Shown: in pieces, positions 1-64,000 of the stretch
How the letters are laid out: every line of letters starts with the position of its first letter
How positions within the stretch are numbered: position 1 is the stretch's first letter
Assembly (NCBI GenBank): GCA_963706025.1
Contig: CAVPLM010000010.1
Span: 1-64,000 of the forward strand
Direction of reading: 5' to 3'
DNA: 64,000 nucleotides
From: an uncultured Actinomycetes bacterium
GTDB lineage: Bacteria > Actinomycetota > Thermoleophilia > RBG-16-64-13
Notes under the pieces: model-generated
Seen by the model: only the letters and a program-made list of their open reading frames with translations
Told to the model about the DNA's origin: nothing
The model's database searches: none
Made by a program: the position numbers and the translations under genes

Positions 1-548
1 ATCCCCACGAGCATCAAGGGCTCGGTGGGCGGAGGAGAGTTCCGCATCAACACGATCGTTCCCGGGAGGATTTCGACCCGAACAGCTGGCGTCTGACCGT
101 GGATGGCCTGGTCAGAAAACCGCTCACGCTCACCTTCGCGGAGTTCACCGACCTCCCTCAGGTGGAACGCACGCGGGACTTCTATTGCGTCGAGGGCTGG
201 GGTGTGCCGGAGGTCAAGTGGAAGGGGGTCACCGTGCGCGAGTTGATGGAGCGCGCCGATATCGACCCGTTGGCCACCCACCTCGTCTTCGACTCCAATG
301 ACGGCGTGTACACCGAGTCGGTGACGCTCGAGGAAGCGCTACGTCCGGACACGCTCCTGGCCCACGAGATGAACGGGGCCCCTCTCGAGCCTGGCATGGG
401 ACAGCCGCTGCGCTTGGTCCTGCCCGGGAGTTACGCCTACAAGAACATCAAGTGGGTGGTGCGGATGGAAGCGGTCGCCCTGGGCCCCGAAGGATACAAG
501 GGCTATTGGGAGCAGCGTGGCTACCCGGCCGACGCCACCATCGGCTGA
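1..548 (+). CDS. Molybdopterin-dependent oxidoreductase, sulfite oxidase/MsrP-like catalytic domain (5'-partial, probable frameshift near 60-70)
   Basis: DFDPNSWRLTVDGLV, FYCVEGW, WKGV, PLRLVLPG.Y.YKNIKWV, GYWEQRGY motifs of the Oxidored_molyb family; upstream GEFRINT is in another frame. Confidence 0.85.
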   Translation, partial: PHEHQGLGGRRRVPHQHDRSREDFDPNSWRLTVDGLVRKPLTLTFAEFTDLPQVERTRDFYCVEGWGVPEVKWKGVTVRELMERADIDPLATHLVFDSNDGVYTESVTLEEALRPDTLLAHEMNGAPLEPGMGQPLRLVLPGSYAYKNIKWVVRMEAVALGPEGYKGYWEQRGYPADATIG

Positions 549-1272
549 GCCGTCACTACCGTTGTCACCATCGGCGGAGCCGCCACGGATCCCCCGTTGG
601 GTCCTGGCCGAACGTCTCGCGCACTGGCTCTACGCGCTGTTCTTCCTCATCGCCTTAGTCAGCGGGCTGCTCATGTGGATACCCGCCACTCGGAGCTGGC
701 TGGGCGGGGCGAGGGAGAGTGTCGCCTTGCGCCACGGGGTCACGGGTTTTGCCATGGTCCTCATACCGCTGGCTTTGATGCTGATCGCCGACCGGAGACG
801 TCTGGCGCATGATGTCCGCGAGATCGACATGTGGGATGCAAACGACCGCCGTTGGTTCTGGGCGGCGATAAAGGGCCGCACGCTGCGGGGCGGCGACATG
901 CCGCCCCAGGGCAGGCTCAATGCCGGCCAGAAGGCCAGCGCCCTGCTGGTGGCGGCTATGGCCCTGGGCTTCGCCGTCACCGGGAGCCTGCTGCTGGCGA
1001 AGGCCGGACTGCCGGCGTGGCTGGTGTCGCGCGCACTGTGGTTGCATGGCTTCCTCGCCATCGCCGGAGTGGCGCTGCTCGCGGGCCACCTGGCCCACGT
1101 CTTCCTGACCCGTCATGGCCGCGGCTACCTGAGCTCGATGATCAGGGGAGCACTTCCGGAAGAGATCGCCCGCGAGCGCCACCGCACCTGGTGGGAGAAG
1201 CACCAGGCAGGGGACAACCCACCGGCAGGGGGTCGCCCACCGGCAGGGGGTCGCCCACCGGCCGGTTCGTGA
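517..1272 (+). CDS. Cytochrome b (FdnI/Ni-hydrogenase b-type-like) membrane subunit
   Basis: ERLAHW, RHG, PPQGRLNAGQK, LHG..HLAH heme-ligand pattern, 4 TM segments, ARERH..WW end. Confidence 0.85.
   Translation: MATRPTPPSAEPSLPLSPSAEPPRIPRWVLAERLAHWLYALFFLIALVSGLLMWIPATRSWLGGARESVALRHGVTGFAMVLIPLALMLIADRRRLAHDVREIDMWDANDRRWFWAAIKGRTLRGGDMPPQGRLNAGQKASALLVAAMALGFAVTGSLLLAKAGLPAWLVSRALWLHGFLAIAGVALLAGHLAHVFLTRHGRGYLSSMIRGALPEEIARERHRTWWEKHQAGDNPPAGGRPPAGGRPPAGS
1218..1262 (+). repeat. 18-bp tandem repeat (cccaccggcagggggtcg x2.5) encoding PPAGGR repeats
   Basis: Directly visible at the cytochrome b C-terminus. Confidence 0.85.
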
Positions 1273-1318
1273 TGTAGTAACCTACCCCTTCCTGAACCTC
1301 AGCGAAGGGACGTATCCG

Positions 1319-1792
1319 ATGCAAGTCACCCGCGGCAGCGTCGTGAGTTTCAACTACACGCTCACCGATGACGAAGGGAACATCCTCGACTCCAGCGAGA
1401 ACTGCGATCCTCTTGCGTATCTGCATGGCTACGACAACATCATCCCCGGTCTCGAGGGCGCCCTCGAGGGCGCCGCGGCCGGGCATAGGTCCCAGGTGGT
1501 GGTGGAGGCGGCCGATGCGTATGGCGAGGTCGACGAGGAGGCCATCTTCGAAGTCGCAAGAGACCAGTTCCCCGAGGGCGTGCCGGTGGAGCCGGGAATG
1601 CAGTTCCTGGGGGAGACCCCAAGCGGCGACGCGCCCTTCAAGGTGGTGGCCGTGAACGAGACCGCGGTCATGGTGGACGCCAATCATCCCCTGGCCGGAA
1701 AGAGGCTGCATTTTGACGTGGAGATAGTGGACGTGCGGCCCGCCTCCGACGAGGAATTGGAGCTCGGTTATCCACAGTCGGACGAGGAGTGA
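1319..1792 (+). CDS. slyD: FKBP-type peptidyl-prolyl isomerase, SlyD-like (no His-rich tail)
   Basis: PLAYLHG..NIIPGLE.AL, DANHPLAGK.LHFDVEI..VR.A..EEL motifs. Confidence 0.9.
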   Translation: MQVTRGSVVSFNYTLTDDEGNILDSSENCDPLAYLHGYDNIIPGLEGALEGAAAGHRSQVVVEAADAYGEVDEEAIFEVARDQFPEGVPVEPGMQFLGETPSGDAPFKVVAVNETAVMVDANHPLAGKRLHFDVEIVDVRPASDEELELGYPQSDEE

Positions 1793-1802
1793 GGCTGAGC
1801 CG

Positions 1803-2276
1803 ATGGGCGAAGTGGTTCATACATCACGGATAACCATCACCCGGGAGAACGGTCCGACCCGCAAGGCCGTCATCGAGGGCTTCTGCGAGCCCATCTACTA
1901 CGGGGTGCACGGAGGGATCAAGAAGTTCTACCGAGTGGATCCCGAAGTGGAGCATGCCGCCACGCTGGATCACATCGTGGGGGCGGTCGGTGGCTGAATG
2001 ATGGGGACACTGGCCACGGCGCTGGCCAGCCGCAAGATCCCTACGCACACCGACCGCTACGAGGCGAATGTGGAGGGCGACATCGAAGACGTCGATGGGG
2101 TGCTGCGCATCTCCCGGATCCGGGTCGCCTACAAGCTCAAGGTGCCGGCGGGCAAAGCGGAGGAAGCGCGTGAGGCGTTCTCCGGCTACATCGAAGGCTG
2201 CCCGGCCGCCATGAGCGTGTGCGGATGCATCGATATCAGCGATACTCTGGAGATAACCGAGCTCGAGGGCAGGTAG
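1803..2276 (+). CDS. OsmC-family protein, probable selenoprotein (TGA 1995-1997 = Sec)
   Basis: ORFs 1803-1997 and 1998-2276 are in frame; TGA falls at the OsmC catalytic Cys position (GAVGG-U-MMGT); second Cys in GCPAAMSV; SECIS-like hairpin follows. Confidence 0.85.
2003..2041 (+). promoter_or_regulatory. Bacterial SECIS-like stem-loop
   Basis: ctggcca(2010-2016)-cggcgc loop-tggccag(2023-2029) perfect 7-bp stem starting 12 nt after the UGA, G-containing loop; possible lower stem ggga/tccc. Confidence 0.7.
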
Positions 2277-2310
2277 GGGCGTTTTCGCGGCGGCGGTTCT
2301 CGGGAGGTGC

Positions 2311-3996
2311 GTGATGAGGTCTCGACGGAATGCACTGCTGTGCTTCTCGGTGTGCTCCTTGCTCGCCGGCGGGCTTCTCTCGGCCGGCTGTGGATCCGGC
2401 CTGGAGAGAGTGCAACTGGAGAGCGGCCCCATCACCGGCGCGCCAGAAGAGGTGCAGGGAGCGGAGATCTCGAGCTTCAAGGGCATCCCTTACGCGGCGC
2501 CTCCGGTGGGCGACCTGCGCTGGAAGCCGCCGCAGCCCGTGGCGTCCTGGACGGAGCCCCGGGCTTGTACCTCCTTTGGGCCCGCGTGCCCGCAACCGGC
2601 TCAGACGGAGATGTTCTATCTGGACGTGGGCGCCACCGACGAAGACTGTCTGTATCTGAACGTGTGGTCGCCGGCAGAGTCGGCCGACGAGCGGCTGCCG
2701 GTGATGGTGTGGATCCACGGGGGCAGCTTTGAAACTGGATCGGGATCGATGGAGGTCTACGGGGGGCAGAACCTGGCTGCCATGGGAGTGGTGGTGGTCA
2801 CCATCAACTACCGGTTGGGGCCGCTCGGGTTCCTGGCCCACCCTGCTCTATCGGCCGAATCGGCCCAGGGGGTGTCGGGCAACTACGGCCTGCTCGACCA
2901 GATCGCGGCCCTGCAGTGGGTGAGGAATAACATCGCCGGCTTCGGCGGCGACCCGGCCAACGTGACGGTCTTCGGCGAATCGGCCGGTGCCATCAGCATC
3001 CTGGACCTGCTGGTGAGCCCGCTGGCTGAAGGGCTCTTCGACCGGGCCATCGCTCAGAGCGGCATCCTGCTCGACTACGGATTCGGGGTGTCTACCACAG
3101 GGACGCTCGAGGGCGCGGAGGGGGCGGGCGAGGCTTTCGCCGAGGGGCTCGGCATCGAAGGGTCGGACGCGGTCACAGGTGACGTGGCCGCGCAGATGCG
3201 GGCCAAGACCCCGGACGAACTGCTGGCCGCGGCGGCGTCGGTCGGGGAGGACTCCAGCCTCATGGAGCAGGGCCTTGTCTGGAAGCCCGTGGCCGATGGC
3301 TATCTACTGCCGGACCTACCGACAACGCTCTGGACCGCGGGCAAACAGCACGGCGTCCCGTTGCTGATCGGTTCCAACGCCGACGAAGGCAATGCGTTCA
3401 CGGCCGGACTCACCGTCTCTCCAGCCGAGTACGAGGCGCAGATGCGGCAGATCTTTGGAGACTACGCGGACGAGGCGCTCGCGCTCTACCCCGTCGAAAG
3501 CCCGGAGGACATCACTCCCATGTTCAGCCGCATGCTTACCGAGGTCGGCTTCGCTTCTACGGCTCGTTTTGCGGCCCGAGCCATGAGCGCGCTCGGGGCC
3601 GGGGTGACCGCGCCGGCTGGGTCGACCGGCGAGGCGAGCTCACAGACGGCTCCGGCGTACCTGTATCAGTTCACCAGGGTCCCGCTCGGCAACGCCTTGG
3701 GAGCCTTCCACGGGGTGGAGATCCCTTACGTGTTCGGGAACGCCGGCCTGTTTACGGGACTGGGGGAGATCGAGCAGATCGACTTCGATCTGTCGGAAGC
3801 GATCATGGGCTACTGGACCCGATTCGCGGCGACGGGCGATCCCAACGGCGAGGGCGCGGTCCCCTGGCCCGCGTACGACGAGCGGTCCGATGAACACCTC
3901 GAACTCGGCGACACGGTACTGCAGGGCATCCTTCTGTACAAGGAGGCCTGCGACCTGGCCGACCAGGTGAGAGGGGTCGACCGGGCAGTGGAATAG
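2311..3996 (+). CDS. Type-B carboxylesterase lipoprotein (PnbA-like)
   Basis: Lipobox LSAGC; FKGIPYAAPPVG, EDCLYLNVW, WIHGG, GESAG nucleophile, AFHGVE. Confidence 0.92.
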   Translation: MMRSRRNALLCFSVCSLLAGGLLSAGCGSGLERVQLESGPITGAPEEVQGAEISSFKGIPYAAPPVGDLRWKPPQPVASWTEPRACTSFGPACPQPAQTEMFYLDVGATDEDCLYLNVWSPAESADERLPVMVWIHGGSFETGSGSMEVYGGQNLAAMGVVVVTINYRLGPLGFLAHPALSAESAQGVSGNYGLLDQIAALQWVRNNIAGFGGDPANVTVFGESAGAISILDLLVSPLAEGLFDRAIAQSGILLDYGFGVSTTGTLEGAEGAGEAFAEGLGIEGSDAVTGDVAAQMRAKTPDELLAAAASVGEDSSLMEQGLVWKPVADGYLLPDLPTTLWTAGKQHGVPLLIGSNADEGNAFTAGLTVSPAEYEAQMRQIFGDYADEALALYPVESPEDITPMFSRMLTEVGFASTARFAARAMSALGAGVTAPAGSTGEASSQTAPAYLYQFTRVPLGNALGAFHGVEIPYVFGNAGLFTGLGEIEQIDFDLSEAIMGYWTRFAATGDPNGEGAVPWPAYDERSDEHLELGDTVLQGILLYKEACDLADQVRGVDRAVE

Positions 3997-4053
3997 CGGG
4001 AAGGGTACCGTTAGGACCGCGACGCCCCCTGGGACCACTCTTTCATGAGATCT

Positions 4054-4908
4054 CTACAGCCTCTTCCCGCATACCACGCAGTAGGCCGAATCGGGTGTGA
4101 CCGCCGACCCACATTGAGAACAGAAGCCGGGGGGAGACGGAGGTAGTTCGACGGGCGAAGTCGCCCCTCCGGTAGATTCGGAAAGTGAGAAGGGCGGATA
4201 CCGGTCGGTGATCAGTAGTACCGCGTAAGCTTCGACACGAAGCGTCCAGCGGTTCACGCCCACCACGTAGTCGAACAAACCGCGGGGATACCTGCCGGTG
4301 AAGAGAATTGCGAACCAAGCGATAACCACGCAAAAGGCCGCTCCAATCCACAAGAACGCCAGGACGAACCAGTGGGGGATGGCCAGGAACCACTTCACTA
4401 TCGGCAGCCCGCGACTGAGCCGACTGGCGTCGGGATAGGCGAAATCCAGGTGAACGGCCTGTTCCTCATCGGTGGAGGGATACTCGTCACGGAGCAGCGT
4501 GGCGTACGCCGCCACGCGCATGAGAAAACGCGAGAGGTTCAGGTTCCAGTCGAACCACCAGCGCGGGTATTTCTTGCGAAAAAGGATCATGAGCAGGAGG
4601 GGAAGGAAGAGGATACCCACGGTCGTCCACGACCAGGAGTAGTCCGTGCCCTCGAGGCTGAGGTTTCCCGTACTGAGAAGGGCCGCGATTACGCCGATGG
4701 GAATGATCCAGATGAAGCGGAGCCCGGTGGTGAGCCGGTTCAATGGTCGGTCGGGGTAGTCCACGTTGAAGGTGAGAGGATATGGGGGCTCCGGGGAATA
4801 CGGTGGGGTCGGAGCAGGAGCCGGAGGCCCTGCAGCGGGGGGCGCAGTCTCGGCCGGAGTCGGAGAAGCGGCGGGGGTCGACGGGTATTGGCTTCCGGGT
4901 TCTTCCAC
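4054..4908 (-). CDS. DUF4389-type membrane protein with C-terminal zinc ribbon
   Basis: Two LNRLTT..R/YPRWWFD..RV.AY..LL.DEYP repeats; CSQC..CVVC; GTG start after GGAGG. Confidence 0.8.
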   Translation of the reverse strand: MEEPGSQYPSTPAASPTPAETAPPAAGPPAPAPTPPYSPEPPYPLTFNVDYPDRPLNRLTTGLRFIWIIPIGVIAALLSTGNLSLEGTDYSWSWTTVGILFLPLLLMILFRKKYPRWWFDWNLNLSRFLMRVAAYATLLRDEYPSTDEEQAVHLDFAYPDASRLSRGLPIVKWFLAIPHWFVLAFLWIGAAFCVVIAWFAILFTGRYPRGLFDYVVGVNRWTLRVEAYAVLLITDRYPPFSLSESTGGATSPVELPPSPPGFCSQCGSAVTPDSAYCVVCGKRL

Positions 4909-5226
4909 GATCCACCTCCATCGGGCAGGACGGGACATCGATGGTTTGATTACCAGAACTCCACCATAGCAAACCCCATGAACTGGTCGAAGAGCGGCGT
5001 GACCGCGCGGGAACTCCTTGAATGTGGCTTTGGCCTCCCCGATAATGAGCGGACGCGCGACAGAAGCCGGTGCCCGCTCCTCCGCGCCCAAGCCGTTGCT
5101 TTTCTGGTGACCGACCCCAGGGCTGCGAAGCGCCTGGTCGCATGTGGGGGCATTCGGCCGTGAATGATGCTTAGAAGCAGCCCAAATACCGCGACGCATT
5201 CCTACCTGCGGTCATATCTGGCGGGT

Positions 5227-5994
5227 ATGCGTGCCAGCGTCTGGCCGGTTTGGAAGCTGCGTTCCGGGCGCGTGTGGGAAGTCGATGCCTGGCGAGGCAT
5301 AGCCATCTGCATGATGGTGGTCTACCACCTGATGTGGGATCTGCGGAGCTTGGGCGGATACGATATCGCCGTCCGCTCCGGCTTCTGGAGCTACTGGCAG
5401 GTCGCCACCGCCGGATTGTTCACCATCCTGGTGGGGGTCTCCCTGACGCTCAGCTATCAGCGGGAGCGCGAGGTCCGTCCGACCGGCAGCCTATGGAGCA
5501 AGTACGTCATCAGGGGTCTGACCATCTTCACCTGGGGTCTGCTGGTAGGAGTGGCGACCTTCGTGGCTTATGGCCCCGATCGGTACGTACGATTCGGCAT
5601 CCTCCATCTCATCGGTATCTCGATCATTCTTGCGTACCCACTGCTCCGTTTCCGCTGGCTCAATCTCGCTTTGGGCGTGATCATCATCGGCCTGGGCCCG
5701 GTGATGCGGGCCTGGAGACCGGACTTCCCGTGGCTGGAGTGGTTGGCTCCGACCCCAGGTAGCGGGGTGGACTACGCTCCTCTGGTCCCCATGTTCGGCC
5801 GGGTGTTGATCGGGGTCTTTCTCGGCAATATGCTCTACCCGCGCGGAGTCCGGCGCTACAAGCCTGTGGACCTTGCGGACAAACGCTCGGTGAAGGCGCT
5901 CAGGCGGATGGGCCAGAACTCGCTGCTGATCTACCTGGCTCACCAGCCCATTCTCCTTGGGATCCTGCTGCTGCTGGGAGTCATAGACTGGTAG
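5227..5994 (+). CDS. DUF1624 / heparan-alpha-glucosaminide N-acetyltransferase-domain membrane protein
   Basis: EVD..RGIAI..MV.YH..WDL, FGILHLIG, DY.PL.P, GQNSL.IYL.HQP. Confidence 0.85.
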   Translation: MRASVWPVWKLRSGRVWEVDAWRGIAICMMVVYHLMWDLRSLGGYDIAVRSGFWSYWQVATAGLFTILVGVSLTLSYQREREVRPTGSLWSKYVIRGLTIFTWGLLVGVATFVAYGPDRYVRFGILHLIGISIILAYPLLRFRWLNLALGVIIIGLGPVMRAWRPDFPWLEWLAPTPGSGVDYAPLVPMFGRVLIGVFLGNMLYPRGVRRYKPVDLADKRSVKALRRMGQNSLLIYLAHQPILLGILLLLGVIDW

Positions 5995-6002
5995 GTCTTC
6001 CC

Positions 6003-7027
6003 GTGACCATGATCGACGCGATAGAAAAGGGGTTCCGTGAGGCCGGGTTCGGCCACCGGGTGGTGGGTGTCGAGGTAGTTGAGAACCTGAACGAGACTTT
6101 CGCGATGCTGCTGGAGCGGGGGCTCCTTTCCGAAAGCCTCTACAAGGAGTACGCCGACAGTCTCCGATTCGAACCGCCTCCACGAGTGCCGGCGGTGCGC
6201 TCGCTGGTGGTCGCCGCCACCCCCTCGCCGCCGGTGAAGGTGCGGTTCCATTTGGCGGACGGGCCGCTGGAGGCGGTGATCCCCCCCACCTACATCTCCT
6301 CGGCCTCTCGCGCTCGGTGCCTGCGATTGCTGGAAGAGGTCCTTGGTCCCGCAGGGTTTCTCGGTGGCCCGGGTGCCGGTGCCGGTGAAGTTGCTCGCCG
6401 TCCGGACCGGATTGGCCGAGTACGGGCGCAACAACATCGCCTACGTGCAGAGCGCTCGGCAGCTTCGCCAGACTGGACGCGTTCGCCACCGATGCCGATC
6501 TTGTCCCCCCGGGAGAGCCGCGGGCCGGGCTCTCGTCCTTCCTGGTGGGGGGGCGCGAACCGGCGTCCGGTCACTGGAGCCCTCCCCGGCGCATGGGCAG
6601 TTGTGGAGCCTGCCATGCCTGTTACCATGCCTGTCCCACCGGCTGCATCCCCTTCCCCGAGGAGGGGGTGGTGATCGCGGCCGAGCGCTGCCTCACCTAT
6701 CTGAACGAGCACGAGGGCGATTGGCCGGATTGGCTGGACCCCACGGCCCACAATTGCCTGGTCGGCTGCATGCGCTGCCAGCTGGTCTGTCCCGCCAACA
6801 AGTACTATCTGAGGCGGGAAGAGGTGGTGGAGGAATTCGACCTCGACGAGACGGAGATCGTTCTCCAGGACCTCCCGGCGGAAGAGCTTCCCGGCTCGGT
6901 ACTGTCCAAGCTCTCGCGGCTCGACCTGGACGAATACTCCACGGTTTTGGGACGCAATCTGCGGGCGCTCGTGGGAGTAGTGAGGGAGGATAGAGGGAGT
7001 GTTATAGTGTGTTATGAGTGTGATTGA
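6003..7027 (+). CDS. Epoxyqueuosine reductase-like 4Fe-4S double-cluster protein (frameshifts near 6360 and 6460)
   Basis: PVKLLAVRTGLAEYGRNN, CGACHAC...CPTG, AERCLT, GCMRCQLVCP.N spread over three frames. Confidence 0.75.
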
Positions 7028-7245
7028 AGGATAGATGGATTGTTATGTTTAGTGTGGAATGAGGTGGTAAGACTATTGAAAGAGTTCTAAGGCGCCGCGG
7101 CTCGTGGCCGCCGGCCGAGGCGGGCGCCGGCGCGGCCTCGGCCAAGGGGCACTGGCTGCCCCCGCGGCATCGGGTCGGCCGCCCTCTGCTCGCGCGACGC
7201 GGTCAGGGCGAGAGGATTCACCCCCGACTGGGCGAACTGTCAACC

Positions 7246-8928
7246 ATGTTGACAGAGCAGGCTTTCTCCCCGGGGCACAGAGCGGTGAGCGCGGTTTGTG
7301 CGCAGCTTCACCGTGCCTATCACGACATCCGCTTCTATCCGCCTGGACACCCCACGGTCCGGCAGACTCTGGACTCGCTCGCGGGGATGCTCATTTCTTA
7401 TGTGGACGAGCGCGGCACCCTGTTCCTCGAGGTCGCAGAGGAGCAGTTGCTCCATGAGGGCGAGCGGGTGTACTCCTACGAGGCCAGCCGCGACAACCTC
7501 GCCTTCCTCATGTTCCGGGACGGTGTGCGCTCCCTGTCGCTACATCCAGGGCTGGAAGAGGGGGAGATCGAGGCGCTGACCCTCTGCCTCGCCCACGCGG
7601 ACGATCTGACGGACGCCGAGCACGATCTGGTGACGAGATTCTGGGAGCAGGATTTCGTCCATATCGACTACCATGTGGCCGACCCGTTTCTTGGAGGGGA
7701 GGTATTGCGCGAGGGGACGATCGACGCACTCAGGGAGACGGTGCTCCGCCGGCTGGATGAAGTGGCCTTGCCCGACAAGCTCGAGACCGGCGTGCGACCA
7801 GGCGATCTCAGGGTGGTCGAGCCGGCGGAGATCGACGTGCAGAGCCTTGGCCTCAGCGCGCAGGAGATCGAACAGAGCGAGCAGGCCGTCGAAGACCCGT
7901 CGAACCTCGTCGATGACTTCCTCGTGGTGCTGCTCGAGATAGCCGGGAGATCCTCAGGGGCCTACGATGAGAACGACCCGTTGACCCGCGCTCTGGTCAC
8001 CGTAGTCGATTCCTATATCGACAACCGGAACCTCGAAGGGCTCGAGCTGATCCTCGAGCAACTGCAGCGACTGGAGGCGCAGGGACGCTGTCCTGCCGGC
8101 TTCCCGGGTCTGGTGATGGGCCGGGCGGTCACGGCACAGAGGGTGAGTAGCCTCCTGGCCGGAACCGGCCAGGAGGCGCCCGAGCAGGTCGCCCGAATCG
8201 ATCGCTTTGTGGCCACCGCTCGTCCCTGGATAATCCCGGCCCTTCTCGAGGCACTGGCTGTTACCGAGGACCGGGCTGTGCGAAAAACTCTACTCGTGGT
8301 ACTCGACACCGGGGGAGGGGTATCGGGGTCCCATCTGACTCCACTTCTCGAGGACACGCGCTGGTACGTGGTGCGGAACGCCGTCCAGTTGGCGGCGGGC
8401 ATGCGTGACCCGGAGCTGGTACGGCCTCTGGAGCGATTGCGGCGTCACCCGGATGTGCGGGTGAGGCGAGAGGTCATGCGCACCCTGGATACCTTCGGAG
8501 GGGAGCCCGCGCTACAAGTGCTGACCCAAGCCGTGACCGACGAGGACTCGTCGGTACGCACGCTGGCGGCAAGGAGTCTGGGTCGCCACGGCAGGCGGCA
8601 ACACGAGGCCATCGTGCTGGCCCAGATCGAGGCACGCGACTTCGACAGCCGGCCCCCGGACGAGATCGAGGCCTTCTTGATCGCCCTCGCCGATCTGGCA
8701 AAGGAACGGGCGGTGCCGGTCCTGGACAGGCTTTGGAGGCGCAAACGCTTCATCGCTCGGCCGACCCCCGTGCGTATCGCCGCCCTCAAGGCCTTGGGAA
8801 CGATCCCTGGACCTTCCGCCCGGGCGGCGCTGTTGGAGGCGGCGAAATCAGGAGAGGCGCAGATCAAGAAGACCGCTTCGCGAGTCCTCCAGGAGGCGCA
8901 GTACTCCGGTTGGGGGAGGCAGCCATGA
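7246..8928 (+). CDS. HEAT-repeat protein
   Basis: YPPGHP N-terminus; LED.RWYVVRNA, HPD.RVRRE, DED.SVR..AA..LG HEAT-like repeats. Confidence 0.8.
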   Translation: MLTEQAFSPGHRAVSAVCAQLHRAYHDIRFYPPGHPTVRQTLDSLAGMLISYVDERGTLFLEVAEEQLLHEGERVYSYEASRDNLAFLMFRDGVRSLSLHPGLEEGEIEALTLCLAHADDLTDAEHDLVTRFWEQDFVHIDYHVADPFLGGEVLREGTIDALRETVLRRLDEVALPDKLETGVRPGDLRVVEPAEIDVQSLGLSAQEIEQSEQAVEDPSNLVDDFLVVLLEIAGRSSGAYDENDPLTRALVTVVDSYIDNRNLEGLELILEQLQRLEAQGRCPAGFPGLVMGRAVTAQRVSSLLAGTGQEAPEQVARIDRFVATARPWIIPALLEALAVTEDRAVRKTLLVVLDTGGGVSGSHLTPLLEDTRWYVVRNAVQLAAGMRDPELVRPLERLRRHPDVRVRREVMRTLDTFGGEPALQVLTQAVTDEDSSVRTLAARSLGRHGRRQHEAIVLAQIEARDFDSRPPDEIEAFLIALADLAKERAVPVLDRLWRRKRFIARPTPVRIAALKALGTIPGPSARAALLEAAKSGEAQIKKTASRVLQEAQYSGWGRQP

Positions 8929-10334
8929 ACGAGCGCCTGGAGTCCGTACCTTCGCCCCGTTCCGGCCAGACGCTCGTCATGACTCTGGCTGCGACCATCC
9001 GCACTGCCGCATACTACGACGCGGACAACGTGGTCATGCAGCAGGCCTGCGCCACCCTGGCTTCGATGCTGGCCGAGCACTGTGGAGAAGAAGGATCGGT
9101 CACCGTGGGCGCCCACAGTCACTGCGTCTTCGTGGGCAGATCCCGGGTGCGGACGACGGTCTCCACCTATGGGCGCTTCTCCTATCTCGTCCAGCTGTTT
9201 GAAGCCTGGGGCGCCAACACCTTGACCTTCGTCCAGGGAGTGACAGAGGAGGAGCTGCTGCAGGTAGCGCTTGTGCTTGCCCGCGAGCGGCCCACGGGGG
9301 TAGATGACCTGGCGGGGATGTTCGGTGCCCGGGGTGTCCACCGGGTGAAGGTAGACATGTTCGTGGGCGGCGCCGCGGCACAAGCTGTCGCTCCGATCGA
9401 GGCCTACGCCGCCGCCATGCAGATGAGTGATGATATGCGCGACGGGACTGATTCCAGCGAGCCCACCCACGTCCGGCGGCTCCGTCACGTGACCCAGGCG
9501 GTCGTCGATCAGATACTTCGCGATCCCAGCTCGTTGGTGGCTCTGACCACCATCAAGGACTTCGACCGCTATCTCATCTCGCACTCGACCAATGTGGCGG
9601 TGCTCTCCGTGCTGCTGGGTCAACGTCTTGGGCTGAGCAAGTCCAAGCTGGGAGAGCTCTGTCTCGCCGCTTTCCTCCACGATGCCGGCAAGCTGGAGGT
9701 GATACCGGACGTCCTTCACAAGCCGGGAACGCTCGATCTCAAAGAATGGGAGGAGATGCGCCGCCATCCCATTCTGGCAGCGTACGCTCTGTTGGGCAGC
9801 GGTCGCTTCACCCCTTCCACCATGCGGGCGGTGGTGGTCGCATTCGAGCACCATCTCAGACACGACATGAGCGGCTACCCGCCCCTGGTCACGGGTCTCA
9901 AAGAAGAAGTGAGCCTCTTCGGGAGCATCGTTTCGGTCGTCGACTCCTACGATGCTCTGACCACCGCCCGCGTGTACCGAGATTACAATTTCACTCCCCA
10001 CGAGGCCCTCGGCTACCTCCTAGAAAACCGGGGGACTCTCTTCCGTCCGACCCTGGTCAAGTTGTTCGTGGAGATCATGGGTCTGTACCCCCCCGGGACT
10101 CTGGTGGAACTCACCAGTGGCGACCTCGGCGTGGTGTGCGCGGCTCCCGCACTGGGAACTGCACTGGACCGGCCGAAGGTCCGTCTGGTGGTCGGCGAGG
10201 AACCCGGATCGGTGCTCGACCTGGACGAGCGGATGGGAGGCAAGTTCGTACTGAGCGTCAAGCAGGTGTTGAACCCGGCCAACAGAGGCCAGGTCCCTGC
10301 CGTAGACCTCTCCATGTTCGAGCCGGCGAACTAG
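8925..10334 (+). CDS. HD-GYP domain phosphodiesterase
   Basis: HSTNVA, LHDAGK, KPG.L...EW..MRRHP, EHH....SGYP, DSYDALT..RVYR; ATGA overlap with upstream gene. Confidence 0.9.
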   Translation: MNERLESVPSPRSGQTLVMTLAATIRTAAYYDADNVVMQQACATLASMLAEHCGEEGSVTVGAHSHCVFVGRSRVRTTVSTYGRFSYLVQLFEAWGANTLTFVQGVTEEELLQVALVLARERPTGVDDLAGMFGARGVHRVKVDMFVGGAAAQAVAPIEAYAAAMQMSDDMRDGTDSSEPTHVRRLRHVTQAVVDQILRDPSSLVALTTIKDFDRYLISHSTNVAVLSVLLGQRLGLSKSKLGELCLAAFLHDAGKLEVIPDVLHKPGTLDLKEWEEMRRHPILAAYALLGSGRFTPSTMRAVVVAFEHHLRHDMSGYPPLVTGLKEEVSLFGSIVSVVDSYDALTTARVYRDYNFTPHEALGYLLENRGTLFRPTLVKLFVEIMGLYPPGTLVELTSGDLGVVCAAPALGTALDRPKVRLVVGEEPGSVLDLDERMGGKFVLSVKQVLNPANRGQVPAVDLSMFEPAN

Positions 10335-10435
10335 GCGACCGTTCGCCTCACCCGCGCCCATCGATCGGCGCGCGTCGATCAGTACCCGTCGCCGTTCTCG
10401 TCGCTCAAGAAGCGACGGCCGTCACCGGCCGCGGC

Positions 10436-10939
10436 TCAGGAACTGCCGGCCAGCCGCTCGGCCGCCTTTCTCTCCACGTCCTGGCTCAAGGTATTGGGGT
10501 CGCCCTGGCGGAGCGCCTTGGTGGGGCAGACACGCACGCAGGCCGGTTCCATACCGTTCTCGAGCCTGATACTGCACAGGTCGCACTTCTGCATGGTCCC
10601 GTCCTTGCCGAAGCGGGGCACCCCGAAGGGGCAGGCGATGGAGCAGCTGTGACAGCCGATACACAGCTCGGCGTTGACCTTCACCACCCGGGTGCCCGCC
10701 TCTCTGGCGATGGCGCCCGTGGGGCAGGCCATGAGACAAGGGGCATCTTCGCAGTGCATGCAGGCGAGAGAGATGTAGCGCAGCCGGGCTTCGGCGCCCG
10801 CTCCCGTCTCGACCGTGAACACCTGGCGCCAGGCAGTGGGCTCGGGACCGACCTCCAGATCGTTCTGATCCATGCAGGCCACGGCGCAGGCGAAGCAGCC
10901 GGTGCAGCGGTCGACATCGAGATAGAAGGCGTGGCTCAC
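10436..10939 (-). CDS. 4Fe-4S dicluster electron-transfer subunit (DmsB-like)
   Basis: CTGCFAC..AC, CMHCEDAPC...CP, CIGC.SC..ACPF, KCDLC..R...PACV..CP. Confidence 0.92.
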   Translation of the reverse strand: MSHAFYLDVDRCTGCFACAVACMDQNDLEVGPEPTAWRQVFTVETGAGAEARLRYISLACMHCEDAPCLMACPTGAIAREAGTRVVKVNAELCIGCHSCSIACPFGVPRFGKDGTMQKCDLCSIRLENGMEPACVRVCPTKALRQGDPNTLSQDVERKAAERLAGSS

Positions 10940-13157
10940 CGCGTCACCTCCTGCGCGCCCGAGGGCTTGGGCGCCACCTTCTTGACCGCGCAGAGCGATG
11001 CCTTGAAGCCGGGGAAGCCGGAGATCGGATCCAGGTAGTCACCGGCGAGCAAGGTGTTCGCGTCGGCCTCCGGGTAGTCGTGGAACATGTGCGCGACTCC
11101 GGACCGGGCGAGCTCGGTGACGTTGGCGCGCACCTGGATCGACCCTTGCGGCGTGGACAACTCGACGAGGTCACCCTGGGCGATGCCGTAGCGGGCGGCG
11201 TCGGCCGGATTGAGGTCGACGGCCGGGTCCCGGCGCAGGCTGCGGGTCCAGGGCAGCCGGAAGGTGCGGGAGTGGATGAACATGGGCAGCCGCGTCCCGG
11301 TGCCCAGCACCAGCGGGTAGTCGGCGGCGACGTCGGGCGTCGAGACCGGGCTGAGCTTCGGCTCGTTGTAGACCGGGAGACCATCGATGCCGGGACGATC
11401 GGAGTACTTCTCGAGGATCGAGGAGACGAACTCCATCTTGCCGCTCGGAGTGGGGAAGCCGTTCTTCTCGTACTTATTGTAGGTCACCGGCAGGGGGTTC
11501 GGCACCGGCATGCCGCCGGGATGCTCTTTGAGATCGGCCATCTTCATGCCGCTGGGCTCGAGGATCCAATCCATGGCTGCATCGAAGGCGGCGCCGAAGT
11601 CCGGGGCGCCGTTGGGCAGGAAGCCGCCAAGATCCTCCGAGGAGGTCTCGTCGTATCTTCTGGTAATCCAGTCCCAGCTTCTGAGCCAGACCAAAAATGA
11701 TGTCGGTGTCGGAGCGGGACTCACCCAGCGGCTCGATCGCGGGCTGGGTGCAGATCACGTATTTCTGCGGATAGCCACGCACCTCGCTCCGCTCCACCGA
11801 CCCGCAGGCCGGCAGGACGATGTCGGCGTACTTGGTGGTGTCGGTGGTGAACAGGTCGACCGCGCAGATGAAATCCAGGGTCTGGACGGCTTCCAGCCAT
11901 GCCTTCGAGGCGGGGAACATCCTGTAGTTCATCCCGAAACCCACCAGAGCGCGGAGCGGATAAGGGTCACCCGTGGTTATCTGCCGGGGCATGTCCATGG
12001 CCTGACCCTGATCGATCATCTCGGTCCACACGGGGAACCGGTCCGCTCCCAGACGGGGAGGCATGTCGCTCCACTTGCGCGGCATCTTGAACTGGTAGTC
12101 GCGTGTGGCGAAGCCCGCGCCGCCGACCTCGAGCCAGCTGGGCGGCTGGGAGACGTTGCCCCCGGGGATGTCGAAGTTGCCGGTGAGACCCGACGAGCGC
12201 CGCCGCCGCCCGTTGGTTCTGCACCCCGTTGGTGTGATGGACGACCGGGGTGGAACTGGGCATCATCGCGGCCGGCTTGCTGGTGGCGTAGAGCAGGGCC
12301 GCTTCGCGGATCTGGGCCTCGGGCACACCGGTGATCTGCTCGGCCCGATCGAGGGGGAACTCGGCGGCGTACGATCGATATTCGTCGAAGCCGCGGGTCC
12401 ACTCAGAGACGAACTCTCTGTCGTAGAGCCCCTCGCTGATGATCACGTTGGCCATGGCCAAAGCCAGGGCGCCGTCGGTACCGGGCCGCAGCTTAAGGTG
12501 CAGGTCGGCGATGGCGGCGATGGGCGAGTTCCGGGGGTCGACGACGATGAACTTCACCCCCCGGTCACGAGCGTCCATCAACCGGCGCGCGACAGGGGTG
12601 TTGGCATAGAAGGGGTTACCGGTCCACACCAGCATGCACTTGGTGTGGGCCATGTCCGGTCCTGCCATCTGCCCATAGTCTAGCCGCCAAGCCATGGCCA
12701 TGGCGGTGAAGCAGGTGCTCGACTCGGTGCAGTAGTTCGGGGATCCGAACTGGAAGGCCAGCCGCTGCAGAAACGGTCGGAGCTGCTTGGGGTAGCCGCA
12801 GTAGAAGATCACCGACTCGGGGCCGCTCTCGGCTTTCAGGCGCTGGAGGTTCTCGGCCACGGTATCGAGGGCCTCCGTCCACGAGATGGGCACCATCTCG
12901 CCCGAACCCCGCGGTCCCACCCGTTTGAGAGGGGTGCGCAGACGGTCTTCATGGTAGACCCACTGGCGCTGGGCCGCGCCCTTGGAGCACAAGGTGCCCG
13001 CGCTGTGGGGGTTCTCCAGAGATCCCTCTACCTTGATGATGCGGCCGTCCTTGACGTAGCAGTCGAGGCCACACTGGGTGGTGGGGTCGCAGATGGTACA
13101 CACCGATTTCCGCACCTCGATCCCGGTGGCTTCGCCCGGGATCTTGCCTTTGGTCAT
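10936..13157 (-). CDS. DMSO-reductase-family molybdopterin oxidoreductase catalytic subunit (frameshifts near 12195 and 11660)
   Basis: N-terminal CTIC....QC..C cluster, RL.TPL.R.G.RGSG, VDPR, PGTDGALAL, T..YADIVLP, TPSGK.EF, molybdopterin dinucleotide-binding C-terminus. Confidence 0.88.
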
Positions 13158-14530
13158 CCGTTGAAGCTTATCCACGTCGCCTCCGTCTCGCTTACTGCAC
13201 CGGTGGCCGCCCTCAGTAGAGCCTGCTTCGTGGCCCCCGCAGAGAGGCAGCAATCCAAGAGATTGACACCTGCCAGACGCTCGTCCTGCCAAACCCGCAC
13301 CTGAAACGCGTCACCTTCAGCGCAGGCGGCCATCCTGTCGTAGTCCTTCAGGCAGCCGATACTGGCAAAGAGCATCTTGCCCACATGGGTGATGTTGTGA
13401 GGCACGCTCCCCCGATAGTCGGACGGCGCGCCGGCGAGACTGCGTCCCGCGGCGCGCCCCTGATAGCGGGCGCTCGACCACAGGCCGATTATCTCATGCC
13501 GCCCCGATAGGAGGTTCTTGCCCTGGGCCACGTCGCCGGCGGCATAGAGGGTGGCGATGTTCGAGCGCATCTGTTCGTCCACGAGGATCCCGTCGCCCAC
13601 GTCCACCTGCCCCGGGGTGAGGAAGCTCAAGGCGGGGCGCGAACCGGTGCAGACCACCACCAGATCCACGTCCTCCTGGGTGGGAGATTCCTCGCAGGCG
13701 GTCCCGCCGGCTCCGCCCGGGTCGGCCGCGCCGGGAAGGGCGCCGAAGTCGAGCCTGACCGTGCCGCCACTGTCGGTCTGTACACGTGCCAGGGCGGCCC
13801 CCAGCCGCAACTCATAGCCTTCCTCGAGCAAGTGGGTCTCCATGAGGCGGGCGCAGTCCGGGTGGGCCGATAGGGGCAGGATGTGCGGCTCGCGCTCGAT
13901 CAGACAGACCCGCATGCCCATCTCGTGAAGCACGGCCGCGACCTTGACCCCGGCGAACGACGCTCCGATGACCGCCGCTCGGGGAGCTTTCTCGCCACCC
14001 GATCCCGCGACTCGCCCGTTCGCGCGCTGCCCGTTCGGGCGCCGCCTGCCCAGGTCCCGCCGGTCACTTGTGGGCAGCGCCTCCACCGCTCGTTTGAGAG
14101 CCAGGGCGTCATCGAGGGTCTGGATGGTGAAGACCCGCCGGTCTTCGTTCTGCGCCAGGGCCTCCCTCAGCCCCAGGATGGGAGGCACTGAAGGCCGGGC
14201 GCCGCTGGCCACCAAGCAGCGATCGTACCGATATTCGGAGCCGCCCTTGGTGGTAAGGATTTGCTCGACCGCGTCGAGCCTGACCACGGCTTGGCCCAGG
14301 TGGGCGTCGACCCGATTGGCTCCGTAGAAGCCGCGCTCGTCGCCGAACGGAAACGCCTGTTCCAGCGTGATGGCTCCAGATACCAGGTAGGTCCCGAGCA
14401 TCGGGTTATAGGGAGGGTGCTCGGTGTCGGCGAACAGGTGGATGCCACCCTCGTAGCCGTTCGCCCGTAGAGCCAACACTGACTCCGCGGCCGCGGCTCC
14501 ATTCCCCACAATGGCCAGCTGGATCTTCAG
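13154..14530 (-). CDS. FAD/NAD(P)-dependent oxidoreductase (Pyr_redox_2)
   Basis: AIVGNGAAA, LVASGARP, VIGASFAG, GILVDEQMRSN..LYAAGDVA; start uncertain (possibly CTG at 14530). Confidence 0.85.
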   Translation of the reverse strand: MKIQLAIVGNGAAAAESVLALRANGYEGGIHLFADTEHPPYNPMLGTYLVSGAITLEQAFPFGDERGFYGANRVDAHLGQAVVRLDAVEQILTTKGGSEYRYDRCLVASGARPSVPPILGLREALAQNEDRRVFTIQTLDDALALKRAVEALPTSDRRDLGRRRPNGQRANGRVAGSGGEKAPRAAVIGASFAGVKVAAVLHEMGMRVCLIEREPHILPLSAHPDCARLMETHLLEEGYELRLGAALARVQTDSGGTVRLDFGALPGAADPGGAGGTACEESPTQEDVDLVVVCTGSRPALSFLTPGQVDVGDGILVDEQMRSNIATLYAAGDVAQGKNLLSGRHEIIGLWSSARYQGRAAGRSLAGAPSDYRGSVPHNITHVGKMLFASIGCLKDYDRMAACAEGDAFQVRVWQDERLAGVNLLDCCLSAGATKQALLRAATGAVSETEATWISFNG

Positions 14531-14910
14531 CGCTTCCCGCCTTTCTTCTTCCCCACCAGAGCCGACATGAGGAGGGAGACCACACTGATGACAAGGGCAC
14601 CTAGGAACGCGTTCCAGAAACCGTCAACGTGGAAGTTGAGCTCGAGCCACTCAGTCGCGATCCAAGAAGCCAGCCAGAGCATGAGGGCATTGATGACCAG
14701 AGTGAAGAGGCCCAGGGTGAGGGCGATCAGCCCGCAACTGAGGGCAGAGACTACGGGGCGGATGAGCGCGTTGACGAGACCGAGGACCAGAGCCACCAGC
14801 ACGACCGCCCATATCCGGTGGGGCTCCTCCACGTAGATACCGGGGATGATCCATGCGGCCACGGCCACCGAAACCGCCGTGATCCCCCAGCGGATGAGAA
14901 ATCTGGTCAA
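14527..14910 (-). CDS. 4-TM 'phage holin family'/YvlD-like membrane protein
   Basis: LVNALIRP, LTLGLF.LVINALML, GFW.AFLGALVIS; TTG start. Confidence 0.85.
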   Translation of the reverse strand: MTRFLIRWGITAVSVAVAAWIIPGIYVEEPHRIWAVVLVALVLGLVNALIRPVVSALSCGLIALTLGLFTLVINALMLWLASWIATEWLELNFHVDGFWNAFLGALVISVVSLLMSALVGKKKGGKR

Positions 14911-14950
14911 TTCGTGCCTTTCGCGCTCGGGTCGCCCGCAGGTCGCCGCA

Positions 14951-14983
14951 GGTCGGTCGCTGGTCGGTCGCTGGTCGGTCGCT
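14951..14983. repeat. 11-bp tandem repeat ggtcggtcgct x3
   Basis: Three perfect copies abutting a minus-strand TAGAAT -10-like hexamer (14984-14989). Confidence 0.85.
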
Positions 14984-15120
14984 ATTCTACCCTGGGGGCG
15001 CTTGCCCATGCGCGTCCCGTTGGGCCGTCTCCTCGGGTCTGCTTTTTGGGTAGTATGGCGGACAAGTCAATCGATACGGCCCGATACCCGCCGGCCGGGA
15101 GAACGGGAGCACAGGGAGAC

Positions 15121-16377
15121 ATGGCTGACGACATGGCTGGGCCCGGCGAGGTGGCCGCAGGCCAGTACATGGTGACCACTCGCCGGGGCGCGGATGTCCT
15201 GGCCGTTTCGCTTATGTTCGTCTTCATCACCGGTGCGGTGACCCTGTCGGTCATGCCGGTGATCACCAACGAGCTACGCACCAGTATCGGTCTCACCGAT
15301 GCCCAGATAGGGCTCCTCACCTCGGTCTTCATGGGCTTCTACGGGGTGTCGGGGATCTCGTCGGGGATCGGAGCCGCCCGCTGGGGCGGGCGGCTCCTCA
15401 TCGTCAGCTGCGGGTGCTTCGTGGTCGGTTCCCTCATCTTCGCGTTCAGTTCGGGCATGGGCGGTTTCCTGGTCGGCCGAGCCATCCAGGGGATCGGCGG
15501 GGGTATGGTCATCGCCACCTGCAGCCCGGTCTTGGCCCACTCTCTGCCTCCGGAGAGACTGGGGCGGGCCTGGGGCATTCTCGGTTCGGGTTGGGGACTG
15601 GGGACGATGGCCGCCCTGCTTATCATGCCCAGCATCCAGAGTGCCGGCGGATACCAGGCGGTGTTTCTCGCCAACGCGGCTCTCGGGCTGGCGGTGGGGG
15701 TGGCGGCTACGGCCCAGAAAGCGGTCCGGTCTTTGCCCCGTCACCCTGAGGGGGCGACCACTCTTCGTGGGTTGGCTACCTCGCTCCGGGCGTGCATCAG
15801 CAACCCCAGGGTGCTGCTACTCGGGCTGACCAACGTGGCCGCTCTGGCCGTCGGCGTGGGTATCCTCGCCTGGACCCCCAGTTTCTTGCAGGATGTGCAC
15901 GGATCGGCGGAGACTATCTCGGTGTACCTGGTCGCGGGCCTGGGAGCCGCCCAGTTGGTGGGCAACCCTCTGGGGGCGGTTGCCGCTCACCGGTGGGGCA
16001 AGTTCGGAGTCATCTTCTGGTCTCTGATCGTTATGACGGTCGGGACGGTGTTGGTAGCCCTTGTACCCGGGGTTCCCCTCATCTTTGTGATGGTGCTGGT
16101 CGTGGGATGCTTCAGCATGTTGTTCTTCCCTCCCATGATGAGCTATATGCCGGAAGTGGTCGCCAGACCTGAGCAGGTGGGACCGGCGACCGGCATCAAC
16201 ACGGCGATGGGCTTCGTCGGTTCTCTTATCGCTCCGTGGCTCTTCGGGCTGTTCCTCGATGCCGGTAACCAGTCCGACAGCTCGTATATGGCCGGCTACC
16301 TGATGCTGGCCGCCTTCGGGGTGGCTGCGATCATCGGCATGGTCTTCTTCAGGAGGTTGACAACACGCACGCCCTAG
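15121..16377 (+). CDS. MFS transporter
   Basis: About 12 TM helices, GRAIQGIGGG, ERLGRAWG motifs. Confidence 0.88.
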   Translation: MADDMAGPGEVAAGQYMVTTRRGADVLAVSLMFVFITGAVTLSVMPVITNELRTSIGLTDAQIGLLTSVFMGFYGVSGISSGIGAARWGGRLLIVSCGCFVVGSLIFAFSSGMGGFLVGRAIQGIGGGMVIATCSPVLAHSLPPERLGRAWGILGSGWGLGTMAALLIMPSIQSAGGYQAVFLANAALGLAVGVAATAQKAVRSLPRHPEGATTLRGLATSLRACISNPRVLLLGLTNVAALAVGVGILAWTPSFLQDVHGSAETISVYLVAGLGAAQLVGNPLGAVAAHRWGKFGVIFWSLIVMTVGTVLVALVPGVPLIFVMVLVVGCFSMLFFPPMMSYMPEVVARPEQVGPATGINTAMGFVGSLIAPWLFGLFLDAGNQSDSSYMAGYLMLAAFGVAAIIGMVFFRRLTTRTP

Positions 16378-16408
16378 CGAAGGAATCAGGGCGCACTGGG
16401 CAGCGTCC

Positions 16409-17311
16409 TCAGGTCTCCGCAGGGTTCTCCGCCGGTCCTATCAGCCGATAACGCGCCACGCTCGGAGGCTCCAACGACTCCCAGCGCCCTGACGCGCCCA
16501 TAAGTCGCGCCCCCACCTCGAAATGGAGCATGGCGATCCCGCAATCGAGACGGCGAGGGACGTTGCCCTCGGGTCCTTTGGTCACCGCGGATAGGGTCAC
16601 GGCCCCAGCGGGCAGGAGGTCTTCGGCGGGCAGGCCGGACGCAGTAGCCGCCCTATCGAGCTCAAACCGCCAGGGCTGTCGGTTGACCGCCGAGGGAGCC
16701 ACCCGGGCCAGACGCACCCCTTCCGCCGCCCAGGCGGGCCACGACTCCTCATCGAACTCGGGGGCTATGACCTCCACCGGCTTTCGCCTGTGGGCCCCCA
16801 CCATTCGCTTCATCAGCCGTTCGCCTGCGCGAGGACGCGGTTCCGCGTAGCCAAGAGGCGAGATGGAGAGGACCCTCTCCCCGGGCGCGAGCGGCACCAG
16901 GGTGGAAGCCACGGCCCGATCGAAGAAGCCCGCGATCCAACACGTGCCCAGTCCCAGCGAGGTGGCTTCCAGGATCACGGCCTCCCCCAGATAGCCTGCA
17001 CTCTCCTGGAACGTGGGCGCGGTCTCGGTGCCTATCATGAGCAGCGCCGAAGGCGATCCGATGACCCGGCCGTAACTGCCCACGAAACCGGTGAAGACGA
17101 TGTCGGGCACGTCGCGGACCAAGACCACTCGGGCGACCTCAGGAGCGGGAAGACCCTCGCACAGCAACTCCAACCGCTGGAGCGTTGGCGCGTCGACTGC
17201 TTTGCCGTTGAAGGTGCGGGCCGAGTGGCGAACCACGATAGCCGCCGCCCATTCGGCCGCCGGCACGTGCCCAAGAGCCACAGGCAGAACCTGGGCCGAC
17301 GACTTGATCAT
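16409..17311 (-). CDS. Nitroreductase family protein
   Basis: RHSARTF, GY.GE..IL.ATSLGLGTCW, APSAVNRQPW, LDCGIAM.HF; TAATG overlap with upstream gene. Confidence 0.88.
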   Translation of the reverse strand: MIKSSAQVLPVALGHVPAAEWAAAIVVRHSARTFNGKAVDAPTLQRLELLCEGLPAPEVARVVLVRDVPDIVFTGFVGSYGRVIGSPSALLMIGTETAPTFQESAGYLGEAVILEATSLGLGTCWIAGFFDRAVASTLVPLAPGERVLSISPLGYAEPRPRAGERLMKRMVGAHRRKPVEVIAPEFDEESWPAWAAEGVRLARVAPSAVNRQPWRFELDRAATASGLPAEDLLPAGAVTLSAVTKGPEGNVPRRLDCGIAMLHFEVGARLMGASGRWESLEPPSVARYRLIGPAENPAET

Positions 17312-17895
17312 TATGAGTCGGATTCCTCCGCGGTCTTCAGCATGGCCTTGCCGATACTCCACGCCTCTCCCACGGGCTCGCCGAGCGCCCAGTAGGTGTT
17401 GCCGGGCATGGTGAGGACGAAGGGACGCAGCTTGACGGGGTCTATCTTGCCGTCTGTCAGCACGGCCTCGCTGGCATAGACGTTGGCCACCTCACCGATG
17501 AAGAAGAAATCCTTGGGCAGGTCCACTTTCTGGATGAGACGGCACTCCAGGGTCACGGGACACTGGCGCACCATGGGGGCGGACTCCAAGGCCCCGCGGA
17601 AGATGTCCACATGGGCCGCTTTGTCTTCCTCGTAGCCGTGAACCAGACCGAGGTAGTCGGCCAGGATCACCTGGTCGACTGAGGGAAAGCTGACGCTGAA
17701 CTCGCCTGTCTGCTCGATCCCCTTGGCGGTGTGCTGTTTGCGACCCAGCGAGAGGCCCAACAGAGGTGGATCGGAGTTGAGCTTGGTGACCCAGGCGGCG
17801 GTCATGAAATTGGGCTTACCGTCGGTGACCGTGCCCACGATGACCACGGGCATGGGGAAGATATTGAAGCTCTTGCCGATGTTCTTTCTGGCCAT
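17311..17895 (-). CDS. Flavin reductase family protein (flavoredoxin-like)
   Basis: PMPVVIVGT...GKPNFMT.AW, GEFSV, APM..CP..LEC, YW.LGE.VG.AWSIG. Confidence 0.9.
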   Translation of the reverse strand: MARKNIGKSFNIFPMPVVIVGTVTDGKPNFMTAAWVTKLNSDPPLLGLSLGRKQHTAKGIEQTGEFSVSFPSVDQVILADYLGLVHGYEEDKAAHVDIFRGALESAPMVRQCPVTLECRLIQKVDLPKDFFFIGEVANVYASEAVLTDGKIDPVKLRPFVLTMPGNTYWALGEPVGEAWSIGKAMLKTAEESDS

Positions 17896-17992
17896 GCGTC
17901 CTCCCGGGATTGGATCTGAGACCCCACGAAACGTGGATCGCCGACTAGATTCCCATCCTGGCGGGAAACGACACCTGATGGCTGGAAGCTGG

Positions 17993-19654
17993 CTACTCAG
18001 GCTGTTCAGAAGGCAGTACGGCCGTTCCTGGTTGTGTGGACCCGGCCGCAGCGATTGATGGATCGGCCTTCGTCTGGGCATTCGCCCGGGCCTTCGCCCG
18101 GGTCTCCGCCTGGGCCTCCGCGTGGCGGGCCAACTGTGCTTCCGGCGAGGTGCCCCGGATCATCACCGCGCTCACCACGGCTCCGGCGAGCACCACCAGG
18201 CCTGCTACCCAGAGGGCCACATGGAGACCGGAGGTGAAGGACTCGCCGACGGCCGTCTGGATGGCAGCGACGTCCAGACCGGGTATGGAGGGGATCGTCG
18301 CGGACTTCCGTCCCTGCTGCGCGACCGCGACCACCTGGTCGACTATGAACGAAGGGAGACCGAGCGCTGCCAGCGCGCCCTGCAACTGCGAGGCGAAATG
18401 GCTGGTGACGATAGAGCCGAGGACGGCGATGCCGAACACCCCCCCTACCTGTCGGGTGGTGTTCAAGGTGGCCGACGCCATCCCAGCTCGAGCTGCAGGT
18501 ACCGTGCTCATTACGGCAGTCGTCATTGGGCTCATGACCAGACCTATGCCGATCCCCATGACGGTGAGGATCCACCAGAACGAAGTGTACGGAGTGGTAG
18601 CCTGCACGCCGGTGAAGGCCAGGATCGCGCCGCCCATCATCGTCATCCCGATCGTCATGGGCAGCCGGGCCCCGACGCGGCCCACGATGCGCCCGGCGAT
18701 GATGGCGGAGACCATCACCGCCAGGGTCGCCGGCAGTTGGCGCACGCCGGCGCCGGTGGCCGAGTAACCCTGGACGTTCTGCATGAACAAGGCCAAGAAG
18801 AACAGCATGCCGAAGAGTCCGAAGCTCACCGCCAGACCGACCAGGTTGGAGCCCAGGAACGTCGTGTTCTTGAAGAACTTCAGCTGCAGCATGGGGCTCT
18901 TGGCGCGCGCTTCCCAGAGACCGAATGCCACCAGAGTCACCGCGGCCACCGCGAACAGAGTCACGATGACGGCCGACCGCCACCCGTAGTTGTTGGCCTC
19001 AATGAAGGCGAAGGTGAGCGCGCCCAATCCTACGATCCCCAAGATCTGGCCGGGTATGTCGAGACTGCGGCCCTCAGGGTTCTTGGACTCTCGCACCAGC
19101 CGGGCGGCTATGACCATGGCCACGACCCCGATGGGGACGTTCAGGTAGAAGATGCTCTGCCAGCCCCAAGCGTCCACCATGACCCCGCCCAACGCCGGTC
19201 CGACCGCCAGGGCGATACCCGACACCCCGGCCCAGATGCCGATGGCCTGCGCCCGCTCTTTTGGATCGCTGAAGGTGTTGGTGAGAATGGACAGGGTCGC
19301 CGGCATCATGGCTGCCGCGCCCAATCCCTGTATAGCTCGTCCGGCGATCAGTAGCTCTATCGAGGGGGAAAGGGCGCACAGAAGGGAGGCGGCGGTGAAG
19401 GTTATCAGGCCGCCGATGAACGCCCGTTTGCGGCCGTAGAGGTCTCCGAGGGTCCCCCCGGTCAACATGAAGGCGGCGAGGACCAAGGTGAAGGCATCCA
19501 CGATCCATTGCAGGCCGGTGAGACTCGAGCCCAGTTCGCGCTGGATAGTGGGGAGGGCCAGATTCACGACCGTGTTGTCCAGCATCACCATGAACAGGCC
19601 GAAACACGTGGCCCCGATGGTGAAGAGCTTGGTCCTGCGGTCTACCTCGAACAT
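17993..19654 (-). CDS. DHA2 (EmrB/QacA) MFS efflux permease
   Basis: MLDNTVVNLALP, GDLYGRKR, WQSIFYLNVPIG, 14 TM. Confidence 0.92.
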   Translation of the reverse strand: MFEVDRRTKLFTIGATCFGLFMVMLDNTVVNLALPTIQRELGSSLTGLQWIVDAFTLVLAAFMLTGGTLGDLYGRKRAFIGGLITFTAASLLCALSPSIELLIAGRAIQGLGAAAMMPATLSILTNTFSDPKERAQAIGIWAGVSGIALAVGPALGGVMVDAWGWQSIFYLNVPIGVVAMVIAARLVRESKNPEGRSLDIPGQILGIVGLGALTFAFIEANNYGWRSAVIVTLFAVAAVTLVAFGLWEARAKSPMLQLKFFKNTTFLGSNLVGLAVSFGLFGMLFFLALFMQNVQGYSATGAGVRQLPATLAVMVSAIIAGRIVGRVGARLPMTIGMTMMGGAILAFTGVQATTPYTSFWWILTVMGIGIGLVMSPMTTAVMSTVPAARAGMASATLNTTRQVGGVFGIAVLGSIVTSHFASQLQGALAALGLPSFIVDQVVAVAQQGRKSATIPSIPGLDVAAIQTAVGESFTSGLHVALWVAGLVVLAGAVVSAVMIRGTSPEAQLARHAEAQAETRAKARANAQTKADPSIAAAGSTQPGTAVLPSEQPE

Positions 19655-19819
19655 CGGGGAAGCTTAACATGGGGCGGGGCCGGGCAGACGCCGGTCGGGC
19701 CGCGGGCGCGCCCGCGGCGCTCCCGTCGTCGGAAGCTCGGAACTCCCGCGCCCAACGGTGCCCCGCTCGGCCCCGTTGGGGTGGGCCCCTCGGATTCCCC
19801 GGTCCCGGTCAGGGTCTGA

Positions 19820-20503
19820 TCAAGGTCGGCTGACGATCTGCCCGTCGATACCGACGACCACGGTCTCCACCGGGACGTCTGTCTCGGAGAGCTCCACCGC
19901 GCGGTCGACCATGCGTTCGAGGCCGCCGCAGCAGGGCACGGTCATGATCGCCACGGTGATCGACGCGAGGTCGTTCTCACGGATCAACTCGGCCAGTTTC
20001 TCCACGTAGGGGCCGGTGTCGTCCAGCTTGGGGCAGGCGATCACCATCTTTCGCCCTTTGAGCAGATCGTCATGGAAGCTCCCCAGGGCGAAGGCGGTGC
20101 AGTCGGCGGCGATCAGCAGATCGGCGTTCTTGAAGTAGGGCGCCTGCGGCGAAATGAGATGGAGTTGGATAGGCCACTGGGTGAGCTCGGACGGGGCCGG
20201 CGCGGTGGCTCCCTCCCCGGGACCCGGATGGACGGCCGCGGCGGCCTCGGCCCCGCGCGTCCGCAGGACGTGCCGGCGGGCGGCCTCGGCGTCGTATTCG
20301 GGACTCTCCCGTTCGACTATCTTCAGGGCGTCTGTCGGGCAGACGTTGAGACAGACCCCCATGCCGTCGCAGAACATCTCGCGCACGATCACAGCTTTGC
20401 CTTCGTCATCCAGCGCCAGCGCACCCTCCGCGCAGGCCGTGGTGCAAAGCCCGCATCCGTTGCACAGGTCCCGGTCTATCTCAACGATCTTTCGCGTTCC
20501 CAT
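19820..20503 (-). CDS. 4Fe-4S ferredoxin-domain iron-sulfur protein
   Basis: CNGCGLC..AC.EGA, CDG.G.C...CP, WPIQLHL, IAADC, CPKLD, VPCCGG. Confidence 0.88.
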   Translation of the reverse strand: MGTRKIVEIDRDLCNGCGLCTTACAEGALALDDEGKAVIVREMFCDGMGVCLNVCPTDALKIVERESPEYDAEAARRHVLRTRGAEAAAAVHPGPGEGATAPAPSELTQWPIQLHLISPQAPYFKNADLLIAADCTAFALGSFHDDLLKGRKMVIACPKLDDTGPYVEKLAELIRENDLASITVAIMTVPCCGGLERMVDRAVELSETDVPVETVVVGIDGQIVSRP

Positions 20504-20742
20504 GTTCGCTCCCCTTGGTGAATGATCGCGGTTGGCTCCCGCGGTCGTCGAGTCGGCGCACCTCCCTGCGCACAGGTTATCGCCGGAAAGGAGCCTTTTC
20601 GAAACACGGCGATCGGAACCCCGCCCTCCTGCGCGCGGGTCGCGCCGCCGGCCCTGCTATCGCGCCCGGGTCCATCTCGTGGCACAATTCAATCAGGTTC
20701 GCTCGGTGCCTGCCGTACCGACCACGGCTCAAGGAGGCGATA

Positions 20743-21009
20743 GTGCAGCGTTTCACTCTCACGCTGGAATTCCCCGACCTCAAGCCCAGACAGTGGACCA
20801 GGCTGAGGGAGATGGCAGAGCAGACTCTGCGCGAGGAATCCGAAGGGCGATCCGGTCTTGATGACGAGACCGATGGTTGGGACATGGGCTTCTGGCTGTT
20901 CCGGCTGATCCTGGGCTGCCCAGGAGTCATGGATATTCTCAGCGAGGAAAGCCCGGTCAAGGCCTGGTTCGAGTTCGAGGACTCGGTCCATCCCGATCAG
21001 GATGAGTAG
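20743..21009 (+). CDS. Hypothetical protein
   Basis: AAGGAGG RBS then GTG; 88-aa ORF. Confidence 0.6.
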   Translation: MQRFTLTLEFPDLKPRQWTRLREMAEQTLREESEGRSGLDDETDGWDMGFWLFRLILGCPGVMDILSEESPVKAWFEFEDSVHPDQDE

Positions 21010-21154
21010 TCCGGCCGGGTCCCCAAGGGGGCCTCTATCCGGCGGCCAGGCGTGGTCGCCCGCTTCTCATGCATAGGTCGACGAGGGCCATAGCGAGGAC
21101 TTCTTGCGACCGGGTAGCAGGTTCAGGACCGGGAATGGCCGAATAGATTTGACG

Positions 21155-22438
21155 ATGAACGGCGACGACATCAAACCCCGCCCATACCTCAGGCTGCTCC
21201 TGCTTGCTGGCCTCATGGGCCTGCTGAGCGCGGTCATCACCTTCGCGTTCATTTGGATCGTTCACGAAGTCCAGGTGGTGATGTGGGATCGGGTGTTGGG
21301 CACGGAGGGTCCTTGGGCCCCCCTCTTGACGGTGATCATCTGCGTCGTCGGCGGCGTCCTGGTAGGCGTGCTGGTGAGGGTCTTCGGCGATTCCTCCGGT
21401 GTCTTTGCGGAACTGATGGCAGAATTCGGCCGGAGCGGCCGCTTCAACTACCGTCAGGCGCCGGGTGTGGTCATCACGGCCTTCGTCTCGTTGGGAGCCG
21501 GTGGCAGTCTCGGCCCGGAAGCACCGATGGCCGACGCCTGCGGCGGCCTGGGTACGTGGGTGTCCGACCGGCTCAAGATGGACGAGCGGAGCACGCGCTC
21601 GCTGGGATTCTCCGGCCTCAGCGGGATGCTGGGCGCGTTCATCACCTCGCCGTTCGGCGGAGCCGTACTTGCCCTTGAATCCGCGCGTGGAGCTGTCTCC
21701 TACATCTGGGCGCTCTTTCCCAGCCTGATCTCGTCAGCGGTCGCCACCATCGTGTTCGTGCTTCTCTCCGGCTCCTTCTTTGGCAACATCTACGTCTTTC
21801 CGGAATACACGCCCCACCTGAACGACCTGCTACTGGCGGTCCCGCTTAGCTTGGCCGGGGCGGCAGCAGGCGCGATCTTCATCATCGTGTTCGCTCGCCT
21901 GCGCAAGATCATGGAACCCTTGCGGAAGCACGTTATCCTGCGCGGTCTCATAGGCGGTTTGGGCATGGGCATCGCGGGCGCGCTGCTGCCGTTGACCCTC
22001 TTCTCGGGCGAGTACGAGACACTCGAGGTGATCGATACCGCAGCTGAGATCGGCGTGGTCACTCTGATCGTGTTGGCGGTGGTGAAGCTGTTTGTTACCT
22101 CGCTTCTGCTGGCCACGGGGTGGAAGGGCGGCTACATCTTCCCCACGATGTTCGCCGGAGTAGCGCTGGGGATGGCCGTGCACCTGATCTTCCCGAGCAT
22201 CCCGATCGCGGTCGCCGTAGCCGCCACCATGGCCGGCGCCATGGTAGCTACCATGAAGGCACCACTCTTCACCGCCCTGTTTGTCGCGATACTTGTGCAA
22301 CGGGAGGCCTACCCCGTGATCGCAATTGCCGTGATCGTCGGCCTGCTGGCGACGATGAAGCTGTCCATGGTGCCGCGCCCGCAGGCCGGCCAGAGCGAAA
22401 CGAAAGAACAGGAGCAGGTCTACCCGGGGCCGGAGTAG
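21155..22438 (+). CDS. CLC-family chloride channel/transporter-like protein
   Basis: GGSLGPEAP and GWKGGYIFP CLC signature variants, many TM segments. Confidence 0.85.
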   Translation: MNGDDIKPRPYLRLLLLAGLMGLLSAVITFAFIWIVHEVQVVMWDRVLGTEGPWAPLLTVIICVVGGVLVGVLVRVFGDSSGVFAELMAEFGRSGRFNYRQAPGVVITAFVSLGAGGSLGPEAPMADACGGLGTWVSDRLKMDERSTRSLGFSGLSGMLGAFITSPFGGAVLALESARGAVSYIWALFPSLISSAVATIVFVLLSGSFFGNIYVFPEYTPHLNDLLLAVPLSLAGAAAGAIFIIVFARLRKIMEPLRKHVILRGLIGGLGMGIAGALLPLTLFSGEYETLEVIDTAAEIGVVTLIVLAVVKLFVTSLLLATGWKGGYIFPTMFAGVALGMAVHLIFPSIPIAVAVAATMAGAMVATMKAPLFTALFVAILVQREAYPVIAIAVIVGLLATMKLSMVPRPQAGQSETKEQEQVYPGPE

Positions 22439-22503
22439 CGACTCGGCGGGCGCCTTCTGACTGATGGACGGACACCGACAGATCCAAGCGATGGAGAATA
22501 GAC

Positions 22504-23472
22504 ATGACCCTACAAAGAGTGACACGTGACCGCGCGATTTTCTTCGAGCTCGATTCCAAGATACCCCCCGCACTCACGGTCCAGTTAGGCGAATCGTTCG
22601 TCATCGAGAGCAACGATGCGGCGAACGGATGCATCAGCGATCCCCTCGCACAGCTGCCGGATCCAAAGAGGACTCCCCCAGAACTGAATCCTGTCGGGGG
22701 CCCGGTATTCGTCGACGGTGTGCGGCGAGGCGATGTGCTCGTCGTGAATGTCGAGCAGATCGTTGTCGGCGAGCAGGGGTTCACTTGCTGGGGCAGCAAC
22801 GCGGGAGGAGTCCTTGGGCCTGGGATACTCTGGCCTGAACTCGATTCGCCATACACCCATATCTTCAAGCATGTCAGTGGACCCAGCGGTACCTTGGCGG
22901 ATGGCAAAGCCTTACTCAATGGGTTCCAGGAAGACTTCCGGAAGGTTGCCTGGGACTTGGCGCCATTCATCGGCACCCTTGCCACTGCCCCCGACCGAGA
23001 AGTGGCATCCAGCATAGCCGGCCAGGGACCGTTTGGCGGCAATCTCGACTGTCGAGATATCAAGGAAGGTACCAAGGTCTACCTTCCGGCGTTTCATGAC
23101 GGAGGGCTACTTTTCAGCGGCGACGTTCATGCGTCCCAGGGAGACACGGAGTTCTACGGATGGGCCGACGAGTGTTCGGCCGACGTAACGTACAGCTGTG
23201 ATGTGATCCGAGGGAAGACAATTCACAATCCTAGACTGGAAAAGCCGTCATCGTTGGTCTCCGTATGCAGCTGCAAACCGTTGGAGGAAGCCGTGAGGAG
23301 AGCTGTGATCGATCTCATGGATTGGATGATCAGTGACTACGAGATGAGCCCAAAGGAAGCATATATCCACGTGTGCTGCAACCCGGATTTCAGAGTGAAT
23401 GTCTACCAGATGGTTCACATGGGACCTCTCGATTTCACAGTCGGCGCGGAGATACCCAAGAAGTATCTGTGA
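22504..23472 (+). CDS. Acetamidase/formamidase family protein
   Basis: NPVGGP.FV.G...GD.L, PFIGT, GGNLD, YLP....GGLLF.GDVHASQGD.E. Confidence 0.9.
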   Translation: MTLQRVTRDRAIFFELDSKIPPALTVQLGESFVIESNDAANGCISDPLAQLPDPKRTPPELNPVGGPVFVDGVRRGDVLVVNVEQIVVGEQGFTCWGSNAGGVLGPGILWPELDSPYTHIFKHVSGPSGTLADGKALLNGFQEDFRKVAWDLAPFIGTLATAPDREVASSIAGQGPFGGNLDCRDIKEGTKVYLPAFHDGGLLFSGDVHASQGDTEFYGWADECSADVTYSCDVIRGKTIHNPRLEKPSSLVSVCSCKPLEEAVRRAVIDLMDWMISDYEMSPKEAYIHVCCNPDFRVNVYQMVHMGPLDFTVGAEIPKKYL

Positions 23473-23483
23473 ACGTGCTGATC

Positions 23484-23510
23484 GGGGGATTCGAACCGCC
23501 GGCGCCGCTT
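23484..23510 (-). repeat. Degenerate tRNA-Ser T-arm/variable-arm fragment (att-like copy G)
   Basis: gggggattcgaaccgccggcgccgctt = 24/27 match to the repeat at 30268-30294. Confidence 0.65.
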
Positions 23511-24615
23511 AGCTGGACTGGTCCTCGTGAAGTATGCGCAGGCCCTCCTGGCGAAAGGTAATCCGAACCATGTTGCCTTGCCGCAGATCGAGTGATTGGT
23601 AGTAGTAGGTCGCTCCCCTTGCCTCCAATTCGTAGCCATTATCTAGTACCAGCCGAATGACCCGTATGCGATGCCCGTCATCGACGTTCACCACTGTTGC
23701 GTTCAGTTGGTTAGCCGCCAGGCTGCCCAACACAGGCCGGTCTGGGTAGAGCAACTTGATGTCTTCGGGAGCGATATAGACAGGAACGCTGTCGCCTGCG
23801 GCACAGGGTTGAGCGGGCGCGTGCAGCATGAGGCCGTTCCAATCGAGGAGGATTCCTCCGGCGGCCGCGTTTACCACACGTGCGTAGAAGATATTGCGCA
23901 CGCCCAGCACCCTGGCCGCATTCATGCTTGAGGGTCGGCGAAAGACATCAGCCACCGAGCCGACCTGCTGGAGTCCGCCGTCTTGCAGCAGTGCCACTCG
24001 ATCTCCCAGAGCAAACGCGTCCTCTGCATTGTGGGTGACACATAGAACGATGAGGCGTCGCTCAATCTGAAGCGTGCGCAAGTCCGATCTCAATCTCTCC
24101 CTGAGTCCGGTGTCAAGCGCGGAGAAAGGTTCGTCCAACAATAGAACTTCAGGATCCCGGGCAAGCGCCCGGGCGATTGCTACTCTCTGCTTTTGGCCGC
24201 CGGAAAGTTGCCGGGGATACCGGTCGGCCAACTGATCCAAACCCATCTGACTGATCAGCGCGAATGCTTTTTCGCGTGCCGCCGAATCGCGGCCGAGGGC
24301 ATAGCGGATATTCCCGAGGACGGTGAGATGGGGAAACAGCGCATATCCTTGGGACACGTAGCCGATGCCGCGCTTCTGGGGAGGCATATTCGTGTGCGGT
24401 CTTCCGTCTCCTCGCCGGAAGAGTACGCGCTCGTCCAAGACGACCTCCCCGCGGTCTGGCGTAACCAGGCCGGCGATTGACTGCAGAGTCATAGACTTGC
24501 CGGACCCAGACGGACCGAAAAGAACAAGTACCTCTTCGCCCATTTCGAAGCGCAGATCCAGGGTGAATGGGGGGAGTTCCCGGTGAATGCTGACCCGGAG
24601 ACAGCGCTCGCTCAT
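23509..24615 (-). CDS. modC: Molybdate ABC transporter ATP-binding protein with TOBE-like C-terminus
   Basis: GPSGSGKS, LSGGQKQR, LLLDEPFSALD; adjacent to modAB. Confidence 0.88.
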   Translation of the reverse strand: MSERCLRVSIHRELPPFTLDLRFEMGEEVLVLFGPSGSGKSMTLQSIAGLVTPDRGEVVLDERVLFRRGDGRPHTNMPPQKRGIGYVSQGYALFPHLTVLGNIRYALGRDSAAREKAFALISQMGLDQLADRYPRQLSGGQKQRVAIARALARDPEVLLLDEPFSALDTGLRERLRSDLRTLQIERRLIVLCVTHNAEDAFALGDRVALLQDGGLQQVGSVADVFRRPSSMNAARVLGVRNIFYARVVNAAAGGILLDWNGLMLHAPAQPCAAGDSVPVYIAPEDIKLLYPDRPVLGSLAANQLNATVVNVDDGHRIRVIRLVLDNGYELEARGATYYYQSLDLRQGNMVRITFRQEGLRILHEDQSS

Positions 24616-24755
24616 TTGCTCATGCCGGCATCAAGGGGGCCGACGATCACGACTTTGGTCAAGGTGCATCCAGTGAGATTGCGCGACACGTAATTCCTCG
24701 TGCCGCTATGGTCCAGGTTCTGATGCCATCGACGTTCCCTCTCGCCTTCGCGCAG

Positions 24756-24885
24756 GGTTATCCGCCGAGCAGTATAACGGGCAAAGAGACCTGAGAACAC
24801 CCAGACTTCGTACGGCCACACGTGCCACTGTCTTGGAGCACTTGCAGTCGTGCCGGGTCACCGTTATACTTCGCGAAGTATACCC
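24756..24885. promoter_or_regulatory. Two oppositely oriented ModE-like boxes in the modC/modA divergent region
   Basis: CGTTATAC-N8-GTATACCC (24862-24885, contains perfect 18-bp palindrome 24865-24882) and minus-strand CGTTATAC-N8-GGATAACC (24756-24779). Confidence 0.6.
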
Positions 24886-24907
24886 CTCGTCCTTGAAGGA
24901 GTCGTCC

Positions 24908-25813
24908 ATGCATCACAGGTTTCACCGAAGCCCCCTGGCAGCGATTGCGCTCGCGGTTCTGCTCGTTCTCCTCTTCGCGGGCCTCGCAGCCTGCGGCTCA
25001 GAATCGACCACGACCACAACGGCGGCGCCGACCACGACAGCGGTCGTATCCTCGGAAACCACCGCTCCCCCGACCACCGAGGCAAGCACCACTTCCTCTA
25101 CGGCTGCGGCGGTGCAGGAATTGACGGTGTCTGCCGCGTCGAGCCTCAAGGGCGCCTTCACCGAGATAGGCAAGGCGTTCGACCAGGCGAACAACTCGAA
25201 GACCACCTTCAACTTCGACGCTTCGGGCACCTTGCAGAAGCAGATCGAGGCCGGCGCCCCGGTGGATGACTTCGCCTCGGCGGCCATGAAGCAAATGACC
25301 GCCTTGCTCGATCAGAAGCTCGTTGACGAAGCCTCGGTCAAGGTCTTCGCGAGCAACGAGATCGTGCTTGTCGTGCCGGCGGACTCCAAGCTGGGGATCA
25401 CCAGCTTCCAGGATCTGGCCCAAGCCGATGTGAAGAAGATCAGCTACGGCGATCCGAAAGTCGCTCCCCACGGGGTGGCCGCGGAGGAGATCCTGAACAA
25501 GCTCGGCTTGTTCGATCAGGTCAAGCCCAAGGTCATATATGCTGCCAATGTCTCAGCGGCTCTTGCGTACGTGTCCAACGGGGAAGTCGACGCGGGCATC
25601 ATCTTCGCCACCGAGGCCGTGGCCGGAGGCGACAAAGTGAAGATCGTGGCCACCTCCGACCCAAGCTGGCACGGTAAGATCGCCTATCCCATAGGCGTGG
25701 TGTCGGCCAGCAAGAATAAGACTCCGGCTCAGGCGTTCGTTGACTTCGTCGTGGGCTCCGAAGGCCAGAAGATCCTGCAGAGCTACGGGTTCTTAGCCGC
25801 CCCAGCCCAGTAG
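24908..25813 (+). CDS. modA: Molybdate ABC transporter substrate-binding lipoprotein
   Basis: Lipobox LAAC, Thr-rich linker, SAASSL..AF, ASGTL.KQIE.GAP.D, YV..GEVDAG; GAAGGAG RBS. Confidence 0.92.
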   Translation: MHHRFHRSPLAAIALAVLLVLLFAGLAACGSESTTTTTAAPTTTAVVSSETTAPPTTEASTTSSTAAAVQELTVSAASSLKGAFTEIGKAFDQANNSKTTFNFDASGTLQKQIEAGAPVDDFASAAMKQMTALLDQKLVDEASVKVFASNEIVLVVPADSKLGITSFQDLAQADVKKISYGDPKVAPHGVAAEEILNKLGLFDQVKPKVIYAANVSAALAYVSNGEVDAGIIFATEAVAGGDKVKIVATSDPSWHGKIAYPIGVVSASKNKTPAQAFVDFVVGSEGQKILQSYGFLAAPAQ

Positions 25814-25908
25814 AGGCGATCGGCCCACGCGAGGAGCAGAAGAGAGAGCACCGACATGAGGGGCCGCTCTCTCCTGCTTCTTTCGCCGGTCCTGAAAGGC
25901 AGGTTATC

Positions 25909-26580
25909 GTGAGCATGCTTTTCCCGTTGCGTCTGTCACTGCAGGTCGCGGCCTGCGCCACCGTGATCACGCTGATCGTGGGCATCCCCCTCGCTTACGT
26001 GCTGGCCCGCAAGCGCTTCAGGGGAAAGGACGTGCTTACCCTGATCCTGACCCTGCCCATGGTGCTCCCGCCGACGGTGACCGGCTACTTTCTCTTGCTT
26101 CTAATAGGAAATAACGGTCTCCTCGGTAAGGCATTCTTCTCCGTCACCGGGCACGAGCTTGGAATTGTCTTCACCTGGTATGCGGCAGTGATCGCCTCGT
26201 TCGTGGTGTCTTTCCCTCTCATGTTGATCACCGCCCGCGCCTCGATGAAGGACGTTGACCAGGAGCTCATCAACGCCTCGTACATGTTGGGCCGGTCCGA
26301 GATCGATACGGTGCTGCGGGTGGTCATCCCTCTATCCGGCAGAGGAATCATTGCCGGTGCCACTCTGGCTTTTGCCCGGGCCATGGGTGAATTCGGGGCG
26401 ACGATAATGGTGGCAGGGAACTGGCCCGGCAAGACCAACACTATGCCGATTACCATCTATACGGAAACGCTGTACGGATCGTGGCGGAACGCTCTGTGGA
26501 TGGTGCTCCTGTTCGTCGCCGTCGCGGCCGTCGTGATGTACGTCTCCAATCGGATGGGGGAGAAAGCGGTGAAAGCGTGA
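25909..26580 (+). CDS. modB: Molybdate ABC transporter permease
   Basis: LPMVLPPTVTG, FARAMGEFGAT...AGN.PGKT.T. Confidence 0.93.
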   Translation: MSMLFPLRLSLQVAACATVITLIVGIPLAYVLARKRFRGKDVLTLILTLPMVLPPTVTGYFLLLLIGNNGLLGKAFFSVTGHELGIVFTWYAAVIASFVVSFPLMLITARASMKDVDQELINASYMLGRSEIDTVLRVVIPLSGRGIIAGATLAFARAMGEFGATIMVAGNWPGKTNTMPITIYTETLYGSWRNALWMVLLFVAVAAVVMYVSNRMGEKAVKA

Positions 26581-27455
26581 GTTCTTGCCCAGTGCCCACC
26601 CCCGTCGCATACCGTCTGCCGGACGAGGAGATTGACCGGTTTCTTCGGGAAGACTGTCCCTACGGTGATCTCACTACGACTCTCCTTCAGATCGGGATGA
26701 GATCAGGCCGCATGGTCTTCGCCACTCGTCATGAGACCGTGCTGTGCTGCACCGAAGAAGCGGCGCGGCTCCTCGAAAGACTGGGGTGCACCGTGACAGC
26801 CGCAGAACCGAGCGGCACCTGGTTGGCCGAAGGCCAACCATTCCTGGAGGCGAGCGGGCAGGCCGGCTCCCTTCACATGGGGTGGAAAGCCGCGTTGAAC
26901 CTGCTGGAGTCCGCCTCGGGGATAGCGACGCGTACCCACGTGCTGGTCCGGACGGCACGAGCCTCGAACCCGGCCATCGAGGTGGTGGCCACCCGTAAGA
27001 TCTTCCCCGGCACCAAGGCCGTCGCGACCAAGGCGGTATATGCCGGAGGCGGGCTGCCGCACCGGCTGGGTCTTTCTGAGACCGTGCTCGTTTTCGCACA
27101 GCACGTGGCTTTTCTTGGAGGGCCCGAGGACCTGTGGCTTCGTCTGCCGGCAATCAAAGATCGGGCGAGAGAGAAGAAGGTTGCAGTAGAGGTCACCGAT
27201 CAGACTAACGCGTTGGCTGCCGCTCTCGCCGGAGCCGACATGGTCCAAGTAGACAAGATGGGGCCCGAGGATCTGCGCACACTCGTCCAGGCTCTCCGAG
27301 GCGTGGCGCCGAGAGTGGTCGTCGCCGCCGCAGGTGGCATCACCGAGGAGAATGCGAGCGCGTACGCTGCGACCGGAGTTGATCTGCTGGTCACCTCCGC
27401 TATGTATTGGGGAAAGCCTGCGGATATTGCAGTCAGCATGGAGGTGACAGACTAA
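26577..27455 (+). CDS. modD: ModD protein (NadC/QPRTase-like)
   Basis: ED.PYGDLTT, WK...NLLE..SGIATRT, TRK.FPGTK, HRLGLSET, AAGGI, PADI.V. Confidence 0.88.
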   Translation: MSSCPVPTPVAYRLPDEEIDRFLREDCPYGDLTTTLLQIGMRSGRMVFATRHETVLCCTEEAARLLERLGCTVTAAEPSGTWLAEGQPFLEASGQAGSLHMGWKAALNLLESASGIATRTHVLVRTARASNPAIEVVATRKIFPGTKAVATKAVYAGGGLPHRLGLSETVLVFAQHVAFLGGPEDLWLRLPAIKDRAREKKVAVEVTDQTNALAAALAGADMVQVDKMGPEDLRTLVQALRGVAPRVVVAAAGGITEENASAYAATGVDLLVTSAMYWGKPADIAVSMEVTD

Positions 27456-27601
27456 GCGTCCTCACCTATCGCTTGGTTTCCTTCCTGCATTCTGCCGTCG
27501 TCCAGACCGAATTCCCCACTGCGGACCCTCCCCATAGGTGAGTCATCGCGGCGGCTGTCATGTGCCGAGTACGCGCCATCTCCTGACGAGGGAGGTCGAT
27601 A

Positions 27602-27946
27602 TTGAAGTTGGAATGTGAGATCTGGCTGACCGAGACTAGGCGAGCCTTTGACCCCGCATGTGTGCGGATCCTCCAAGCCGTCGAGCGAACAGGATCGCTG
27701 CACAAGGCCGCAGCCGAGCTGCGCATTTCGAACAGCTCGGCCTGGCTGATCATCAACGCCGCCGATCAAGAACTCGGCTTTCCCCTCCTGGAACGCAGAG
27801 TCGGCGGAAAGCGGGGTGGTGGCTCCTCGCTGACACCAGAAGGGCGGAAGCTTCTCAGGCGATACTCAGCCGCACAAGTCGAGGTGCAAGCGCTCTTGGC
27901 GGACCTATTCAATCGGCACTTCCCGGAGTGGCGAAAGCTGGGCTGA
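27602..27946 (+). CDS. ModE N-terminal winged-helix regulator
   Basis: L.AVE.TGSL.KAA..L.IS...AW..I, GG..GGGS.LT.EG. Confidence 0.85.
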   Translation: MKLECEIWLTETRRAFDPACVRILQAVERTGSLHKAAAELRISNSSAWLIINAADQELGFPLLERRVGGKRGGGSSLTPEGRKLLRRYSAAQVEVQALLADLFNRHFPEWRKLG

Positions 27947-28113
27947 CCAACGAATAGCGTCATCCGAGCGCAAGCAGACTGACCGAGTATGGAGCCTTGG
28001 TCCTGCAACGGGAAGCCGATAGGACCGAACGCCTTGCGCGAAGCCTTCAGGCACTTCCCGGAGTGGCGAAAGCTGGGCTGACCAACGAATAGCGTCATCC
28101 GAGCGCAAGCAGA
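27915..28113 (+). repeat. 64-bp perfect direct duplication (27915-27978 and 28050-28113)
   Basis: ggcacttcccggagtggcgaaag...cgagcgcaagcaga present twice, 71 bp apart. Confidence 0.92.
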
Positions 28114-28300
28114 TCCGTGGCATGATCTTCGGCATGGGCAATGCTCGCATCTGCTGCATCTGAATCGGCCCCTCAAGCTGGTCAGTGAACGTTTCGGGCA
28201 CAGTAGTGCTGCAGTCACCGCCGACCTGTACGGCCACATACTGGAAGGTCAAGAGCGCAGCTGTGAACCTGCTGGACGAGGCAATGGGGAAGGCGCAAGA
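27995..28300 (+). pseudogene. Tyrosine recombinase (integrase) C-terminal remnant
   Basis: CNGKPIGPNALREAF, then from 28121 HDLRHGQCSHLLHLNRPLKLVSERFGHSSAAVTADLYGH (H-x-L-R, GH, catalytic Y at 28229), then frameshift to AAVNLLDE; no N-terminus. Confidence 0.85.
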
Positions 28301-28459
28301 GTCCACTGGGGTGTCATCCCAAGCGGCTGTCGCGTCGGGTCGGTCGCGTCGCGTCAGTGTCGCGTCAGAGAATGGCGACAGAATCACCACAAAGCATCCG
28401 AACAGCGCTTCCTTGCGAGTAGTGTCGAAGGATTTCGCTCAAGAACTCCCTGCACAAGG

Positions 28460-28501
28460 CGGAGGGGTCGGGATTCGAACCCCCGGTACCGCTTGCGCGG
28501 C
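28460..28501 (-). repeat. tRNA-Ser 3' fragment (att-like copy F, TGA/CGA hybrid)
   Basis: Shares the 32-bp core gggattcgaacccccggtaccgcttgcgcggc with copies at 30261, 35446, 35750; acceptor side resembles tRNA-Ser(TGA). Confidence 0.88.
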
Positions 28502-28577
28502 CCGGCATGAAGAGAGCGGAGGCCCCGAAGGACCTCTGCCAAGGTAGGCCGGCAAGCGGTCGAACCGCGCGTCCTGC

Positions 28578-29222
28578 TCAGCCGCCGGAGGGTAGGCTCA
28601 CCCACACCGCCCCGTCCCATTCGCCACCCAACTGGTCCCCACCCACGCCGACCAGCCCTGCTTTCCAGGTCGCCACAGAGTTGACCTACTGGTCGTCGGG
28701 TCCGCCGAACACGGCCTCGTCATGAGGAACGCGGGTCCAGGTATACCCATCGGCCGATACCCACACGGCCGCATCTGAATCCACCCAGCCCACGGCAGGC
28801 GAGCCCTTCGGGTCGTCCTGGCCCACGGCAACCAGGTCGGGCCCGCCCACGGTCACCGAGTTAATCAGCTGTATGCCGGTCCCGCCGAGGACACCCTCCT
28901 CGTCGGGTACGCGCTCCCACGTGTAGCCGTCGGTTGACACCCACACCGCCGCATCAGCCTCGCCACCGAATTCGCTCCCGCCCACGACGACCAGTCCCGG
29001 CCCGCCCATCGCCACGGATTTAACCACCTGCATGCCCGCTCCACCGAGAGCGCCCTCCTCGTCGGGAACCCGGGCCCATGCCAGCTCCGGACCCGGAACT
29101 GCCACAGTGACGGCCTGGGTGGTGGTCGTCGTGTCCTCACCTGTGCAGGCGGCCAGAACCAGCACCACAGCGAGCAGGGCAAGGATCAGCGCCGCAATTA
29201 GGGCACTTCCCTTGGGCTTCAC
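28578..29222 (-). pseudogene. Repeat-containing lipoprotein with in-frame TAG at 28686-28688
   Basis: Lipobox LAAC, poly-Thr, three W.RVP.E...GG...Q...SV...GLV.VG...DAAVWVS repeats; third repeat continues in frame past the TAG. Confidence 0.7.
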
Positions 29223-29459
29223 CGGACCGCCACCTCCTTCTCGGGCAGGCTAACGAAAAGAGGAGCCAGGCGCGCGTGTGAACTCGCGTAAGGCCCCTCT
29301 CCGGCGGCCCATCCGAGCTATAGATGAGGGGAGCTACTTACTCCCCGCACAGGTTCAGTATTGGCCGGCTTGGCTGCGCGTCAATCGAACTGATGCCACC
29401 GGTCCAAAGACGCCGGGCAGGCCATTCTGGCGCGGGATGCTTCTCCGTCCGTCTCGTTC

Positions 29460-29545
29460 CCTTCGCTGCTGCCTTCGCTGCTGCCGCGTTTGCCCCCGAC
29501 TTGCCCCCGAACTCGCCCGAAAGACCGTAAAACCCGGCGTCCTTG
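29460..29545. repeat. Arm-type repeat block (copy E) without a tRNA fragment
   Basis: ccttcgctgctg x2, then ttgcccccga x2 (11-bp period) and actcgcccgaaaga, matching flanks at 30169, 35354 and 35658. Confidence 0.8.
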
Positions 29546-29609
29546 GGCCGAGCTTCGCCGAAGCGGTCAGGAAGTGACGTGCGCCGCCACCCTGTGCGGT
29601 GGCCGAGGG

Positions 29610-30056
29610 TTACACCTCTTCGAGCATGGTCGTGAACAGATCGTGATGTTCTTCCTCGTCTTCGAGAATCTCTTTGAACATGAAGGCCGTCGTTACGTCG
29701 TGTTCCTTCGTCGCCATCTCGATGATCTGGCGATACATCTCAACGGCCTCCACCTCTGCCTTTGCATCGAGTTCGAGGAACTCCTTCAGGGTGTTCCCAA
29801 CCTCGATCGGTGCAGGCTTGGTCGTGGGCGTGCCGCCGAGATACCAGAGCCTCTCAGCGATCTTCTCAGCATGCTTCATCTCCGCGATGGCGGTCTCTTG
29901 GAACACGTCCCTGACGGCCACGCCCTTCACGCCCACGACCTGGACATGCTGCCACATGTACTGGACGCTTACCTGGATCTCCCTGGCAATCGCACCGTTT
30001 AGCAGTGACTTCAACTCGTCGCTCACTTTGGTCACTGGCTCCAATGAAGCGGCCAT
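29610..30056 (-). CDS. Ferritin-like (bacterioferritin-type) protein
   Basis: LN.AI.RE, E..HAEKIAER...LGG.P, E.EA...Y, IL.DEEEH diiron ligands. Confidence 0.88.
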   Translation of the reverse strand: MAASLEPVTKVSDELKSLLNGAIAREIQVSVQYMWQHVQVVGVKGVAVRDVFQETAIAEMKHAEKIAERLWYLGGTPTTKPAPIEVGNTLKEFLELDAKAEVEAVEMYRQIIEMATKEHDVTTAFMFKEILEDEEEHHDLFTTMLEEV

Positions 30057-30168
30057 CTCACACCCCTTTGCTCTCGTTGACATCGGCCGGTGTTTTGAGT
30101 ATGTACCCAGGCCACATCAGGAAGACACTTGTTCCGTAGCGGTATGCTGCTGTTCCTTGGTGACGAGT

Positions 30169-30303
30169 TTGCCACCGACTTGCCCCCGGACTCTCTCCAA
30201 AGACGCGAAAACCCGGCCTCCGGGGCCGGGCTCTGACATGCCATCTTTGGCTTTCCTAAGCGGAGAGGGGGGATTCGAACCCCCGGTACCGCTTGCGCGG
30301 CAC
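30169..30303 (-). repeat. tRNA-Ser 3' fragment (30261-30303) plus arm-type repeats (att-like copy D)
   Basis: 55 bp identical to copy B (30247-30301 vs 35736-35790); ttgccaccga/ttgcccccgg pair at 30169 and 30180. Confidence 0.9.
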
Positions 30304-30354
30304 GTGACGGCAAGAAGCCACCCCAGCTGCGAAGGCTTGGGAGCAACCACCCAG

Positions 30355-30382
30355 AAAGGGCCGTCCTTGGGGACGGCCCTTT
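30355..30382. terminator. Intrinsic terminator-like hairpin
   Basis: aaagggccgtcc-ttgg-ggacggcccttt perfect 12-bp stem. Confidence 0.7.
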
Positions 30383-30580
30383 GTCATCCCGAGGGTCAGT
30401 GAGGAGCAATCTCAGATGGCACGACCCCTGAACCTCGATCTGAGAGGCAGATCCATAAGAGCCATTGAGCTACTCCCCTCGGCGCCATTCTTCATGACTA
30501 CCCTAGTTTCGCCTCGCATGGAGCGGGCGGACTCCACATCAGCACGTTTCGCGGATGCCGTGAGTCCTCGGCCCTGTTCC

Positions 30581-31749
30581 CTACCGCATCCCCACCGCGG
30601 GGGTGCCTCTCTCCACGCGCATTTGGCGCGCCTTCCGTGGTTGCTTCACGCCGAAGAGGAACCGCGTCACGCTTGTCCTCCTGACCACGACCTCGTAGAT
30701 CAGGAACGTGCGGCGAAGGAGGCGGGCACGATGATGAGGTAGCTCGCCACCGCTCCCAGGTTCCACTGCATCACGAAGTAGGCGATCAAGGCGATCGGCA
30801 CCCAATGCAGGATGTAGAAGGGGTAGGAAGCCTGGCTCAGGTAACGGAGCGCCCTGCTGTCTGCGTTCAAGTAGCGCTTCCCGTAACTCAGCATGGTGAC
30901 GATCACCAGCGTTGCATTGATCATCGCCAGCGGGCCGAGCACCCCGTACATCCAGGGCTGCAACTCGGCGCCCTCGGCGATGCCGTACCCGACGACGATC
31001 GAGACCATCGTGGCCATCACCGGCACCATCAGGGCGAGGGCGACCTTCCCGTTCCGCTCGATCGCTCGTCCGATCCGCGGGTCCGAGAAGGCGAGGAAGC
31101 CGTAGACGAAGAAGGCGATGAGAAGGAAACGCGCTGCGTCGTTGTCGTTAGGGTTGGGCATCACGCGGCGCACCATCTCGAGGAGTATCAGCGGCACGAA
31201 GAAGAGGACAAGGCCGCCGCGGCGCTCGCAGAGGCTGCCTAGACGTGCCGTGAACCGAGAACCCCTGGGCGTCCTCAGGTACAGGAATAACGGCAGCGTC
31301 ACGAGCGAGAACAGGAAGAGGTACAGGATGAACCACAGGTGGCCGAATGGGAACCGGGCGAGCATAGGCAGGTAGGTTCCGAAGAAGCTGCCGTGGTAGT
31401 CCTCCCTGTTCACCGCGTACAGGTAGGAGAGGATCGGCAGGACGGCCACGATGCCGAAGGCGAGCGGCACCAGCAGGCGCTTCACGCGTTCGCCCAGGTA
31501 CCGGCCTGGCGACCGGCGGCCGAGGGCGAGCCAGACGGACGCGCCCGCGATGAAGAACATCAGCGGCATAAGAAATTCGCCGAAGAACGTCGAGACCGCC
31601 ACGATACCCGTGTTCGGCGGGCCCTTCACGACGCTTCCCGCGTTAACCGTGAAGATCGTCGCCGTATGCATGAAGACGAGCATCATTACCGCAAGCGTCC
31701 GCAGCCAGTCGATGTCGTGGCGCCGTTGAGTGTCCACTGCGGATTTCAT
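30581..31749 (-). CDS. Acyltransferase-3 (OpgC-like) membrane protein (frameshift near 30710)
   Basis: RRHDIDWLR, MPL.F.IAG, R.KRLLVP, HLWF..YL, ASYPFYILH; C-terminus FLIYE..RR....RFLFG in the next frame. Confidence 0.88.
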
Positions 31750-31759
31750 GACCTACCTC

Positions 31760-32167
31760 CTATGTCCGATCCGATTCACGATTCGTCTCATCAGCCAGGG
31801 GGCGGATGGCCCCCAGAAGCTCCAGCAGCGGCGCGCCTTTTACCACGAAGGCATCGAAGCCGGCGGCATGCGCCTGCAACCTGTCGAGTTCGGTGCAGTG
31901 AACGGTAAGGGCGGCGATACGGCACCCGGCGAGGTCGGTCTTGATGCGCGTGGCGGCGGTGTAGCCGTCGAGGACCGGCATGGCGAGGTCCATGATCACG
32001 ATGTCGGGGTGAAGGGCGCGCGCCTGCTCAATTGCCTCTCGTCCATTCCTCGCCTCGCCGACGACCTGAAAGTCGCCGACCACCTCAAGGAAGACGCGAA
32101 GGTCTTGACGCACGTCGGCCACATCGTCGACGATTAGGACCCGAGTCTTTGAATCTTGCTTGAACAT
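31760..32167 (-). CDS. Single-domain response regulator receiver (NarL-like REC)
   Basis: LIVDD, VVGEA.NG, PD...MDL.MP.LDG, no HTH. Confidence 0.85.
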   Translation of the reverse strand: MFKQDSKTRVLIVDDVADVRQDLRVFLEVVGDFQVVGEARNGREAIEQARALHPDIVIMDLAMPVLDGYTAATRIKTDLAGCRIAALTVHCTELDRLQAHAAGFDAFVVKGAPLLELLGAIRPLADETNRESDRT

Positions 32168-32274
32168 GCCCGCCTCCGATGGCGTAGATCACGTTTCAAG
32201 CATGACGCCGATGAAGGCGCGGCACATCGATCCGGCGATGTATTTACCGGTGGCCAGCAGGACGGTTTTTCTGT

Positions 32275-32312
32275 TACGACCGGAGGCCTATGCGACTACG
32301 ACTTAGGACCTA
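32275..32312. promoter_or_regulatory. Putative NarL/LuxR-family operator pair
   Basis: TACGAC-N4-GGCCTA (32275-32290) and TACGAC-N4-GACCTA (32297-32312), imperfect palindromes with a 22-bp period. Confidence 0.45.
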
Positions 32313-32466
32313 TCCCGGTAGGCATGTTCTGCTGCGGCCGGCTGCAAAGGCCATGGGCCGTGTCCTCGGAGCAAACAGTCCTCAACGTACCTATCGGTAC
32401 GCCTCTGGGCTGTTTGCCCCTCGATCCTTGCCCATGTCCTTTTCGCTCGGTCTCGCTGCGAACAAC

Positions 32467-33279
32467 CTACCGGGATAGGTCCTTAGGTCTGAGATCGGCG
32501 ACGAATGCCCGCATTCGCGCGAGCGCTTCCCTGGTGAGTTCTTGTAGCAGCGCGAGCTGCTCCTGTACCCCTTCGGGCTCTGTTCGGCGCATCAGTTGGG
32601 CAGAGCGGACCGTGAGCAGGATGCTAAACATGGCTTGGGAAACCGAGTCGTGCAACTTTCGGGCCAGACGGTTGCGCTCTTGCAGAGCCGCCAGTTCGTC
32701 CGCTTGGGCCGCACGCCTCTTGAGTTCGGCGTTGGTCCTCTCCAACTGCGCGAGCATCTTGTCGCTCTCGCTCTTTGCCGCTTCGATCTCCTGGCCGGCG
32801 ATAGCCAGGGCGGCCATGGCCATGCCGATGGCCATCGTGGTCAGAGCCAAGCCGAGCCCCTCGAGTGGACCCGCGAAGATCATCAGAGATACACCGATGA
32901 GGGCGACGCAGACGGCGATCCACAGCCAGCGGAACCACCCTCTGAAGACCATCGCCGCCTGGTAAGCAAGGAGCACGAAGAGGCCGGTCACGTAGTCGAA
33001 CTCCGGTCCCAGGGCGAGCAGCGCCAAGACGATGGCAGATTGTACGACGAAGATGAGGTGGAGCAACGGCGGGTGTCGACTCGGTAGCACCCACACCAGT
33101 GAAAAGAGGGCGAAGAACACGACCAAAAGCGCGACAAACCAGGGGAAACGCGCACTGTACTCGATTGAGATGAGTAGTCTCGCCGCGAGACCTACTCCGG
33201 CCAGGTAGATGACGACAAGCACCACCCGCGGCCAGACGCCAATGTCAGTCAGCTTCGGCAAGACCGTTGCGGATCGCAA
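32467..33279 (-). CDS. Membrane sensor with HisKA_3 domain, lacking HATPase domain
   Basis: TM region, ERNRLAR.LHDSVSQ..FS, ends after AL..MR..V..LRP. Confidence 0.8.
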   Translation of the reverse strand: MRSATVLPKLTDIGVWPRVVLVVIYLAGVGLAARLLISIEYSARFPWFVALLVVFFALFSLVWVLPSRHPPLLHLIFVVQSAIVLALLALGPEFDYVTGLFVLLAYQAAMVFRGWFRWLWIAVCVALIGVSLMIFAGPLEGLGLALTTMAIGMAMAALAIAGQEIEAAKSESDKMLAQLERTNAELKRRAAQADELAALQERNRLARKLHDSVSQAMFSILLTVRSAQLMRRTEPEGVQEQLALLQELTREALARMRAFVADLRPKDLSR

Positions 33280-33961
33280 AGATGGCCAGTTGAGTGCGGT
33301 CCTTGAGTCCTAGCTTGGCCAGGATATGGCTGATGTGCGTCTTCACCGTCTTCTCGCTGATGTAAAACTGACTGGCGATCTCCCGGTTGCTCTTGCCCTG
33401 GGCGACCAATCGGATGACCTCTCGCTCGCGGTCGGTCAGATCGCCCGCAGGTGAGCCTCGATCTGCCGCCGAGGACGGCGCCGAGTCGGCATCCGTGTCG
33501 GGGCCCGAGGGCTCTGGGGCCCGCATGGCTTCCATCAGCTTCCGGGCCACGTCAGGATGCAATCGCGGCTCCCCGCGGGAGGCCGCACGTACGGCGTCGA
33601 CTAGTTCATCGGGGGAAACATCTTTGAGAAGATAACTGGAAGCGCCCGCCTGGATGGCGGGGAACACCTGGGCGTCTTCGGCGAAGCTCGTCAAGGCGAT
33701 CACCCGAGTGTGGACGTCCATCTCCATGATCTGTTTGGTAGCGGACACACCGTCCAGCCGGGGCATCATGAGATCCATCAACACGACATCCGGCGCCGTC
33801 TGCCGCACCATTTCCACCGCCACCTGCCCGTCGGACGCCTCTCCAACAACCGCCATGTCCTCGTGCAACTCGAGAAAAGTGCGTAGCCCTTGACGGACAA
33901 TCTGATGATCGTCCACGATGAGTATCCGGATCTTCTCGCCCTCGATCTCGTGCGTGCTCAT
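33245..33961 (-). CDS. NarL/LiaR-family response regulator (REC + LuxR HTH)
   Basis: VDDH.IVRQGL, LT.REREV..L.A.G.SN.EIA, KTVKTH.S.IL.KL. Confidence 0.93.
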   Translation of the reverse strand: MSTHEIEGEKIRILIVDDHQIVRQGLRTFLELHEDMAVVGEASDGQVAVEMVRQTAPDVVLMDLMMPRLDGVSATKQIMEMDVHTRVIALTSFAEDAQVFPAIQAGASSYLLKDVSPDELVDAVRAASRGEPRLHPDVARKLMEAMRAPEPSGPDTDADSAPSSAADRGSPAGDLTDREREVIRLVAQGKSNREIASQFYISEKTVKTHISHILAKLGLKDRTQLAIFAIRNGLAEAD

Positions 33962-35196
33962 CTCCCACCTCTCTGGCCTAAAGATCGCTGGACCACGACC
34001 CGCGTCCCCTGCCCCGGTGCACTTTCCATTTCAAAGACCCAGCCTATTTCGGCGGCGCGTTCGCTCATGCTCGCCAATCCCATGCCCGTCCCATCCACTG
34101 CGTTCTGAGGGTCGAAGCCTCTTCCCTGATCCCTAATCTCGAGCCTAGGTCTGCCTCCCAGGCGAAGAAGGATCGTTGCCTGAGACGTACCGGCATGCTT
34201 GACGACGTTGTTGAGTGCCTCCCGGGCGATGCGAGCGAGGGCGGTTTCCTCCGCGGCCGACAGCGGCTCGGTGTCGGCATCGAGCGGCTCTTCCTGGACA
34301 TCGAACGAGACGCTGACGCCGTCACTCCGTCGCCGATCCACATCGCGACGTATTGCTTCGACCAGACTCCCGCCGCCGATGGCGTCCGGTTTGAGCTCTG
34401 AAACGAGGAGGCGCATCTCAGCTAGCGCGCTCTCGGCCAACTGACGGAGGCGCTCGAGCTGCTCATCAGCTTTCGATGGCTCGCGTCGTAGGAGGATGGC
34501 GGCAGACTGGCTGGCCAGTGTCATACTGAAAATGGTCTGGGTGACGGAGTCGTGTAGCTCGCGGGCCACCCGGTTGCGCTCTTCGGCCACAACAAGGCTC
34601 TCTACTCGCTCCAGATACTCGGTGAGTTCGGCGTTCGTCATCTCCAACTCGTGGCCCAGGGCCTTGTTGCGAAGGCGCGCCTGCTCGGCCCGGCGCGTCG
34701 CGAACGCATACAGGCCAAGGAAGACGTTGACGGCGGTGTAGACGAGAGTCAACGTCATCGCTTGGGGAAGCTCGTAGTCCCCGAGGAAGGCGAAGAGCAT
34801 AAGAGGTATGAACGCGACCAGCCACAAAGCCCCAAGCCGGCCGAAACGCTGCAGCGCCTGCATGGAGAGGACAGCGAACAGGACGGCGAAGAAGTCCTCA
34901 TCTCCGGGGAGGAGAAACAGGCCAACCACGATGCCTATCTGCAGGACCATGTAGAGAATGGACCACGTCCCCCATCTCTTGGAGATCAACGGTTCACTGG
35001 CAAAGAACACCAGCCAGGCGAGTAGCAGTAGCAACGCCTCGAGCAGGACCGTGCCGTCCTCGAGCACTAGCACCGAACGTAGCACCACACCGGCAAAAAG
35101 GAGTCCGGCGGAGGCATAGAAGACCCAGATGTACGACCTGTCGGAAAACGGGCTCATGTACGGGTCCCAGCGTTGGTGGCGGTTGATGATCATCAT
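33958..35196 (-). CDS. HisKA_3 sensor histidine kinase
   Basis: EERNRVARELHDSVTQ, EALNNVVKHA, D.G.GF, GMGL.SM.ERA, S.PG.GT. Confidence 0.92.
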   Translation of the reverse strand: MMIINRHQRWDPYMSPFSDRSYIWVFYASAGLLFAGVVLRSVLVLEDGTVLLEALLLLLAWLVFFASEPLISKRWGTWSILYMVLQIGIVVGLFLLPGDEDFFAVLFAVLSMQALQRFGRLGALWLVAFIPLMLFAFLGDYELPQAMTLTLVYTAVNVFLGLYAFATRRAEQARLRNKALGHELEMTNAELTEYLERVESLVVAEERNRVARELHDSVTQTIFSMTLASQSAAILLRREPSKADEQLERLRQLAESALAEMRLLVSELKPDAIGGGSLVEAIRRDVDRRRSDGVSVSFDVQEEPLDADTEPLSAAEETALARIAREALNNVVKHAGTSQATILLRLGGRPRLEIRDQGRGFDPQNAVDGTGMGLASMSERAAEIGWVFEMESAPGQGTRVVVQRSLGQRGGR

Positions 35197-35353
35197 AGTC
35201 CAGGACCGTGGATGGAAGAAGCGGCCACGCCTTGTTTAGCCTCGGCGATCAGGGGGTCGCTTTGGCGTATTTGCTGGCGCCGGACCACCATTCCGCGTCT
35301 AATCTGTTCCAGGACCGGTCTGTGCTGTTGTGTGCTGTCTGATGGTGCCGACT

Positions 35354-35445
35354 TTGCCCCCGACTTACCCCCGAACTCGCCCGAAAGATGTGAGAGGCTC
35401 GACCCTGGCGGCCGAGCCTCGCCTCAGGAAACCCCTGCAAATGAG
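35354..35445. repeat. Arm-type repeat flank of att-like copy C
   Basis: ttgcccccga/ttacccccga (11-bp period), actcgcccgaaaga, and acccctgcaaa shared with the flank of the intact tRNA-Ser. Confidence 0.8.
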
Positions 35446-35525
35446 CGGAGAGGGGGGATTCGAACCCCCGGTACCGCTTGCGCGGCAGAACGGTTTTCGA
35501 GACCGCCCCACTAAGCCGCTCTGCC
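35446..35525 (-). pseudogene. Pseudo-tRNA-Ser(CGA) lacking the 5' acceptor strand (att-like copy C)
   Basis: Minus strand ggcagagcggcttagtgg-gcggt-ctCGAaa-accgt-long variable arm-GGTTCGAATCC-ctctccg; 5' GGAGAGG absent. Confidence 0.82.
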
Positions 35526-35629
35526 GGCGGGGGCTTGGCGCTAGCTCACGGCGCACCGGGCATGATGCCTCGTGTCTTCGCGTCCACCTTCGTCCATTCG
35601 TTGCGTGCGATGACTGCCTCACGGTTTCT

Positions 35630-35790
35630 GCTCCCTTTCGGCTCCCTTTCGGCGTCTTTGCCACCGACTTGCCACCGAACTCGCCCGAAAGACGCAAAAA
35701 CCGGGCTTTTCGGACCGGGTCTCGACACACGATTCTTGGCTTTCCTAAGCGGAGAGGGGGGATTCGAACCCCCGGTACCGCTTGCGCGGC
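35630..35790 (-). repeat. tRNA-Ser 3' fragment (35750-35790) plus arm-type repeats (att-like copy B)
   Basis: gctccctttcg x2, ttgccaccga x2, actcgcccgaaaga, then the shared tRNA core. Confidence 0.9.
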
Positions 35791-35913
35791 TCCGGTCACA
35801 ACGCGGTTTCTGGGATGAAAGCTGGCCCTTGCAGAGCTTGCCACGTTCATCGACCACCTGCGCGCTATAGAGGAACGGAGACTCAAAGAGCCCTGGGTTC
35901 CCAGAGGTTACGA

Positions 35914-38700
35914 CTAGACATCCGTGACGGTGAGCACCATGGTGTCGGAGCCGACGCCCCCATTGTTGTCCGTTACGGTGAAGGTCACCACGTACAGACC
36001 AGGTGTGGTCAATCTGATCATCTCAGCCACCTTCCCAAGTGAGGTGGCTGTCGGTTCAGTCACTATCAAGTCGACCGTGAGCCCATCCACGTAGGCCAGG
36101 GCTGTATGGGTGTCGGAAGCATCGGCATCTGTAAAGTTGGCGCCCAGTGGGAAGAGGGAACCCGCGGTCACGCTCTTGTCGAGACCCGCGTCGACAACTG
36201 GGGGATGATTGGATGAAGGAGGAGTGCCCCCGATCCGGGCGAGTACGTTGTAGAGCACCTGAGCCGTCTCCCCGCGCGTGGCCACCCTCCACGGATCCCA
36301 AGAAGGTCCGAAGCCGACCAGTCCGGCCAGGAGCCCGTTGTACTCGGCCATCTGCATGTTGCGAGCGTGATCGAGGCTGAAGTCACCCAGTGTTCCGACA
36401 TAGCCCGCGGGTGGATCCGTCAACACGCCGGGGCGCAGATTCTGCACGGCTCTCACCGTCATGGTGACCACCTGGGCGCGTCTGATGCCCACATACGGGG
36501 CGAAGGTAGTCGCCGTCTGCCCTCTGGTGATGCCGGCGAGATAGGCGTTCGCCACGTACTCGTGCGGGTAGAGGCTGTTGACGACGCCTGGACCGGGCAG
36601 TATGTCGGGACCCAGGTCGGTGAAAGGCACCGCAGGGTCGGGCCAATCGTCCTCCAGCACCAGAAAGCCAATGACCCCGCAGATCATCTTGGCGAACTGG
36701 GCACGATAGACGCTGTTATCGGGCCGGAACTCCCAGGTATCTCCGACCTGGTAGCCGTCGATGATGTGGGCGTCGCGCATGCCGTTGATGGCATCGTAGT
36801 AGGGGTGTCCAGACGGAACATCGGTGAAAGGCGTTGGATCAGGGGTATCGCTTGGTATCAACTCGATGGTGTCGCTGACCAGCCCGTCTCCCGCCACGTG
36901 GCCATGGACGTCCTCGAAGCTGCACCACACGGTCTTGATTCCCAGCCCAGTGGTCAAGGTCCACGACTTGGTAGCCGCGTAGGGCTCCCAGGCCGACCAG
37001 GTAGTGCCGTCGTTGCTGAATCGCATCCGCATGAGGGGTGAGCCGTCGGTCACTGTGTAGGTGAGCGTGACGGTGGTCGAGTCGGTCTGGGCCGCACCGC
37101 CATTGATCGTGAAGCCGCTGATGACCGGGCTGATGCGGTCCACGTATACCACCGGCTGATCGGTGCTCGTTTGCGAGTTGCCGGCCAGGTCCAGAGCACG
37201 GGCGTAGATCACGTGACCCACCCCGGCGTCCTCTACCGGGAGGCTCCAGTCGTAGTGCCAGGTGGCCAGCGGGGTCCCTGCACCCGAGTCGATGGTGGCC
37301 TCCTGCCAGGGCCAGCCATCGATCGACACCTGCACCGACGTCACGCCGACGTTGTCGGTCGCTGTGCCGGAGATCACGGCCGGCGACACGCTCAGGACTG
37401 CGCCGTCGGCAGGAGCGAGGATCTCCGTCATCGGCGGCTCGACGTCATGCGTGGCCACGAATATCTCCCAGTCACCCCCGGCGTCACGGCCCTGCCACAC
37501 CACCGCTTCGTTTCCCAGCCGAGGATACCGGTCGTCATAGGGACTGTTGCTCAGGTTCACCACTTCGCCGGTGGGGGCGTCGCCGGGTGGGAGATAGACG
37601 TATACCTGGGAGACGCCCGGGCCACCGAACCAGACCGCCCCACGACCGGTGACGTCGGTGGGCAGATCATTCGCCGTGTTGTTGGTGAGCGTGGCGTCTT
37701 TCCAGATAGGACTGACGGGCGTCCTGGTGGCCAGTCGCACCTCCCAATCGGTGCCGTCGTAGTACCGCCAGCCTATCGTGGTACCCATCGCCGAGACATC
37801 TATGAAGGGCTCCGAGTCGTTCCGCGTGTTGTTGGTCAGCTTGGTCGTGACACCGTCGGAGCGGTAGAACACCTCCGAATCCCCGTCGTCTTGCCCCTCC
37901 CAGACGATCTGGTGCTCGCTGATCTCCGGGAAGACATCGTCGTAATCGTTATCGGTGACCCGGCGGACCATGGACCCGTCCCAGTACTGGATCTCGAAGT
38001 CGAAACCCGGATCATGGATGGATTGAATCTGCCAGACGACCCATGACCCGTCGGTCTGAGGGTGGCTTATTTGACCATGGTCGCCCACGACCGATTGGAG
38101 CGTGGCCGTAGCGATGTCGTAGACGTACACGAGGTCGAGGACAAGGGACGTATCATGGCACACCCACACCACCAGGTATCCGTGGATCTGTACCTGAGTG
38201 TCGTCATAGGTGTTGTCGGTCAGCTTGGTGGTGAGGCCGGTGGAGAAGCGGTGCAGGTAGATCTCCCAATCTCCGTCGGCATCTCGGCCTTGCCATACAA
38301 CAGCGTCTCCACAGATCTTCGGGTATGCTTCGTCAGTAGCGTTGGATGTAAGCTGCCTGCCTAGGCCAAGCCGATAGTTCCAGGCCCATATCTCCGAGTC
38401 TTGGCCCGCAGGCTTCTGTTGCCACACGACTACCGGGTTGGTGGTGTCAATGTCGGGCCATTCGTCGGCTGCCGCGTTGTCCGTGATCTTGTTGAGAGTC
38501 CATCCAGCGGGTCCGCCCTCTATGGCCGAGGCGGGTGTCCCCGATAGAAGAACGGCCGTCACGGCCAGAAGCAACGTAGCCGTAAACACCAAGAGACGGT
38601 GAACTGCTTCCGGTACTGCGGGGGGCGTCCTCATGCTCAGCCCTATCGGGATCTTGGTATGCTGCTTCAGTCGAAGCATCCGTCTCTCCCTTCCTGGCAC
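35914..38700 (-). CDS. Secreted S-layer homology (SLH) domain protein with beta-propeller-like repeats and Ig/PKD-like domains
   Basis: Signal peptide; repeated LT.N..DD..P.I....VVW.G.D.D.EI; Ig-like SGTATDNVGV; FTDVP..HPY..AI, RAQFAKMI, TRGE.AQ SLH motifs; start uncertain. Confidence 0.85.
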   Translation of the reverse strand: MPGRERRMLRLKQHTKIPIGLSMRTPPAVPEAVHRLLVFTATLLLAVTAVLLSGTPASAIEGGPAGWTLNKITDNAAADEWPDIDTTNPVVVWQQKPAGQDSEIWAWNYRLGLGRQLTSNATDEAYPKICGDAVVWQGRDADGDWEIYLHRFSTGLTTKLTDNTYDDTQVQIHGYLVVWVCHDTSLVLDLVYVYDIATATLQSVVGDHGQISHPQTDGSWVVWQIQSIHDPGFDFEIQYWDGSMVRRVTDNDYDDVFPEISEHQIVWEGQDDGDSEVFYRSDGVTTKLTNNTRNDSEPFIDVSAMGTTIGWRYYDGTDWEVRLATRTPVSPIWKDATLTNNTANDLPTDVTGRGAVWFGGPGVSQVYVYLPPGDAPTGEVVNLSNSPYDDRYPRLGNEAVVWQGRDAGGDWEIFVATHDVEPPMTEILAPADGAVLSVSPAVISGTATDNVGVTSVQVSIDGWPWQEATIDSGAGTPLATWHYDWSLPVEDAGVGHVIYARALDLAGNSQTSTDQPVVYVDRISPVISGFTINGGAAQTDSTTVTLTYTVTDGSPLMRMRFSNDGTTWSAWEPYAATKSWTLTTGLGIKTVWCSFEDVHGHVAGDGLVSDTIELIPSDTPDPTPFTDVPSGHPYYDAINGMRDAHIIDGYQVGDTWEFRPDNSVYRAQFAKMICGVIGFLVLEDDWPDPAVPFTDLGPDILPGPGVVNSLYPHEYVANAYLAGITRGQTATTFAPYVGIRRAQVVTMTVRAVQNLRPGVLTDPPAGYVGTLGDFSLDHARNMQMAEYNGLLAGLVGFGPSWDPWRVATRGETAQVLYNVLARIGGTPPSSNHPPVVDAGLDKSVTAGSLFPLGANFTDADASDTHTALAYVDGLTVDLIVTEPTATSLGKVAEMIRLTTPGLYVVTFTVTDNNGGVGSDTMVLTVTDV

Positions 38701-38916
38701 GAACCTGACCGAACCGCGATGGACTCCTGCCCCGCTGGATCAATGGTGCTTGAGATGAAGCGCCTTTGAAGGAGGCCGGACTCGAAGTTGGGCGTCTACC
38801 CCAATCCTATTACCATGCGTGGTTCAACGCAATGTTCAGTCGGCTTGGGGCCCGCCGAGTATGTGGAATGCTTGTCGTCTTGTGTCCTTGTGTCCGTCTC
38901 GCACCCATGAGTGCTG

Positions 38917-38967
38917 TCAGCAACGATTTCAGCAACGATTTCCTCCGGTGCCAAAATGGTGCCAAAA
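38917..38967. repeat. Paired short direct repeats (arm-type sites) downstream of tRNA-Ser
   Basis: tcagcaacgatt x2 (38917-38940) and ggtgccaaaa x2 (38947-38967). Confidence 0.8.
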
Positions 38968-39035
38968 CCAGGCCTGAAGGTCGTTGGCGGCCAGACTAGC
39001 TAGATTATCTGCGAGTAAAACCCCTGCAAACAAGG

Positions 39036-39122
39036 CGGAGGGGGCGGGATTCGAACCCGCGAGACCTTGCGGCCTGCCGGTTTTCAAGACCGGTGCGATC
39101 AACCAGACTCCGCCACCCCTCC
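39036..39122 (-). tRNA. tRNA-Ser(TGA)
   Basis: GGAGGGG acceptor stem, ccggt-ctTGAaa-accgg anticodon arm, long variable arm, GGTTCGAATCC, discriminator G. Confidence 0.95.
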
Positions 39123-39263
39123 GCAGTACTGGCTGCGCGGCCGCCCGGGAGAGCGTCGCTCATCGGCACCGCACAGCGCGGCCCGATGACGCGCCCAGGG
39201 CCGCGAGGCTTCGGCTCGCCGGCCCCGGCCAGGGCTCAGTCGCGGATGCGCCGAGTATAGCTC

Positions 39264-39800
39264 CTAGTAAACGGTGACGCTTGCCGCGGCCAGCAGGATG
39301 GTGGCGAGGATGGCGATCACGATCCCGGCTATGCCGATGCCGAAGGTCACCCAGGACCACGTCTTGGCCTTGCGCGAGGACTGCTGGGCGCCGGTGATAT
39401 CTCCCAGGGCCAGCTTGTTCCCCACCTGGCTCGCATACACCACTGCCACGATGCCGGTGGGCCAGAAGCAGAGGATCAGGGTGGCGATCGCCCAGCCCAT
39501 GTAGCTGGGGACCCGGGGGACTGCCCCATATGGGGGCGTCGTCTTGTAGTACTGAGGAGCTGGGTAGGCCGGAGGGTACTGCGGCTGGTACTGCTGCTGG
39601 TACTGCTGCTGGTAGGGGGGCGGCTGCGATCCCGGCTGGTAGACTGCCGGTTGCTGCTCGACCGGCTGCCCGGCCGGCTGCTCGGTCGCCTGCGCCCCCG
39701 GCTCTTGCCATTGCTGCCGGTACTTGTCCAGATCCAGGCCACACGCGGCGCAGAACCTGGCCGACTCCTCGTTTGTGCCACCGCACTGCGGGCAATACAT
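39264..39800 (-). CDS. CD225/dispanin family protein with N-terminal zinc ribbon
   Basis: CPQC..C..C, Q/P/Y-rich linker, WAI.TL.LCF.P.GIVA..YA.QV...A..SS.KAK.W. Confidence 0.88.
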   Translation of the reverse strand: MYCPQCGGTNEESARFCAACGLDLDKYRQQWQEPGAQATEQPAGQPVEQQPAVYQPGSQPPPYQQQYQQQYQPQYPPAYPAPQYYKTTPPYGAVPRVPSYMGWAIATLILCFWPTGIVAVVYASQVGNKLALGDITGAQQSSRKAKTWSWVTFGIGIAGIVIAILATILLAAASVTVY

Positions 39801-40027
39801 GTGTGCCTCCTGTTGCGCCTGTCTTACGCCAGTCTCAGATGTCGCTCTCCCGGTTCTTACCCCATGTTAGACGCTGAAGCCGGCAAAGCGTATGTCCGAA
39901 CAACTTACCGTACCATCGGCTGCCGGAGGAAAGTGCTAAAGAACGGCGAAATTGTGCCGACAACGGAGGCATAGGGCGGAGGGACGCGCCCGAGTGACGG
40001 ACGTGTCGAAGGCGTGGAGGCTAAGCC

Positions 40028-40291
40028 ATGAAAGCGGCGTATCTCGGCGGTTTGAGAGGTCATCAGGCGGCGATCTACCGGCCGGGAGCGGGCTGGAGCG
40101 GGAACGACCAGGTTCGGCGCTTCGGTCGTCAACCGCGGGCGTTCAAGAACGACGGCCACCTGCACGTGTGCCCTTTGACCACCACCCATCGGCGTCGTCC
40201 CGGACTGCGAACCAAGACCTTCATAATCTCAATGGTGGTCGTCGTTGCGGCTCTGTTGACGTTGGTTCTGAACGCGGGCTCCCAGCTCTAG
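40028..40291 (+). CDS. Hypothetical small membrane protein
   Basis: GGAGG RBS, 87-aa ORF with C-terminal TM helix. Confidence 0.45.
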   Translation: MKAAYLGGLRGHQAAIYRPGAGWSGNDQVRRFGRQPRAFKNDGHLHVCPLTTTHRRRPGLRTKTFIISMVVVVAALLTLVLNAGSQL

Positions 40292-40315
40292 AGGCACGAG
40301 GAGAGGCTCGAGGCT

Positions 40316-40717
40316 TCAGCCCCCTTCCCCGGCGGGGGATACCACGCGGATTCCCTCACCCTCCCGCGCCGTGGACAGCACTGCTTTGACGGCGTCTGGG
40401 GCCCCGTCGATCCTTCCGAAGGGATTCACGTTGCTGTAGGCTCGCGGCAACGATCCCATGCTGGCCGGGGTGGGTCCCCAGAAGATGCAGAACGCGGCAC
40501 CCAGCGGCCAGTAGCCAAGCTCGCCCACGGCCATGTCCTGCCGGGCATCCGGGGCTTCCTCGACAGTGACGGGGATGCTGAAGTAGAGCTCATCGCCCCA
40601 ACGGGACACGTTTCCTTGCAGAGGAAGCGCAGCGCGGATGGCTGCCGCTGTCGGTGAATCATCGAAAGTAGCGTCGACCTCACCATCCTCCAGGATGATC
40701 CGCATACGGCTGGGCAT
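40316..40717 (-). CDS. Cyclophilin-like fold protein (DUF369-type)
   Basis: TA.AI..ALP, WGDE.YF, G.L.YWP.G.AFCIF.GPTP, VN.FG. Confidence 0.85.
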   Translation of the reverse strand: MPSRMRIILEDGEVDATFDDSPTAAAIRAALPLQGNVSRWGDELYFSIPVTVEEAPDARQDMAVGELGYWPLGAAFCIFWGPTPASMGSLPRAYSNVNPFGRIDGAPDAVKAVLSTAREGEGIRVVSPAGEGG

Positions 40718-40945
40718 CAGCGCCTCCTTTCCTTCAAGTCGATCGTCGGCCGGCACGGCCGTTTGTCTCAGTGGGCCGGCGGCGCACGCGGCGCGTCAAT
40801 CACGGTGGTTCACAGTCTATCCTTCCGGTGCTAGTTTGAGCAGGGACGCTTCGCCGGGACGCCGTCGGCACGACGCGATGCGCGTGACGCGCGCCGGGGC
40901 GCGAAATCGCCAGAACGAGCTTCTGACTAGGCAGGGGAGGTACAC

Positions 40946-41374
40946 GTGGCCGAGCAGACCATCAGCGACCGGGTCGGCAGATTGATCGCGGGCGACAGGC
41001 TCCTCGCGTTGTTCGGGATGGAGGTGGAAGAAGCTGGGGGGGACCACGCCCGGGTCTCGGCTGTGGTGACGGACCAGTTCTTGCAGGTCCACGGGTTGGC
41101 GCACGGCGCGTTCGTCTTTGCTCTCCTCGATGTGGCCTTCGCCCTCACCGTCAATGCGAAGGTCGACGCGGTGGCGGTGCAGTGGAGCATCAGTCAGTTC
41201 CGCTCTGCCGGCCTCGGCGAAAAGGTCACCGCCGAATGTCGCCTGCTTCACGGGGGGCGCCGCCTGATGGTGGTGGAACTAGTGGCATCTGGGGCCGAGG
41301 GAAAGGTGCTGGCTAAGGGCCAGGCAACCGCGATCCCGGTGGGAGAGAGCCCCCCACGGCAAAGAAACTGCTAG
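40946..41374 (+). CDS. PaaI-family hotdog thioesterase
   Basis: HG.AHGA..FAL.D.AFA motif. Confidence 0.85.
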   Translation: MAEQTISDRVGRLIAGDRLLALFGMEVEEAGGDHARVSAVVTDQFLQVHGLAHGAFVFALLDVAFALTVNAKVDAVAVQWSISQFRSAGLGEKVTAECRLLHGGRRLMVVELVASGAEGKVLAKGQATAIPVGESPPRQRNC

Positions 41375-41441
41375 GCCGGAGGGGCCGGGCCCGCGCCGGC
41401 TATAGGGGCCGCGCCGGCGCCCTTGTGCGTCCGACGCCGCC

Positions 41442-42955
41442 CTAGGACGCGGCTGGGCCCGCCCCCAGCACACCCGGCGCCTGTCTGATCAGGCGCACCT
41501 TCTCTGCCGCCAACCGCGGGGACAGTCCGACCGCATATATCTCGGGGTTCCGCAGACGTCTGATCTCCTCGGGCAGCGCGCCCACCTGGGCGCGCGCCCG
41601 GGCCCGGATCTCATCGAGCGAAGGCCGGTGGTCCAGGCGGGCGCCGTCGATCATCACAGGCTGCAACAGCGGTTCGCAGCGGGTTGCATCCCATACGGCC
41701 CTGAGGAACGACAGGTCGTGCCGCTCGGCGAAAGGTACCGGTGGGTAGGCCTGCCCGGGGTCTATGGAATCGGGTACCTCGTCGTCCAGGCGGATGAGGT
41801 CGGCCAGAGGGCGGTCCGCGCCGTCGTAGTAGCGTACGAGCCGCTTGCGGCCGGGGTCGGTCATCTTCGCAGGATTCGACGACAGCTTGATGCGGGGCTC
41901 CCAGGCGCCCTCGCCCGGTTGCGACCGCCACCAGCTTGTAGACTCCGCCCAGGGCCGGATGGTCGGACGAGGTGATGAGGTGCGTCCCTACTCCCCAGGA
42001 GTTGATGGGCGCCCCTTGCCGCTTGAGATCGGCGATGAGGTCCTCGTCCAGCTCGTTCGAGGCCACGATGAGCGGGTCATCGAACCCGGCCTCGGCGAAC
42101 ATCCTCCGGGCTGCCTTGCTGAGCCGGGCGAGGTCGCCGGAGTCGAGTCGGACCGCTGCGCGCACCGGCCGGCCGGCTGCGCGCAGCTCCTTGAACACGG
42201 TGACCGCGTTGGGCAACCCCGAGGTCAGCGTGTCGTAGGTGTCGACGAGCAGGATGGGGTCGGGATAGCAGGCCGCATAGGTGCGGAAGGCCTCGAGCTC
42301 GTCCTCGAAACTCATCACCCAGGAGTGGGCATGCGTGCCCTGTATCGGGATGCCGAAGACCTTGCCGGCGAGCACGTTAGACGTGCTGTCGGCGCCACCG
42401 ACGTATGCGGCCCGGGAGCCGCTCAGCCCGCCGTCGGGCCCCTGGGCCCGGCGCAGGCCGAACTCCACCAGGTTGTCGTTCGCCACAGGCCAGCCGGATG
42501 CGCGCCGCCTTGGTGGCGATCAGGGTCTGGTAGTTGAGCGTGTTGAGTACCGCGGTCTCCAGCAACTGAGCCTCGATCAGGGGCCCCTCCACCTGCAGGA
42601 TGGGCTCGTGCGGGAAGACGACCGTACCCTCGGGCACGGCCTCGATGCTGCAGCGCGACCGGAAGGTGCGCAGATAGTCGATAAAGGCCTGGTCGAAGAC
42701 TCCCAGCCCGGAAAGGTAGCTCAGGTCCTGTTCGGTGAAACGGAGGCCCTCCACCAGATCGAGCAGTTGCTCCAATCCCGCGGTGATGGCGAAACCGTTG
42801 TGAGGGGGAAGGTCGCGGAACGAGTAGTTGAAGCAGGCGGTCAGGTCCTTGCGGCCGCTCTTCCAGTAGCCCCCCATCATGGTGAGCTGGTAGAAGTCGG
42901 TCAGCAGAGCCAGGTTCTCGCGCCGGGCCCAGCGTTGGGAGACGTCGCGCTCCAT
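41442..42955 (-). CDS. pncB: Nicotinate phosphoribosyltransferase (frameshifts near 42485 and 41915)
   Basis: [53 protein letters not shown]. Confidence 0.92.
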
Positions 42956-42994
42956 CAGTGGTCGCGCTCCATCAGTGGTCGAGCTCCATCAGTG
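42944..42994 (-). repeat. 17-bp tandem repeat x3 duplicating the pncA/pncB TGATG junction
   Basis: gtcgcgctccatcagtg x2 + gtcgagctccatcagtg; encodes MELDH* and MERDH* mini-ORFs. Confidence 0.9.
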
Positions 42995-43648
42995 ATGCTC
43001 CACTGGGTTTCCATCCTCGTCGTAGTCGGCCGGCGGCCGCTCGCCCGAGTCCTCCAGTTGGTCCGACCTCACCCGTATCACTCCGGCCGCGTCCATGTCT
43101 GCCAGAGCTTGGGCGGTGGTCTCCGGGGCGACGCCGCGCACGGCGTCTTCCACCAGGTAGACGGTGAAGCCTGCGGCCCGCGCATCCAGCGCCGTCTCCC
43201 GTACGCAGTAGTCGGTGGCCAGACCGGTGATGAACACCCGCTCGACCTTGCGATGGCGGAGGAACCGGCCCAGGTCGAACCGGTCCACCTGGAAGGCGCT
43301 GTAGGCCTCGTGGAGGGCGTCGTCGGCCTTGCTGACCAGGATGGCGTTCATGGGCATCTCCAGACCGGCGCACCATTCCGCGCCCGGCGTTCCCTGCACG
43401 GCGTGTGGCGGCCAGGAGCCATCGCGGAACTCCGGTCGATCGGAGAAGCTGACGTGATCGGCAGGGTGCCAGTCGCGGGTGTAGACCCAGCGGCCGAAAA
43501 GAGGGACGATGCGGTTGATCACGGGGATGACCTCGTCCCCTCCTGGGACCCCCAGGCTCCCGCCCGGGCAGAAATCCCGCTGCACGTCGGCCACGATAAG
43601 GGCGTCCCGGGCCCCGATGAGTATCCGTCCTTCCGCGCTCGCTTCCAC
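42989..43648 (-). CDS. pncA: Nicotinamidase
   Basis: D.Q.DFCPGGSL, TRDWHP..H.SF, WP.H.VQGT.GA, YSAF, GLATDYCV. Confidence 0.93.
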   Translation of the reverse strand: MEASAEGRILIGARDALIVADVQRDFCPGGSLGVPGGDEVIPVINRIVPLFGRWVYTRDWHPADHVSFSDRPEFRDGSWPPHAVQGTPGAEWCAGLEMPMNAILVSKADDALHEAYSAFQVDRFDLGRFLRHRKVERVFITGLATDYCVRETALDARAAGFTVYLVEDAVRGVAPETTAQALADMDAAGVIRVRSDQLEDSGERPPADYDEDGNPVEHH

Positions 43649-43650
43649 CT

Positions 43651-44927
43651 TCAGCTCCTCAGTGCGTCCATGCCGGCGGGCAGATAGGGCCGCAGCGCGG
43701 CCGGGACCTCGATGCTTCCGTCCTCGGTCTGGTAGTTCTCCATGATGGCGATGATGGTGCGGCCGATCGCGACCACGGTCCCGTTGAGGGTGTGGAGCAG
43801 ATACGGCCCGCCCTTGTCTCCCTTGGCCCGCACCTTCAGGCGTCGCGCCTGGTAGTCGGTGCAGTTGGAGCAGGAGGTCACCTCGCGGTAGCGCTCCTGG
43901 GTGGGCAGCCAGGCCTCCAGGTCGTACTTCTTGGCGGCCGGCGCGCCCAGGTCGCCGGCGGCGATGTTGACCGCCCGGTAGGGGAGCCCGAGCTCCTGCA
44001 GGATCTCCTCCTCGATGGAGCGCATGAAGTCGTGCTCTTCGCTCGATCTGTCGGGGGCGCAGAAGCTGAACATCTCCACCTTGTCGAACTGGTGCACCCG
44101 GAAGATGCCGCGGGTGTCCTTGCCGGCGGCCCCCGCCTCGCGCCGGAAGCAACTGGAGTAGCCCACGTAGCGCAGGGGAAGCTCGGCCTCGTCCAGGATC
44201 TCGTCCATGTGCAGAGCGGCCAGCGGGACCTCCGAGGTGCCCACCAGGTTCAGCCCGTCGGCCTCCACGCGGTAGACCTGCTGCATGTCGGTGGGGAAGA
44301 AGCCGGTGCCGTACATGGCCTCGTCGCGCACCAGCACCGGCACCACCACCGGCCGGAAGCCTTTGGAGGCAAGTTTCTGCAGGGCGAACTGCACCAGCGC
44401 GAACTGCAGGAACACCAGGTCGCCCTTGAGATAGGCGAAGCGGCTGCCCGAGGTACGGGCTCCGCGCTCCATGTCGATGAGGTCGCGGTCCAGAGCCAGG
44501 TCGAGGTGGTCCAGGGGGGGGAAGGCGAACTTCCGAGGAGTGCCCCAGTGGTGCATCACCACCGAGTCTTCTTCGCCCCCGGCCGGGGCGGACGGTTCGG
44601 GCAGGTTGGGCACCTGGAGCAGCTCCTCCTCCAGCAAGGCTTCCACGTCCTTGAGCCTCGCCTCCAGGTCCTTGATCTCGTCGCCCACGACCCGCATGGC
44701 CTCGATCTTGGCCGTCGCGTCTTCGCTTGTTGCGCTTGGCGCGGGCGATCTCCTCGCTCACCGCGTTCCGCAGGCTGCGTCTCTCCTCCACCTCCACCAG
44801 GATCTCCCGGCGCCGGCGGTCGAGTTCCAGCAGCTCCTCCAGTGCGGCCTCGGCCTGGGCGCCGCGGCGGCGCAGCGCCTCGCGCACCGAGCTCGGGTTC
44901 GCTGCGGATGAGCTTGAGGTCGAGCAC
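43651..44927 (-). CDS. serS: Serine--tRNA ligase (frameshifts near 44895 and 44725)
   Basis: MLDLKLIR, GSRF.YL, GTSEV, CFRREAG, RVHQFDKVE, SCSNCTDYQARR, HTLNG. Confidence 0.95.
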
Positions 44928-44967
44928 GAGCTCTCCTAGGGCAGGGTGATCAAGAGCGGAGCGAACG

Positions 44968-45917
44968 TCATGGCCGCGTCGACTGGCGGGGCGGCCGTCC
45001 CACCGGGTAGCTGCCCAGCACGGTCAGACGGGGCAGCTTGCAGCACAGGCAGCGCAGGGCGTCGGCCACCGGAGCGTCGTCCACCTTGCCCTCCATGTCG
45101 ACGAGGAAGATGTAGTCGCCCAACCTCCGCTTCGAAGGCCGGGATTCGATCTTGGTCAGGTTGATGTGGCGGAAAGCGAACTCCTGCAGGATCAGAAGCA
45201 GCGCGCCCGGCTGGTCCTTGATGATCTCGCACACCACCGAGGTCTTGTAGGGCTCGAACCAATCCTGGCGCTCTCGCTGCCGGGCCAGGAACACGAAGCG
45301 GGTCTCGTTGTCATTATGATCTTCGATATCGGCCTCGAGCACCGCGCAACCGTACCGTTTACCCGCCAGCTGGTTGCCGATGGCCGCCCAGGGCTCCTGC
45401 GAAGACGCGACCCGCTCGACCGCGTTGGCGGTGGAGTTGGCGGCTTCGACCTCCCGACCGGGCAGGTTGCGGCGCAGCCAACCGCGGCACTGGGCATTGG
45501 CGTGCGGGTGTGAGAACACCTTGGTGATCTGGTCGAGGGTCACCCCGGGGCGAGCCAGGAGGCTGTGGCGGATCGGGTGCCGTACCTCTCGGACGATCTG
45601 CAGGTTGTCGATCTCGTGAGCCAGGATGTCGACCGTCGCCGAAACCGAGCCCTCTATGGAGTTCTCGATGGGGACGATGGCGCAATCGACCTCGCCGGTC
45701 GACACCGCCTCGATGGTGTCCTGCATGGTGGGAAGGGCACGAACTCCCGGTTGCGGCCTTCGGGCTCTTCCTCGCCCAGGGTGGCCCGAAGCGCCTCCTC
45801 CGTGAAAGTGCCGCCTGGCCCCAGGAAGCCGAGTGTCGACGCGGCCAGGGGGAGCGGCTCGCTCAGGGACGATACCGGCCAGCGGGCAAGATCACGACCG
45901 GCGGGTTCACAGCTCAC
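44968..45917 (-). CDS. pheA: Prephenate dehydratase (frameshift near 45735)
   Basis: FLGP.GTFTEEA, VPIENSIEGSV, SHP.A.AQC, N.TRF, ACT domain NLTKIESRP. Confidence 0.92.
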
Positions 45918-46747
45918 GGTCGTCCACCTCTCCCTGGGAGCCGGCGTACATCGGCCCCGTTGTCGGCCCCGAGCCGGGCGGCTTTCTGCTCCTCGAGGAA
46001 CTGGTCTGCCAGGGTCGCGCCTGCCGGAGTCGGGGTCTGGGGTTCCTCCCATCCCTTGGCCGACGGTACCACCACCTCTTCCACCGGGGGCAGGCCCTGG
46101 CGCTTGCGCCTGCGGTTCTCTCTCGCGACCTCCCTATCGTTCTGGGGGCGGCGGCCCGGGATACCCACCGACACGGGCACTTCCTCCGCCTCCAAGTCCG
46201 CACCCTTGTCGGTGCCCAGGCTGTTGGCGAGGCCGCCTTCCACCCGGGGCCGGATGGTGAAGGGACCGCTGCCGCGTGCCTGCTCCACCGCCTCGCTCTC
46301 CTCCGGCGCCAAAGGTATGTCGGGACCCCCTTCTTTGAGGAGCTTCACGTACATGCGGGCGAAATCACGACTGACCACGGTCGTGATGACCACGCCGTCC
46401 CCTTGGCTGTTGAGGAGGGCCACCGCGGTGCTTTGCCTGCCGCCCAGGTCCTGATAGGCATCGAAGCGCACTATGCCCACCCGAGAGAAGGAACTGTCCA
46501 AGCGCACGTCGTGATCCCGGACTGCCAGGGTGAGGTCCTCCAGGGCGACGCGCATGTTTACGAGCTTCTCGTCCAGGGTCGTCACGTGCTCGACGATATC
46601 GACCGTCCCTCGGGAGCCCATGATCACATGCTGATTGTGCTGATAGCGCTGGAGGCGTCTATAGACCAGCGCCAGCCCGACTCCGGCGGCCGCGGCGATA
46701 ACTATGGCCACGATGGCGACGATCTCGAATGCCTGCTCTGCGCTCAT
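45914..46747 (-). CDS. DUF4446-like membrane-anchored protein
   Basis: N-terminal TM, VRFDA..D.GG.QS...ALL..G.G, R.Y.K, L.PEE..A. Confidence 0.75.
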   Translation of the reverse strand: MSAEQAFEIVAIVAIVIAAAAGVGLALVYRRLQRYQHNQHVIMGSRGTVDIVEHVTTLDEKLVNMRVALEDLTLAVRDHDVRLDSSFSRVGIVRFDAYQDLGGRQSTAVALLNSQGDGVVITTVVSRDFARMYVKLLKEGGPDIPLAPEESEAVEQARGSGPFTIRPRVEGGLANSLGTDKGADLEAEEVPVSVGIPGRRPQNDREVARENRRRKRQGLPPVEEVVVPSAKGWEEPQTPTPAGATLADQFLEEQKAARLGADNGADVRRLPGRGGRP

Positions 46748-46756
46748 TCCAGACCC

Positions 46757-47838
46757 CTAGAGTGTGAAGATGACGTCGGCCTCTATCCAGTTGTTGTCCT
46801 TATACTTCTCGTCCTTGACCGGTCCTACCTCCACCCTTAACAGGGCTACCTCGCCATAGGCCGTGGGATTCAGGCCCTCGACGGTGATCGTCTGGTCCTC
46901 TTTGGGTTTCAGCTCGGGGATCTCGACCGTGACTTTCTGGGGTTCTGTAGAATCGGCGGAAAGGAGAGTGACGACGACCGGCACGTTCTTCTCTGCCATG
47001 TTCCCCTGGTTCTCGACGGTAACCTGGAAGGCCAGCTCGTCACTGGACTGGAGGTTGTAGGTGTCGCCGCTGACGATCTCCTTCTCATCGGGCATGGCCA
47101 CCAGTCTTGACAGAGCCACTCCGTGGACGGCCTGGAGGTTACCCGTGCTCTTCAGTTTGGCAAGGATCTGCTGGACCTGAGATTTAGAGGCGATATCCGG
47201 GTCGGGAAGGAACTCAGTGTCGGGGACGATGACCCCGGTAAGCTGCTTTTCCTTGAGGATCTCGGTGGCCTTGGGCATGAAGACCTCCCTGTAAAGGAAG
47301 TCCGAGTTGGTCAGATAGTAGAGCGAGCGGGAAATCTGCTCGGACGACACCTCTGTGTCCTGCACCTCGAGAGCGTTCATGAGGGAAGGCTTGAGATCCG
47401 TCAGCCCCGTGTGGCGGAACGCCATGACCATCACGAAGAACTGGTGGATGTTCTGTTCGATGAACGCGTTCGGAGCCTCAAGGGCTTTGGCTTCCAGCTT
47501 CAACCTCTCCGACGTGGCGAGGTATTGGTCGAGCTGGGTCTGGATCTCGGCGCGGGTGGTGTCACCTGGGTCGGTGAGCAGGCCGGCCAATTCGGCACCC
47601 AACGCGTCCGATTGCTCGAGGATGTCGGCCACTCCGCTCATGTAGCGCTGGTAGTCGGCGGCTTCATCGCCACCCATGACGCTCCGGACCACGACGACGA
47701 TGACCACCACCACGATGATGATGCCTGCCAGCAGCAGGATCAGTCGGAGCAGAGGCTTGGGCAGGAGCTTGCAACTGCCGCCGTTTCTGCTCTCCCGTGG
47801 CTATCGGCTAGAGTGTCGTCCTTGTCCAGATCGGTCAT
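46757..47838 (-). CDS. Membrane-anchored protein with C-terminal CARDB/Ig-like domain (5' end probably frameshifted)
   Basis: TM LILLLAGIIIVVVIVVV, VTVENQGN..E.NV.V, E....NN; open frame 46757-47713 and upstream ATG 47838 out of frame. Confidence 0.65.
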
Positions 47839-47861
47839 ACGCAGTGGCAACGCGAGAATGA

Positions 47862-47948
47862 TGGTGGGCGAGGGGGGACTTGAACCCCCATGAGCGTAAG
47901 CTCACTAGACCCTGAACCTAGCGCGTCTGCCAATTCCGCCACTCGCCC
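47862..47948 (-). tRNA. tRNA-Leu(CAG)
   Basis: GGGCGAG acceptor stem, ctagg-ttCAGgg-tctag anticodon arm, variable arm, GGTTCAAGTCC, encoded CCA; extended -10 TGTTATACT at 47961-47969. Confidence 0.95.
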
Positions 47949-48004
47949 GGAGTGCGCACGAGTATAACATAGCCCCCCGTGACGCCTATCCTTACGGTGA
48001 GTGA

Positions 48005-48216
48005 GCCCCGGGGCGGGCGTGTCTCTTCCGGCTGCGCGCGGAGCCCCCGAGCCCAACCGCTCCTATCAGCAAGCTCTCGGGGGCCGGGTATCTGCTCCGG
48101 CTGCGCGCAAAAGCCTGCGCGACTCCTCCCCCAGACACCCGGCCCCCGAGAGGTCCCTGACTATCAGTCGGGCTCGGGGGCCCCACGCGGACCATGAGGT
48201 GCGCCCGCCCCGGGGC
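48005..48216. other. Nested inverted repeats forming a 212-nt rod (candidate structured RNA or MITE-like element)
   Basis: Stems 48005-48019/48202-48216, 48043-48054/48170-48181, 48074-48094/48132-48152. Confidence 0.6.
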
Positions 48217-48340
48217 CCCTTACGGTCAGGTCCGGCATTGCAGGGCGCTCTCTTATGATGAGAAGGTTTGGAATAGGTGGGCTGATGTCCGTTCGCGGGG
48301 CAGTCGCGCCCGGCGCCCCGCCGCCCCACCCTTCGGTCAG

Positions 48341-48405
48341 TGCGCTGATACCCGTTCGTGGAAGGGTCGCACCCGCGCAGCTGGAAGCGAACGGGTATCA
48401 GCGCA
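48341..48405. repeat. 18-bp perfect inverted repeat upstream of the kinase gene
   Basis: tgcgctgatacccgttcg / cgaacgggtatcagcgca, 29-nt spacer. Confidence 0.85.
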
Positions 48406-48427
48406 GCCCTGACGATATACTGGGGCC

Positions 48428-50128
48428 ATGGCCGACACGCCTCTCCTCCACGATCGCTACCGGATCGTCCGCAAGCTGGGCAGTGGGGCGTTCGCCACCG
48501 TGTATCTGGCCGACGACCTGCACATGGGGCGGCCGGTCGCCATCAAGATCGTGGAGCAGACCGTCGACGTCGACGACCGGGTGCTGCGGGAGGCCCAGGC
48601 GGCGGCCAAGCTCAGCCACCACCACATCCTCACCGTTTACGAGATGGTCCGCGAGCCCGAGAGGACGCTGCTCTTCACCGAGTACATCCAGGGCAACACC
48701 CTTCGCGAGCACTATCGGGACCAGACTTTGAGCGATCCCGAGATCCTGGAAGCCGGCATCCAGCTGTGCCGCGCCCTGGAGCACGCCCACAAGCGGGGCG
48801 TGGTGCACCGCGACATCAAGCCGGAGAACATCATGCTGGTCGAGGGAGCGGCCGTCGACGTGCGGCTGATGGACTTCGGGGTCGCACAACTGGAGGATCG
48901 GGCCTCCGATCACCCTGGACGGCGACCTGGTGGGGACCCTGGCCTACATGTCGCCGGAGCAGAGGGAGGGCAGGAACGTCGATTCCCGCAGCGACGTCTA
49001 CTCGCTGGCCCTGACCCTCTACGAAGGTTTCACCCGGAGGAACCCATTAAAGGGCAAGAAGCTTCAGGATCTCCTTCGCGACGTTTCCCGCCCGGAGATC
49101 CCTCCTCTCTCCGTCAATCGTCCGGATCTGCCCCTCGCCTTGAGCGATGCCCTGGGACGGGCCATGGCCCACGACCGTTACGCTCGTCCCGACGCGGAGG
49201 CCTTCGGGCGGCTCTTGACTCAAGCGGCCAAGCAGATGCCGGAAGAGGTCCCGGACGAGCGCTTGGCCACCCGGGTTCGAGAGCGGCTCGCCCCGTCCAG
49301 ATTGGACCGGGACCGGGTCGTCTATCTGGGTCAGCACGTGGCGGCCGGCGGTCTTCGCGCTCTGCTGTCTCCTGTACCTGCTGCCGCGGGCACCCTTCTA
49401 TCCGCAGGTGGCGATCAGCCCCGCTGATCGCCGTGCCGGCCTTCGTGGCTCTGATCTGGCCGTTCGGAGGCGCGATGCTCACGTTGGCGCTGCTGGCGCC
49501 CCCGATCTTCGCGTTCGGCGCCGGCTGGGGGGTGATCTACGTGGTGCCGGCTGCGGTGACGCTGGGCCTACTTCGCTGGAGGCGGCTGGAGTGGGCGGCC
49601 CTGCTCCCGGGGGTCATGCCCTTCGCCGTGATGGGGTGGGTGGGACTGGCCGTGCTGCCTCTGGCCGGCGCACTGGTCCGCCGCTGGGGAGCGTTGGTGG
49701 GGTTCATGAGCGGACTGGTGCTGGTGGTCGCCGGGGGGCTGGCCGGCTGGGAGACGCTGCCCTATACGTTCAATCCGAGTCCGGGCACGCCGCTCATGGC
49801 GGCCGAGCACGCGACCTCTCCCTGGACGGTGCTGACGGAGATCGCCCGGTTCCTGGATTCCCGGCCGGAACTGACGCTGCAGATCCTTCTGTTCACCGTG
49901 TTCGCGTTGCCTCTGTACGTCCTTGCCGGTGGGCGCTCCCGGGAGCGGCGGATGTGGGGAGCAAGTGCGTATCTCAGCGTTCTTCTCGCGGGCTTCGTGC
50001 TTCTTCCCATCCTGCTTCTCGGGGTGCCGGTGGCGTTGGGCCCGTTCCTGGTGGCGTTTGTGCCGTGCGCTATAATCGCGTTTCTGTCCGCTCTTCTCAT
50101 CTCGTCCGAGGGTATGGAGACCCTGTAG
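48428..50128 (+). CDS. Ser/Thr protein kinase with multi-TM C-terminal domain (several frameshifts, about 48905-49420)
   Basis: LGSGAFATVY, VAIK, HRDIKPEN, DFG, GTLAYMSPEQ, SDVYSL. Confidence 0.88.
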   Translation: MADTPLLHDRYRIVRKLGSGAFATVYLADDLHMGRPVAIKIVEQTVDVDDRVLREAQAAAKLSHHHILTVYEMVREPERTLLFTEYIQGNTLREHYRDQTLSDPEILEAGIQLCRALEHAHKRGVVHRDIKPENIMLVEGAAVDVRLMDFGVAQLEDRASDHPGRRPGGDPGLHVAGAEGGQERRFPQRRLLAGPDPLRRFHPEEPIKGQEASGSPSRRFPPGDPSSLRQSSGSAPRLERCPGTGHGPRPLRSSRRGGLRAALDSSGQADAGRGPGRALGHPGSRAARPVQIGPGPGRLSGSARGGRRSSRSAVSCTCCRGHPSIRRWRSAPLIAVPAFVALIWPFGGAMLTLALLAPPIFAFGAGWGVIYVVPAAVTLGLLRWRRLEWAALLPGVMPFAVMGWVGLAVLPLAGALVRRWGALVGFMSGLVLVVAGGLAGWETLPYTFNPSPGTPLMAAEHATSPWTVLTEIARFLDSRPELTLQILLFTVFALPLYVLAGGRSRERRMWGASAYLSVLLAGFVLLPILLLGVPVALGPFLVAFVPCAIIAFLSALLISSEGMETL

Positions 50129-50133
50129 GAGGT

Positions 50134-50986
50134 ATGTCTATGGGATTGATGCGGAGGGTCGAGTCGCGTATCGAGGGCGCGGTGGGCGCGGGGCCGAAAG
50201 ACGGCCCCTCGAGCGAACCTCCGGACGCCCCCTCCAAGAAGGAATCCAGACTGCACGTGCAGCCGGATGAGCTGGCTCGCACACTCGTCAAGGAGATGGA
50301 AGCCCGAAAGGTCACGTGGTCGTCGGGAACCTCGGTGCCCAACCGTTACACGGTCTATCTCTGCCCGGAGGATCACGACCGGCTCGAAAGTCGGCAGGAT
50401 CAGATCGAGGCCAAGCTCGAGCGTCACCTGGTGAAGCACGCGCATTCCAAGAGATACGAAGTGCATGGATGAGATCAGGGTGTCACTCGAGCTCGATCCC
50501 GATCTCAAGTTGGGCCACTTCGGCCTGCTGGCCCAGCGGTCCGGTGCGGAGAGCGTTGCCGGGCCGACGGCCGCCATGCCGGCGGTCGCGGCGCCGGCCG
50601 CCGTCGCGCCGGTCATGGACCGAATGGCCTCCGTCGGGCCGGCGAATCCTGCCGGCGGAGGAACCGAGGTCATCCGTGCGGCGGAGGCGGCGGAACACGG
50701 CTTGGTCCGGCAGACGATCGTCCTGAAAGCGGGGAGCCGCGTGCGCGAGTTCGATCACGGGCGGGTCATCGTGGGCAGGGCCAAAGACGTCGATTTCAGG
50801 GTCGACGACCCAAACGTCTCTCGCCGGCACGCCGCCATCTACTGGGCGGACGGCAGTCTCATGGTAACGGATCTCGATTCGACCAATGGGACGATGGTGA
50901 ACGGGTATCCGGTGAAGAGCAGCGTGCTCGGTCCGGACGACGTGGTGACCGTCGGGGACTGCAGGATCACGGTGGAGACGAGATAG
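50134..50986 (+). CDS. fhaA: FhaA-like protein (DUF3662 + FHA; frameshift near 50465)
   Basis: VQP.ELAR.L..EM, PN.Y.V.L; FHA GR..D, D.NVSRRHA, DL.STNGT.VNG. Confidence 0.85.
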
Positions 50987-51023
50987 CACCTGGAAGCCGG
51001 GAGATGATCCGGGAGATGGGGCA

Positions 51024-51532
51024 ATGCTGCAGATAGTACTGCTGGCCGGGAAGTTCGTCTTTCTGGTCGTTCTCTACCTGTTCGTCTACAGGGTGATCCG
51101 CTCCGCCAGCCGCGAGTTGCGCGCGACCGGCCCGGTCGGCGGCGGGCAGCCGTGGTCCTCCGAGCTCGACATGCCTGTCGTAGCGGGGGGAGTAGCGGCT
51201 TCCGGCGGCGTTCCCCCCGCGCGGGGAGCGGCGTATGGACCCTCGTGGTGCAGAAGAGCCCCTATCTGCCGGCGGGGGAGGCCTACTCCTTCCCTGTGGG
51301 AGCGCACGCCCTGGCCGGGCGTTCTTCCGACATGGACATCTACCTCGAAGACACCTTCGTCTCGTCCAAGCACGCGCTTTTCGAAGCGGCTGCGGACGGC
51401 TTCAAGGTGGAGGACCTGCGCAGCACCAATGGGACTCAGGTGAACGGCTCCGATATCTCCGGTCCTCGGCAGCTGGGCGCCGGTGACCGGGTGGAGGTGG
51501 GCGACACCGTCTTCCAGGTGGAGGTGCGGTGA
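51024..51532 (+). CDS. fhaB: FhaB-like membrane-anchored FHA protein (frameshift near 51220)
   Basis: N-terminal TM, GR...DI...D.FVS..HA, EDL.STNGT.VNG. Confidence 0.8.
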
Positions 51533-52920
51533 TGCGCCTCCGGGCCGGCGTAGCCAGCGATCGCGGCCTCGTCCGCCAGAACAACGAGGACTCCTATCTG
51601 GTCCGGCGAGGGCTCTACGCGGTCTGCGACGGCATGGGAGGCGCGCGGGCCGGCGAGGTGGCGTCCGAGATGGCCTGCCGGGGCCTTCTCGCCCTGGATA
51701 CGGCCCAGGCCACGGCGGACGAACTCCGCGAGGCCATCATCAAGGTCGACCGGGCCATAGTCGACCGCAGTCTCGGGGAGGAGGGTCTTCTGGGCATGGG
51801 CACCACCCTGACGGCTGCTCTGGCCGGCGAAGGATCTTTGACTCTGGCCCACGTGGGGGATTCGCGGGCCTACCTGCTGCGCGAGGGCGACCTGATCCAG
51901 CTCACCGACGATCACTCCTGGGTGGGGGAGATGGTCCGCCGGGGAGAGCTGACCCCGGCCCAGGCAGCCGTCCATCCGCACCGGAGCGTCATCACCAGGG
52001 TGCTCGGCACCGAGGGCGAGCTCGAGCCCGACATGATCGAAGTGCCCGTGGAAGCGGGCGACCGCGTCCTGCTCTGCAGCGACGGATTGACGGGCATGGT
52101 CTCCGATCAGGAACTGGCTGGGATCCTTCAACAGGACGCCGATCCGCAGACGGTCGCCGAGCTCCTGGTTCAGGCCGCCCTATCCGGCGGCGGCGAAGAC
52201 AACGTGACCGTCGTCGTGGTGGACGTGATGCCATCCTCCCCGGCTCCCGGGTCGCCGCCCGGCGACGGAGAGACCGATGAAGGGGGCGAGACCGCCGGCG
52301 GCGGCGAGACCCCCGGCGAAGGCGACGAGGCTGGCGATGAGGGCGCGCCCCCCGGCGAAGACGAGACCCCCCAGGATGGCGGAGACGAGATCTTGCTGGG
52401 ACCAAGCGACCGCGGGATCGTCTCCGCGGCGACGGCAGGCCGCGGCGGGCGAGCGGGCGCGGGGATGCGCGGGCGCCTTGGCGGGCGCATCGGTCCGTTC
52501 CTAAGCCCCTCTGTCCGCCGCCCCGTGGGCGGGGCCACGGCGGCGGGGCAGGCGGGGGGCACGGTGTCCTCTCTGGAGGCGACCACACAGGTGGAGCCGG
52601 CCGAGGCCGGGAGCAGGCGGTGGACCCGGCGGCGGTGGGCCATCCTCGCGGTAACGATTGTGGTCGTGGTGGCGGTCTTGGTCGGCGGGTTTGCCGTCTA
52701 CAACTCCACCGTCTACTACATCGGCACCTTCGCCGGCACCGTGGCCCTCTTCCAGGGTCTGCCGGCAAGCATCCTCGGCATCGACCTCTCCTCCGTCATC
52801 GAGATGGGGGCGGTAGCCCGTGATTCGCTCGCCCCCCACCTGCAGGCGCGGGTGGACGCGCATGATCTCATCAGCAAGGAAGAGGGACAGCTGTTCCTCC
52901 GGACCCTGAGCGCGCAGTAG
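51529..52920 (+). CDS. pstP: PP2C-type Ser/Thr phosphatase
   Basis: R..NED, DGMGG, GMGTT, HVGDSRAY, LCSDGL, GG.DN.T; C-terminal TM. Confidence 0.92.
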   Translation: MMRLRAGVASDRGLVRQNNEDSYLVRRGLYAVCDGMGGARAGEVASEMACRGLLALDTAQATADELREAIIKVDRAIVDRSLGEEGLLGMGTTLTAALAGEGSLTLAHVGDSRAYLLREGDLIQLTDDHSWVGEMVRRGELTPAQAAVHPHRSVITRVLGTEGELEPDMIEVPVEAGDRVLLCSDGLTGMVSDQELAGILQQDADPQTVAELLVQAALSGGGEDNVTVVVVDVMPSSPAPGSPPGDGETDEGGETAGGGETPGEGDEAGDEGAPPGEDETPQDGGDEILLGPSDRGIVSAATAGRGGRAGAGMRGRLGGRIGPFLSPSVRRPVGGATAAGQAGGTVSSLEATTQVEPAEAGSRRWTRRRWAILAVTIVVVVAVLVGGFAVYNSTVYYIGTFAGTVALFQGLPASILGIDLSSVIEMGAVARDSLAPHLQARVDAHDLISKEEGQLFLRTLSAQ

Positions 52921-54277
52921 TGAGCACACGCAATCGCGAGCTGGTGTTCCTCGTCCCGGCGCTGGTCCTCACCACTCTGGGGTTCGCCCTGGTCTACACC
53001 CAGAAGTCCTCCGTCCTCACCCTGTCCTCTCTGACGTACGGCGCCCTCTTTCTAGCCCTGTTCGCGATCGCCCACATCGGCCGCCGGGTGCTGGCCCCCT
53101 ACGCCGATCCCTATCTGCTGCCCATCACAGCTCTGCTGTCGACCCTCGGCATCCTGTTCCTGTACCGCCTGAACGAGAAGCTGGCCCTTCAGCAGGCCAT
53201 GTGGCTGGTGGTCGGGCTGGCGGCCTTTCTGCTGGTGCTGGTGTTCGTGCGCGATCTCAAGGTGCTGCGCGACTACCGGTTCTTGATCGGCATCGCCGGG
53301 CTTCTCCTGCTCCTCCTAACGGCCGTCTTCGGGCGCGAGATCAATGGAGCCCGGCTGTGGGTGGCCTTCGGTCCCATCCGCTTCCAGCCCGCGGAATTCG
53401 GCAAGATCTTGCTCATGGTCTTCTTTGCCGCCTACCTGGTGGACATCAGGGAGGCGCTCACGGTGAGCACCCGCCGCGTGCTGGGGGTGCCTCTGCCGCC
53501 GTTTCGCTACCTGGCGCCGCTCCTCACCATCTGGGTCCTGTCGATGATGCTGATGATCTTCATGAAGGACCTGGGCACCAGCCTCCTCTTCTTCGGCGCG
53601 CTTCTCGCCCTTCTGTACGTCGCCACCGGGCGCGTCTTCTACGTGGTTGGTCGGAATGGCGCTGTTCATCGCCGGCGCGGCTCTGCTCTACTTCATTTTC
53701 CCCCATGTGCAGACCCGTATCGACATCTGGCTCGATCCCTGGAAAGACCCCACCGGGAAGGGCTATCAGATCGTCCAGTCCTTGTTCGCGCTGGCAGCCG
53801 GGGGCCTGTTCGGCCGCGGCTTGGGCCAGGGGTATCTGCATCCTGCAATCGGGCGATACCATCATCCCCGCTCTGGAGACCGACTTCATCTTCTCCGCCA
53901 TCGGGGAGGAGCTGGGACTGGTGGGGGCGGTGGGCGTCATCCTCCTCTACCTGATCTTCACCTATCGGGGCTTTCGCATCGCCGTGCGGGCTCGGGACGA
54001 TTTCTCCCGTTTGCTGGCCACCGGACTCACCAGCATCTTCGCGTTGCAGGCCTTCCTCATCATGGGCGGGGTCATCAAGCTGATCCCCCTCACCGGCATA
54101 ACCCTGCCGTTCGTGAGCTATGGCGGCAGCTCCATCGTGTCCAACTTCGTCCTCTTGGCCCTGCTGCTCCGTACGAGCGACAGCGTGGCGCGCCAGGAGG
54201 CAGCCGAGCACCGGCTGGGGCCGCGGCCGGCGCCGGGCGTCGGGGGCCCGCGGCCGGCCGTGGGGACGGGGGCGTAG
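52920..54277 (+). CDS. rodA: FtsW/RodA/SpoVE family protein (frameshifts near 53645 and 53845)
   Basis: NGARLW, FQP.EF.K, DLGT, GYQ..QS, TDFIF..IGEELG, PLTGITLPFVSYGGSS. Confidence 0.9.
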
Positions 54278-55675
54278 ATGAGCCGTCCTCTCCGCCGGCT
54301 GTTCCTCGTCTTCGTGCTGCTCTTCGTGGCCCTGGTGGTGCAGCTCACCTATGTCCAGGTGTGGGCCGCGCCGAAGCTGAAGGTCAACCCGGCGAACACC
54401 CGGGCCCTGGAAGAAGAGATGAAGGTGGAACGGGGAGTGATCGTGTCCGCCGACGGGGAGGAGCTGGCCGTGAACCGCAAGGAGGGCCAGTACTATCTTC
54501 CGCGAATACCCGCTGGGCAGTCTCACCTCTCCCTGGCTGGGCTACAACAGCCTGCGCTACGGCCGGGCCGGCGTGGAGCGGGTCTACAACGAGGAGCTCT
54601 CCGGCCAGTCCGGGATCCTGGGGATCACGAACTACTGGGACCAGATCGTAGGCAATCCCCATCGGGGGGCCGACCTCAAGCTCACCGTGAACATGGCGTT
54701 GCAGAGGGTGGCGGCCGAGGCCCTCGGCGATAGGAAGGGGGCGGTGGTGGCCCTCGATCCCAAGACGGGGGCGGTGCTGGCCATGGTCTCGTACCCGCGC
54801 TACGACCCCAACGACATCGACGAGCAATGGGAGGAGATCAACTCCGACCCCGGCAGGCCCCTGATCAACAGGGCGACTCAGGGCCTCTATCCACCCGGCT
54901 CGGTCTTCAAGATAGTGGTGGCCGGCGCCGCCCTGCAGACCGGCACGGTCACTCCCCAGACCGAGTTCGAAGACACAGGGGAGTACGTCGCCGGGGGATA
55001 TCGTGGTGACCAACTACGGCGACAAAGTCTACGGGGTGCACGACTTCACCAAGGCCTTCGCGAGCAGTATCAACACCACTTTCGCCAAGGTAGGGGTGGA
55101 GATGGGGGCGGACACGCTCGCGGACTACGCGTCCGCTTTCGGCTTCAACAGGGAGTCGCCCTGGCCGCTGGGCGCGAGCAGGAGTTTCTTCCCCGATCCG
55201 GCGGATATGGACGAGGCCCACGTGGCCCAGGCCTCCTTCGGGCAGGGAGAGGTGCTCTCCACCCCCCTCGCAGATCGCACTGGCCGCCGCGGCCGTGGCC
55301 AATGGGGGCGAGATCATGGAGCCCTATCTGGTGAGCCAGGTACTGGACTATCACAAGAACATGCTCCAGGAGACCCGGCCCCGGGTCTGGCTACGGCCGC
55401 TCAACAGCGAGACGGCGGCCATGATGCGCGACCTCATGATCGAAGTGGTCAACAACGGCACGGGAACCTCGGCCGCCATCGATGGCGTCCAGGTAGCGGG
55501 CAAGACAGGGACAGCTGAGGTGGCTGACGCCGGTCCACACTCCTGGTTCGCCGCGTTTGCTCCGGCCGACGATCCCCAAGTGGTGGTGGCCGTGCTGGTC
55601 GAGAACGCGGGCACCGGCAGCAGTGTCGCGGCGCCTATCGCACGTCAAGTCATCTCCGCAGCCCTGGGGCTCTGA
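54278..55675 (+). CDS. pbpA: Class B penicillin-binding protein PbpA (frameshifts near 54500, 55000, 55270)
   Basis: DPKTGAVLAM.S.P, YPPGSVFK (SxxK), S.N, AGKTGTA. Confidence 0.9.
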
Positions 55676-55679
55676 TACT

Positions 55680-55688
55680 TGTGGATAA
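55680..55688 (-). promoter_or_regulatory. Perfect DnaA box next to the putative pknB -10 element
   Basis: TGTGGATAA (= TTATCCACA) in the 58-bp pbpA-pknB gap, followed by ggTAGTAT. Confidence 0.45.
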
Positions 55689-55733
55689 GGTAGTATTGCG
55701 CGCTATGGACCGTGAGCAAACGGGCGAAACTGC

Positions 55734-57764
55734 ATGGCGGAGGGCGAGAAAGCTTTGATAGGGCGCGTTTTCGACAACCGCTACGAAGTCGTTCAGGCGC
55801 TGGGGAGCGGCGGGATGGCCGAGGTCTACCTCGCCAACGACCGACTCCTCGGCAGGCAGGTCGCGCTCAAGGTCCTCTCCTCACGCTACGCCAACGATGC
55901 CCAGTTCGTGGAGCGGTTCCGCCGCGAGGCCAGCAGTGCCGCAGGCCTCAACCACTCCAACATCGTGCAGATCTACGACCGCGGCGAGGCTGAGGGTACC
56001 TACTACATCGCCATGGAGTACCTCGAGGGGCGCTCGCTCAAAGAGATCATTTTGAAGTACGCCCCGCTCAGCCCCGACCTCGTCGTGTCGGTCTCCGTGC
56101 AGATCCTCGAGGCCCTGCGTTTCGCACACCGCCGGGACGTCATCCACCGGGACATCAAGCCCCAGAACATCATCATCGACGGCGACGGGCGGGTGAAGGT
56201 GACCGACTTCGGCATCGCCCGGGCGGGCAGCGCCGCCACCATGACCGAAGCCGGTTCCATCCTGGGTACGGCTCACTACCTGTCTCCGGAGCAGGCCCAG
56301 GGGCAGCCGGTGGAGGCGGCCTCCGACCTCTATTCGCTGGGCGTGGTCATGTACGAGATGGCCACCGGCAAGCTGCCTTTCGACGGTGACAACCCGGTGG
56401 GCATCGCCATGCAACACGTGCACGAGCGGCCGGTGGCGCCGCGCACGATCGCACCCGACATCCCCGAGAATCTGGAGGGCGTCATCCTGCGCTCCCTGGG
56501 CAAACAGCCCACCGAACGTTATATCACCGCTCAGGCCATGCTCGCGGACCTGAGACGCGTGCAGGACGGGGAGTCGGTCAGCGCGCCCGCCGCGTTCGTC
56601 GAGGAAGCCACCCAAGTCATGACCCCGGCCGCGGTCGCCGCGGCGGCGCAGCCCACGCAGGTGCGCCCGAGAGGCCCTGAATATGCCGAGCAGCTTCCGG
56701 AGCCTTTCTATGGTCAGGCACCGCGCCGGCGGAGCGTCTGGCCCTGGATACTGGTGATAGTCCTCCTGCTGGCCCTCGGCGGCGGGGCCTACGCCGTCTT
56801 CTCCAACTGGGAGAGATCCGCGGTGGAGACTGCGGCCGTGCCGGGGGTGGTGGGCCTGAGTGAGGCGAAGGCCAAGGAGGTCATCGAGGCGGCGGGCTTC
56901 AAGTTCGACCTTGCGGGAGAGCAACCCTCGGGCGACGTCGCGAAAGGCGACATCGCCCGGCAGGACCCGGAAGAAGGCACCAATTTGGAACTGGGGAAGA
57001 CGGTCGGCGTGTGGATCTCTTCGGGCCAAGGGAAGGTAGAGGTGCCGAACGTGGTCGGCAAGACCCAGGTCGCGGCGGCCCAACAGTTGGGCGCGCTCGG
57101 GCTGGACGTGGCCACAAAGGAAGAGACCGCCAAGGATAAGGAGGTGGGTACGGTCATCCGCCAGAGCCCGGGAGCCGGCGAGCAAGTCGATGCCGGTACC
57201 AAGGTGACCATCGTCGTGGTCGCGCCGAGCAACACGGTGAACATACCGCGTCTCATCGGCATGAGTCAGGACTCCGCCGTGGCTCTCATCGAGGGGATGA
57301 AGCTGGTGCCCAAGGTGGAGGAGCGAGACTCCACCGAGCCGGGGAAGACCTGCGTCGACCAGGATCCCAAAGAGGGCGCGGAGGCCCTGCCGGGGGATAC
57401 GGTCACCATCTACGTCAGCAACGCCCCCGAGGTGACGACCGTCAGAGTGCCACCGGTAGCACAGATGGGGTACACGGTCGCTCAAGCCCGAGCCAGGCTG
57501 GCAACCTACGGCCTACGCTCGAACACGGTCGAGGCGGAGACGCCGGACTACCCGCCCGGCGAGGTCATCGGCCAGGATCCGCCCGCCGGGCGCGAGGTGG
57601 AGAGGGGTAGTATCGTGGAACTCACCGTCGCCAAGGAGCCGCCGACGACCACCACCACGACCCTGCCGCCGACTACCACCACGACCCAGCCGACCACCAC
57701 GACGACCAGGCCGCCGACAACCACGACGACCCAACCCCCCTCCACCTCCACCACGTCCTTCTGA
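55734..57764 (+). CDS. pknB: PASTA-domain Ser/Thr kinase
   Basis: LGSGGMAEVY, HRDIKPQN, DFGIAR, GTAHYLSPEQ, TM, about 4 PASTA repeats, Thr/Pro-rich tail. Confidence 0.95.
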   Translation: MAEGEKALIGRVFDNRYEVVQALGSGGMAEVYLANDRLLGRQVALKVLSSRYANDAQFVERFRREASSAAGLNHSNIVQIYDRGEAEGTYYIAMEYLEGRSLKEIILKYAPLSPDLVVSVSVQILEALRFAHRRDVIHRDIKPQNIIIDGDGRVKVTDFGIARAGSAATMTEAGSILGTAHYLSPEQAQGQPVEAASDLYSLGVVMYEMATGKLPFDGDNPVGIAMQHVHERPVAPRTIAPDIPENLEGVILRSLGKQPTERYITAQAMLADLRRVQDGESVSAPAAFVEEATQVMTPAAVAAAAQPTQVRPRGPEYAEQLPEPFYGQAPRRRSVWPWILVIVLLLALGGGAYAVFSNWERSAVETAAVPGVVGLSEAKAKEVIEAAGFKFDLAGEQPSGDVAKGDIARQDPEEGTNLELGKTVGVWISSGQGKVEVPNVVGKTQVAAAQQLGALGLDVATKEETAKDKEVGTVIRQSPGAGEQVDAGTKVTIVVVAPSNTVNIPRLIGMSQDSAVALIEGMKLVPKVEERDSTEPGKTCVDQDPKEGAEALPGDTVTIYVSNAPEVTTVRVPPVAQMGYTVAQARARLATYGLRSNTVEAETPDYPPGEVIGQDPPAGREVERGSIVELTVAKEPPTTTTTTLPPTTTTTQPTTTTTRPPTTTTTQPPSTSTTSF

Positions 57765-57856
57765 CGGCGCCTTCTGGCTGCCGCCCGCCGATGTAGGTCG
57801 GCCGCCCTGCGCGGGGCTGCTACAATCGCTGCTCAAGCGCGAAGGTGAGGTCGACA

Positions 57857-60800
57857 GTGAGCGTAGAGAAGCCCACGTTTCAGAATGTTCTGCTGGGCCT
57901 GGAGGAGTTTTGGGCCAGGCAGGGTTGTGTCATCTGGCAGCCGCATCACACCGAAGTGGGAGCGGGCACTTTCAATCCGGCCACGTTCCTCAAGGTGCTG
58001 GGCCCGGACCCGTGGAAGGTGGCTTACACGGAACCCTCCATCCGCCCCACCGATGGGCGCTACGGGGAGAACCCCTACCGCCTCGGTCATTACTATCAGT
58101 ATCAGGTGATCCTCAAGCCCTGCCCCGACGACGTGCAGGATGTCTACCTGGCTTCTCTGGAGTACTTGGGCATCGATCTTGCCAAGCACGACGTTCGTTT
58201 CGTGGAAGACGACTGGGAATCTCCAACCCTGGGCGCCTGGGGACTGGGCTGGGAAGTGTGGATCGACGGCATGGAGTGCACTCAGTTCACCTACTTCCAG
58301 CAGGTGGGAGGCATCGATCTCGATCCCCCCAGCGTGGAACTCACCTACGGCACCGAGCGGCTCGCGATGTATCTGCAGGGTGTGGACAACGTCTTCGATC
58401 TGGTGTGGGTCCCGGGCGTCACCTATGGGGACGTGCACAAGGCCAACGAGGCCCAGTGGTCGGTGTACAACTTCGATCTGGCCGATGTGGGTATGTTGCA
58501 GAAGGCCTTCGCCGACAACGAGCGCGAGTGCGAGCGGTGTCTGGAACGGGGGCTGGTGAGGCCGGCATACGACTTCGTACTCAAGAGCTCGCACATGTTC
58601 AACCTGCTGGACGCCCGGGGTGCGATCAGCGTGACCGAGCGGACCGGCTACATCGCCCGGGTCCGCAACCTTGCCCGCAAAGTGGCCGAGGGGTACGTCG
58701 GTCAACTCGATGGAGGGGCCGCCGCCGGGCCTGCTAGTGCCGCGGACACTGGCGTGGCCGTCGCTGCCGCGGCCGTGGCTGCCGCGGACGGCGCCGCCGA
58801 GGTAGCGACCGGGGCCGGTGCCGCCCCGGCCCCCGCCGACTATGCGGTCGGGCAGGGTGTCGACGGAGAGGGTACCGCCTGGATTCCGCCCGAGAGCCGC
58901 GAGGGCCGCGATCTGCTGCTCGAGATCGGCGTGGAGGAGATGCCCGCGTCTGCGTGCCGAGCCGCGATCGACCTGCTGCCCGACCGGGTGGCGGGACTTT
59001 TCGGCGCCGAAGGGGTGGAGCTCAGACGCGAGGACGTCCAGGTGATGGTGTCTCCCCGGCGCATCGCGGTGCTGATCAAGGACGTGCCCGGCGAACAGAC
59101 CCCTCGGGAGATCGTCCAGCGCGGCCCCGCGCTCGAGGCTGCCTTCGACGCGGAAGGCAGGCCCACCAAAGCCGCGGAAGGCTTCGCCCGGGCCAAAGGC
59201 GTGTCCGCCGACGATCTCGAGGTGCGGGAGGAGGCGGGGCGCCGGTTCGTCTACTACGTGACCAGGAGCGAAGCCAGGCCAACGGCAGGGCTCCTTCCCG
59301 ACATCTGCCTCAAGATCGTCCGCGACATGTATTTCCCCAAGAACATGCGCTGGGGTTATCGCGATCTGCGGTTCTCCAGGCCGGTACGCTGGTTGGTGGG
59401 CCTTTGGGGAGAGACGGTGATCCCGTTCGGCCTCGCCGGGCTGGTCTCGGGAAGGACCAGCCACGGCCATCGCTGGCTTGGGGGTGCGGTGGATATCGCC
59501 CGTGCGGCCGACTACGTCGAGGCGCTCCGCTCGGCGGCGGTCGTGGTCGACCATCGCGAGCGGGAGGCGTTGATCTGGTCGGAATTGGAGCGGGCGGCCG
59601 GTGAGGAAGATCTCGAGGTCGTGGATCCCGGCGGCAAGATGGAAGAAGTGCTGTTCCTGGTGGAGCAGCCCACCGTGGCCAGGGGCCTTTTTGCTCATCA
59701 CCACCTAGCCCTGCCCGCCGAAGTGCTGGTGACGGCCATGCAGTCGCATCAGCGTTACTTCCCGCTGGTGCAGGGGGACGGGACCCTCTCGAACCGGTTC
59801 CTCTACGTGACCAATGGCGACCCCGCCTGGGTGAAGCAGATCACCGCCGGCAACGAGCGGGTGCTCCAGGGCAGGATAGAAGACGCGGAGTTCTCCTTCG
59901 AAAAAGACAAGGTCACGGGGCTCGAACAGATGGCGGCCCAACTCGGCAAGATCGTCTTCCACGAGAAGGCCGGGAGTATGAAGGACAAGACCGACCGCCT
60001 GGTGGGTCTCACCGCGTACCTGGCGGAGGTGACCGGCGCTCCCGACGAAGTCCGGGAGCGCGCCCTCGAAGCCGCCCGTCTGGCCAAGGCCGACCAGGTC
60101 TCGGTGATGGTGCGCGAGTTCGCCGACCTGGAAGGGGTCATGGGCGAGAAGTACGCCCTCATGGAAGGTCATCACCCCGAGGTGGCCCAAGCGCTCCGGG
60201 AGCAGTTCCTCCCCGACGCGGCCGGCGGCGTGGTCCCGGTGACCGCGCCCGGAGCTTTGCTGGCCACGGCGGAGAAGGTGGACAACATCGCCGCCGCCTT
60301 CGCCTGCGGCGAGCCCCCGTCCGGCTCGAAAGACCCCTACGGCCTGCGCCGGGCGGCGGCCGGCATGGTGGCCATCGCCGGTCACCACCGACTCGGTTAT
60401 GACGTCGAGCGCTTGCTAGGTCGTGCCTACGACGGGCTGGAGCGTTTTCCGGGCCTGGTGGAACGCGAGTCCGTGGTGCCCGAAGCGACGGCCTTCATCC
60501 TGGAGCGGCTGGCCAAAAGCCTCACCGATGAGGGGGTGGCGCGTGACACGGTCGACGCGGTGCTTCCCACCTCTCGCGACTTCCTGGATCTGCGGGCCCG
60601 GGCCGCGGCGCTGCACGGATTCCGGTCGGGAGAGTCGTGGGAGGACCTGGTGACCGTCTTCACCCGGCCGTCGAATCTGGCGCGGAAGTTGCCCCCCGAC
60701 GAAGCCGCCGAGGCGACCGCCCGCCCGCAGGGCGGAGTGTCGCCGGCGCTGTTCCAGGCCGAGGCCGAGTCGGCGCTGTTCGACGCCTGGCAAGAGGCGG

Positions 60801-61010
60801 CGGGCGCGGTCGCGGCGGCGGTCGAAGGACAGCAGTATGGTGATGCCCTCACCGCTCTGGCGGCGCTGCGTCCGGCAGTCGACCGGTACTTCGACGACGT
60901 GCTGGTCATGGCGGAGGATGAGGCGGTCCGGCGTCAACCGGCTGCGCCAGTTGGCCGCGATAGCGGCGACGGTGCGCAGCGTGGCCTGGCTGGAGTTGGT
61001 CCAGGGCTGA
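57857..61010 (+). CDS. glyQS: Fused glycine--tRNA ligase alpha+beta (frameshift near 60935)
   Basis: Alpha motifs [23 protein letters not shown]; Ala-rich linker; beta [24 protein letters not shown]; C-terminus NRL..L in the shifted frame to TGA 61010. Confidence 0.93.
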
Positions 61011-61133
61011 AGAACAATCCAGGGGGCGCCTTCCGGCGCCCCCTGCGTCATGCTACGTACGGTGTTTCTCTGTCGTCCTGCGCGCGCCGCGCAGTCCGGC
61101 GCCCGCGTGGCGTCAGTTGCGGCCGGCCACCTC

Positions 61134-62594
61134 TTAGGCGACCCTATCGCCGGCTTCTTCGGCCAACTGAGCGGCATCTTGGCCGCGTTGCTTGCGGCGC
61201 TGGTACTCCGGATCGGCTTCCAGCCAGGCATGCGCCCAGGGCATCTCGTTCTCCCAGATGGGATTCAGCTTGTCGCGAACGCCGGCCGCATAGGTGTGAA
61301 GACCGGGCTGCAGTTCGTTGATCAACGACTCGGCCCCTTCATGGGTCGCGTAGGCGTGGTTGCGCTCGACGGCCCTCTTCATCACCGCCGGATGGTCGAT
61401 GATGGGGCAAGGCCGCAGCAGGTTCTTGCCGAAGGGCTGCATCCGACGGAGGTCCTTGAAGAAGTCGGAGCACAGGCAATCGAGCAGCGGCTTGTCCTTG
61501 ATGTTGTCGGTGGCGAAATGGGCGAAGATGCAAGGCTCTACATCGCCCTTGTTGTTGATGTGGATGTACTTGCGTCCACCGGACAGGCATCCGCCGGTCA
61601 GGGTGCCGTCGCCCCAGAAATCGGCTACCAGAAGCGGCCGGGTGTTGCGGATGTGCATCACCCCGCGGCGCAGCTGGTCCCGCTGGTCGGGGCTGGGCAT
61701 GAGGCTGAGGTCGGGGTCGCGGCCCACCGGCATGTACGAGAAGTACCAGCCGTAGAACGCGCCCTTTTCCACCATCAGATCGGCGAACTCGTCGGAGATG
61801 ATCTCCTCGATGTTCTGGCTGGTGGCGGTGGCCGAAAAGGCGACCATGGCTCCGCGCTCGCGTAGGCGGTCCATGGCCGCCATGATGCGGTCGTAGGTGC
61901 CTGCACCGCGGCGGGCGTCGGTAGCCTCTCGACCACCTTCGATGCTGATCGTCGGGCAGAGGTTGCCCAACTCGACGATCCTGTCGGCCACCCGGTCGTT
62001 GATCATGGTGGCGTTGGTGAACACCATGAACACCGATTGCGGATGACGCTCGATCACGTCGAGGAGTGGCCGCCATACGAACGGCTCCCCTCCCAACATG
62101 ACGAAGACTCGAGAGCCGATCTCCTCACTCTGGCAGATGATGCTTTCCACCTCTTCCTCGGTGAGGTCGTCCTCCGAGTCGTACTCGGCCGCATAGCACC
62201 CCACGCAGCGCAGGTTGCAGCGCATGGAGGGGCTGATGAGTATTGCCGTCGGCGAAGAAATGCCTCGTTCTTTCAGGAGCGACTCTGTGTAGTCCGGGTC
62301 CCGCATGAAGAAGTTGGCCATCATCCCGGCAACGAAACGTTTACGTACATTAGGATGAAGATGACGGATGTTCTTGAACAACTGGTTGCCGGGATTGCCG
62401 GGAGCCGTGTAGGTCTTGAGCCACTCGGCAATCATCTGCTGCTGCGGCGATTTAACCGTGCGCTTCACCGCCGTGGTGAGACCGCGCATGGCTAGATCGG
62501 AACTGCCGACTACGGCAAGGGCCCCCGAGATGATGGAGGCGGTCCTTTCGTAGTCGCGTCGTTCCCGAGCTGCTGTAAGTGAGAGCTCGGGCAT
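61134..62594 (-). CDS. Radical SAM/SPASM-domain protein
   Basis: [32 protein letters not shown]; AGGAGG RBS. Confidence 0.9.
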
Positions 62595-62792
62595 AAGACC
62601 TCCTTTCCTTGTCACGTTTTGTGTCTACCGCACTACCATAACACACCCTGAAGTGCCCGGCCGAGGGAGGGAGGGGGCCGGCCGGCCCTCGGCATTCGCT
62701 TCCCTTCGGTCGGCTGCTTCGTTAGAATATCTGGTTCCGGGGGGACAGGCAAAAGTGGTTCGCGTCGCGTTGTTCGAAGGGAGTTCCTGCTG

Positions 62793-64000
62793 ATGAGCCC
62801 TACCAAACTCGTGTATGACTTCTCCGAGGGAAATGCCACCATGAAGCCCCTTCTGGGGGGCAAAGGGGCGAACCTGGCGGAGATGACTAGACTCGGCATC
62901 CCCGTGCCTCCCGGTTTCATCGTGACCACGGCCGCCTGTGTCCAGTACTCTTCCACCGGCGCTTACCCCGATGGGCTCACCGAACAGATCGAAGATCACC
63001 TCCACGCCCTCGAGAAGCTCACCGGCAAGACTCTGGGCGATCCCCGGAATCCCCTCCTACTCTCCATCCGTTCCGGCGCGGTGTTCTCCATGCCTGGGAT
63101 GATGGACACCGTCCTCAACCTCGGCCTGAACGACGAGACGGTGGAGAGCCTTGCGCAGGGCACCGGCAACCCGCGCTTCGCCTACGACTCCTACCGGCGG
63201 TTCATCTCCATGTTCGGCGACGTGGTCATGGGGGTGGACCCGCAGGCGTTTGAGGACGCCCTCACCGCCAAGAAGGCCGAGGTCGGCGCTGCCCTGGATA
63301 CGGATCTCTCGGCAGACGACCTTCGCGATCTCACCGTCCGCTTCAAGAAGATCCTGGGCGATCACGCCGGTGAGCAGTTCCCCGCCGATCCGCTCAAGCA
63401 ACTTCACATGAGCGTGGTGGCCGTCTTCAAGAGCTGGGATAACCATCGAGCCAAGGTCTATCGGCGCACGCAAGGCATCCCCGATGATCTGGGCACCGCC
63501 GTCAACGTCCAGACCATGGTCTTTGGCAACAAGGGCGAGACTTCCGGAACCGGCGTGGCCTTCACGCGCGACCCCTCCACGGGCGAGAACTTCTTCTACG
63601 GGGAGTTCCTGATGAACGCCCAGGGTGAAGACGTGGTGGCCGGCGTGCGCCATCCTCGCCCGCTCGAAGAGATGCGCGAAGTGATGCCTCACGCCTTGGA
63701 CGAGCTCTACGCCATCCGGGAGACCCTGGAGAAGCACTATCGGGATATGCAGGACGTGGAGTTCACCATCGAGGACGGCAAGCTCTACATGCTCCAGACC
63801 CGCAACGGCAAGCGCACCGCCCAGGCGGCGCTGCGTACCGCCGCCGAGATGGTGAGCGAAGGCCTCATCACGAAGGAAGAGGCTCTGCAACGGGTCGACC
63901 CCAGCCAACTCGATCAACTGCTACACCCTCGTCTCGATCCCAAAGCCACGTATGCCGTCCTGGCTACTGGGCTGGGCGCGTCCCCGGGGGCGGCGGTGGG
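62793..64000 (+). CDS. ppdK: Pyruvate, phosphate dikinase (3'-partial)
   Basis: LLGGKGANLAEM, PVPPGF, S.RSGA..SMPGMMDTVLNLG, NAQGEDVVAG, LQTR.GKRT. Confidence 0.95.
   Translation, partial: MSPTKLVYDFSEGNATMKPLLGGKGANLAEMTRLGIPVPPGFIVTTAACVQYSSTGAYPDGLTEQIEDHLHALEKLTGKTLGDPRNPLLLSIRSGAVFSMPGMMDTVLNLGLNDETVESLAQGTGNPRFAYDSYRRFISMFGDVVMGVDPQAFEDALTAKKAEVGAALDTDLSADDLRDLTVRFKKILGDHAGEQFPADPLKQLHMSVVAVFKSWDNHRAKVYRRTQGIPDDLGTAVNVQTMVFGNKGETSGTGVAFTRDPSTGENFFYGEFLMNAQGEDVVAGVRHPRPLEEMREVMPHALDELYAIRETLEKHYRDMQDVEFTIEDGKLYMLQTRNGKRTAQAALRTAAEMVSEGLITKEEALQRVDPSQLDQLLHPRLDPKATYAVLATGLGASPGAAV

Follow-up and report, generated by a model that had tools for sequence, protein, structure and literature searches.

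A stretch of 64,000 nt from an uncultured actinobacterium (here called the window) contains a tRNA-anchored array of small, unrelated gene units bounded by co-oriented fragments of a tRNA-Ser gene, and the repeat that bounds these units recurs in much longer arrays elsewhere in the same genome and in its relatives. The explanation that we favor, to which we give a probability of roughly 0.6 as a whole, is that the arrays represent att sites of tyrosine-integrase elements that have been reduced to integrase-free, CIME-like cassettes. The repeat family would then belong to tyrosine-integrase integrative elements, and the pair of 11-nt direct repeats found in its members would be read as integrase arm sites. 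Within this family of Thermoleophilia, such elements would have generated long arrays, each strictly co-oriented and with tRNA-Ser(CGA) at its head, through repeated integration into a regenerated tRNA or att site; loss of the integrase and backbone genes would have left att-flanked, integrase-free units (CIME-like); and these units would have been excised, re-inserted, and swapped among genomes via an outside integrase or via recombination between modules.

The array lies in a strain-variable insert (22.5 to 39.0 kb of the window) whose site is tRNA-Ser(TGA). The distance from the chloride-channel gene to this tRNA is 16.6 kb in the window versus 2.9 kb in G001, and G002 and G003 have different content between the same two genes; hence, strains differ in presence or absence at the same tRNA. 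The T stem of tRNA-Ser(TGA) reads GCGGG/CCCGC in the window versus AGGGG/CCCCT in these three same-genus genomes. The differences are paired and compensatory, as would be expected if an integrated element had supplied the 3′ part of the tRNA. Consistent with such regeneration, the window gene is intact and shares its T stem with the copy on G011:C23, which is followed by an identical proximal box and a convergent integrase. The features of this locus are as follows.

39034..39122, minus strand: intact tRNA-Ser(TGA), head of the variable insert (58.4 bits)
38892..39033, minus strand: TGA-type downstream arm region, with no integrase after it here
39021-39029, minus strand: TTGCAGGGG box of the TGA-type arm region
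38947-38967, minus strand: 2 x TTTTGGCACC, TGA-type arm region
38919-38942, minus strand: 2 x GAAATCGTTGCT, TGA-type arm region
38892-38898, minus strand: GACGGAC box, TGA-type arm region
22450..28081, no strand assigned: rest of the strain-variable stretch, with a formamidase-like gene, modC/modA/modB, a QRPTase-like gene, and non-coding debris
23484..23510, minus strand: T-arm-like sequence, weakly matching (3 mismatches in 23), that may be a relic or due to chance

The tRNA-proximal 10.6 kb (28.4 to 39.0 kb) form a short array in which four units carry cargo and one is empty. In the remainder of the insert, the mod/QRPTase cluster has its counterparts on other contigs in G001 and G003. A degenerate copy of the tRNA fragment had been proposed at 23484; 20 of 23 T-arm positions match there, but no acceptor or module follows, and the match is ambiguous (by our own estimate, about 0.15 matches this weak are expected genome-wide by chance).

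Within the array, the co-oriented, identical 32-bp tRNA-Ser core of the original prediction was recovered as four exact copies, all on the minus strand and with 0 mismatches, versus 0.00 expected in 100 shuffles. The paired arm motif with an 11-nt period was also present at every predicted position (35658, 35354, and 30169, as well as 29490, where it stands without an adjoining tRNA piece; 0.00 expected). What had to be revised was the source of the fragments. They had been assigned to the neighboring tRNA-Ser(TGA), which has no match to the 32-nt core within 3 mismatches; instead, they match tRNA-Ser(CGA) exactly over its variable arm, T arm, and acceptor. Intact tRNA-Ser(CGA) genes are found on contigs C7 and C8, not on the window contig, and the hairpin and arms of the window modules also follow the C7 gene. 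The full repeat is a module of approximately 150 to 200 nt that comprises a tRNA 3′ part, a hairpin, and 11-nt direct repeats. The window carries the following copies.

28470-28501, 30270-30301, 35455-35486, and 35759-35790, minus strand: copies of the 32-nt core
35634..35796, minus strand: module 1, full, with a tRNA-Ser(CGA) 3′ part, a weak hairpin, and paired arm repeats
35297..35524, minus strand: module 2, with a near-complete pseudo-tRNA-Ser(CGA) that lacks the 5′ acceptor
30130..30308, minus strand: module 3, full form; its hairpin is strong (-22.8 kcal/mol, z -3.1)
29411..29557, minus strand: module 4, arm-only, with a hairpin region and arms but no tRNA piece
28456..28506, minus strand: module 5, a hybrid CGA/TGA site

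The pseudo-tRNA of module 2 precedes a proximal box of the TGA type, then a strong but different hairpin (-23.5 kcal/mol, z -3.0), then arms of the CGA type. Modules 1 and 2 lie only ~110 nt apart and form the empty unit. Window units 2 to 4 have a module on each side and no recombinase inside. The cargo is as follows.

35914..38700, minus strand: cargo 1, a 928-aa surface protein with Big_7 and SLH domains (Pfam)
30700..35196, minus strand: cargo 2, a HisKA_3 kinase, a LuxR-type response regulator, a truncated kinase, a receiver-only regulator, and an acyltransferase_3 protein (Pfam)
29610..30083, minus strand: cargo 3, a ferritin-like protein (Pfam)
28686..29222, minus strand: cargo 4, a 178-aa putative lipoprotein with internal repeats

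The cargo types named in the original prediction are indeed unrelated, and most were confirmed by Pfam, as was the mod/ABC/QRPTase cluster; the 178-aa open reading frame (ORF) of cargo 4 begins with what we take, from a putative lipobox motif, to be a lipoprotein-type N-terminus. The second kinase of cargo 2 is truncated by a 185-nt inverted-repeat insert, and homologues of cargo 3 occur inside the G003 array (79%) and in G007, which represents another genus (84%).

The site at 28460 had been described as a plain tRNA-Ser fragment. Its core is identical to the others, but the site as a whole is a hybrid: a CGA-type variable arm and 5′ T stem are followed by TTCGAAT, a TGA-type 3′ T stem, the acceptor, and a TTGTGCAGGG box, such that the left half is CGA type while the right half and the downstream sequence are TGA type. 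The point of the switch is precisely the T loop, the two tRNAs having only ~13 nt in common there. The integrase remnant predicted beside this site is real, though it is a C-terminal piece only.

28082..28366, plus strand: tyrosine integrase C-terminal remnant and repeats, convergent on the hybrid site
28082-28300, plus strand: the integrase remnant proper
28329-28366: 3 x GACGCGAC repeats between the integrase remnant and the hybrid site

If the favored explanation is correct, the window array would have reached tRNA-Ser(TGA) by a crossover between CGA-type and TGA-type sites through their shared T-loop sequence, which would have produced the hybrid site at 28456-28506 beside the integrase remnant of an older TGA-type element. 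For the C18 integrase remnant, the closest intact relative is on G071:C10 (77%); neither a tRNA nor a module occurs within 5 kb of that relative, which was set aside.

Searching for the core and arm beyond the window, as had been proposed, revealed how widespread the module is. Arm copies were located by blastn, and a profile search identified 132 modules in the same genome and the arrays of five relatives (50 in the genome itself, 36 in G001, 17 in G003, 14 in G007, 8 in G011, and 7 in G019). All genomes used here are metagenome bins, and the named relatives carry the labels Gaiellales or Gaiellaceae. The modules form 12 array stretches in six genome bins, one of them inside a 3.56-Mb contig; every array is co-oriented internally, the median module spacing is 1923 nt, and the longest array has 36 copies over 91 kb. 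Copies are 80 to 90% alike in sequence, with only the hairpin part varying, and fall into full (57), tRNA-only (25), arm-only (39), and other (9) forms (n = 130). Modules were also present at 60 of 61 metagenome loci (109 modules in total), none of which had modules on both strands and 13 of which had an intact tRNA-Ser(CGA) at a module. The heads of the main arrays (C7, C8, G064:C70, and metagenome loci) are tRNA-Ser(CGA) genes that their fragments match, whereas the window has a TGA head and CGA-type fragments. Upstream of the heads, Pfam identified a PIN-domain gene at the C7 and C8 tRNA-Ser(CGA) genes and, in G007, genes for dehydrogenase and cupredoxin proteins; its matches at these heads include no recombinase. 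When genome contigs were scanned with an 18-nt arm sequence, real modules were found at 24 of 123 loci among the matches listed, most matches being due to chance. The arm repeats are conserved in at least four genera (g1, g5, g9, and g17), which suggests that a protein partner is still under selection.

The claim that cargo is co-oriented with the tRNA holds in the window but not in the relatives: inside five relatives' arrays, 81 of 153 ORFs of at least 100 aa are co-oriented with the repeats, indicating no bias. These ORFs were called with a home-made GC3 rule that missed or mis-stranded some genes, e.g., the QRPTase gene. Units with several genes are common in the arrays.

Small units nearly always lack an integrase, as predicted, and this applied to the window, the relatives' arrays, and the metagenome loci. 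Integrase traces occur in only 5 of the 12 array stretches, and all are broken. No intact integrase was found beside a module in the window's own genome or in the 60 metagenome loci (5 of which have partial copies), and no integrase was found within 2 kb of the modules at the 24 module-bearing genome loci among the matches listed. The metagenome locus L218 has an open N-terminal integrase part that runs off the locus end. G003 has at least 17 modules yet only two Xer-like tyrosine recombinases genome-wide. Intact integrases of the family lie in convergent orientation next to tRNA-Phe, -Met, -Glu, -Arg, and -Lys genes, at their 3′ ends; together with the tRNA 3′ part, the direct-repeat arms, and the hybrid junction in the T loop, this gives the modules the predicted look of att sites.

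The proposed search for an intact integrase near the same arm yielded a candidate in a related genus, although the ORF is cut by the contig end. This ORF, on G064:C70, is 78% identical to a pseudogene in the G001 array and lies ~2.1 kb downstream of an intact tRNA-Ser(CGA) and modules, making it a candidate for the cognate enzyme of the modules. Other sources of the enzyme were considered and rejected. Intact relatives of the array-linked integrase in G076 and G072 have no tRNA or module in the stretches examined. With regard to a phage or plasmid helper, the arm motif matches 10 viral contigs, none of which has a module, tRNA, or integrase match, and the 31-nt tRNA piece matches no viral contig. 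Serine recombinases are absent from G000 and G011 and occur once each in G001, G003, and G007, away from the arrays. Because the genomes are bins, integrases may be carried on unbinned plasmids or phages, and some joins at repeats may be incorrect.

Comparison of content and order among strains, at this tRNA and in the main arrays, revealed the predicted variation. Same-genus genomes have cargo blocks in common in a shuffled order, and orientation is kept in 24 of 25 blocks, with 1 inverted. Some shared blocks are 94 to 96% identical, versus 81 to 85% for the backbone. Block ends are enriched at the repeats: 49 of 152 lie within 100 nt of a module, versus 10% for random places, and the other 103 have no detected module within that distance. 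In G003, a tandem duplication with 99% identity is bounded by modules. When the same cargo is found in two genomes, the modules on either side of it agree neither in form (full, tRNA-only, or arm-only) nor in sequence, and at the junctions inspected the high identity ends sharply at the cargo edge. Thus, cargo does not appear to travel with a fixed att half, and a simple model in which one att site plus cargo moves by a single T-loop crossover is not a good fit. Only 7 flank-sharing pairs at ≥93% were found among 111 distinct module instances, most of them duplications inside one array, a number too small to distinguish a fixed crossover from scattered ones.

Reads offered little on excision. 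No excision joint was interpretable in the short Logan contigs of 4 of the 20 runs listed as containing part of the stretch; the joints there fall at repeated modules with sides of 18 to 30 nt, some with other letters between the sides, the one exception being a 114-nt skip inside cargo 4. A form that joins 29460 to 30157 in two runs, and that would lack the ferritin unit, was set aside, its side lengths not being given. Cargo units were unevenly covered across the runs, an observation that we do not count as evidence.

The data show the repeats, their origin from tRNA-Ser(CGA), their spread through the lineage, their co-orientation, the variation among strains, the shared cargo in shuffled order, and the scarcity of integrases; from these we infer integrase binding at the arms, crossover in the T loop, and continued mobility of the cassettes. 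Movement in trans in the manner of integrons is plausible but unproven, the modules not accompanying the cargo. The strongest form of this idea, which we advance only tentatively, is that the arrays are a working gene-capture platform in which ~2-kb integrase-free cassettes with a tRNA-Ser-derived att module are excised and re-inserted in trans at any module; the trans-acting integrase may then reside on a rare helper element or may have been lost from most bins.

The most serious competing explanation is that the arrays are fossils, i.e., old tandem islands that have lost their integrases, in which the modules provide portable homology only and nothing moves in trans today. RecA-dependent deletion and duplication, re-insertion of circles, and uptake of module-flanked foreign DNA would account for the shuffling. 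In length and similarity the modules suffice for homologous exchange, flanking modules are reassorted relative to cargo with three forms coexisting, integrases are absent or broken nearly everywhere, the G003 duplication runs between modules, and kept orientation is what recombination between direct repeats predicts. However, a crossover within a module should bring along the cargo-proximal part of the donor's module, whereas identity stops at the cargo edge in the junctions inspected; the hybrid site switches precisely within the only ~13 nt common to the two tRNAs; and conservation of the arms across at least four genera points to a selected protein partner. On balance, we consider a purely fossil origin rather unlikely.

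It is improbable that the module is simply an intergenic repeat (a terminator or regulatory unit, or a MITE-like sequence, derived from the tRNA-Ser(CGA) tail) and not a recombination site. Such a repeat would fit the 39 of 130 copies that have arms but no tRNA piece, the hairpin whose position is kept though its sequence differs, and the presence of other small dispersed repeats in the genome. It fits poorly with strict co-orientation over up to 91 kb regardless of gene direction, with the confinement of copies to arrays with intact tRNA-Ser(CGA) heads (C7, C8, G064:C70, and 13 metagenome loci), and with integrase remnants and a hybrid tRNA junction in canonical att geometry. Moreover, two of the four window hairpins fold no better than shuffles, and a simple terminator scan of the window called none of them as terminators. 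Rfam returned only subthreshold tRNA-like matches for the tRNA fragments and no match for the small insert behind the C8 tRNA. Finally, an assembly or binning artefact, in which chimeric joins at repeats make the cassette order unreal, is very improbable, since, despite 7.3% contamination of the genome bin, homologous C7 and C8 tRNA-Ser(CGA) heads at 73% identity that suggest two organisms in the bin, and public contigs that break at modules, the same architecture is found in 12 stretches of six bins (one in the 3.56-Mb contig) and 60 metagenome loci, and block ends are reproducible between different assemblies.

An integrative element is generally expected to require an integrase of its own. 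In a 2026 preprint on six nosocomial species, integrative elements are almost never smaller than 4 kb, and an integrase lies within 2 kb of 92% of att-delimited islands. Here, a bacterial family has tens of ~2-kb att-bounded units with almost no integrases, and species share units, in shuffled order, at an identity above that of the backbone. Movement of the units in trans, if it occurs, would make them a second, independently evolved answer to the integron problem, in a group of soil and sediment Actinomycetota that is poorly known, and would explain a large part of the lineage's accessory genome. Should the capture platform be real, an uncultured actinobacterial lineage would own a pool of exchangeable genes resembling that of integrons, with tRNA attachment sites in place of attC/attI. 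If the units are immobile, the arrays are a clear record of island decay to bare cargo between att scars. The arrays are also a warning for tools that annotate tRNAs and islands. A literature search, supplements aside, returned no account of such arrays in Gaiellales or Thermoleophilia.

Several known systems resemble these arrays in part. Tandem islands at tRNA genes, made by tyrosine integrases, were reportedly described by Williams in 2002. Islands of this Islander/TIGER type are treated in PMC4383910. Our arrays resemble such islands in having an intact tRNA at one end, with co-oriented 3′ fragments at the borders between units. Also alike are the tRNA 3′ end supplied by the element and the family integrases beside tRNA 3′ ends. 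Unlike those islands, each of which has an integrase gene next to att, the window has a C-terminal remnant only; units have a median length of ~1.9 kb, nearly all lack an integrase, and up to 36 occur per array; the repeat is ~200 nt (tRNA part, hairpin, and arms) and not a short core; and the window fragments come from a different tRNA-Ser isoacceptor than the anchor gene.

Chromosomal integrons are long co-oriented arrays of small, unrelated cargo between copies of a recombination site, and strains share units in different order. As integrons are generally described, our arrays are alike in their co-oriented repeats, unrelated cargo, and reordered shared units. The integron-like platform of the original prediction nevertheless lacks its head: no integron-type integrase or attI was found at the C7, C8, and G007 heads, nor an intI/attI/Pc head beside any array examined here. 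The repeat, a tRNA tail with direct-repeat arms, is conserved in sequence (80 to 90%) and is not a folded attC palindrome, and in place of single promoterless co-oriented cassettes, a unit may comprise several genes, which may point either way (81 of 153 ORFs are co-oriented). In pdif/Xer modules of Acinetobacter plasmids, integrase-free cargo is bounded by recombination sites and the recombinase is encoded elsewhere. Cargo here is similarly integrase free, and G003 keeps only its two Xer-like tyrosine recombinases; unlike the 28-nt dif-like sites bound by XerC/XerD, the sites are tRNA derived and all in direct orientation.

The closest precedents are CIMEs and tycheposon islands, and the concept is therefore not wholly new. 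In PMC5704250, on CIMEs and site-specific accretion in streptococcal and Streptomyces ICEs, CIMEs are att flanked, have lost integration and transfer genes, are stacked, and are moved only by another element's integrase; in the known cases, one or a few such decayed elements adjoin an ICE or IME. Window units 2 to 4 and most units elsewhere likewise have att on both sides and no integration or transfer genes, and they lie in tandem. They differ in being tens of very small units with no ICE or IME recognised, and their cis-mobilization is putative. Prochlorococcus tycheposons, in the sections of bioRxiv 10.1101/2020.12.28.424599 that describe them, occupy hypervariable islands adjoining tRNAs, with elements side by side and partial tRNAs between them, fragmented integrases and further partial tRNAs scattered about, and tRNA-specific integrases; there are one or two elements per genome, most with an integrase. 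An active tycheposon combines a tRNA-specific tyrosine recombinase with a replication or packaging module, and no active element was recovered here. The arrays described here are also tRNA anchored and variable, with partial tRNAs between units and broken integrases; they are distinguished by dense packing, the near absence of integrases, a long conserved arm module with each fragment, and an actinobacterial host.

ARAGORN called two tRNAs in the window, one of which is the serine tRNA at which the original prediction placed an array of cassettes:

39034-39122, minus strand: tRNA-Ser(TGA), called by ARAGORN; 58.4 bits with Rfam

The predicted repeats were found where they had been claimed. A 32-nt core is present in four copies without mismatches, all on the minus strand (28470, 30270, 35455, and 35759), and a paired 11-nt arm motif in four copies (29490, 30169, 35354, and 35658). 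None of either is expected by chance (100 shuffles for the core), and a repeat finder recovers the same two families. The degenerate copy proposed at 23484 has a T-arm-like match (3 mismatches within a 23-nt T-arm motif), with nothing tRNA-like downstream of it, and may be a relic or a chance match. The fragments had been taken for pieces of the neighboring tRNA-Ser(TGA); this origin is ruled out, because that tRNA matches none of them at up to 3 mismatches. Instead, they match the tRNA-Ser(CGA) variable arm, T arm, and acceptor exactly, and the same bin carries intact genes for this tRNA on contigs C7 and C8.

Because the tRNA-Ser(CGA) gene on C7 is followed by a linker, a hairpin, and arm repeats as in the window copies, the repeat is a module of ~200 nt, which we read as an att site. 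It consists of a tRNA 3' part (beginning at the anticodon loop in the longest copies), the box GGAAAGCCAAGAA, a GC-rich hairpin with a short T run, TCGCGTCTTTCGGGCGAGTTCGGGGGCAAGTCGGTGGCAAAC, and, ~30 nt beyond, GACGGACGCAAA. Two of the four window copies have a strong hairpin, and in one of these two its position is kept while its sequence is wholly different; a simple terminator scan called none of the window module hairpins. Across 11 array stretches (C11 left out), 130 matches comprise 57 full modules, 25 with the tRNA part only, 39 with the arm part only, and 9 others. The spacing between modules has a median of 1923 nt (quartiles, 968 and 3184) and falls below 400 nt in 9 of 119 cases.

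The observation holds, and its extent is much greater than originally described. A module profile built on 16 own-genome copies gave 132 matches in this genome and the retrieved arrays of five relatives. This genome accounts for 50 (C8, 18; C7, 8; C5, 6; C10, C18, and C3, 5 each; C11, 3); the remainder are in the congeneric genomes G001 (36) and G003 (17) and in G007 (14), G011 (8), and G019 (7), which represent three other genera. All copies within an array point in one direction; C11, where copies are 23 kb apart, is the sole contig with modules in both. The query matched in 33 of 41 genomes (40 relatives and this one), and in the more distant ones the match is confined to the tRNA part, indicating empty sites there. 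An 18-nt arm pattern identified real modules in 24 of 123 loci among the matches listed, the others being chance; the named public records with real modules are metagenome bins labelled Gaiellaceae, Gaiellales, Thermoleophilia, or Actinomycetota. With a stricter 23-nt pattern, 60 of 61 metagenome loci carried modules (109 in total), never on both strands of one locus, and in 13 loci an intact tRNA-Ser(CGA) stands at a module.

Several other repeats and tRNA calls were seen in the bin. Two tRNA-Ser(CGA) heads, each with its own array, lie at C7 19263-20191 and C8 40357-41288. Their upstream PIN-domain genes are homologous with only 73% DNA identity and the bin has 7.3% contamination, so it may hold two related organisms. 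At C8 41288-41480 (locus L149, 7288-7480), a ~190-nt insert separates the tRNA-Ser(CGA) 3' end from a duplicate of the ~18 last tRNA nucleotides. It contains an inverted T-arm-like stretch, has no Rfam match, and exists in 3 to 4 copies (also at C8 75653, C11 71960, and C3 5993). At C8 about 41480-41645, a ~165-nt dispersed repeat with matching ends is inserted into the module linker; it recurs, 72 to 76% alike and in both directions, in at least 20 other places on C3, C5, C11, C22, and C27 and looks like a MITE-type element. Two more ARAGORN tRNA-Ser calls (C3 831195-831285 and C5 563061-563146) are unlike the other serine tRNAs and are probably false.

Pfam searches bore out most of the cargo claimed for the window: an SLH/Big_7 surface protein; a block of kinase, regulator, kinase, regulator, and acyltransferase; a ferritin-like protein; and a mod/ABC/QRPTase cluster. 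A 178-aa ORF carries an N-terminal signal that we take to be of the lipoprotein type. Within the two-kinase block, a 185-nt insert (32302-32486), single copy in the genome and ending in 21-nt inverted repeats (95% complementary), truncates the second histidine kinase past its HisKA_3 domain, with the ORF stop within the left repeat. Array cargo in general consists of mixed accessory genes (transporters, regulators, surface proteins, methyltransferases, and oxidoreductases) and includes a NifU/IscS/TusA set, a MoxR set, and a glutamyl-tRNA synthetase. The last, a full-length glutamyl/glutaminyl-tRNA synthetase gene forming a lone module-flanked unit in the G001 array (L005, 7838-9304), is unusual accessory cargo. 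The reported co-orientation of cargo with the tRNA is seen in the window but is local, since no direction is preferred in five relatives' arrays (81 of 153 ORFs co-oriented, with ORFs called by our own, imperfect GC3 rule).

Content and order bounded by these sites vary between strains, both at tRNA-Ser(TGA) and in the main arrays. The backbone is colinear with G001 and G003 at 81 to 85% identity (one block, 74%). From the end of the chloride-channel gene to tRNA-Ser(TGA), the distance is 16.6 kb in the window versus 2.9 kb in G001, with unrelated content; in the congeneric G002 a gene abuts the tRNA, and in G003 the tRNA is followed after 1.2 kb by a CGA-type module, with the contig ending 8 kb later. 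G001 and G003 carry the mod/QRPTase cluster elsewhere, on different contigs. The main arrays share many blocks in scrambled order (A B C D E F G H on C8 versus F G A G C E B H D in G001), and units adjacent in one genome are separated by tens of kb in the other. Orientation with respect to the array is kept in 24 of 25 inter-genome blocks (≥85% identity, ≥450 nt; nested and same-genome pairs dropped), the other being inverted. Of 152 block ends (matches of ≥80%, ≥400 nt), 49 are no more than 100 nt from a module, versus 10% for random array places. Blocks well above backbone identity (4423 nt, 94.4%; 2759 nt, 95.1%; 720 nt, 95.6%; 2979 nt, 93.9%) point to exchange later than the lineage split. 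G003 also contains a module-bounded 2967-nt tandem duplication (99% identity).

The simplest account of such exchange, movement of a unit through a single T-loop crossover, does not fit these sequences. The arm part should then move with the cargo behind it, but modules flanking the same cargo in different genomes differ in form and sequence, and at the junctions inspected the cargo edge on either side is exactly where identity drops from ~94% to background. One pair of cargo blocks abuts directly, lacking an intervening module. Frequent reassortment of modules, by recombination or conversion among their numerous copies, may account for this, or exchange may take place at the module edges. Near-identical pairs were too few for mapping recent breakpoints, and public contigs offered no usable joints.

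tRNA-Ser(TGA) itself bears signs of an att site. In G011 (contig C23), a short arm region comes after it and then a convergent integrase with one stop; the T stem and first downstream bases of this copy equal those of the window, whereas the T stems in G001, G002, and G003 show paired differences. The window tRNA therefore received its 3' part from an element. At 28456-28506, the copy switches in the T loop from CGA-type to TGA-type sequence, and beyond it lie direct repeats and the integrase remnant, which is convergent. This arrangement fits a crossover within TTCGAAT between the two tRNA-Ser sequences. The window array would be secondary, having arrived at tRNA-Ser(TGA) through cross-reaction.

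The integrase remnant predicted in the window is real, with only a C-terminal piece left (28082-28300). Adjoining it are two perfect 64-nt direct repeats (27915-27978 and 28050-28113, 135 nt apart), with no further copy in the genome. A tblastn search with ten intact family integrases found traces only in C10, C18, C3, C5, and G001, and none in the C8, C7, C11, G003, G007, G011, and G019 arrays; those inspected were frameshifted or truncated. The G007 array (28 kb) has no integrase, the whole G003 genome encodes only two Xer-like tyrosine recombinases, and serine recombinases included no candidate enzyme. In relatives, intact family integrases (400 to 480 aa) point convergently at tRNA 3' ends (Phe, Met, Glu, Arg, and Lys). 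An integrase associated with CGA-type modules was seen in three places. One is a pseudogene in the G001 array's first unit, another a frameshifted copy that abuts a module in a metagenome contig, and the third an ORF in G064 (contig C70), a genome of a related genus, located ~2.1 kb downstream of a complete tRNA-Ser(CGA) gene accompanied by three modules. This last ORF is a candidate for the integrase sought beside an arm; it is open for 309 aa as far as the contig end, which cuts it. In three contexts (L004 2932-3441, L227, and L234 about 980-1200), the stop of the array-linked integrase is directly followed by a small conserved ORF (starting MAKSYKLTE or MAKTYKLTE), which may be an accessory recombination factor. 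The G001 first unit also holds a ~200-aa tyrosine recombinase with a catalytic domain only (L004 6370-7017; Pfam E value, 5e-40).

Our best reading is that these are lineage-wide arrays of att sites left by tRNA-Ser-specific tyrosine-integrase elements, which would have been reduced to small integrase-free units and then reshuffled and exchanged. Movement of units in trans today, as originally proposed, is plausible but less likely than not. Searches of papers, without their supplements, turned up no description of arrays like these in this lineage. The suggested likeness to integrons extends to the outcome, but every defining integron feature tested is absent from the arrays. The closest known systems are cis-mobilizable elements with tandem accretion (PMC5704250) and, in Prochlorococcus, tycheposon islands anchored at tRNAs (bioRxiv 10.1101/2020.12.28.424599).

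Follow-up and report, generated by a model that had tools for sequence, protein, structure and literature searches.

The roughly 18 kb from position ~20,990 to 39,034 of the 64,000-nt stretch of DNA analysed (the window) is a variable island at a tRNA-Ser(TGA) hot spot, made up mostly of integrase-less cassettes, each with a conserved attachment module of ~190 nt. Five junctions within it belong to a single attachment-module family, whose main home is the array behind a different gene, tRNA-Ser(CGA), both in this genome (G000) and in other genera of its Thermoleophilia family. One of these junctions, F (28458–28503, minus strand), is a hybrid, CGA-type to the left and TGA-type to the right, with the switch inside the 13-bp GGGTTCGAATCCC; comparison with both tRNA-Ser genes confirmed this. 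We consider it likely that the island was built by serial site-specific insertion at its tRNA anchor, with F arising from one CGA x TGA exchange.

ARAGORN finds a single intact tRNA-Ser(TGA) gene in the window (39034–39122, minus strand, 3' end toward lower coordinates; Rfam tRNA 58.4 bits), which anchors the island. Synteny of this gene and the genes upstream of it extends to G001, G002, G003, G004 and G007. At the other side, BLAST to G001, G002, G004 and G007 shows conserved core synteny beginning at ~20,990 and continuing downward; in those four genomes it restarts 3.0–6.6 kb behind the tRNA, against 18 kb here, and hot-spot content is different in each relative examined. Directly after the tRNA gene lies an arm of integrase-side type (38900–39033, minus strand; sequence and repeat scan), consisting of the spacer TTGTTTGCAGGGG and then two copies each of TTTTGGCACC (38947–38967) and AAATCGTTGCTG (38918–38941). 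The layout is that of the integrase-adjacent arms in G013, G011, G066 and G014; no integrase follows the arm here. The distal island end (20990–23472, plus strand) carries, by Pfam, a CLC channel gene (21104–22438), of which G001 has remnants only, and a formamidase-like gene (22504–23472). Older island content (23484–28113) includes a LysR-type HTH fragment, a ModD-like gene and molybdate-type ABC transporter genes (23509–27455; Pfam), a perfect 64-nt duplication with 135-bp spacing (27915–27978 and 28050–28113), and a weak CGA-like T-arm (piece G, 23484–23510), a sixth and weaker piece that the earlier note had not listed. The genome is a metagenome bin of 3.7 Mb with 7.3% contamination; the organism is an uncultured soil or sediment actinobacterium.

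The T-loop motif GGATTCGAACCC, allowing at most one mismatch, has six occurrences in the window, where 0.44 would be expected; none of 100 shuffles reaches that number. Between the anchor and F all cassettes and junctions are on the minus strand. Cassette 1, with a TGA-type right end and a CGA-type left end, encodes a 928-aa surface protein with SLH, Big_7 and PKD domains (35914–38700; Pfam). Its left end is junction B (35620–35807; nhmmer and alignment), in which a CGA-type fragment (35749–35790), with decayed traces up to the anticodon loop, is joined to a class I attachment module of spacer, hairpin with T run and two copies of TCGGTGGCAA (nhmmer match 35654–35762, E 8.7e-28). Junction C (35338–35525; nhmmer match 35343–35457) contains a near-complete tRNA-Ser(CGA) pseudogene (35445–35525) that keeps the CGA anticodon loop, as had been noticed earlier, and part of a D-arm of foreign type; it is without the 5' acceptor strand, its Rfam tRNA-clan match of 35.2 bits falls under the threshold, and behind it come a TTTGCAGG-type spacer, a hairpin and TCGGGGG(T/C)AA repeats. 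Cassette 3 (cargo 30562–35226; Pfam) encodes a histidine kinase (33958–35196), a LuxR-type response regulator (33245–33961), a kinase fragment (32467–33279), a receiver protein (31760–32167) and an acyltransferase_3 protein (30700–31749). Next to it is junction E (30153–30301), a CGA-type fragment (30261–30301) with a class I module (nhmmer match 30157–30273, E 1.2e-26), whose upstream context is the same at the matching junctions of G067 and G060. Beyond it lie cassette 4a, with a ferritin/Dps-like protein (29610–30083; Pfam), and an orphan class I module (29473–29578; nhmmer E 1.5e-24) that the earlier note had not listed, its tRNA part deleted down to ..CCGCTTCGG. Cassette 4b (28686–29400) combines a conserved promoter-like site and structured leader (29221–29400; alignment and nhmmer leader matches) with a 178-aa protein (28686–29222) that matches no Pfam family.

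The earlier note had traced the fragments to a tRNA-Ser(CGA) gene, distinct from the TGA anchor, and this is borne out. The genome has two intact tRNA-Ser(CGA) genes (C7:19263–19353 and C8:41197–41288) with exactly the variable arm of the fragments, and their upstream stretches are similar (257 bp at 95.7%). Fragments B, C and E, which in tRNA sense read GCCGCGCAAGCGGTACCGGGGGTTCGAATCC..CTCTCCGC, match these genes, and the same fragments are arrayed downstream of them. In full, a module runs from the tRNA-Ser(CGA) segment between T-loop and 3' end through a spacer and a terminator-like hairpin to two pairs of short direct repeats, which resemble integrase arm sites. With nhmmer we found 34 modules in the genome, most of them in arrays behind tRNA-Ser(CGA) and four in the window; among the genomes examined, five further genera of this Thermoleophilia family have modules too. 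When 53 copies from six genomes were aligned, conservation was at least 90% from the T-loop to CTCTCCGC and in both copies of TCGGGGGCAA, whereas the tRNA part began at varying points on its 5' side; scattered point changes and changes in C-run length occur in internal copies. A 22-nt T-arm word was present in 20 of 24 genomes of the family and in 0 of 16 genomes from other families of the class; the reversed pattern, used as control, gave no matches.

Junction F can be divided precisely. Positions 28483–28503 are the CGA-type variable arm and 5' T-stem, 28470–28482 are the core GGGTTCGAATCCC, which is all that the TGA and CGA genes have in common around the T-loop, and 28458–28469 are of TGA type, covering the 3' T-stem (with one mismatch), the acceptor strand, the discriminator and CC. 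To the left of the T-loop, 21 nt agree fully with the CGA gene, and a comparison of 27 nt gives 11 edits against the TGA gene; to the right, 13 nt show one difference from the TGA gene and three from the CGA gene, or four of 15 against the latter when two further bases are counted, ungapped. The segment CCCCTCCGCC is absent from all of the other ~30 CGA-type copies of the genome. The hybrid reading of F, proposed earlier at 28460, thus stands with corrected extent and with its crossover mapped to the core. What does not stand is the appeal to a TGA-like flank, since the spacer ..TTGTGCAGGGAGTTCTTGAG.. is a generic integrase-side spacer, found also after copy C and after integrase-adjacent intact tRNA-Ser(CGA), tRNA-Leu(TAA) and tRNA-Ser(TGA) genes in relatives. 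Beside F, this spacer and GACGCGAC repeats form an old integrase-side arm (~28330–28457). The same stretch (28100–28457; translation, paralogues and relatives) holds an integrase stump 210 bp from F, the C-terminal ~50 aa of a tyrosine recombinase (28100–28250, plus strand; PF00589 match 28118–28240; motifs HDLRH..GH..LYGH), pointing at F.

Several cassettes have counterparts elsewhere. Cassette 3 (30562–35226) is 92–96% identical to a segment of G067:C3 (L173 11033–15519), a different genus, where it sits inside a tRNA-Ser(CGA) array, and its acyltransferase part is found in the tRNA-Ser(CGA) array of G060 as well. The ferritin cassette (29538–30220) is 89.5% identical to one in the tRNA-Ser(CGA) array of G046 (L175 11818–12490), and cassette 4b is 85–88% identical to G045:C4. 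Core DNA identity is 63–74% to G067 and 63–81% across G067, G046 and G060. These similarities show that at least one cassette has been exchanged recently between genera, lying behind tRNA-Ser(CGA) there and behind tRNA-Ser(TGA) here. The earlier suggestion that cassettes move between two tRNA-Ser loci therefore holds between genomes, with one correction: CGA-type cassettes also occur in arrays behind tRNA-Leu(TAA) and tRNA-Met. On C5, the tRNA-Leu(TAA) gene and its own arm are separated by five pure CGA-type sites (691141 to 685644) from four Leu-type fragments (681510, 680017, 677954 and 665685); behind tRNA-Met on C18 there is likewise a CGA-type block. Neither array holds a hybrid.

Full-length members of the integrase family are found in relatives. 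In seven of the 13 loci with the best family homologues, a tRNA gene lay within the ~1.5-kb flanks fetched (Ser-TGA twice, Ser-CGA, Leu-TAA, Cys twice and SeC). In the four loci checked base by base (both Ser-TGA, Ser-CGA and Leu-TAA), the integrase converges on the tRNA 3' end and the spacer is of the type seen at F. In G072, a class I module accompanies tRNA-Ser(CGA), and 5 kb downstream lies an integrase of full length (387 aa). The cassettes have ordinary cargo without any recombinase; Pfam detected integrase only as stumps (30 ORFs of the window and 102 ORFs of other arrays), and an integrase lies within reach of the arm motif at only two of 48 genome loci and two of 70 metagenome loci. 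The genome contains no intact cognate integrase.

In the mechanism we favor, a tyrosine integrase of this family (represented by the stump beside F and, in relatives, by the full-length proteins beside tRNA 3' ends) would act in trans, with strand exchange inside the 7-nt T-loop and the two halves of the T-stem serving as core sites. The sequence right of the loop and the arm would come with the incoming cassette, rebuilding the tRNA, and the sequence left of the loop would stay behind at the far end. F would then be the product of a single exchange between a CGA-type site and the TGA gene, either by insertion into that gene or by deletion between nested CGA-type and terminal TGA-type sites, its right half being the tRNA-Ser(TGA) 3' end from the head of an older element that carried an integrase. 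Exchange in the T-loop is suggested by F, by a 174-bp mini-insert with flanking 16-bp repeats starting at the T-loop AAT (a junction also present in G067 and G060), and by a CGA-type module remnant, starting at TAATCC, 1.2 kb behind tRNA-Ser(TGA) in an independent bin of the sister species G003. The shared T-loop is not the sole route, because the Leu and Met arrays hold CGA-type cassettes without hybrids; the Leu T-loop differs (TTCGAGT), so those blocks need nesting or co-transfer.

Other observations count against this mechanism. F is the only clean cross-type junction in the genome. The stump is 57–60% identical over 45–49 aa to Leu- and CGA-adjacent homologues, but 39–43% to TGA-adjacent ones. 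The resident tRNA-Ser(TGA) differs from three same-genus relatives in both T-stem strands, whereas a pure T-loop swap would alter one strand only, and simple T-loop exchange alone does not make cassette 1. About a dozen module copies reach as far as the anticodon loop; because this is another classical site of crossover, the T-loop is a proposed rather than a proven exchange point of the class I integrase. No circular or empty-site form was seen, nor was any excision or integration observed.

A possible but less probable history has the CGA-type sites arriving not via the tRNA-Ser(TGA) gene but as passengers within a TGA-type element, or as a single such site that became a secondary landing pad and grew its own array, with F formed later by site-specific deletion between the last CGA-type and the terminal TGA-type sites. 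The chemistry is the same; what changes is the sequence of events. A block of precisely this kind, free of hybrids, is found at the tRNA-Leu(TAA) locus on C5 and likewise behind tRNA-Met on C18, and cassette 1, with its TGA-type arm and CGA-type left end, fits a composite element; yet the origin of the first CGA-type site within the TGA-type element is left unexplained, and deletion between unlike sites still requires exchange within the 13 bp, so that a cross-type event remains. Much less probable is that F arose without an integrase, by RecA-type homologous recombination or gene conversion between tRNA-Ser sequences. Thirteen contiguous identical bases, all that the partners have around the loop, are short for efficient homologous exchange but fit the overlap-identity rule of tyrosine recombinases, and the stump lies close to F. 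On the other side, ~34 near-identical repeats per genome are ample substrate, and integron cassettes are reported to be shuffled by homologous recombination after transformation (PMC12614218).

That an assembler misjoined repeats in a metagenome bin, placing cassettes of the CGA array behind tRNA-Ser(TGA), is very unlikely. The contamination (7.3%), the alike upstream stretches of the two tRNA-Ser(CGA) loci (257 bp, 95.7%), which hint at strain mixture, and the repeat length of 40–190 nt would favor it. However, a single contig carries both island ends, arranged as in four relatives, contigs of up to 1.2 Mb point to long-read assembly, the independent G003 bin also has its CGA-type module behind tRNA-Ser(TGA), and a hybrid across 13 common bases cannot come from an assembler. 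We find it barely credible that F is a decayed CGA-type fragment resembling the TGA 3' end by chance: other internal copies do show point and C-run changes, but here three to four changes within 15 nt all go toward the TGA state, the neighboring 21 nt (variable arm and T-stem) and 10 nt (loop and stem) are unchanged, and no other CGA-type copy has CCCCTCCGCC. The interpretation of the earlier note is supported on this point and overall.

The kind of structure is already known from tandem accretion, cis-mobilizable elements (CIMEs) and tycheposon islands. Chromosomal integrons and integrase-less attC clusters form long one-directional arrays of small, promoter-poor or single-operon cassettes, each with one recombination site and no recombinase of its own, that serve as a gene reservoir. 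The island resembles them in all these respects, but there is no intI beside the array, no folded single-strand site of attC type and no common promoter; its sites are double-strand tRNA copies with arm-type repeats, as in lambda-type systems. In Dehalococcoides, direct 3'-end copies of a small RNA gene (ssrA) reportedly mark islands stacked at one locus (McMurdie 2011), as tRNA copies do here; that system is said to use a serine recombinase and a single target, the tmRNA, whereas the sequences here point to tyrosine integrases and several tRNA targets.

CIMEs such as those of the ICESt1 family likewise stack at a tRNA gene 3' end, having lost integration genes and kept att sites, with composite excision possible, in the description that PMC5704250 gives. 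The units here differ in their very small size (0.2–7 kb) and great number (34 modules in 3.7 Mb), in sharing a one-sided module of ~190 nt, in not being visibly decayed ICEs or IMEs, with no transfer genes seen, and in that modules lie also behind tRNA genes other than the one copied. Prochlorococcus tycheposon islands adjoin tRNA genes including tRNA-Ser(TGA) and, as outlined in bioRxiv 10.1101/2020.12.28.424599, share back-to-back elements with partial tRNA copies between them, fragmented integrases and scattered further partial tRNAs; their cargo is adaptive. Their integrases are described there as clustering by target tRNA, each island with its own type, while here modules of one tRNA occupy islands of three others and one junction is a cross. 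Tycheposon hallmark genes (the deep-branching recombinase and replication genes) were not noticed in the ORFs scanned. Mycobacteriophage Ms6 offers a precedent, close in its actinobacterial host, T-loop site and use of isoacceptor genes of one amino acid: as related in PMC1762012, it recombines in the tRNA-Ala T-loop, whose seven bases are the proposed strand-exchange site, and the tRNA-Ala gene that it uses varies between hosts with slight differences in the core, a one-base difference having blocked integration. Ms6 is, however, a phage with its own integrase and single insertions, in contrast to a cassette stack, and the partner cores here differ at two stem positions per side.

As the genome lacks an intact cognate integrase, the array is probably immobile, barring the arrival of a helper element. 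The hybrid joint at F shows how tRNA-linked cassettes can seed a new landing site.

The tRNA fragments behind the anchoring tRNA-Ser gene derive from another serine isoacceptor. ARAGORN calls two tRNA genes in the window, one of them the anchor, tRNA-Ser(TGA) at 39034-39122 on the minus strand. The T-loop word GGATTCGAACCC, with up to one mismatch allowed, is found at six window sites (23487, 28471, 30271, 35456, 35760 and 39047) where 0.44 are expected; none of 100 shuffles reaches six. Read in the tRNA sense, junctions B (35749-35790), C (35445-35525) and E (30261-30301) all run from GCCGCGCAAGCGGTACCGGGGGTTCGAATCC to CTCTCCGC, and copy C extends further upstream through a CGA anticodon loop and a partial D-arm, but lacks the 5' acceptor strand. 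An earlier note had claimed that these fragments were copied from the CGA rather than the TGA isoacceptor; this is correct, because the source genome (G000; 3.66 Mb in 30 contigs, completeness 92%, contamination 7.3%) holds two intact tRNA-Ser(CGA) genes, C7:19263-19353 and C8:41197-41288, with exactly the variable arm of the fragments.

Several smaller points concern these genes and fragments. The two intact tRNA-Ser(CGA) genes are identical, each with a PIN-domain gene ahead of it and a similar 257-bp stretch upstream (95.7%), while their downstream arrays differ, with some cargo types recurring (ECF sigma factor and BNR protein); the two loci may represent two strains in one bin, given the 7.3% contamination, or a true duplication. 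ARAGORN also calls a second tRNA-Ser(tga) at C3:831195-831285 and a third tRNA-Ser(cga) at C5:563061-563146, both of which look unlike the other serine tRNAs and are probably false. The C run is six long in B, C and E and seven in the true gene. We base nothing on this difference: the "extra G" that most public contigs show at 30266, 35451 and 35755 derives from many loci, and therefore does not settle whether the six-C run is real or a homopolymer error. The piece termed G (23484-23510) was considered as the far end of an old element, but its right side has no acceptor-like sequence and we keep it as a weak remnant only.

Junction F (28458-28503) has a different composition. To the left of the T-loop, 21 nt are those of the CGA gene, the TGA gene being 11 edits off over 27 nt; to the right, 13 nt show one mismatch to the TGA gene and three to the CGA gene (4/15 ungapped when the next two bases are counted). 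Around the loop the two tRNA-Ser genes have only the 13 bp GGGTTCGAATCCC in common, corresponding to 28470-28482 in F, and we therefore place the crossover there. A possible objection is that F is simply a CGA-type copy altered by point decay. This would take three to four changes, all of them TGA-ward, beside 31 unaltered bases, and the TGA acceptor string is in none of the other CGA-type copies of G000; we consider it very unlikely. The proposal that F is a hybrid thus holds for its CGA-type left and TGA-type right halves, but the accompanying argument from a TGA-like flank is weaker, as the spacer is generic. The same ..TTTGCAGG..TTCTTG.. spacer lies behind the CGA-type copy C, and TTTGCAGG-type spacers lie behind an intact tRNA-Ser(CGA) in L058 (a locus fetched from another genome), behind tRNA-Leu(TAA) on C5 and behind integrase-adjacent tRNA genes of relatives. 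Judged from these sequences, such a spacer is a generic trait of the integrase-side arm.

The locus as a whole fits a tRNA-targeted island with tandem accretion, having an intact target and displaced 3' direct repeats. It shows one intact tRNA gene, five same-strand fragments and one orphan arm, and F is the most distal clean junction, bearing the target tRNA's own 3' end. The tRNA-Ser(TGA) gene and the genes upstream of it are syntenic in three genomes of the same genus (G001, G002, G003) and in two of other genera (G004, G007), and the conserved core picks up again at window position ~20,990. The tRNA and the core are 3.0 kb apart in G002, 5.3 kb in G007, 6.4 kb in G001 and 6.6 kb in G004, whereas the present island measures 18 kb; apart from CLC gene remnants in G001, the intervening DNA of these genomes is unrelated to it. 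Unrelated content between two conserved flanks places the junctions in a variable island at a hot spot. According to Pfam, the cargo between tRNA and F comprises an SLH/Big_7/PKD surface protein, two-component kinases and regulators, an acyltransferase, a ferritin/Dps protein and one family-less protein, with no recombinase found among it. Just beyond F, on the opposite strand and aimed at F, lies the sole integrase trace of the island there, a PF00589 match at 28118-28240 that represents a C-terminal tyrosine recombinase stump of 50 aa with the motifs HDLRH..GH..LYGH. Past the stump, a perfect 64-nt duplication precedes a truncated regulator and an operon for a molybdate-type transporter.

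Three further features of the island were noted. The two copies of the 64-nt duplication (27915-27978 and 28050-28113, spaced 135 nt) lie where the truncated regulator, of LysR type, meets the truncated integrase, and may be the scar of a deletion that took most of the integrase. A 99-nt direct repeat (28821-28919 and 28980-29078, 76% identical, 159 nt apart) falls in a 178-aa ORF of cassette 4b, whose protein is therefore internally repetitive. Contigs from public sequencing runs X2 and X5 join 21003 to 22417, skipping 21004-22416, one of them with at least 255 letters on each side. The CLC channel gene at the island's distal end is therefore missing from a related population.

The sequence behind B, C and E, ~130-190 nt in each case, recurs elsewhere as an attachment module. 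Its order is tRNA 3' end, spacer (mostly GCTTCAGAAAGCCAAGAAT), hairpin with a T run, CGCGTCTTTCGGGCGAGT, and two copies of TCGGGGGCAA, followed in most copies by ACGGAC-type repeats. When a profile made from four copies was applied at E 1e-3 or better, it gave 34 matches in G000. Four of them are in the window, one of these being an orphan at 29473-29578 that has lost its tRNA part. Outside the window there are seven matches on C7, 11 on C8, five on C5, four on C18, two on C11 and one on C3, so that the search for a similar array downstream of tRNA-Ser(CGA), which the earlier note had called for, was successful on both C7 and C8. In the arrays checked, the modules share the strand of the anchoring tRNA. 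When 53 copies from six genomes (G000, G001, G003, G007, G011 and G019) were aligned, the stretch from T-loop to CTCTCCGC and the repeats were kept in at least 90%, with the tRNA part ragged at its 5' side. Counts of a 22-nt T-arm word are 28 in G000, 21 in G001, six in G002 and five in G003; among further genomes it is present in 20 of 24 from the family versus none of 16 from the other families of the class (the reversed-word control gave 0); one contig, G001:C6, alone has ~30 copies across 100 kb. The arm motif was found at 48 loci in a species-representative genome collection, in bins nearly all titled Thermoleophilia, Actinomycetota, Actinomycetes or Gaiellales (the exceptions are one 2.3-kb contig of a Burkholderiales-titled bin and three loci from an unclassified bin), and on 70 metagenome contigs; no viral contig had an exact match to the arm pattern.

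Modules are also present in an array with a different anchor, a 27-kb array at C5:665685-692514 behind tRNA-Leu(TAA), whose arm is of a separate type (two copies of TTGGTGAC); the gene-proximal part has five Ser(CGA)-type sites, followed by four Leu-type fragments that each start from the anticodon loop. The window's stump has its closest paralogue in this array, an integrase stump at 677599-677772. A second recurring sequence is a structured leader of ~150 nt on the minus strand (window 29221-29400), preceded by a promoter-like TTGACG, 17 nt and TATACT, and running up to the start codon of genes for small, secreted-looking proteins that are unlike one another in their coding parts. Searching with nhmmer gave 10 leader matches in G000, partly inside and partly outside cassettes (among them C11:72323-72503, C11:94846-95028, C5:588665-588836, C5:679066-679231, C5:684686-684853, C5:685283-685465, C8:8579-8751 and C18:9226-9359). 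RNAalifold predicts 41 pairs for six copies, five with compensatory changes, and the leader is possibly an unnamed cis-regulatory RNA; Rfam searches with the leader and the attachment module returned nothing past tRNA-clan echoes.

We found specific instances of cassettes shared across genera. When the cassette region was searched by BLAST against 61 genomes of the family and the matching loci were fetched, three cassette matches lay within tRNA-Ser(CGA) arrays of other genera. Two parts of the kinase/acyltransferase cassette, 30562-32307 and 32482-35226, are 96% and 92% identical to G067:C3, where the copy sits in the same orientation inside an array behind an intact tRNA-Ser(CGA) (L173 19786-19876), and its distal junction has the upstream context seen at E. 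In G060, a tRNA-Ser(CGA) array has the acyltransferase-regulator part at 85% identity, and in G046 another has the ferritin cassette at 89.5%. Core DNA in the same window is only 63-74% identical for G067, 68-78% for G060 and 73-78% for G046; the cassettes have therefore been exchanged horizontally. The near-identical cassette in another genus shows transfer as such, whatever its mechanism. The copies compared point to the tRNA-Ser(CGA) array as the usual home of these cassettes; in the window they lie behind tRNA-Ser(TGA) instead, which agrees with the suggestion that cassettes move between the two tRNA-Ser loci. The sister species G003 has a CGA-type remnant with a CGA-type (class I) module 1.2 kb behind its own tRNA-Ser(TGA).

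For current excision, contigs from four public metagenome runs were aligned to 20500-40400 and gave no evidence of it. Joints linking 35775/35776, 30290 or 28485 to ~39078, and 29523 to 35716, were considered as excision products and rejected: they fall in repeated tRNA/att sequence with unmatched letters between the two sides, and we read them as intact tRNA-Ser genes of other organisms or as other att copies. The cover of the surface-protein cassette (cassette 1) relative to the kinase/acyltransferase cassette is uneven between public runs and not usable as evidence.

Where does strand exchange take place? Williams in 2002 reportedly sorted tRNA-targeting tyrosine integrases into sublocation classes, with exchange in the 7-nt loop for the T-loop class. 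In that class the T-stem halves serve as core sites. A precedent from the same phylum is mycobacteriophage Ms6, whose attB lies in the tRNA-Ala T-loop; strand exchange is proposed to occur in the 7-base loop, and the tRNA-Ala gene used varies by host (PMC1762012). Recombination in the T-loop had been proposed for the present array, and the switch in F speaks for it, as do a remnant and repeats that start in the loop. The tRNA part of the G003 remnant begins at TAATCC, within the T-loop. Directly behind the C8 tRNA-Ser(CGA) is a 174-bp mini-insert (C8:41278-41478; L006 5278-5478), non-coding and with an inverted T-arm-like stretch, flanked by 16-bp direct repeats that run from the loop AAT to the discriminator base; it has further copies at C8:75633, C11:71940 and C3:5996, and its junction recurs in G067 (L173 ~19615) and G060 (L176 ~10856). 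The spacer of the next module is split by a second insert of ~155 bp, and both inserts look like miniature non-autonomous elements using the same site. Only the stretch from loop to 3' end is universally conserved among copies. Against a simple T-loop picture, however, ~12 copies extend to the anticodon loop. The left ends of 72 copies (a mapping for qualitative use only, as a few indel-bearing copies are mis-anchored) spread from anticodon loop to T-loop with no single sharp peak.

F may have arisen in either of two orders: insertion of a CGA-type unit at the TGA gene itself, or later recombination of a nested CGA-type site with a terminal TGA-type site. Either order needs a single exchange of unlike sites within those common 13 bp, and for an identity of this length a tyrosine recombinase is a better fit than homologous recombination. 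Judged by base pairing, giving tRNA-Ser(TGA) a CGA-type 3' half would preserve the acceptor stem, with one G-U pair in it, and put a C-C mismatch into the T-stem. The T-stem of the resident tRNA-Ser(TGA), compared over window 39046-39070, is GCGGG/CCCGC where G001, G002 and G003 have AGGGG/CCCCT. Both strands thus differ, a further point against a simple T-loop picture; the former is also found in G004, G011 and G013 and the latter in G007. This may be a compensatory change, or a longer 3' segment may have been replaced by an element. CGA-type blocks also occur, without hybrids, in arrays at tRNA-Leu(TAA) (C5:692431-692514, loop TTCGAGT) and at tRNA-Met (C18), and therefore nesting or co-transfer must occur as well.

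The cognate recombinase was sought among the cassettes, in the genome and in its relatives. No integrase was found in the four or five younger window cassettes, no intact one among 102 cargo ORFs of the C7, C8, C11, C18 and C3 arrays, and no intact cognate among the eight PF00589 matches of G000 (two Xer-like, one beside tRNA-Met, the rest stumps). Integrase homologues within reach of the arm motif were limited to G001:C6 (two broken genes) and L058 among genome loci and to L120 and L150 among metagenome loci, L150 being the same sequence as L058; those of G001, L058 and L120 are truncated or interrupted, and we rejected them as the cognate enzyme. The integrase family is well recognizable all the same: with the L058 integrase as query, 38 of the 61 family genomes had homologues at E 1e-20 or better, and at seven of the 13 best homologue loci a tRNA gene was present within the fetched flanks of ~1.5 kb: Ser(TGA) in G013 and G011, Ser(CGA) in G066, Leu(TAA) in G014, Cys in G006 and G022, and SeC in G018. 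Four of these loci (G013, G011, G066 and G014) were read base by base; in each the integrase converges on the tRNA 3' end, with only a TTTGCAGG-type spacer and a short repeat pair between them. F and its stump have this same layout. Integrase phylogeny gives no support for a target assignment, because the closest homologues of the stump are not TGA-adjacent. In G072, a full-length homologue of 387 aa lies 5 kb downstream of a tRNA-Ser(CGA) with a class I module.

Arrays of this kind have known relatives. Under the tRNA-island rule (PMC4383910), a regenerated target and a displaced fragment mark the island ends; PMC5704250 describes how elements accrete in tandem at tRNA genes and how some keep their att sites after losing the recombination genes. 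In the window and on C7, C8, C11 and C18 the cassettes resemble cis-mobilizable elements (CIMEs) in being att-flanked and, by Pfam, without integration or transfer genes; 132 chosen ORFs included no relaxase, coupling protein or conjugation gene, which is weak evidence. They differ in showing no descent by decay from an ICE or IME, looking instead like bare cargo plus one module. Integron attC sites are imperfect palindromes, recombined as folded single strands; the sites here are tRNA copies with arm repeats that are direct, not inverted. Nor do the arrays begin like integrons: there is no intI, attI or common promoter at the array head, no recombinase was found there, and upstream of the C8 tRNA-Ser(CGA) are genes for a PIN protein, a CoA-transferase, SelR and a cation efflux protein, while a gene for a CD225/zinc-ribbon protein is upstream of tRNA-Ser(TGA). 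Tycheposons carry a family-specific tyrosine (or large serine) recombinase and a replication module; no primase, polymerase or helicase was seen here, save a DnaB_C fragment on C18. The tycheposon islands described in bioRxiv 10.1101/2020.12.28.424599 do have stacked elements parted by partial tRNAs, and broken integrases. A limited search on Thermoleophilia tRNA islands and integrases found no published account of such arrays, which does not prove absence. We regard the kind as known. What sets the present case apart is how densely the modules lie (34 in 3.7 Mb), a conserved module that is one-sided, the presence of one module family in islands of four tRNA genes, and the preserved cross-isoacceptor junction.

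We tentatively suggest, as a reading that we consider possible but on balance doubtful, that this Thermoleophilia family runs a tRNA-based, integron-like form of gene capture, in which recombinase-less cassettes circulate as a shared pool, helper integrases act in trans and arrays are seeded across tRNA genes. Each cassette would be tagged by a one-sided module of ~190 nt (tRNA-Ser(CGA) from T-loop to 3' end, terminator and arm repeats), and rare helper elements would supply the integrases. Because exchange would need only the T-arm core, a new array could be seeded wherever a cassette meets a tRNA gene or att site of compatible core, and the pool would have spread from tRNA-Ser(CGA) to tRNA-Ser(TGA), as recorded in F, and by nesting to the tRNA-Leu and tRNA-Met islands.

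The usual description of tRNA-anchored islands is one integrase, one tRNA, one island. In contrast, a single module family here tags dozens of tiny recombinase-less cassettes per genome, behind four tRNA genes, and is common to several genera of an uncultured actinobacterial lineage widespread in soil and sediment. The hybrid junction, as a natural record of the module's jump to a new tRNA, bears on how tRNA integrases evolve in target specificity and how a genomic island gets its start. The module, the two T-arm cores (two stem positions apart per side) and the candidate integrases are testable substrates that would let the exchange point be mapped in a lineage without genetics. If the trans-acting model is true, these arrays would be functionally analogous to integrons without belonging to their family.
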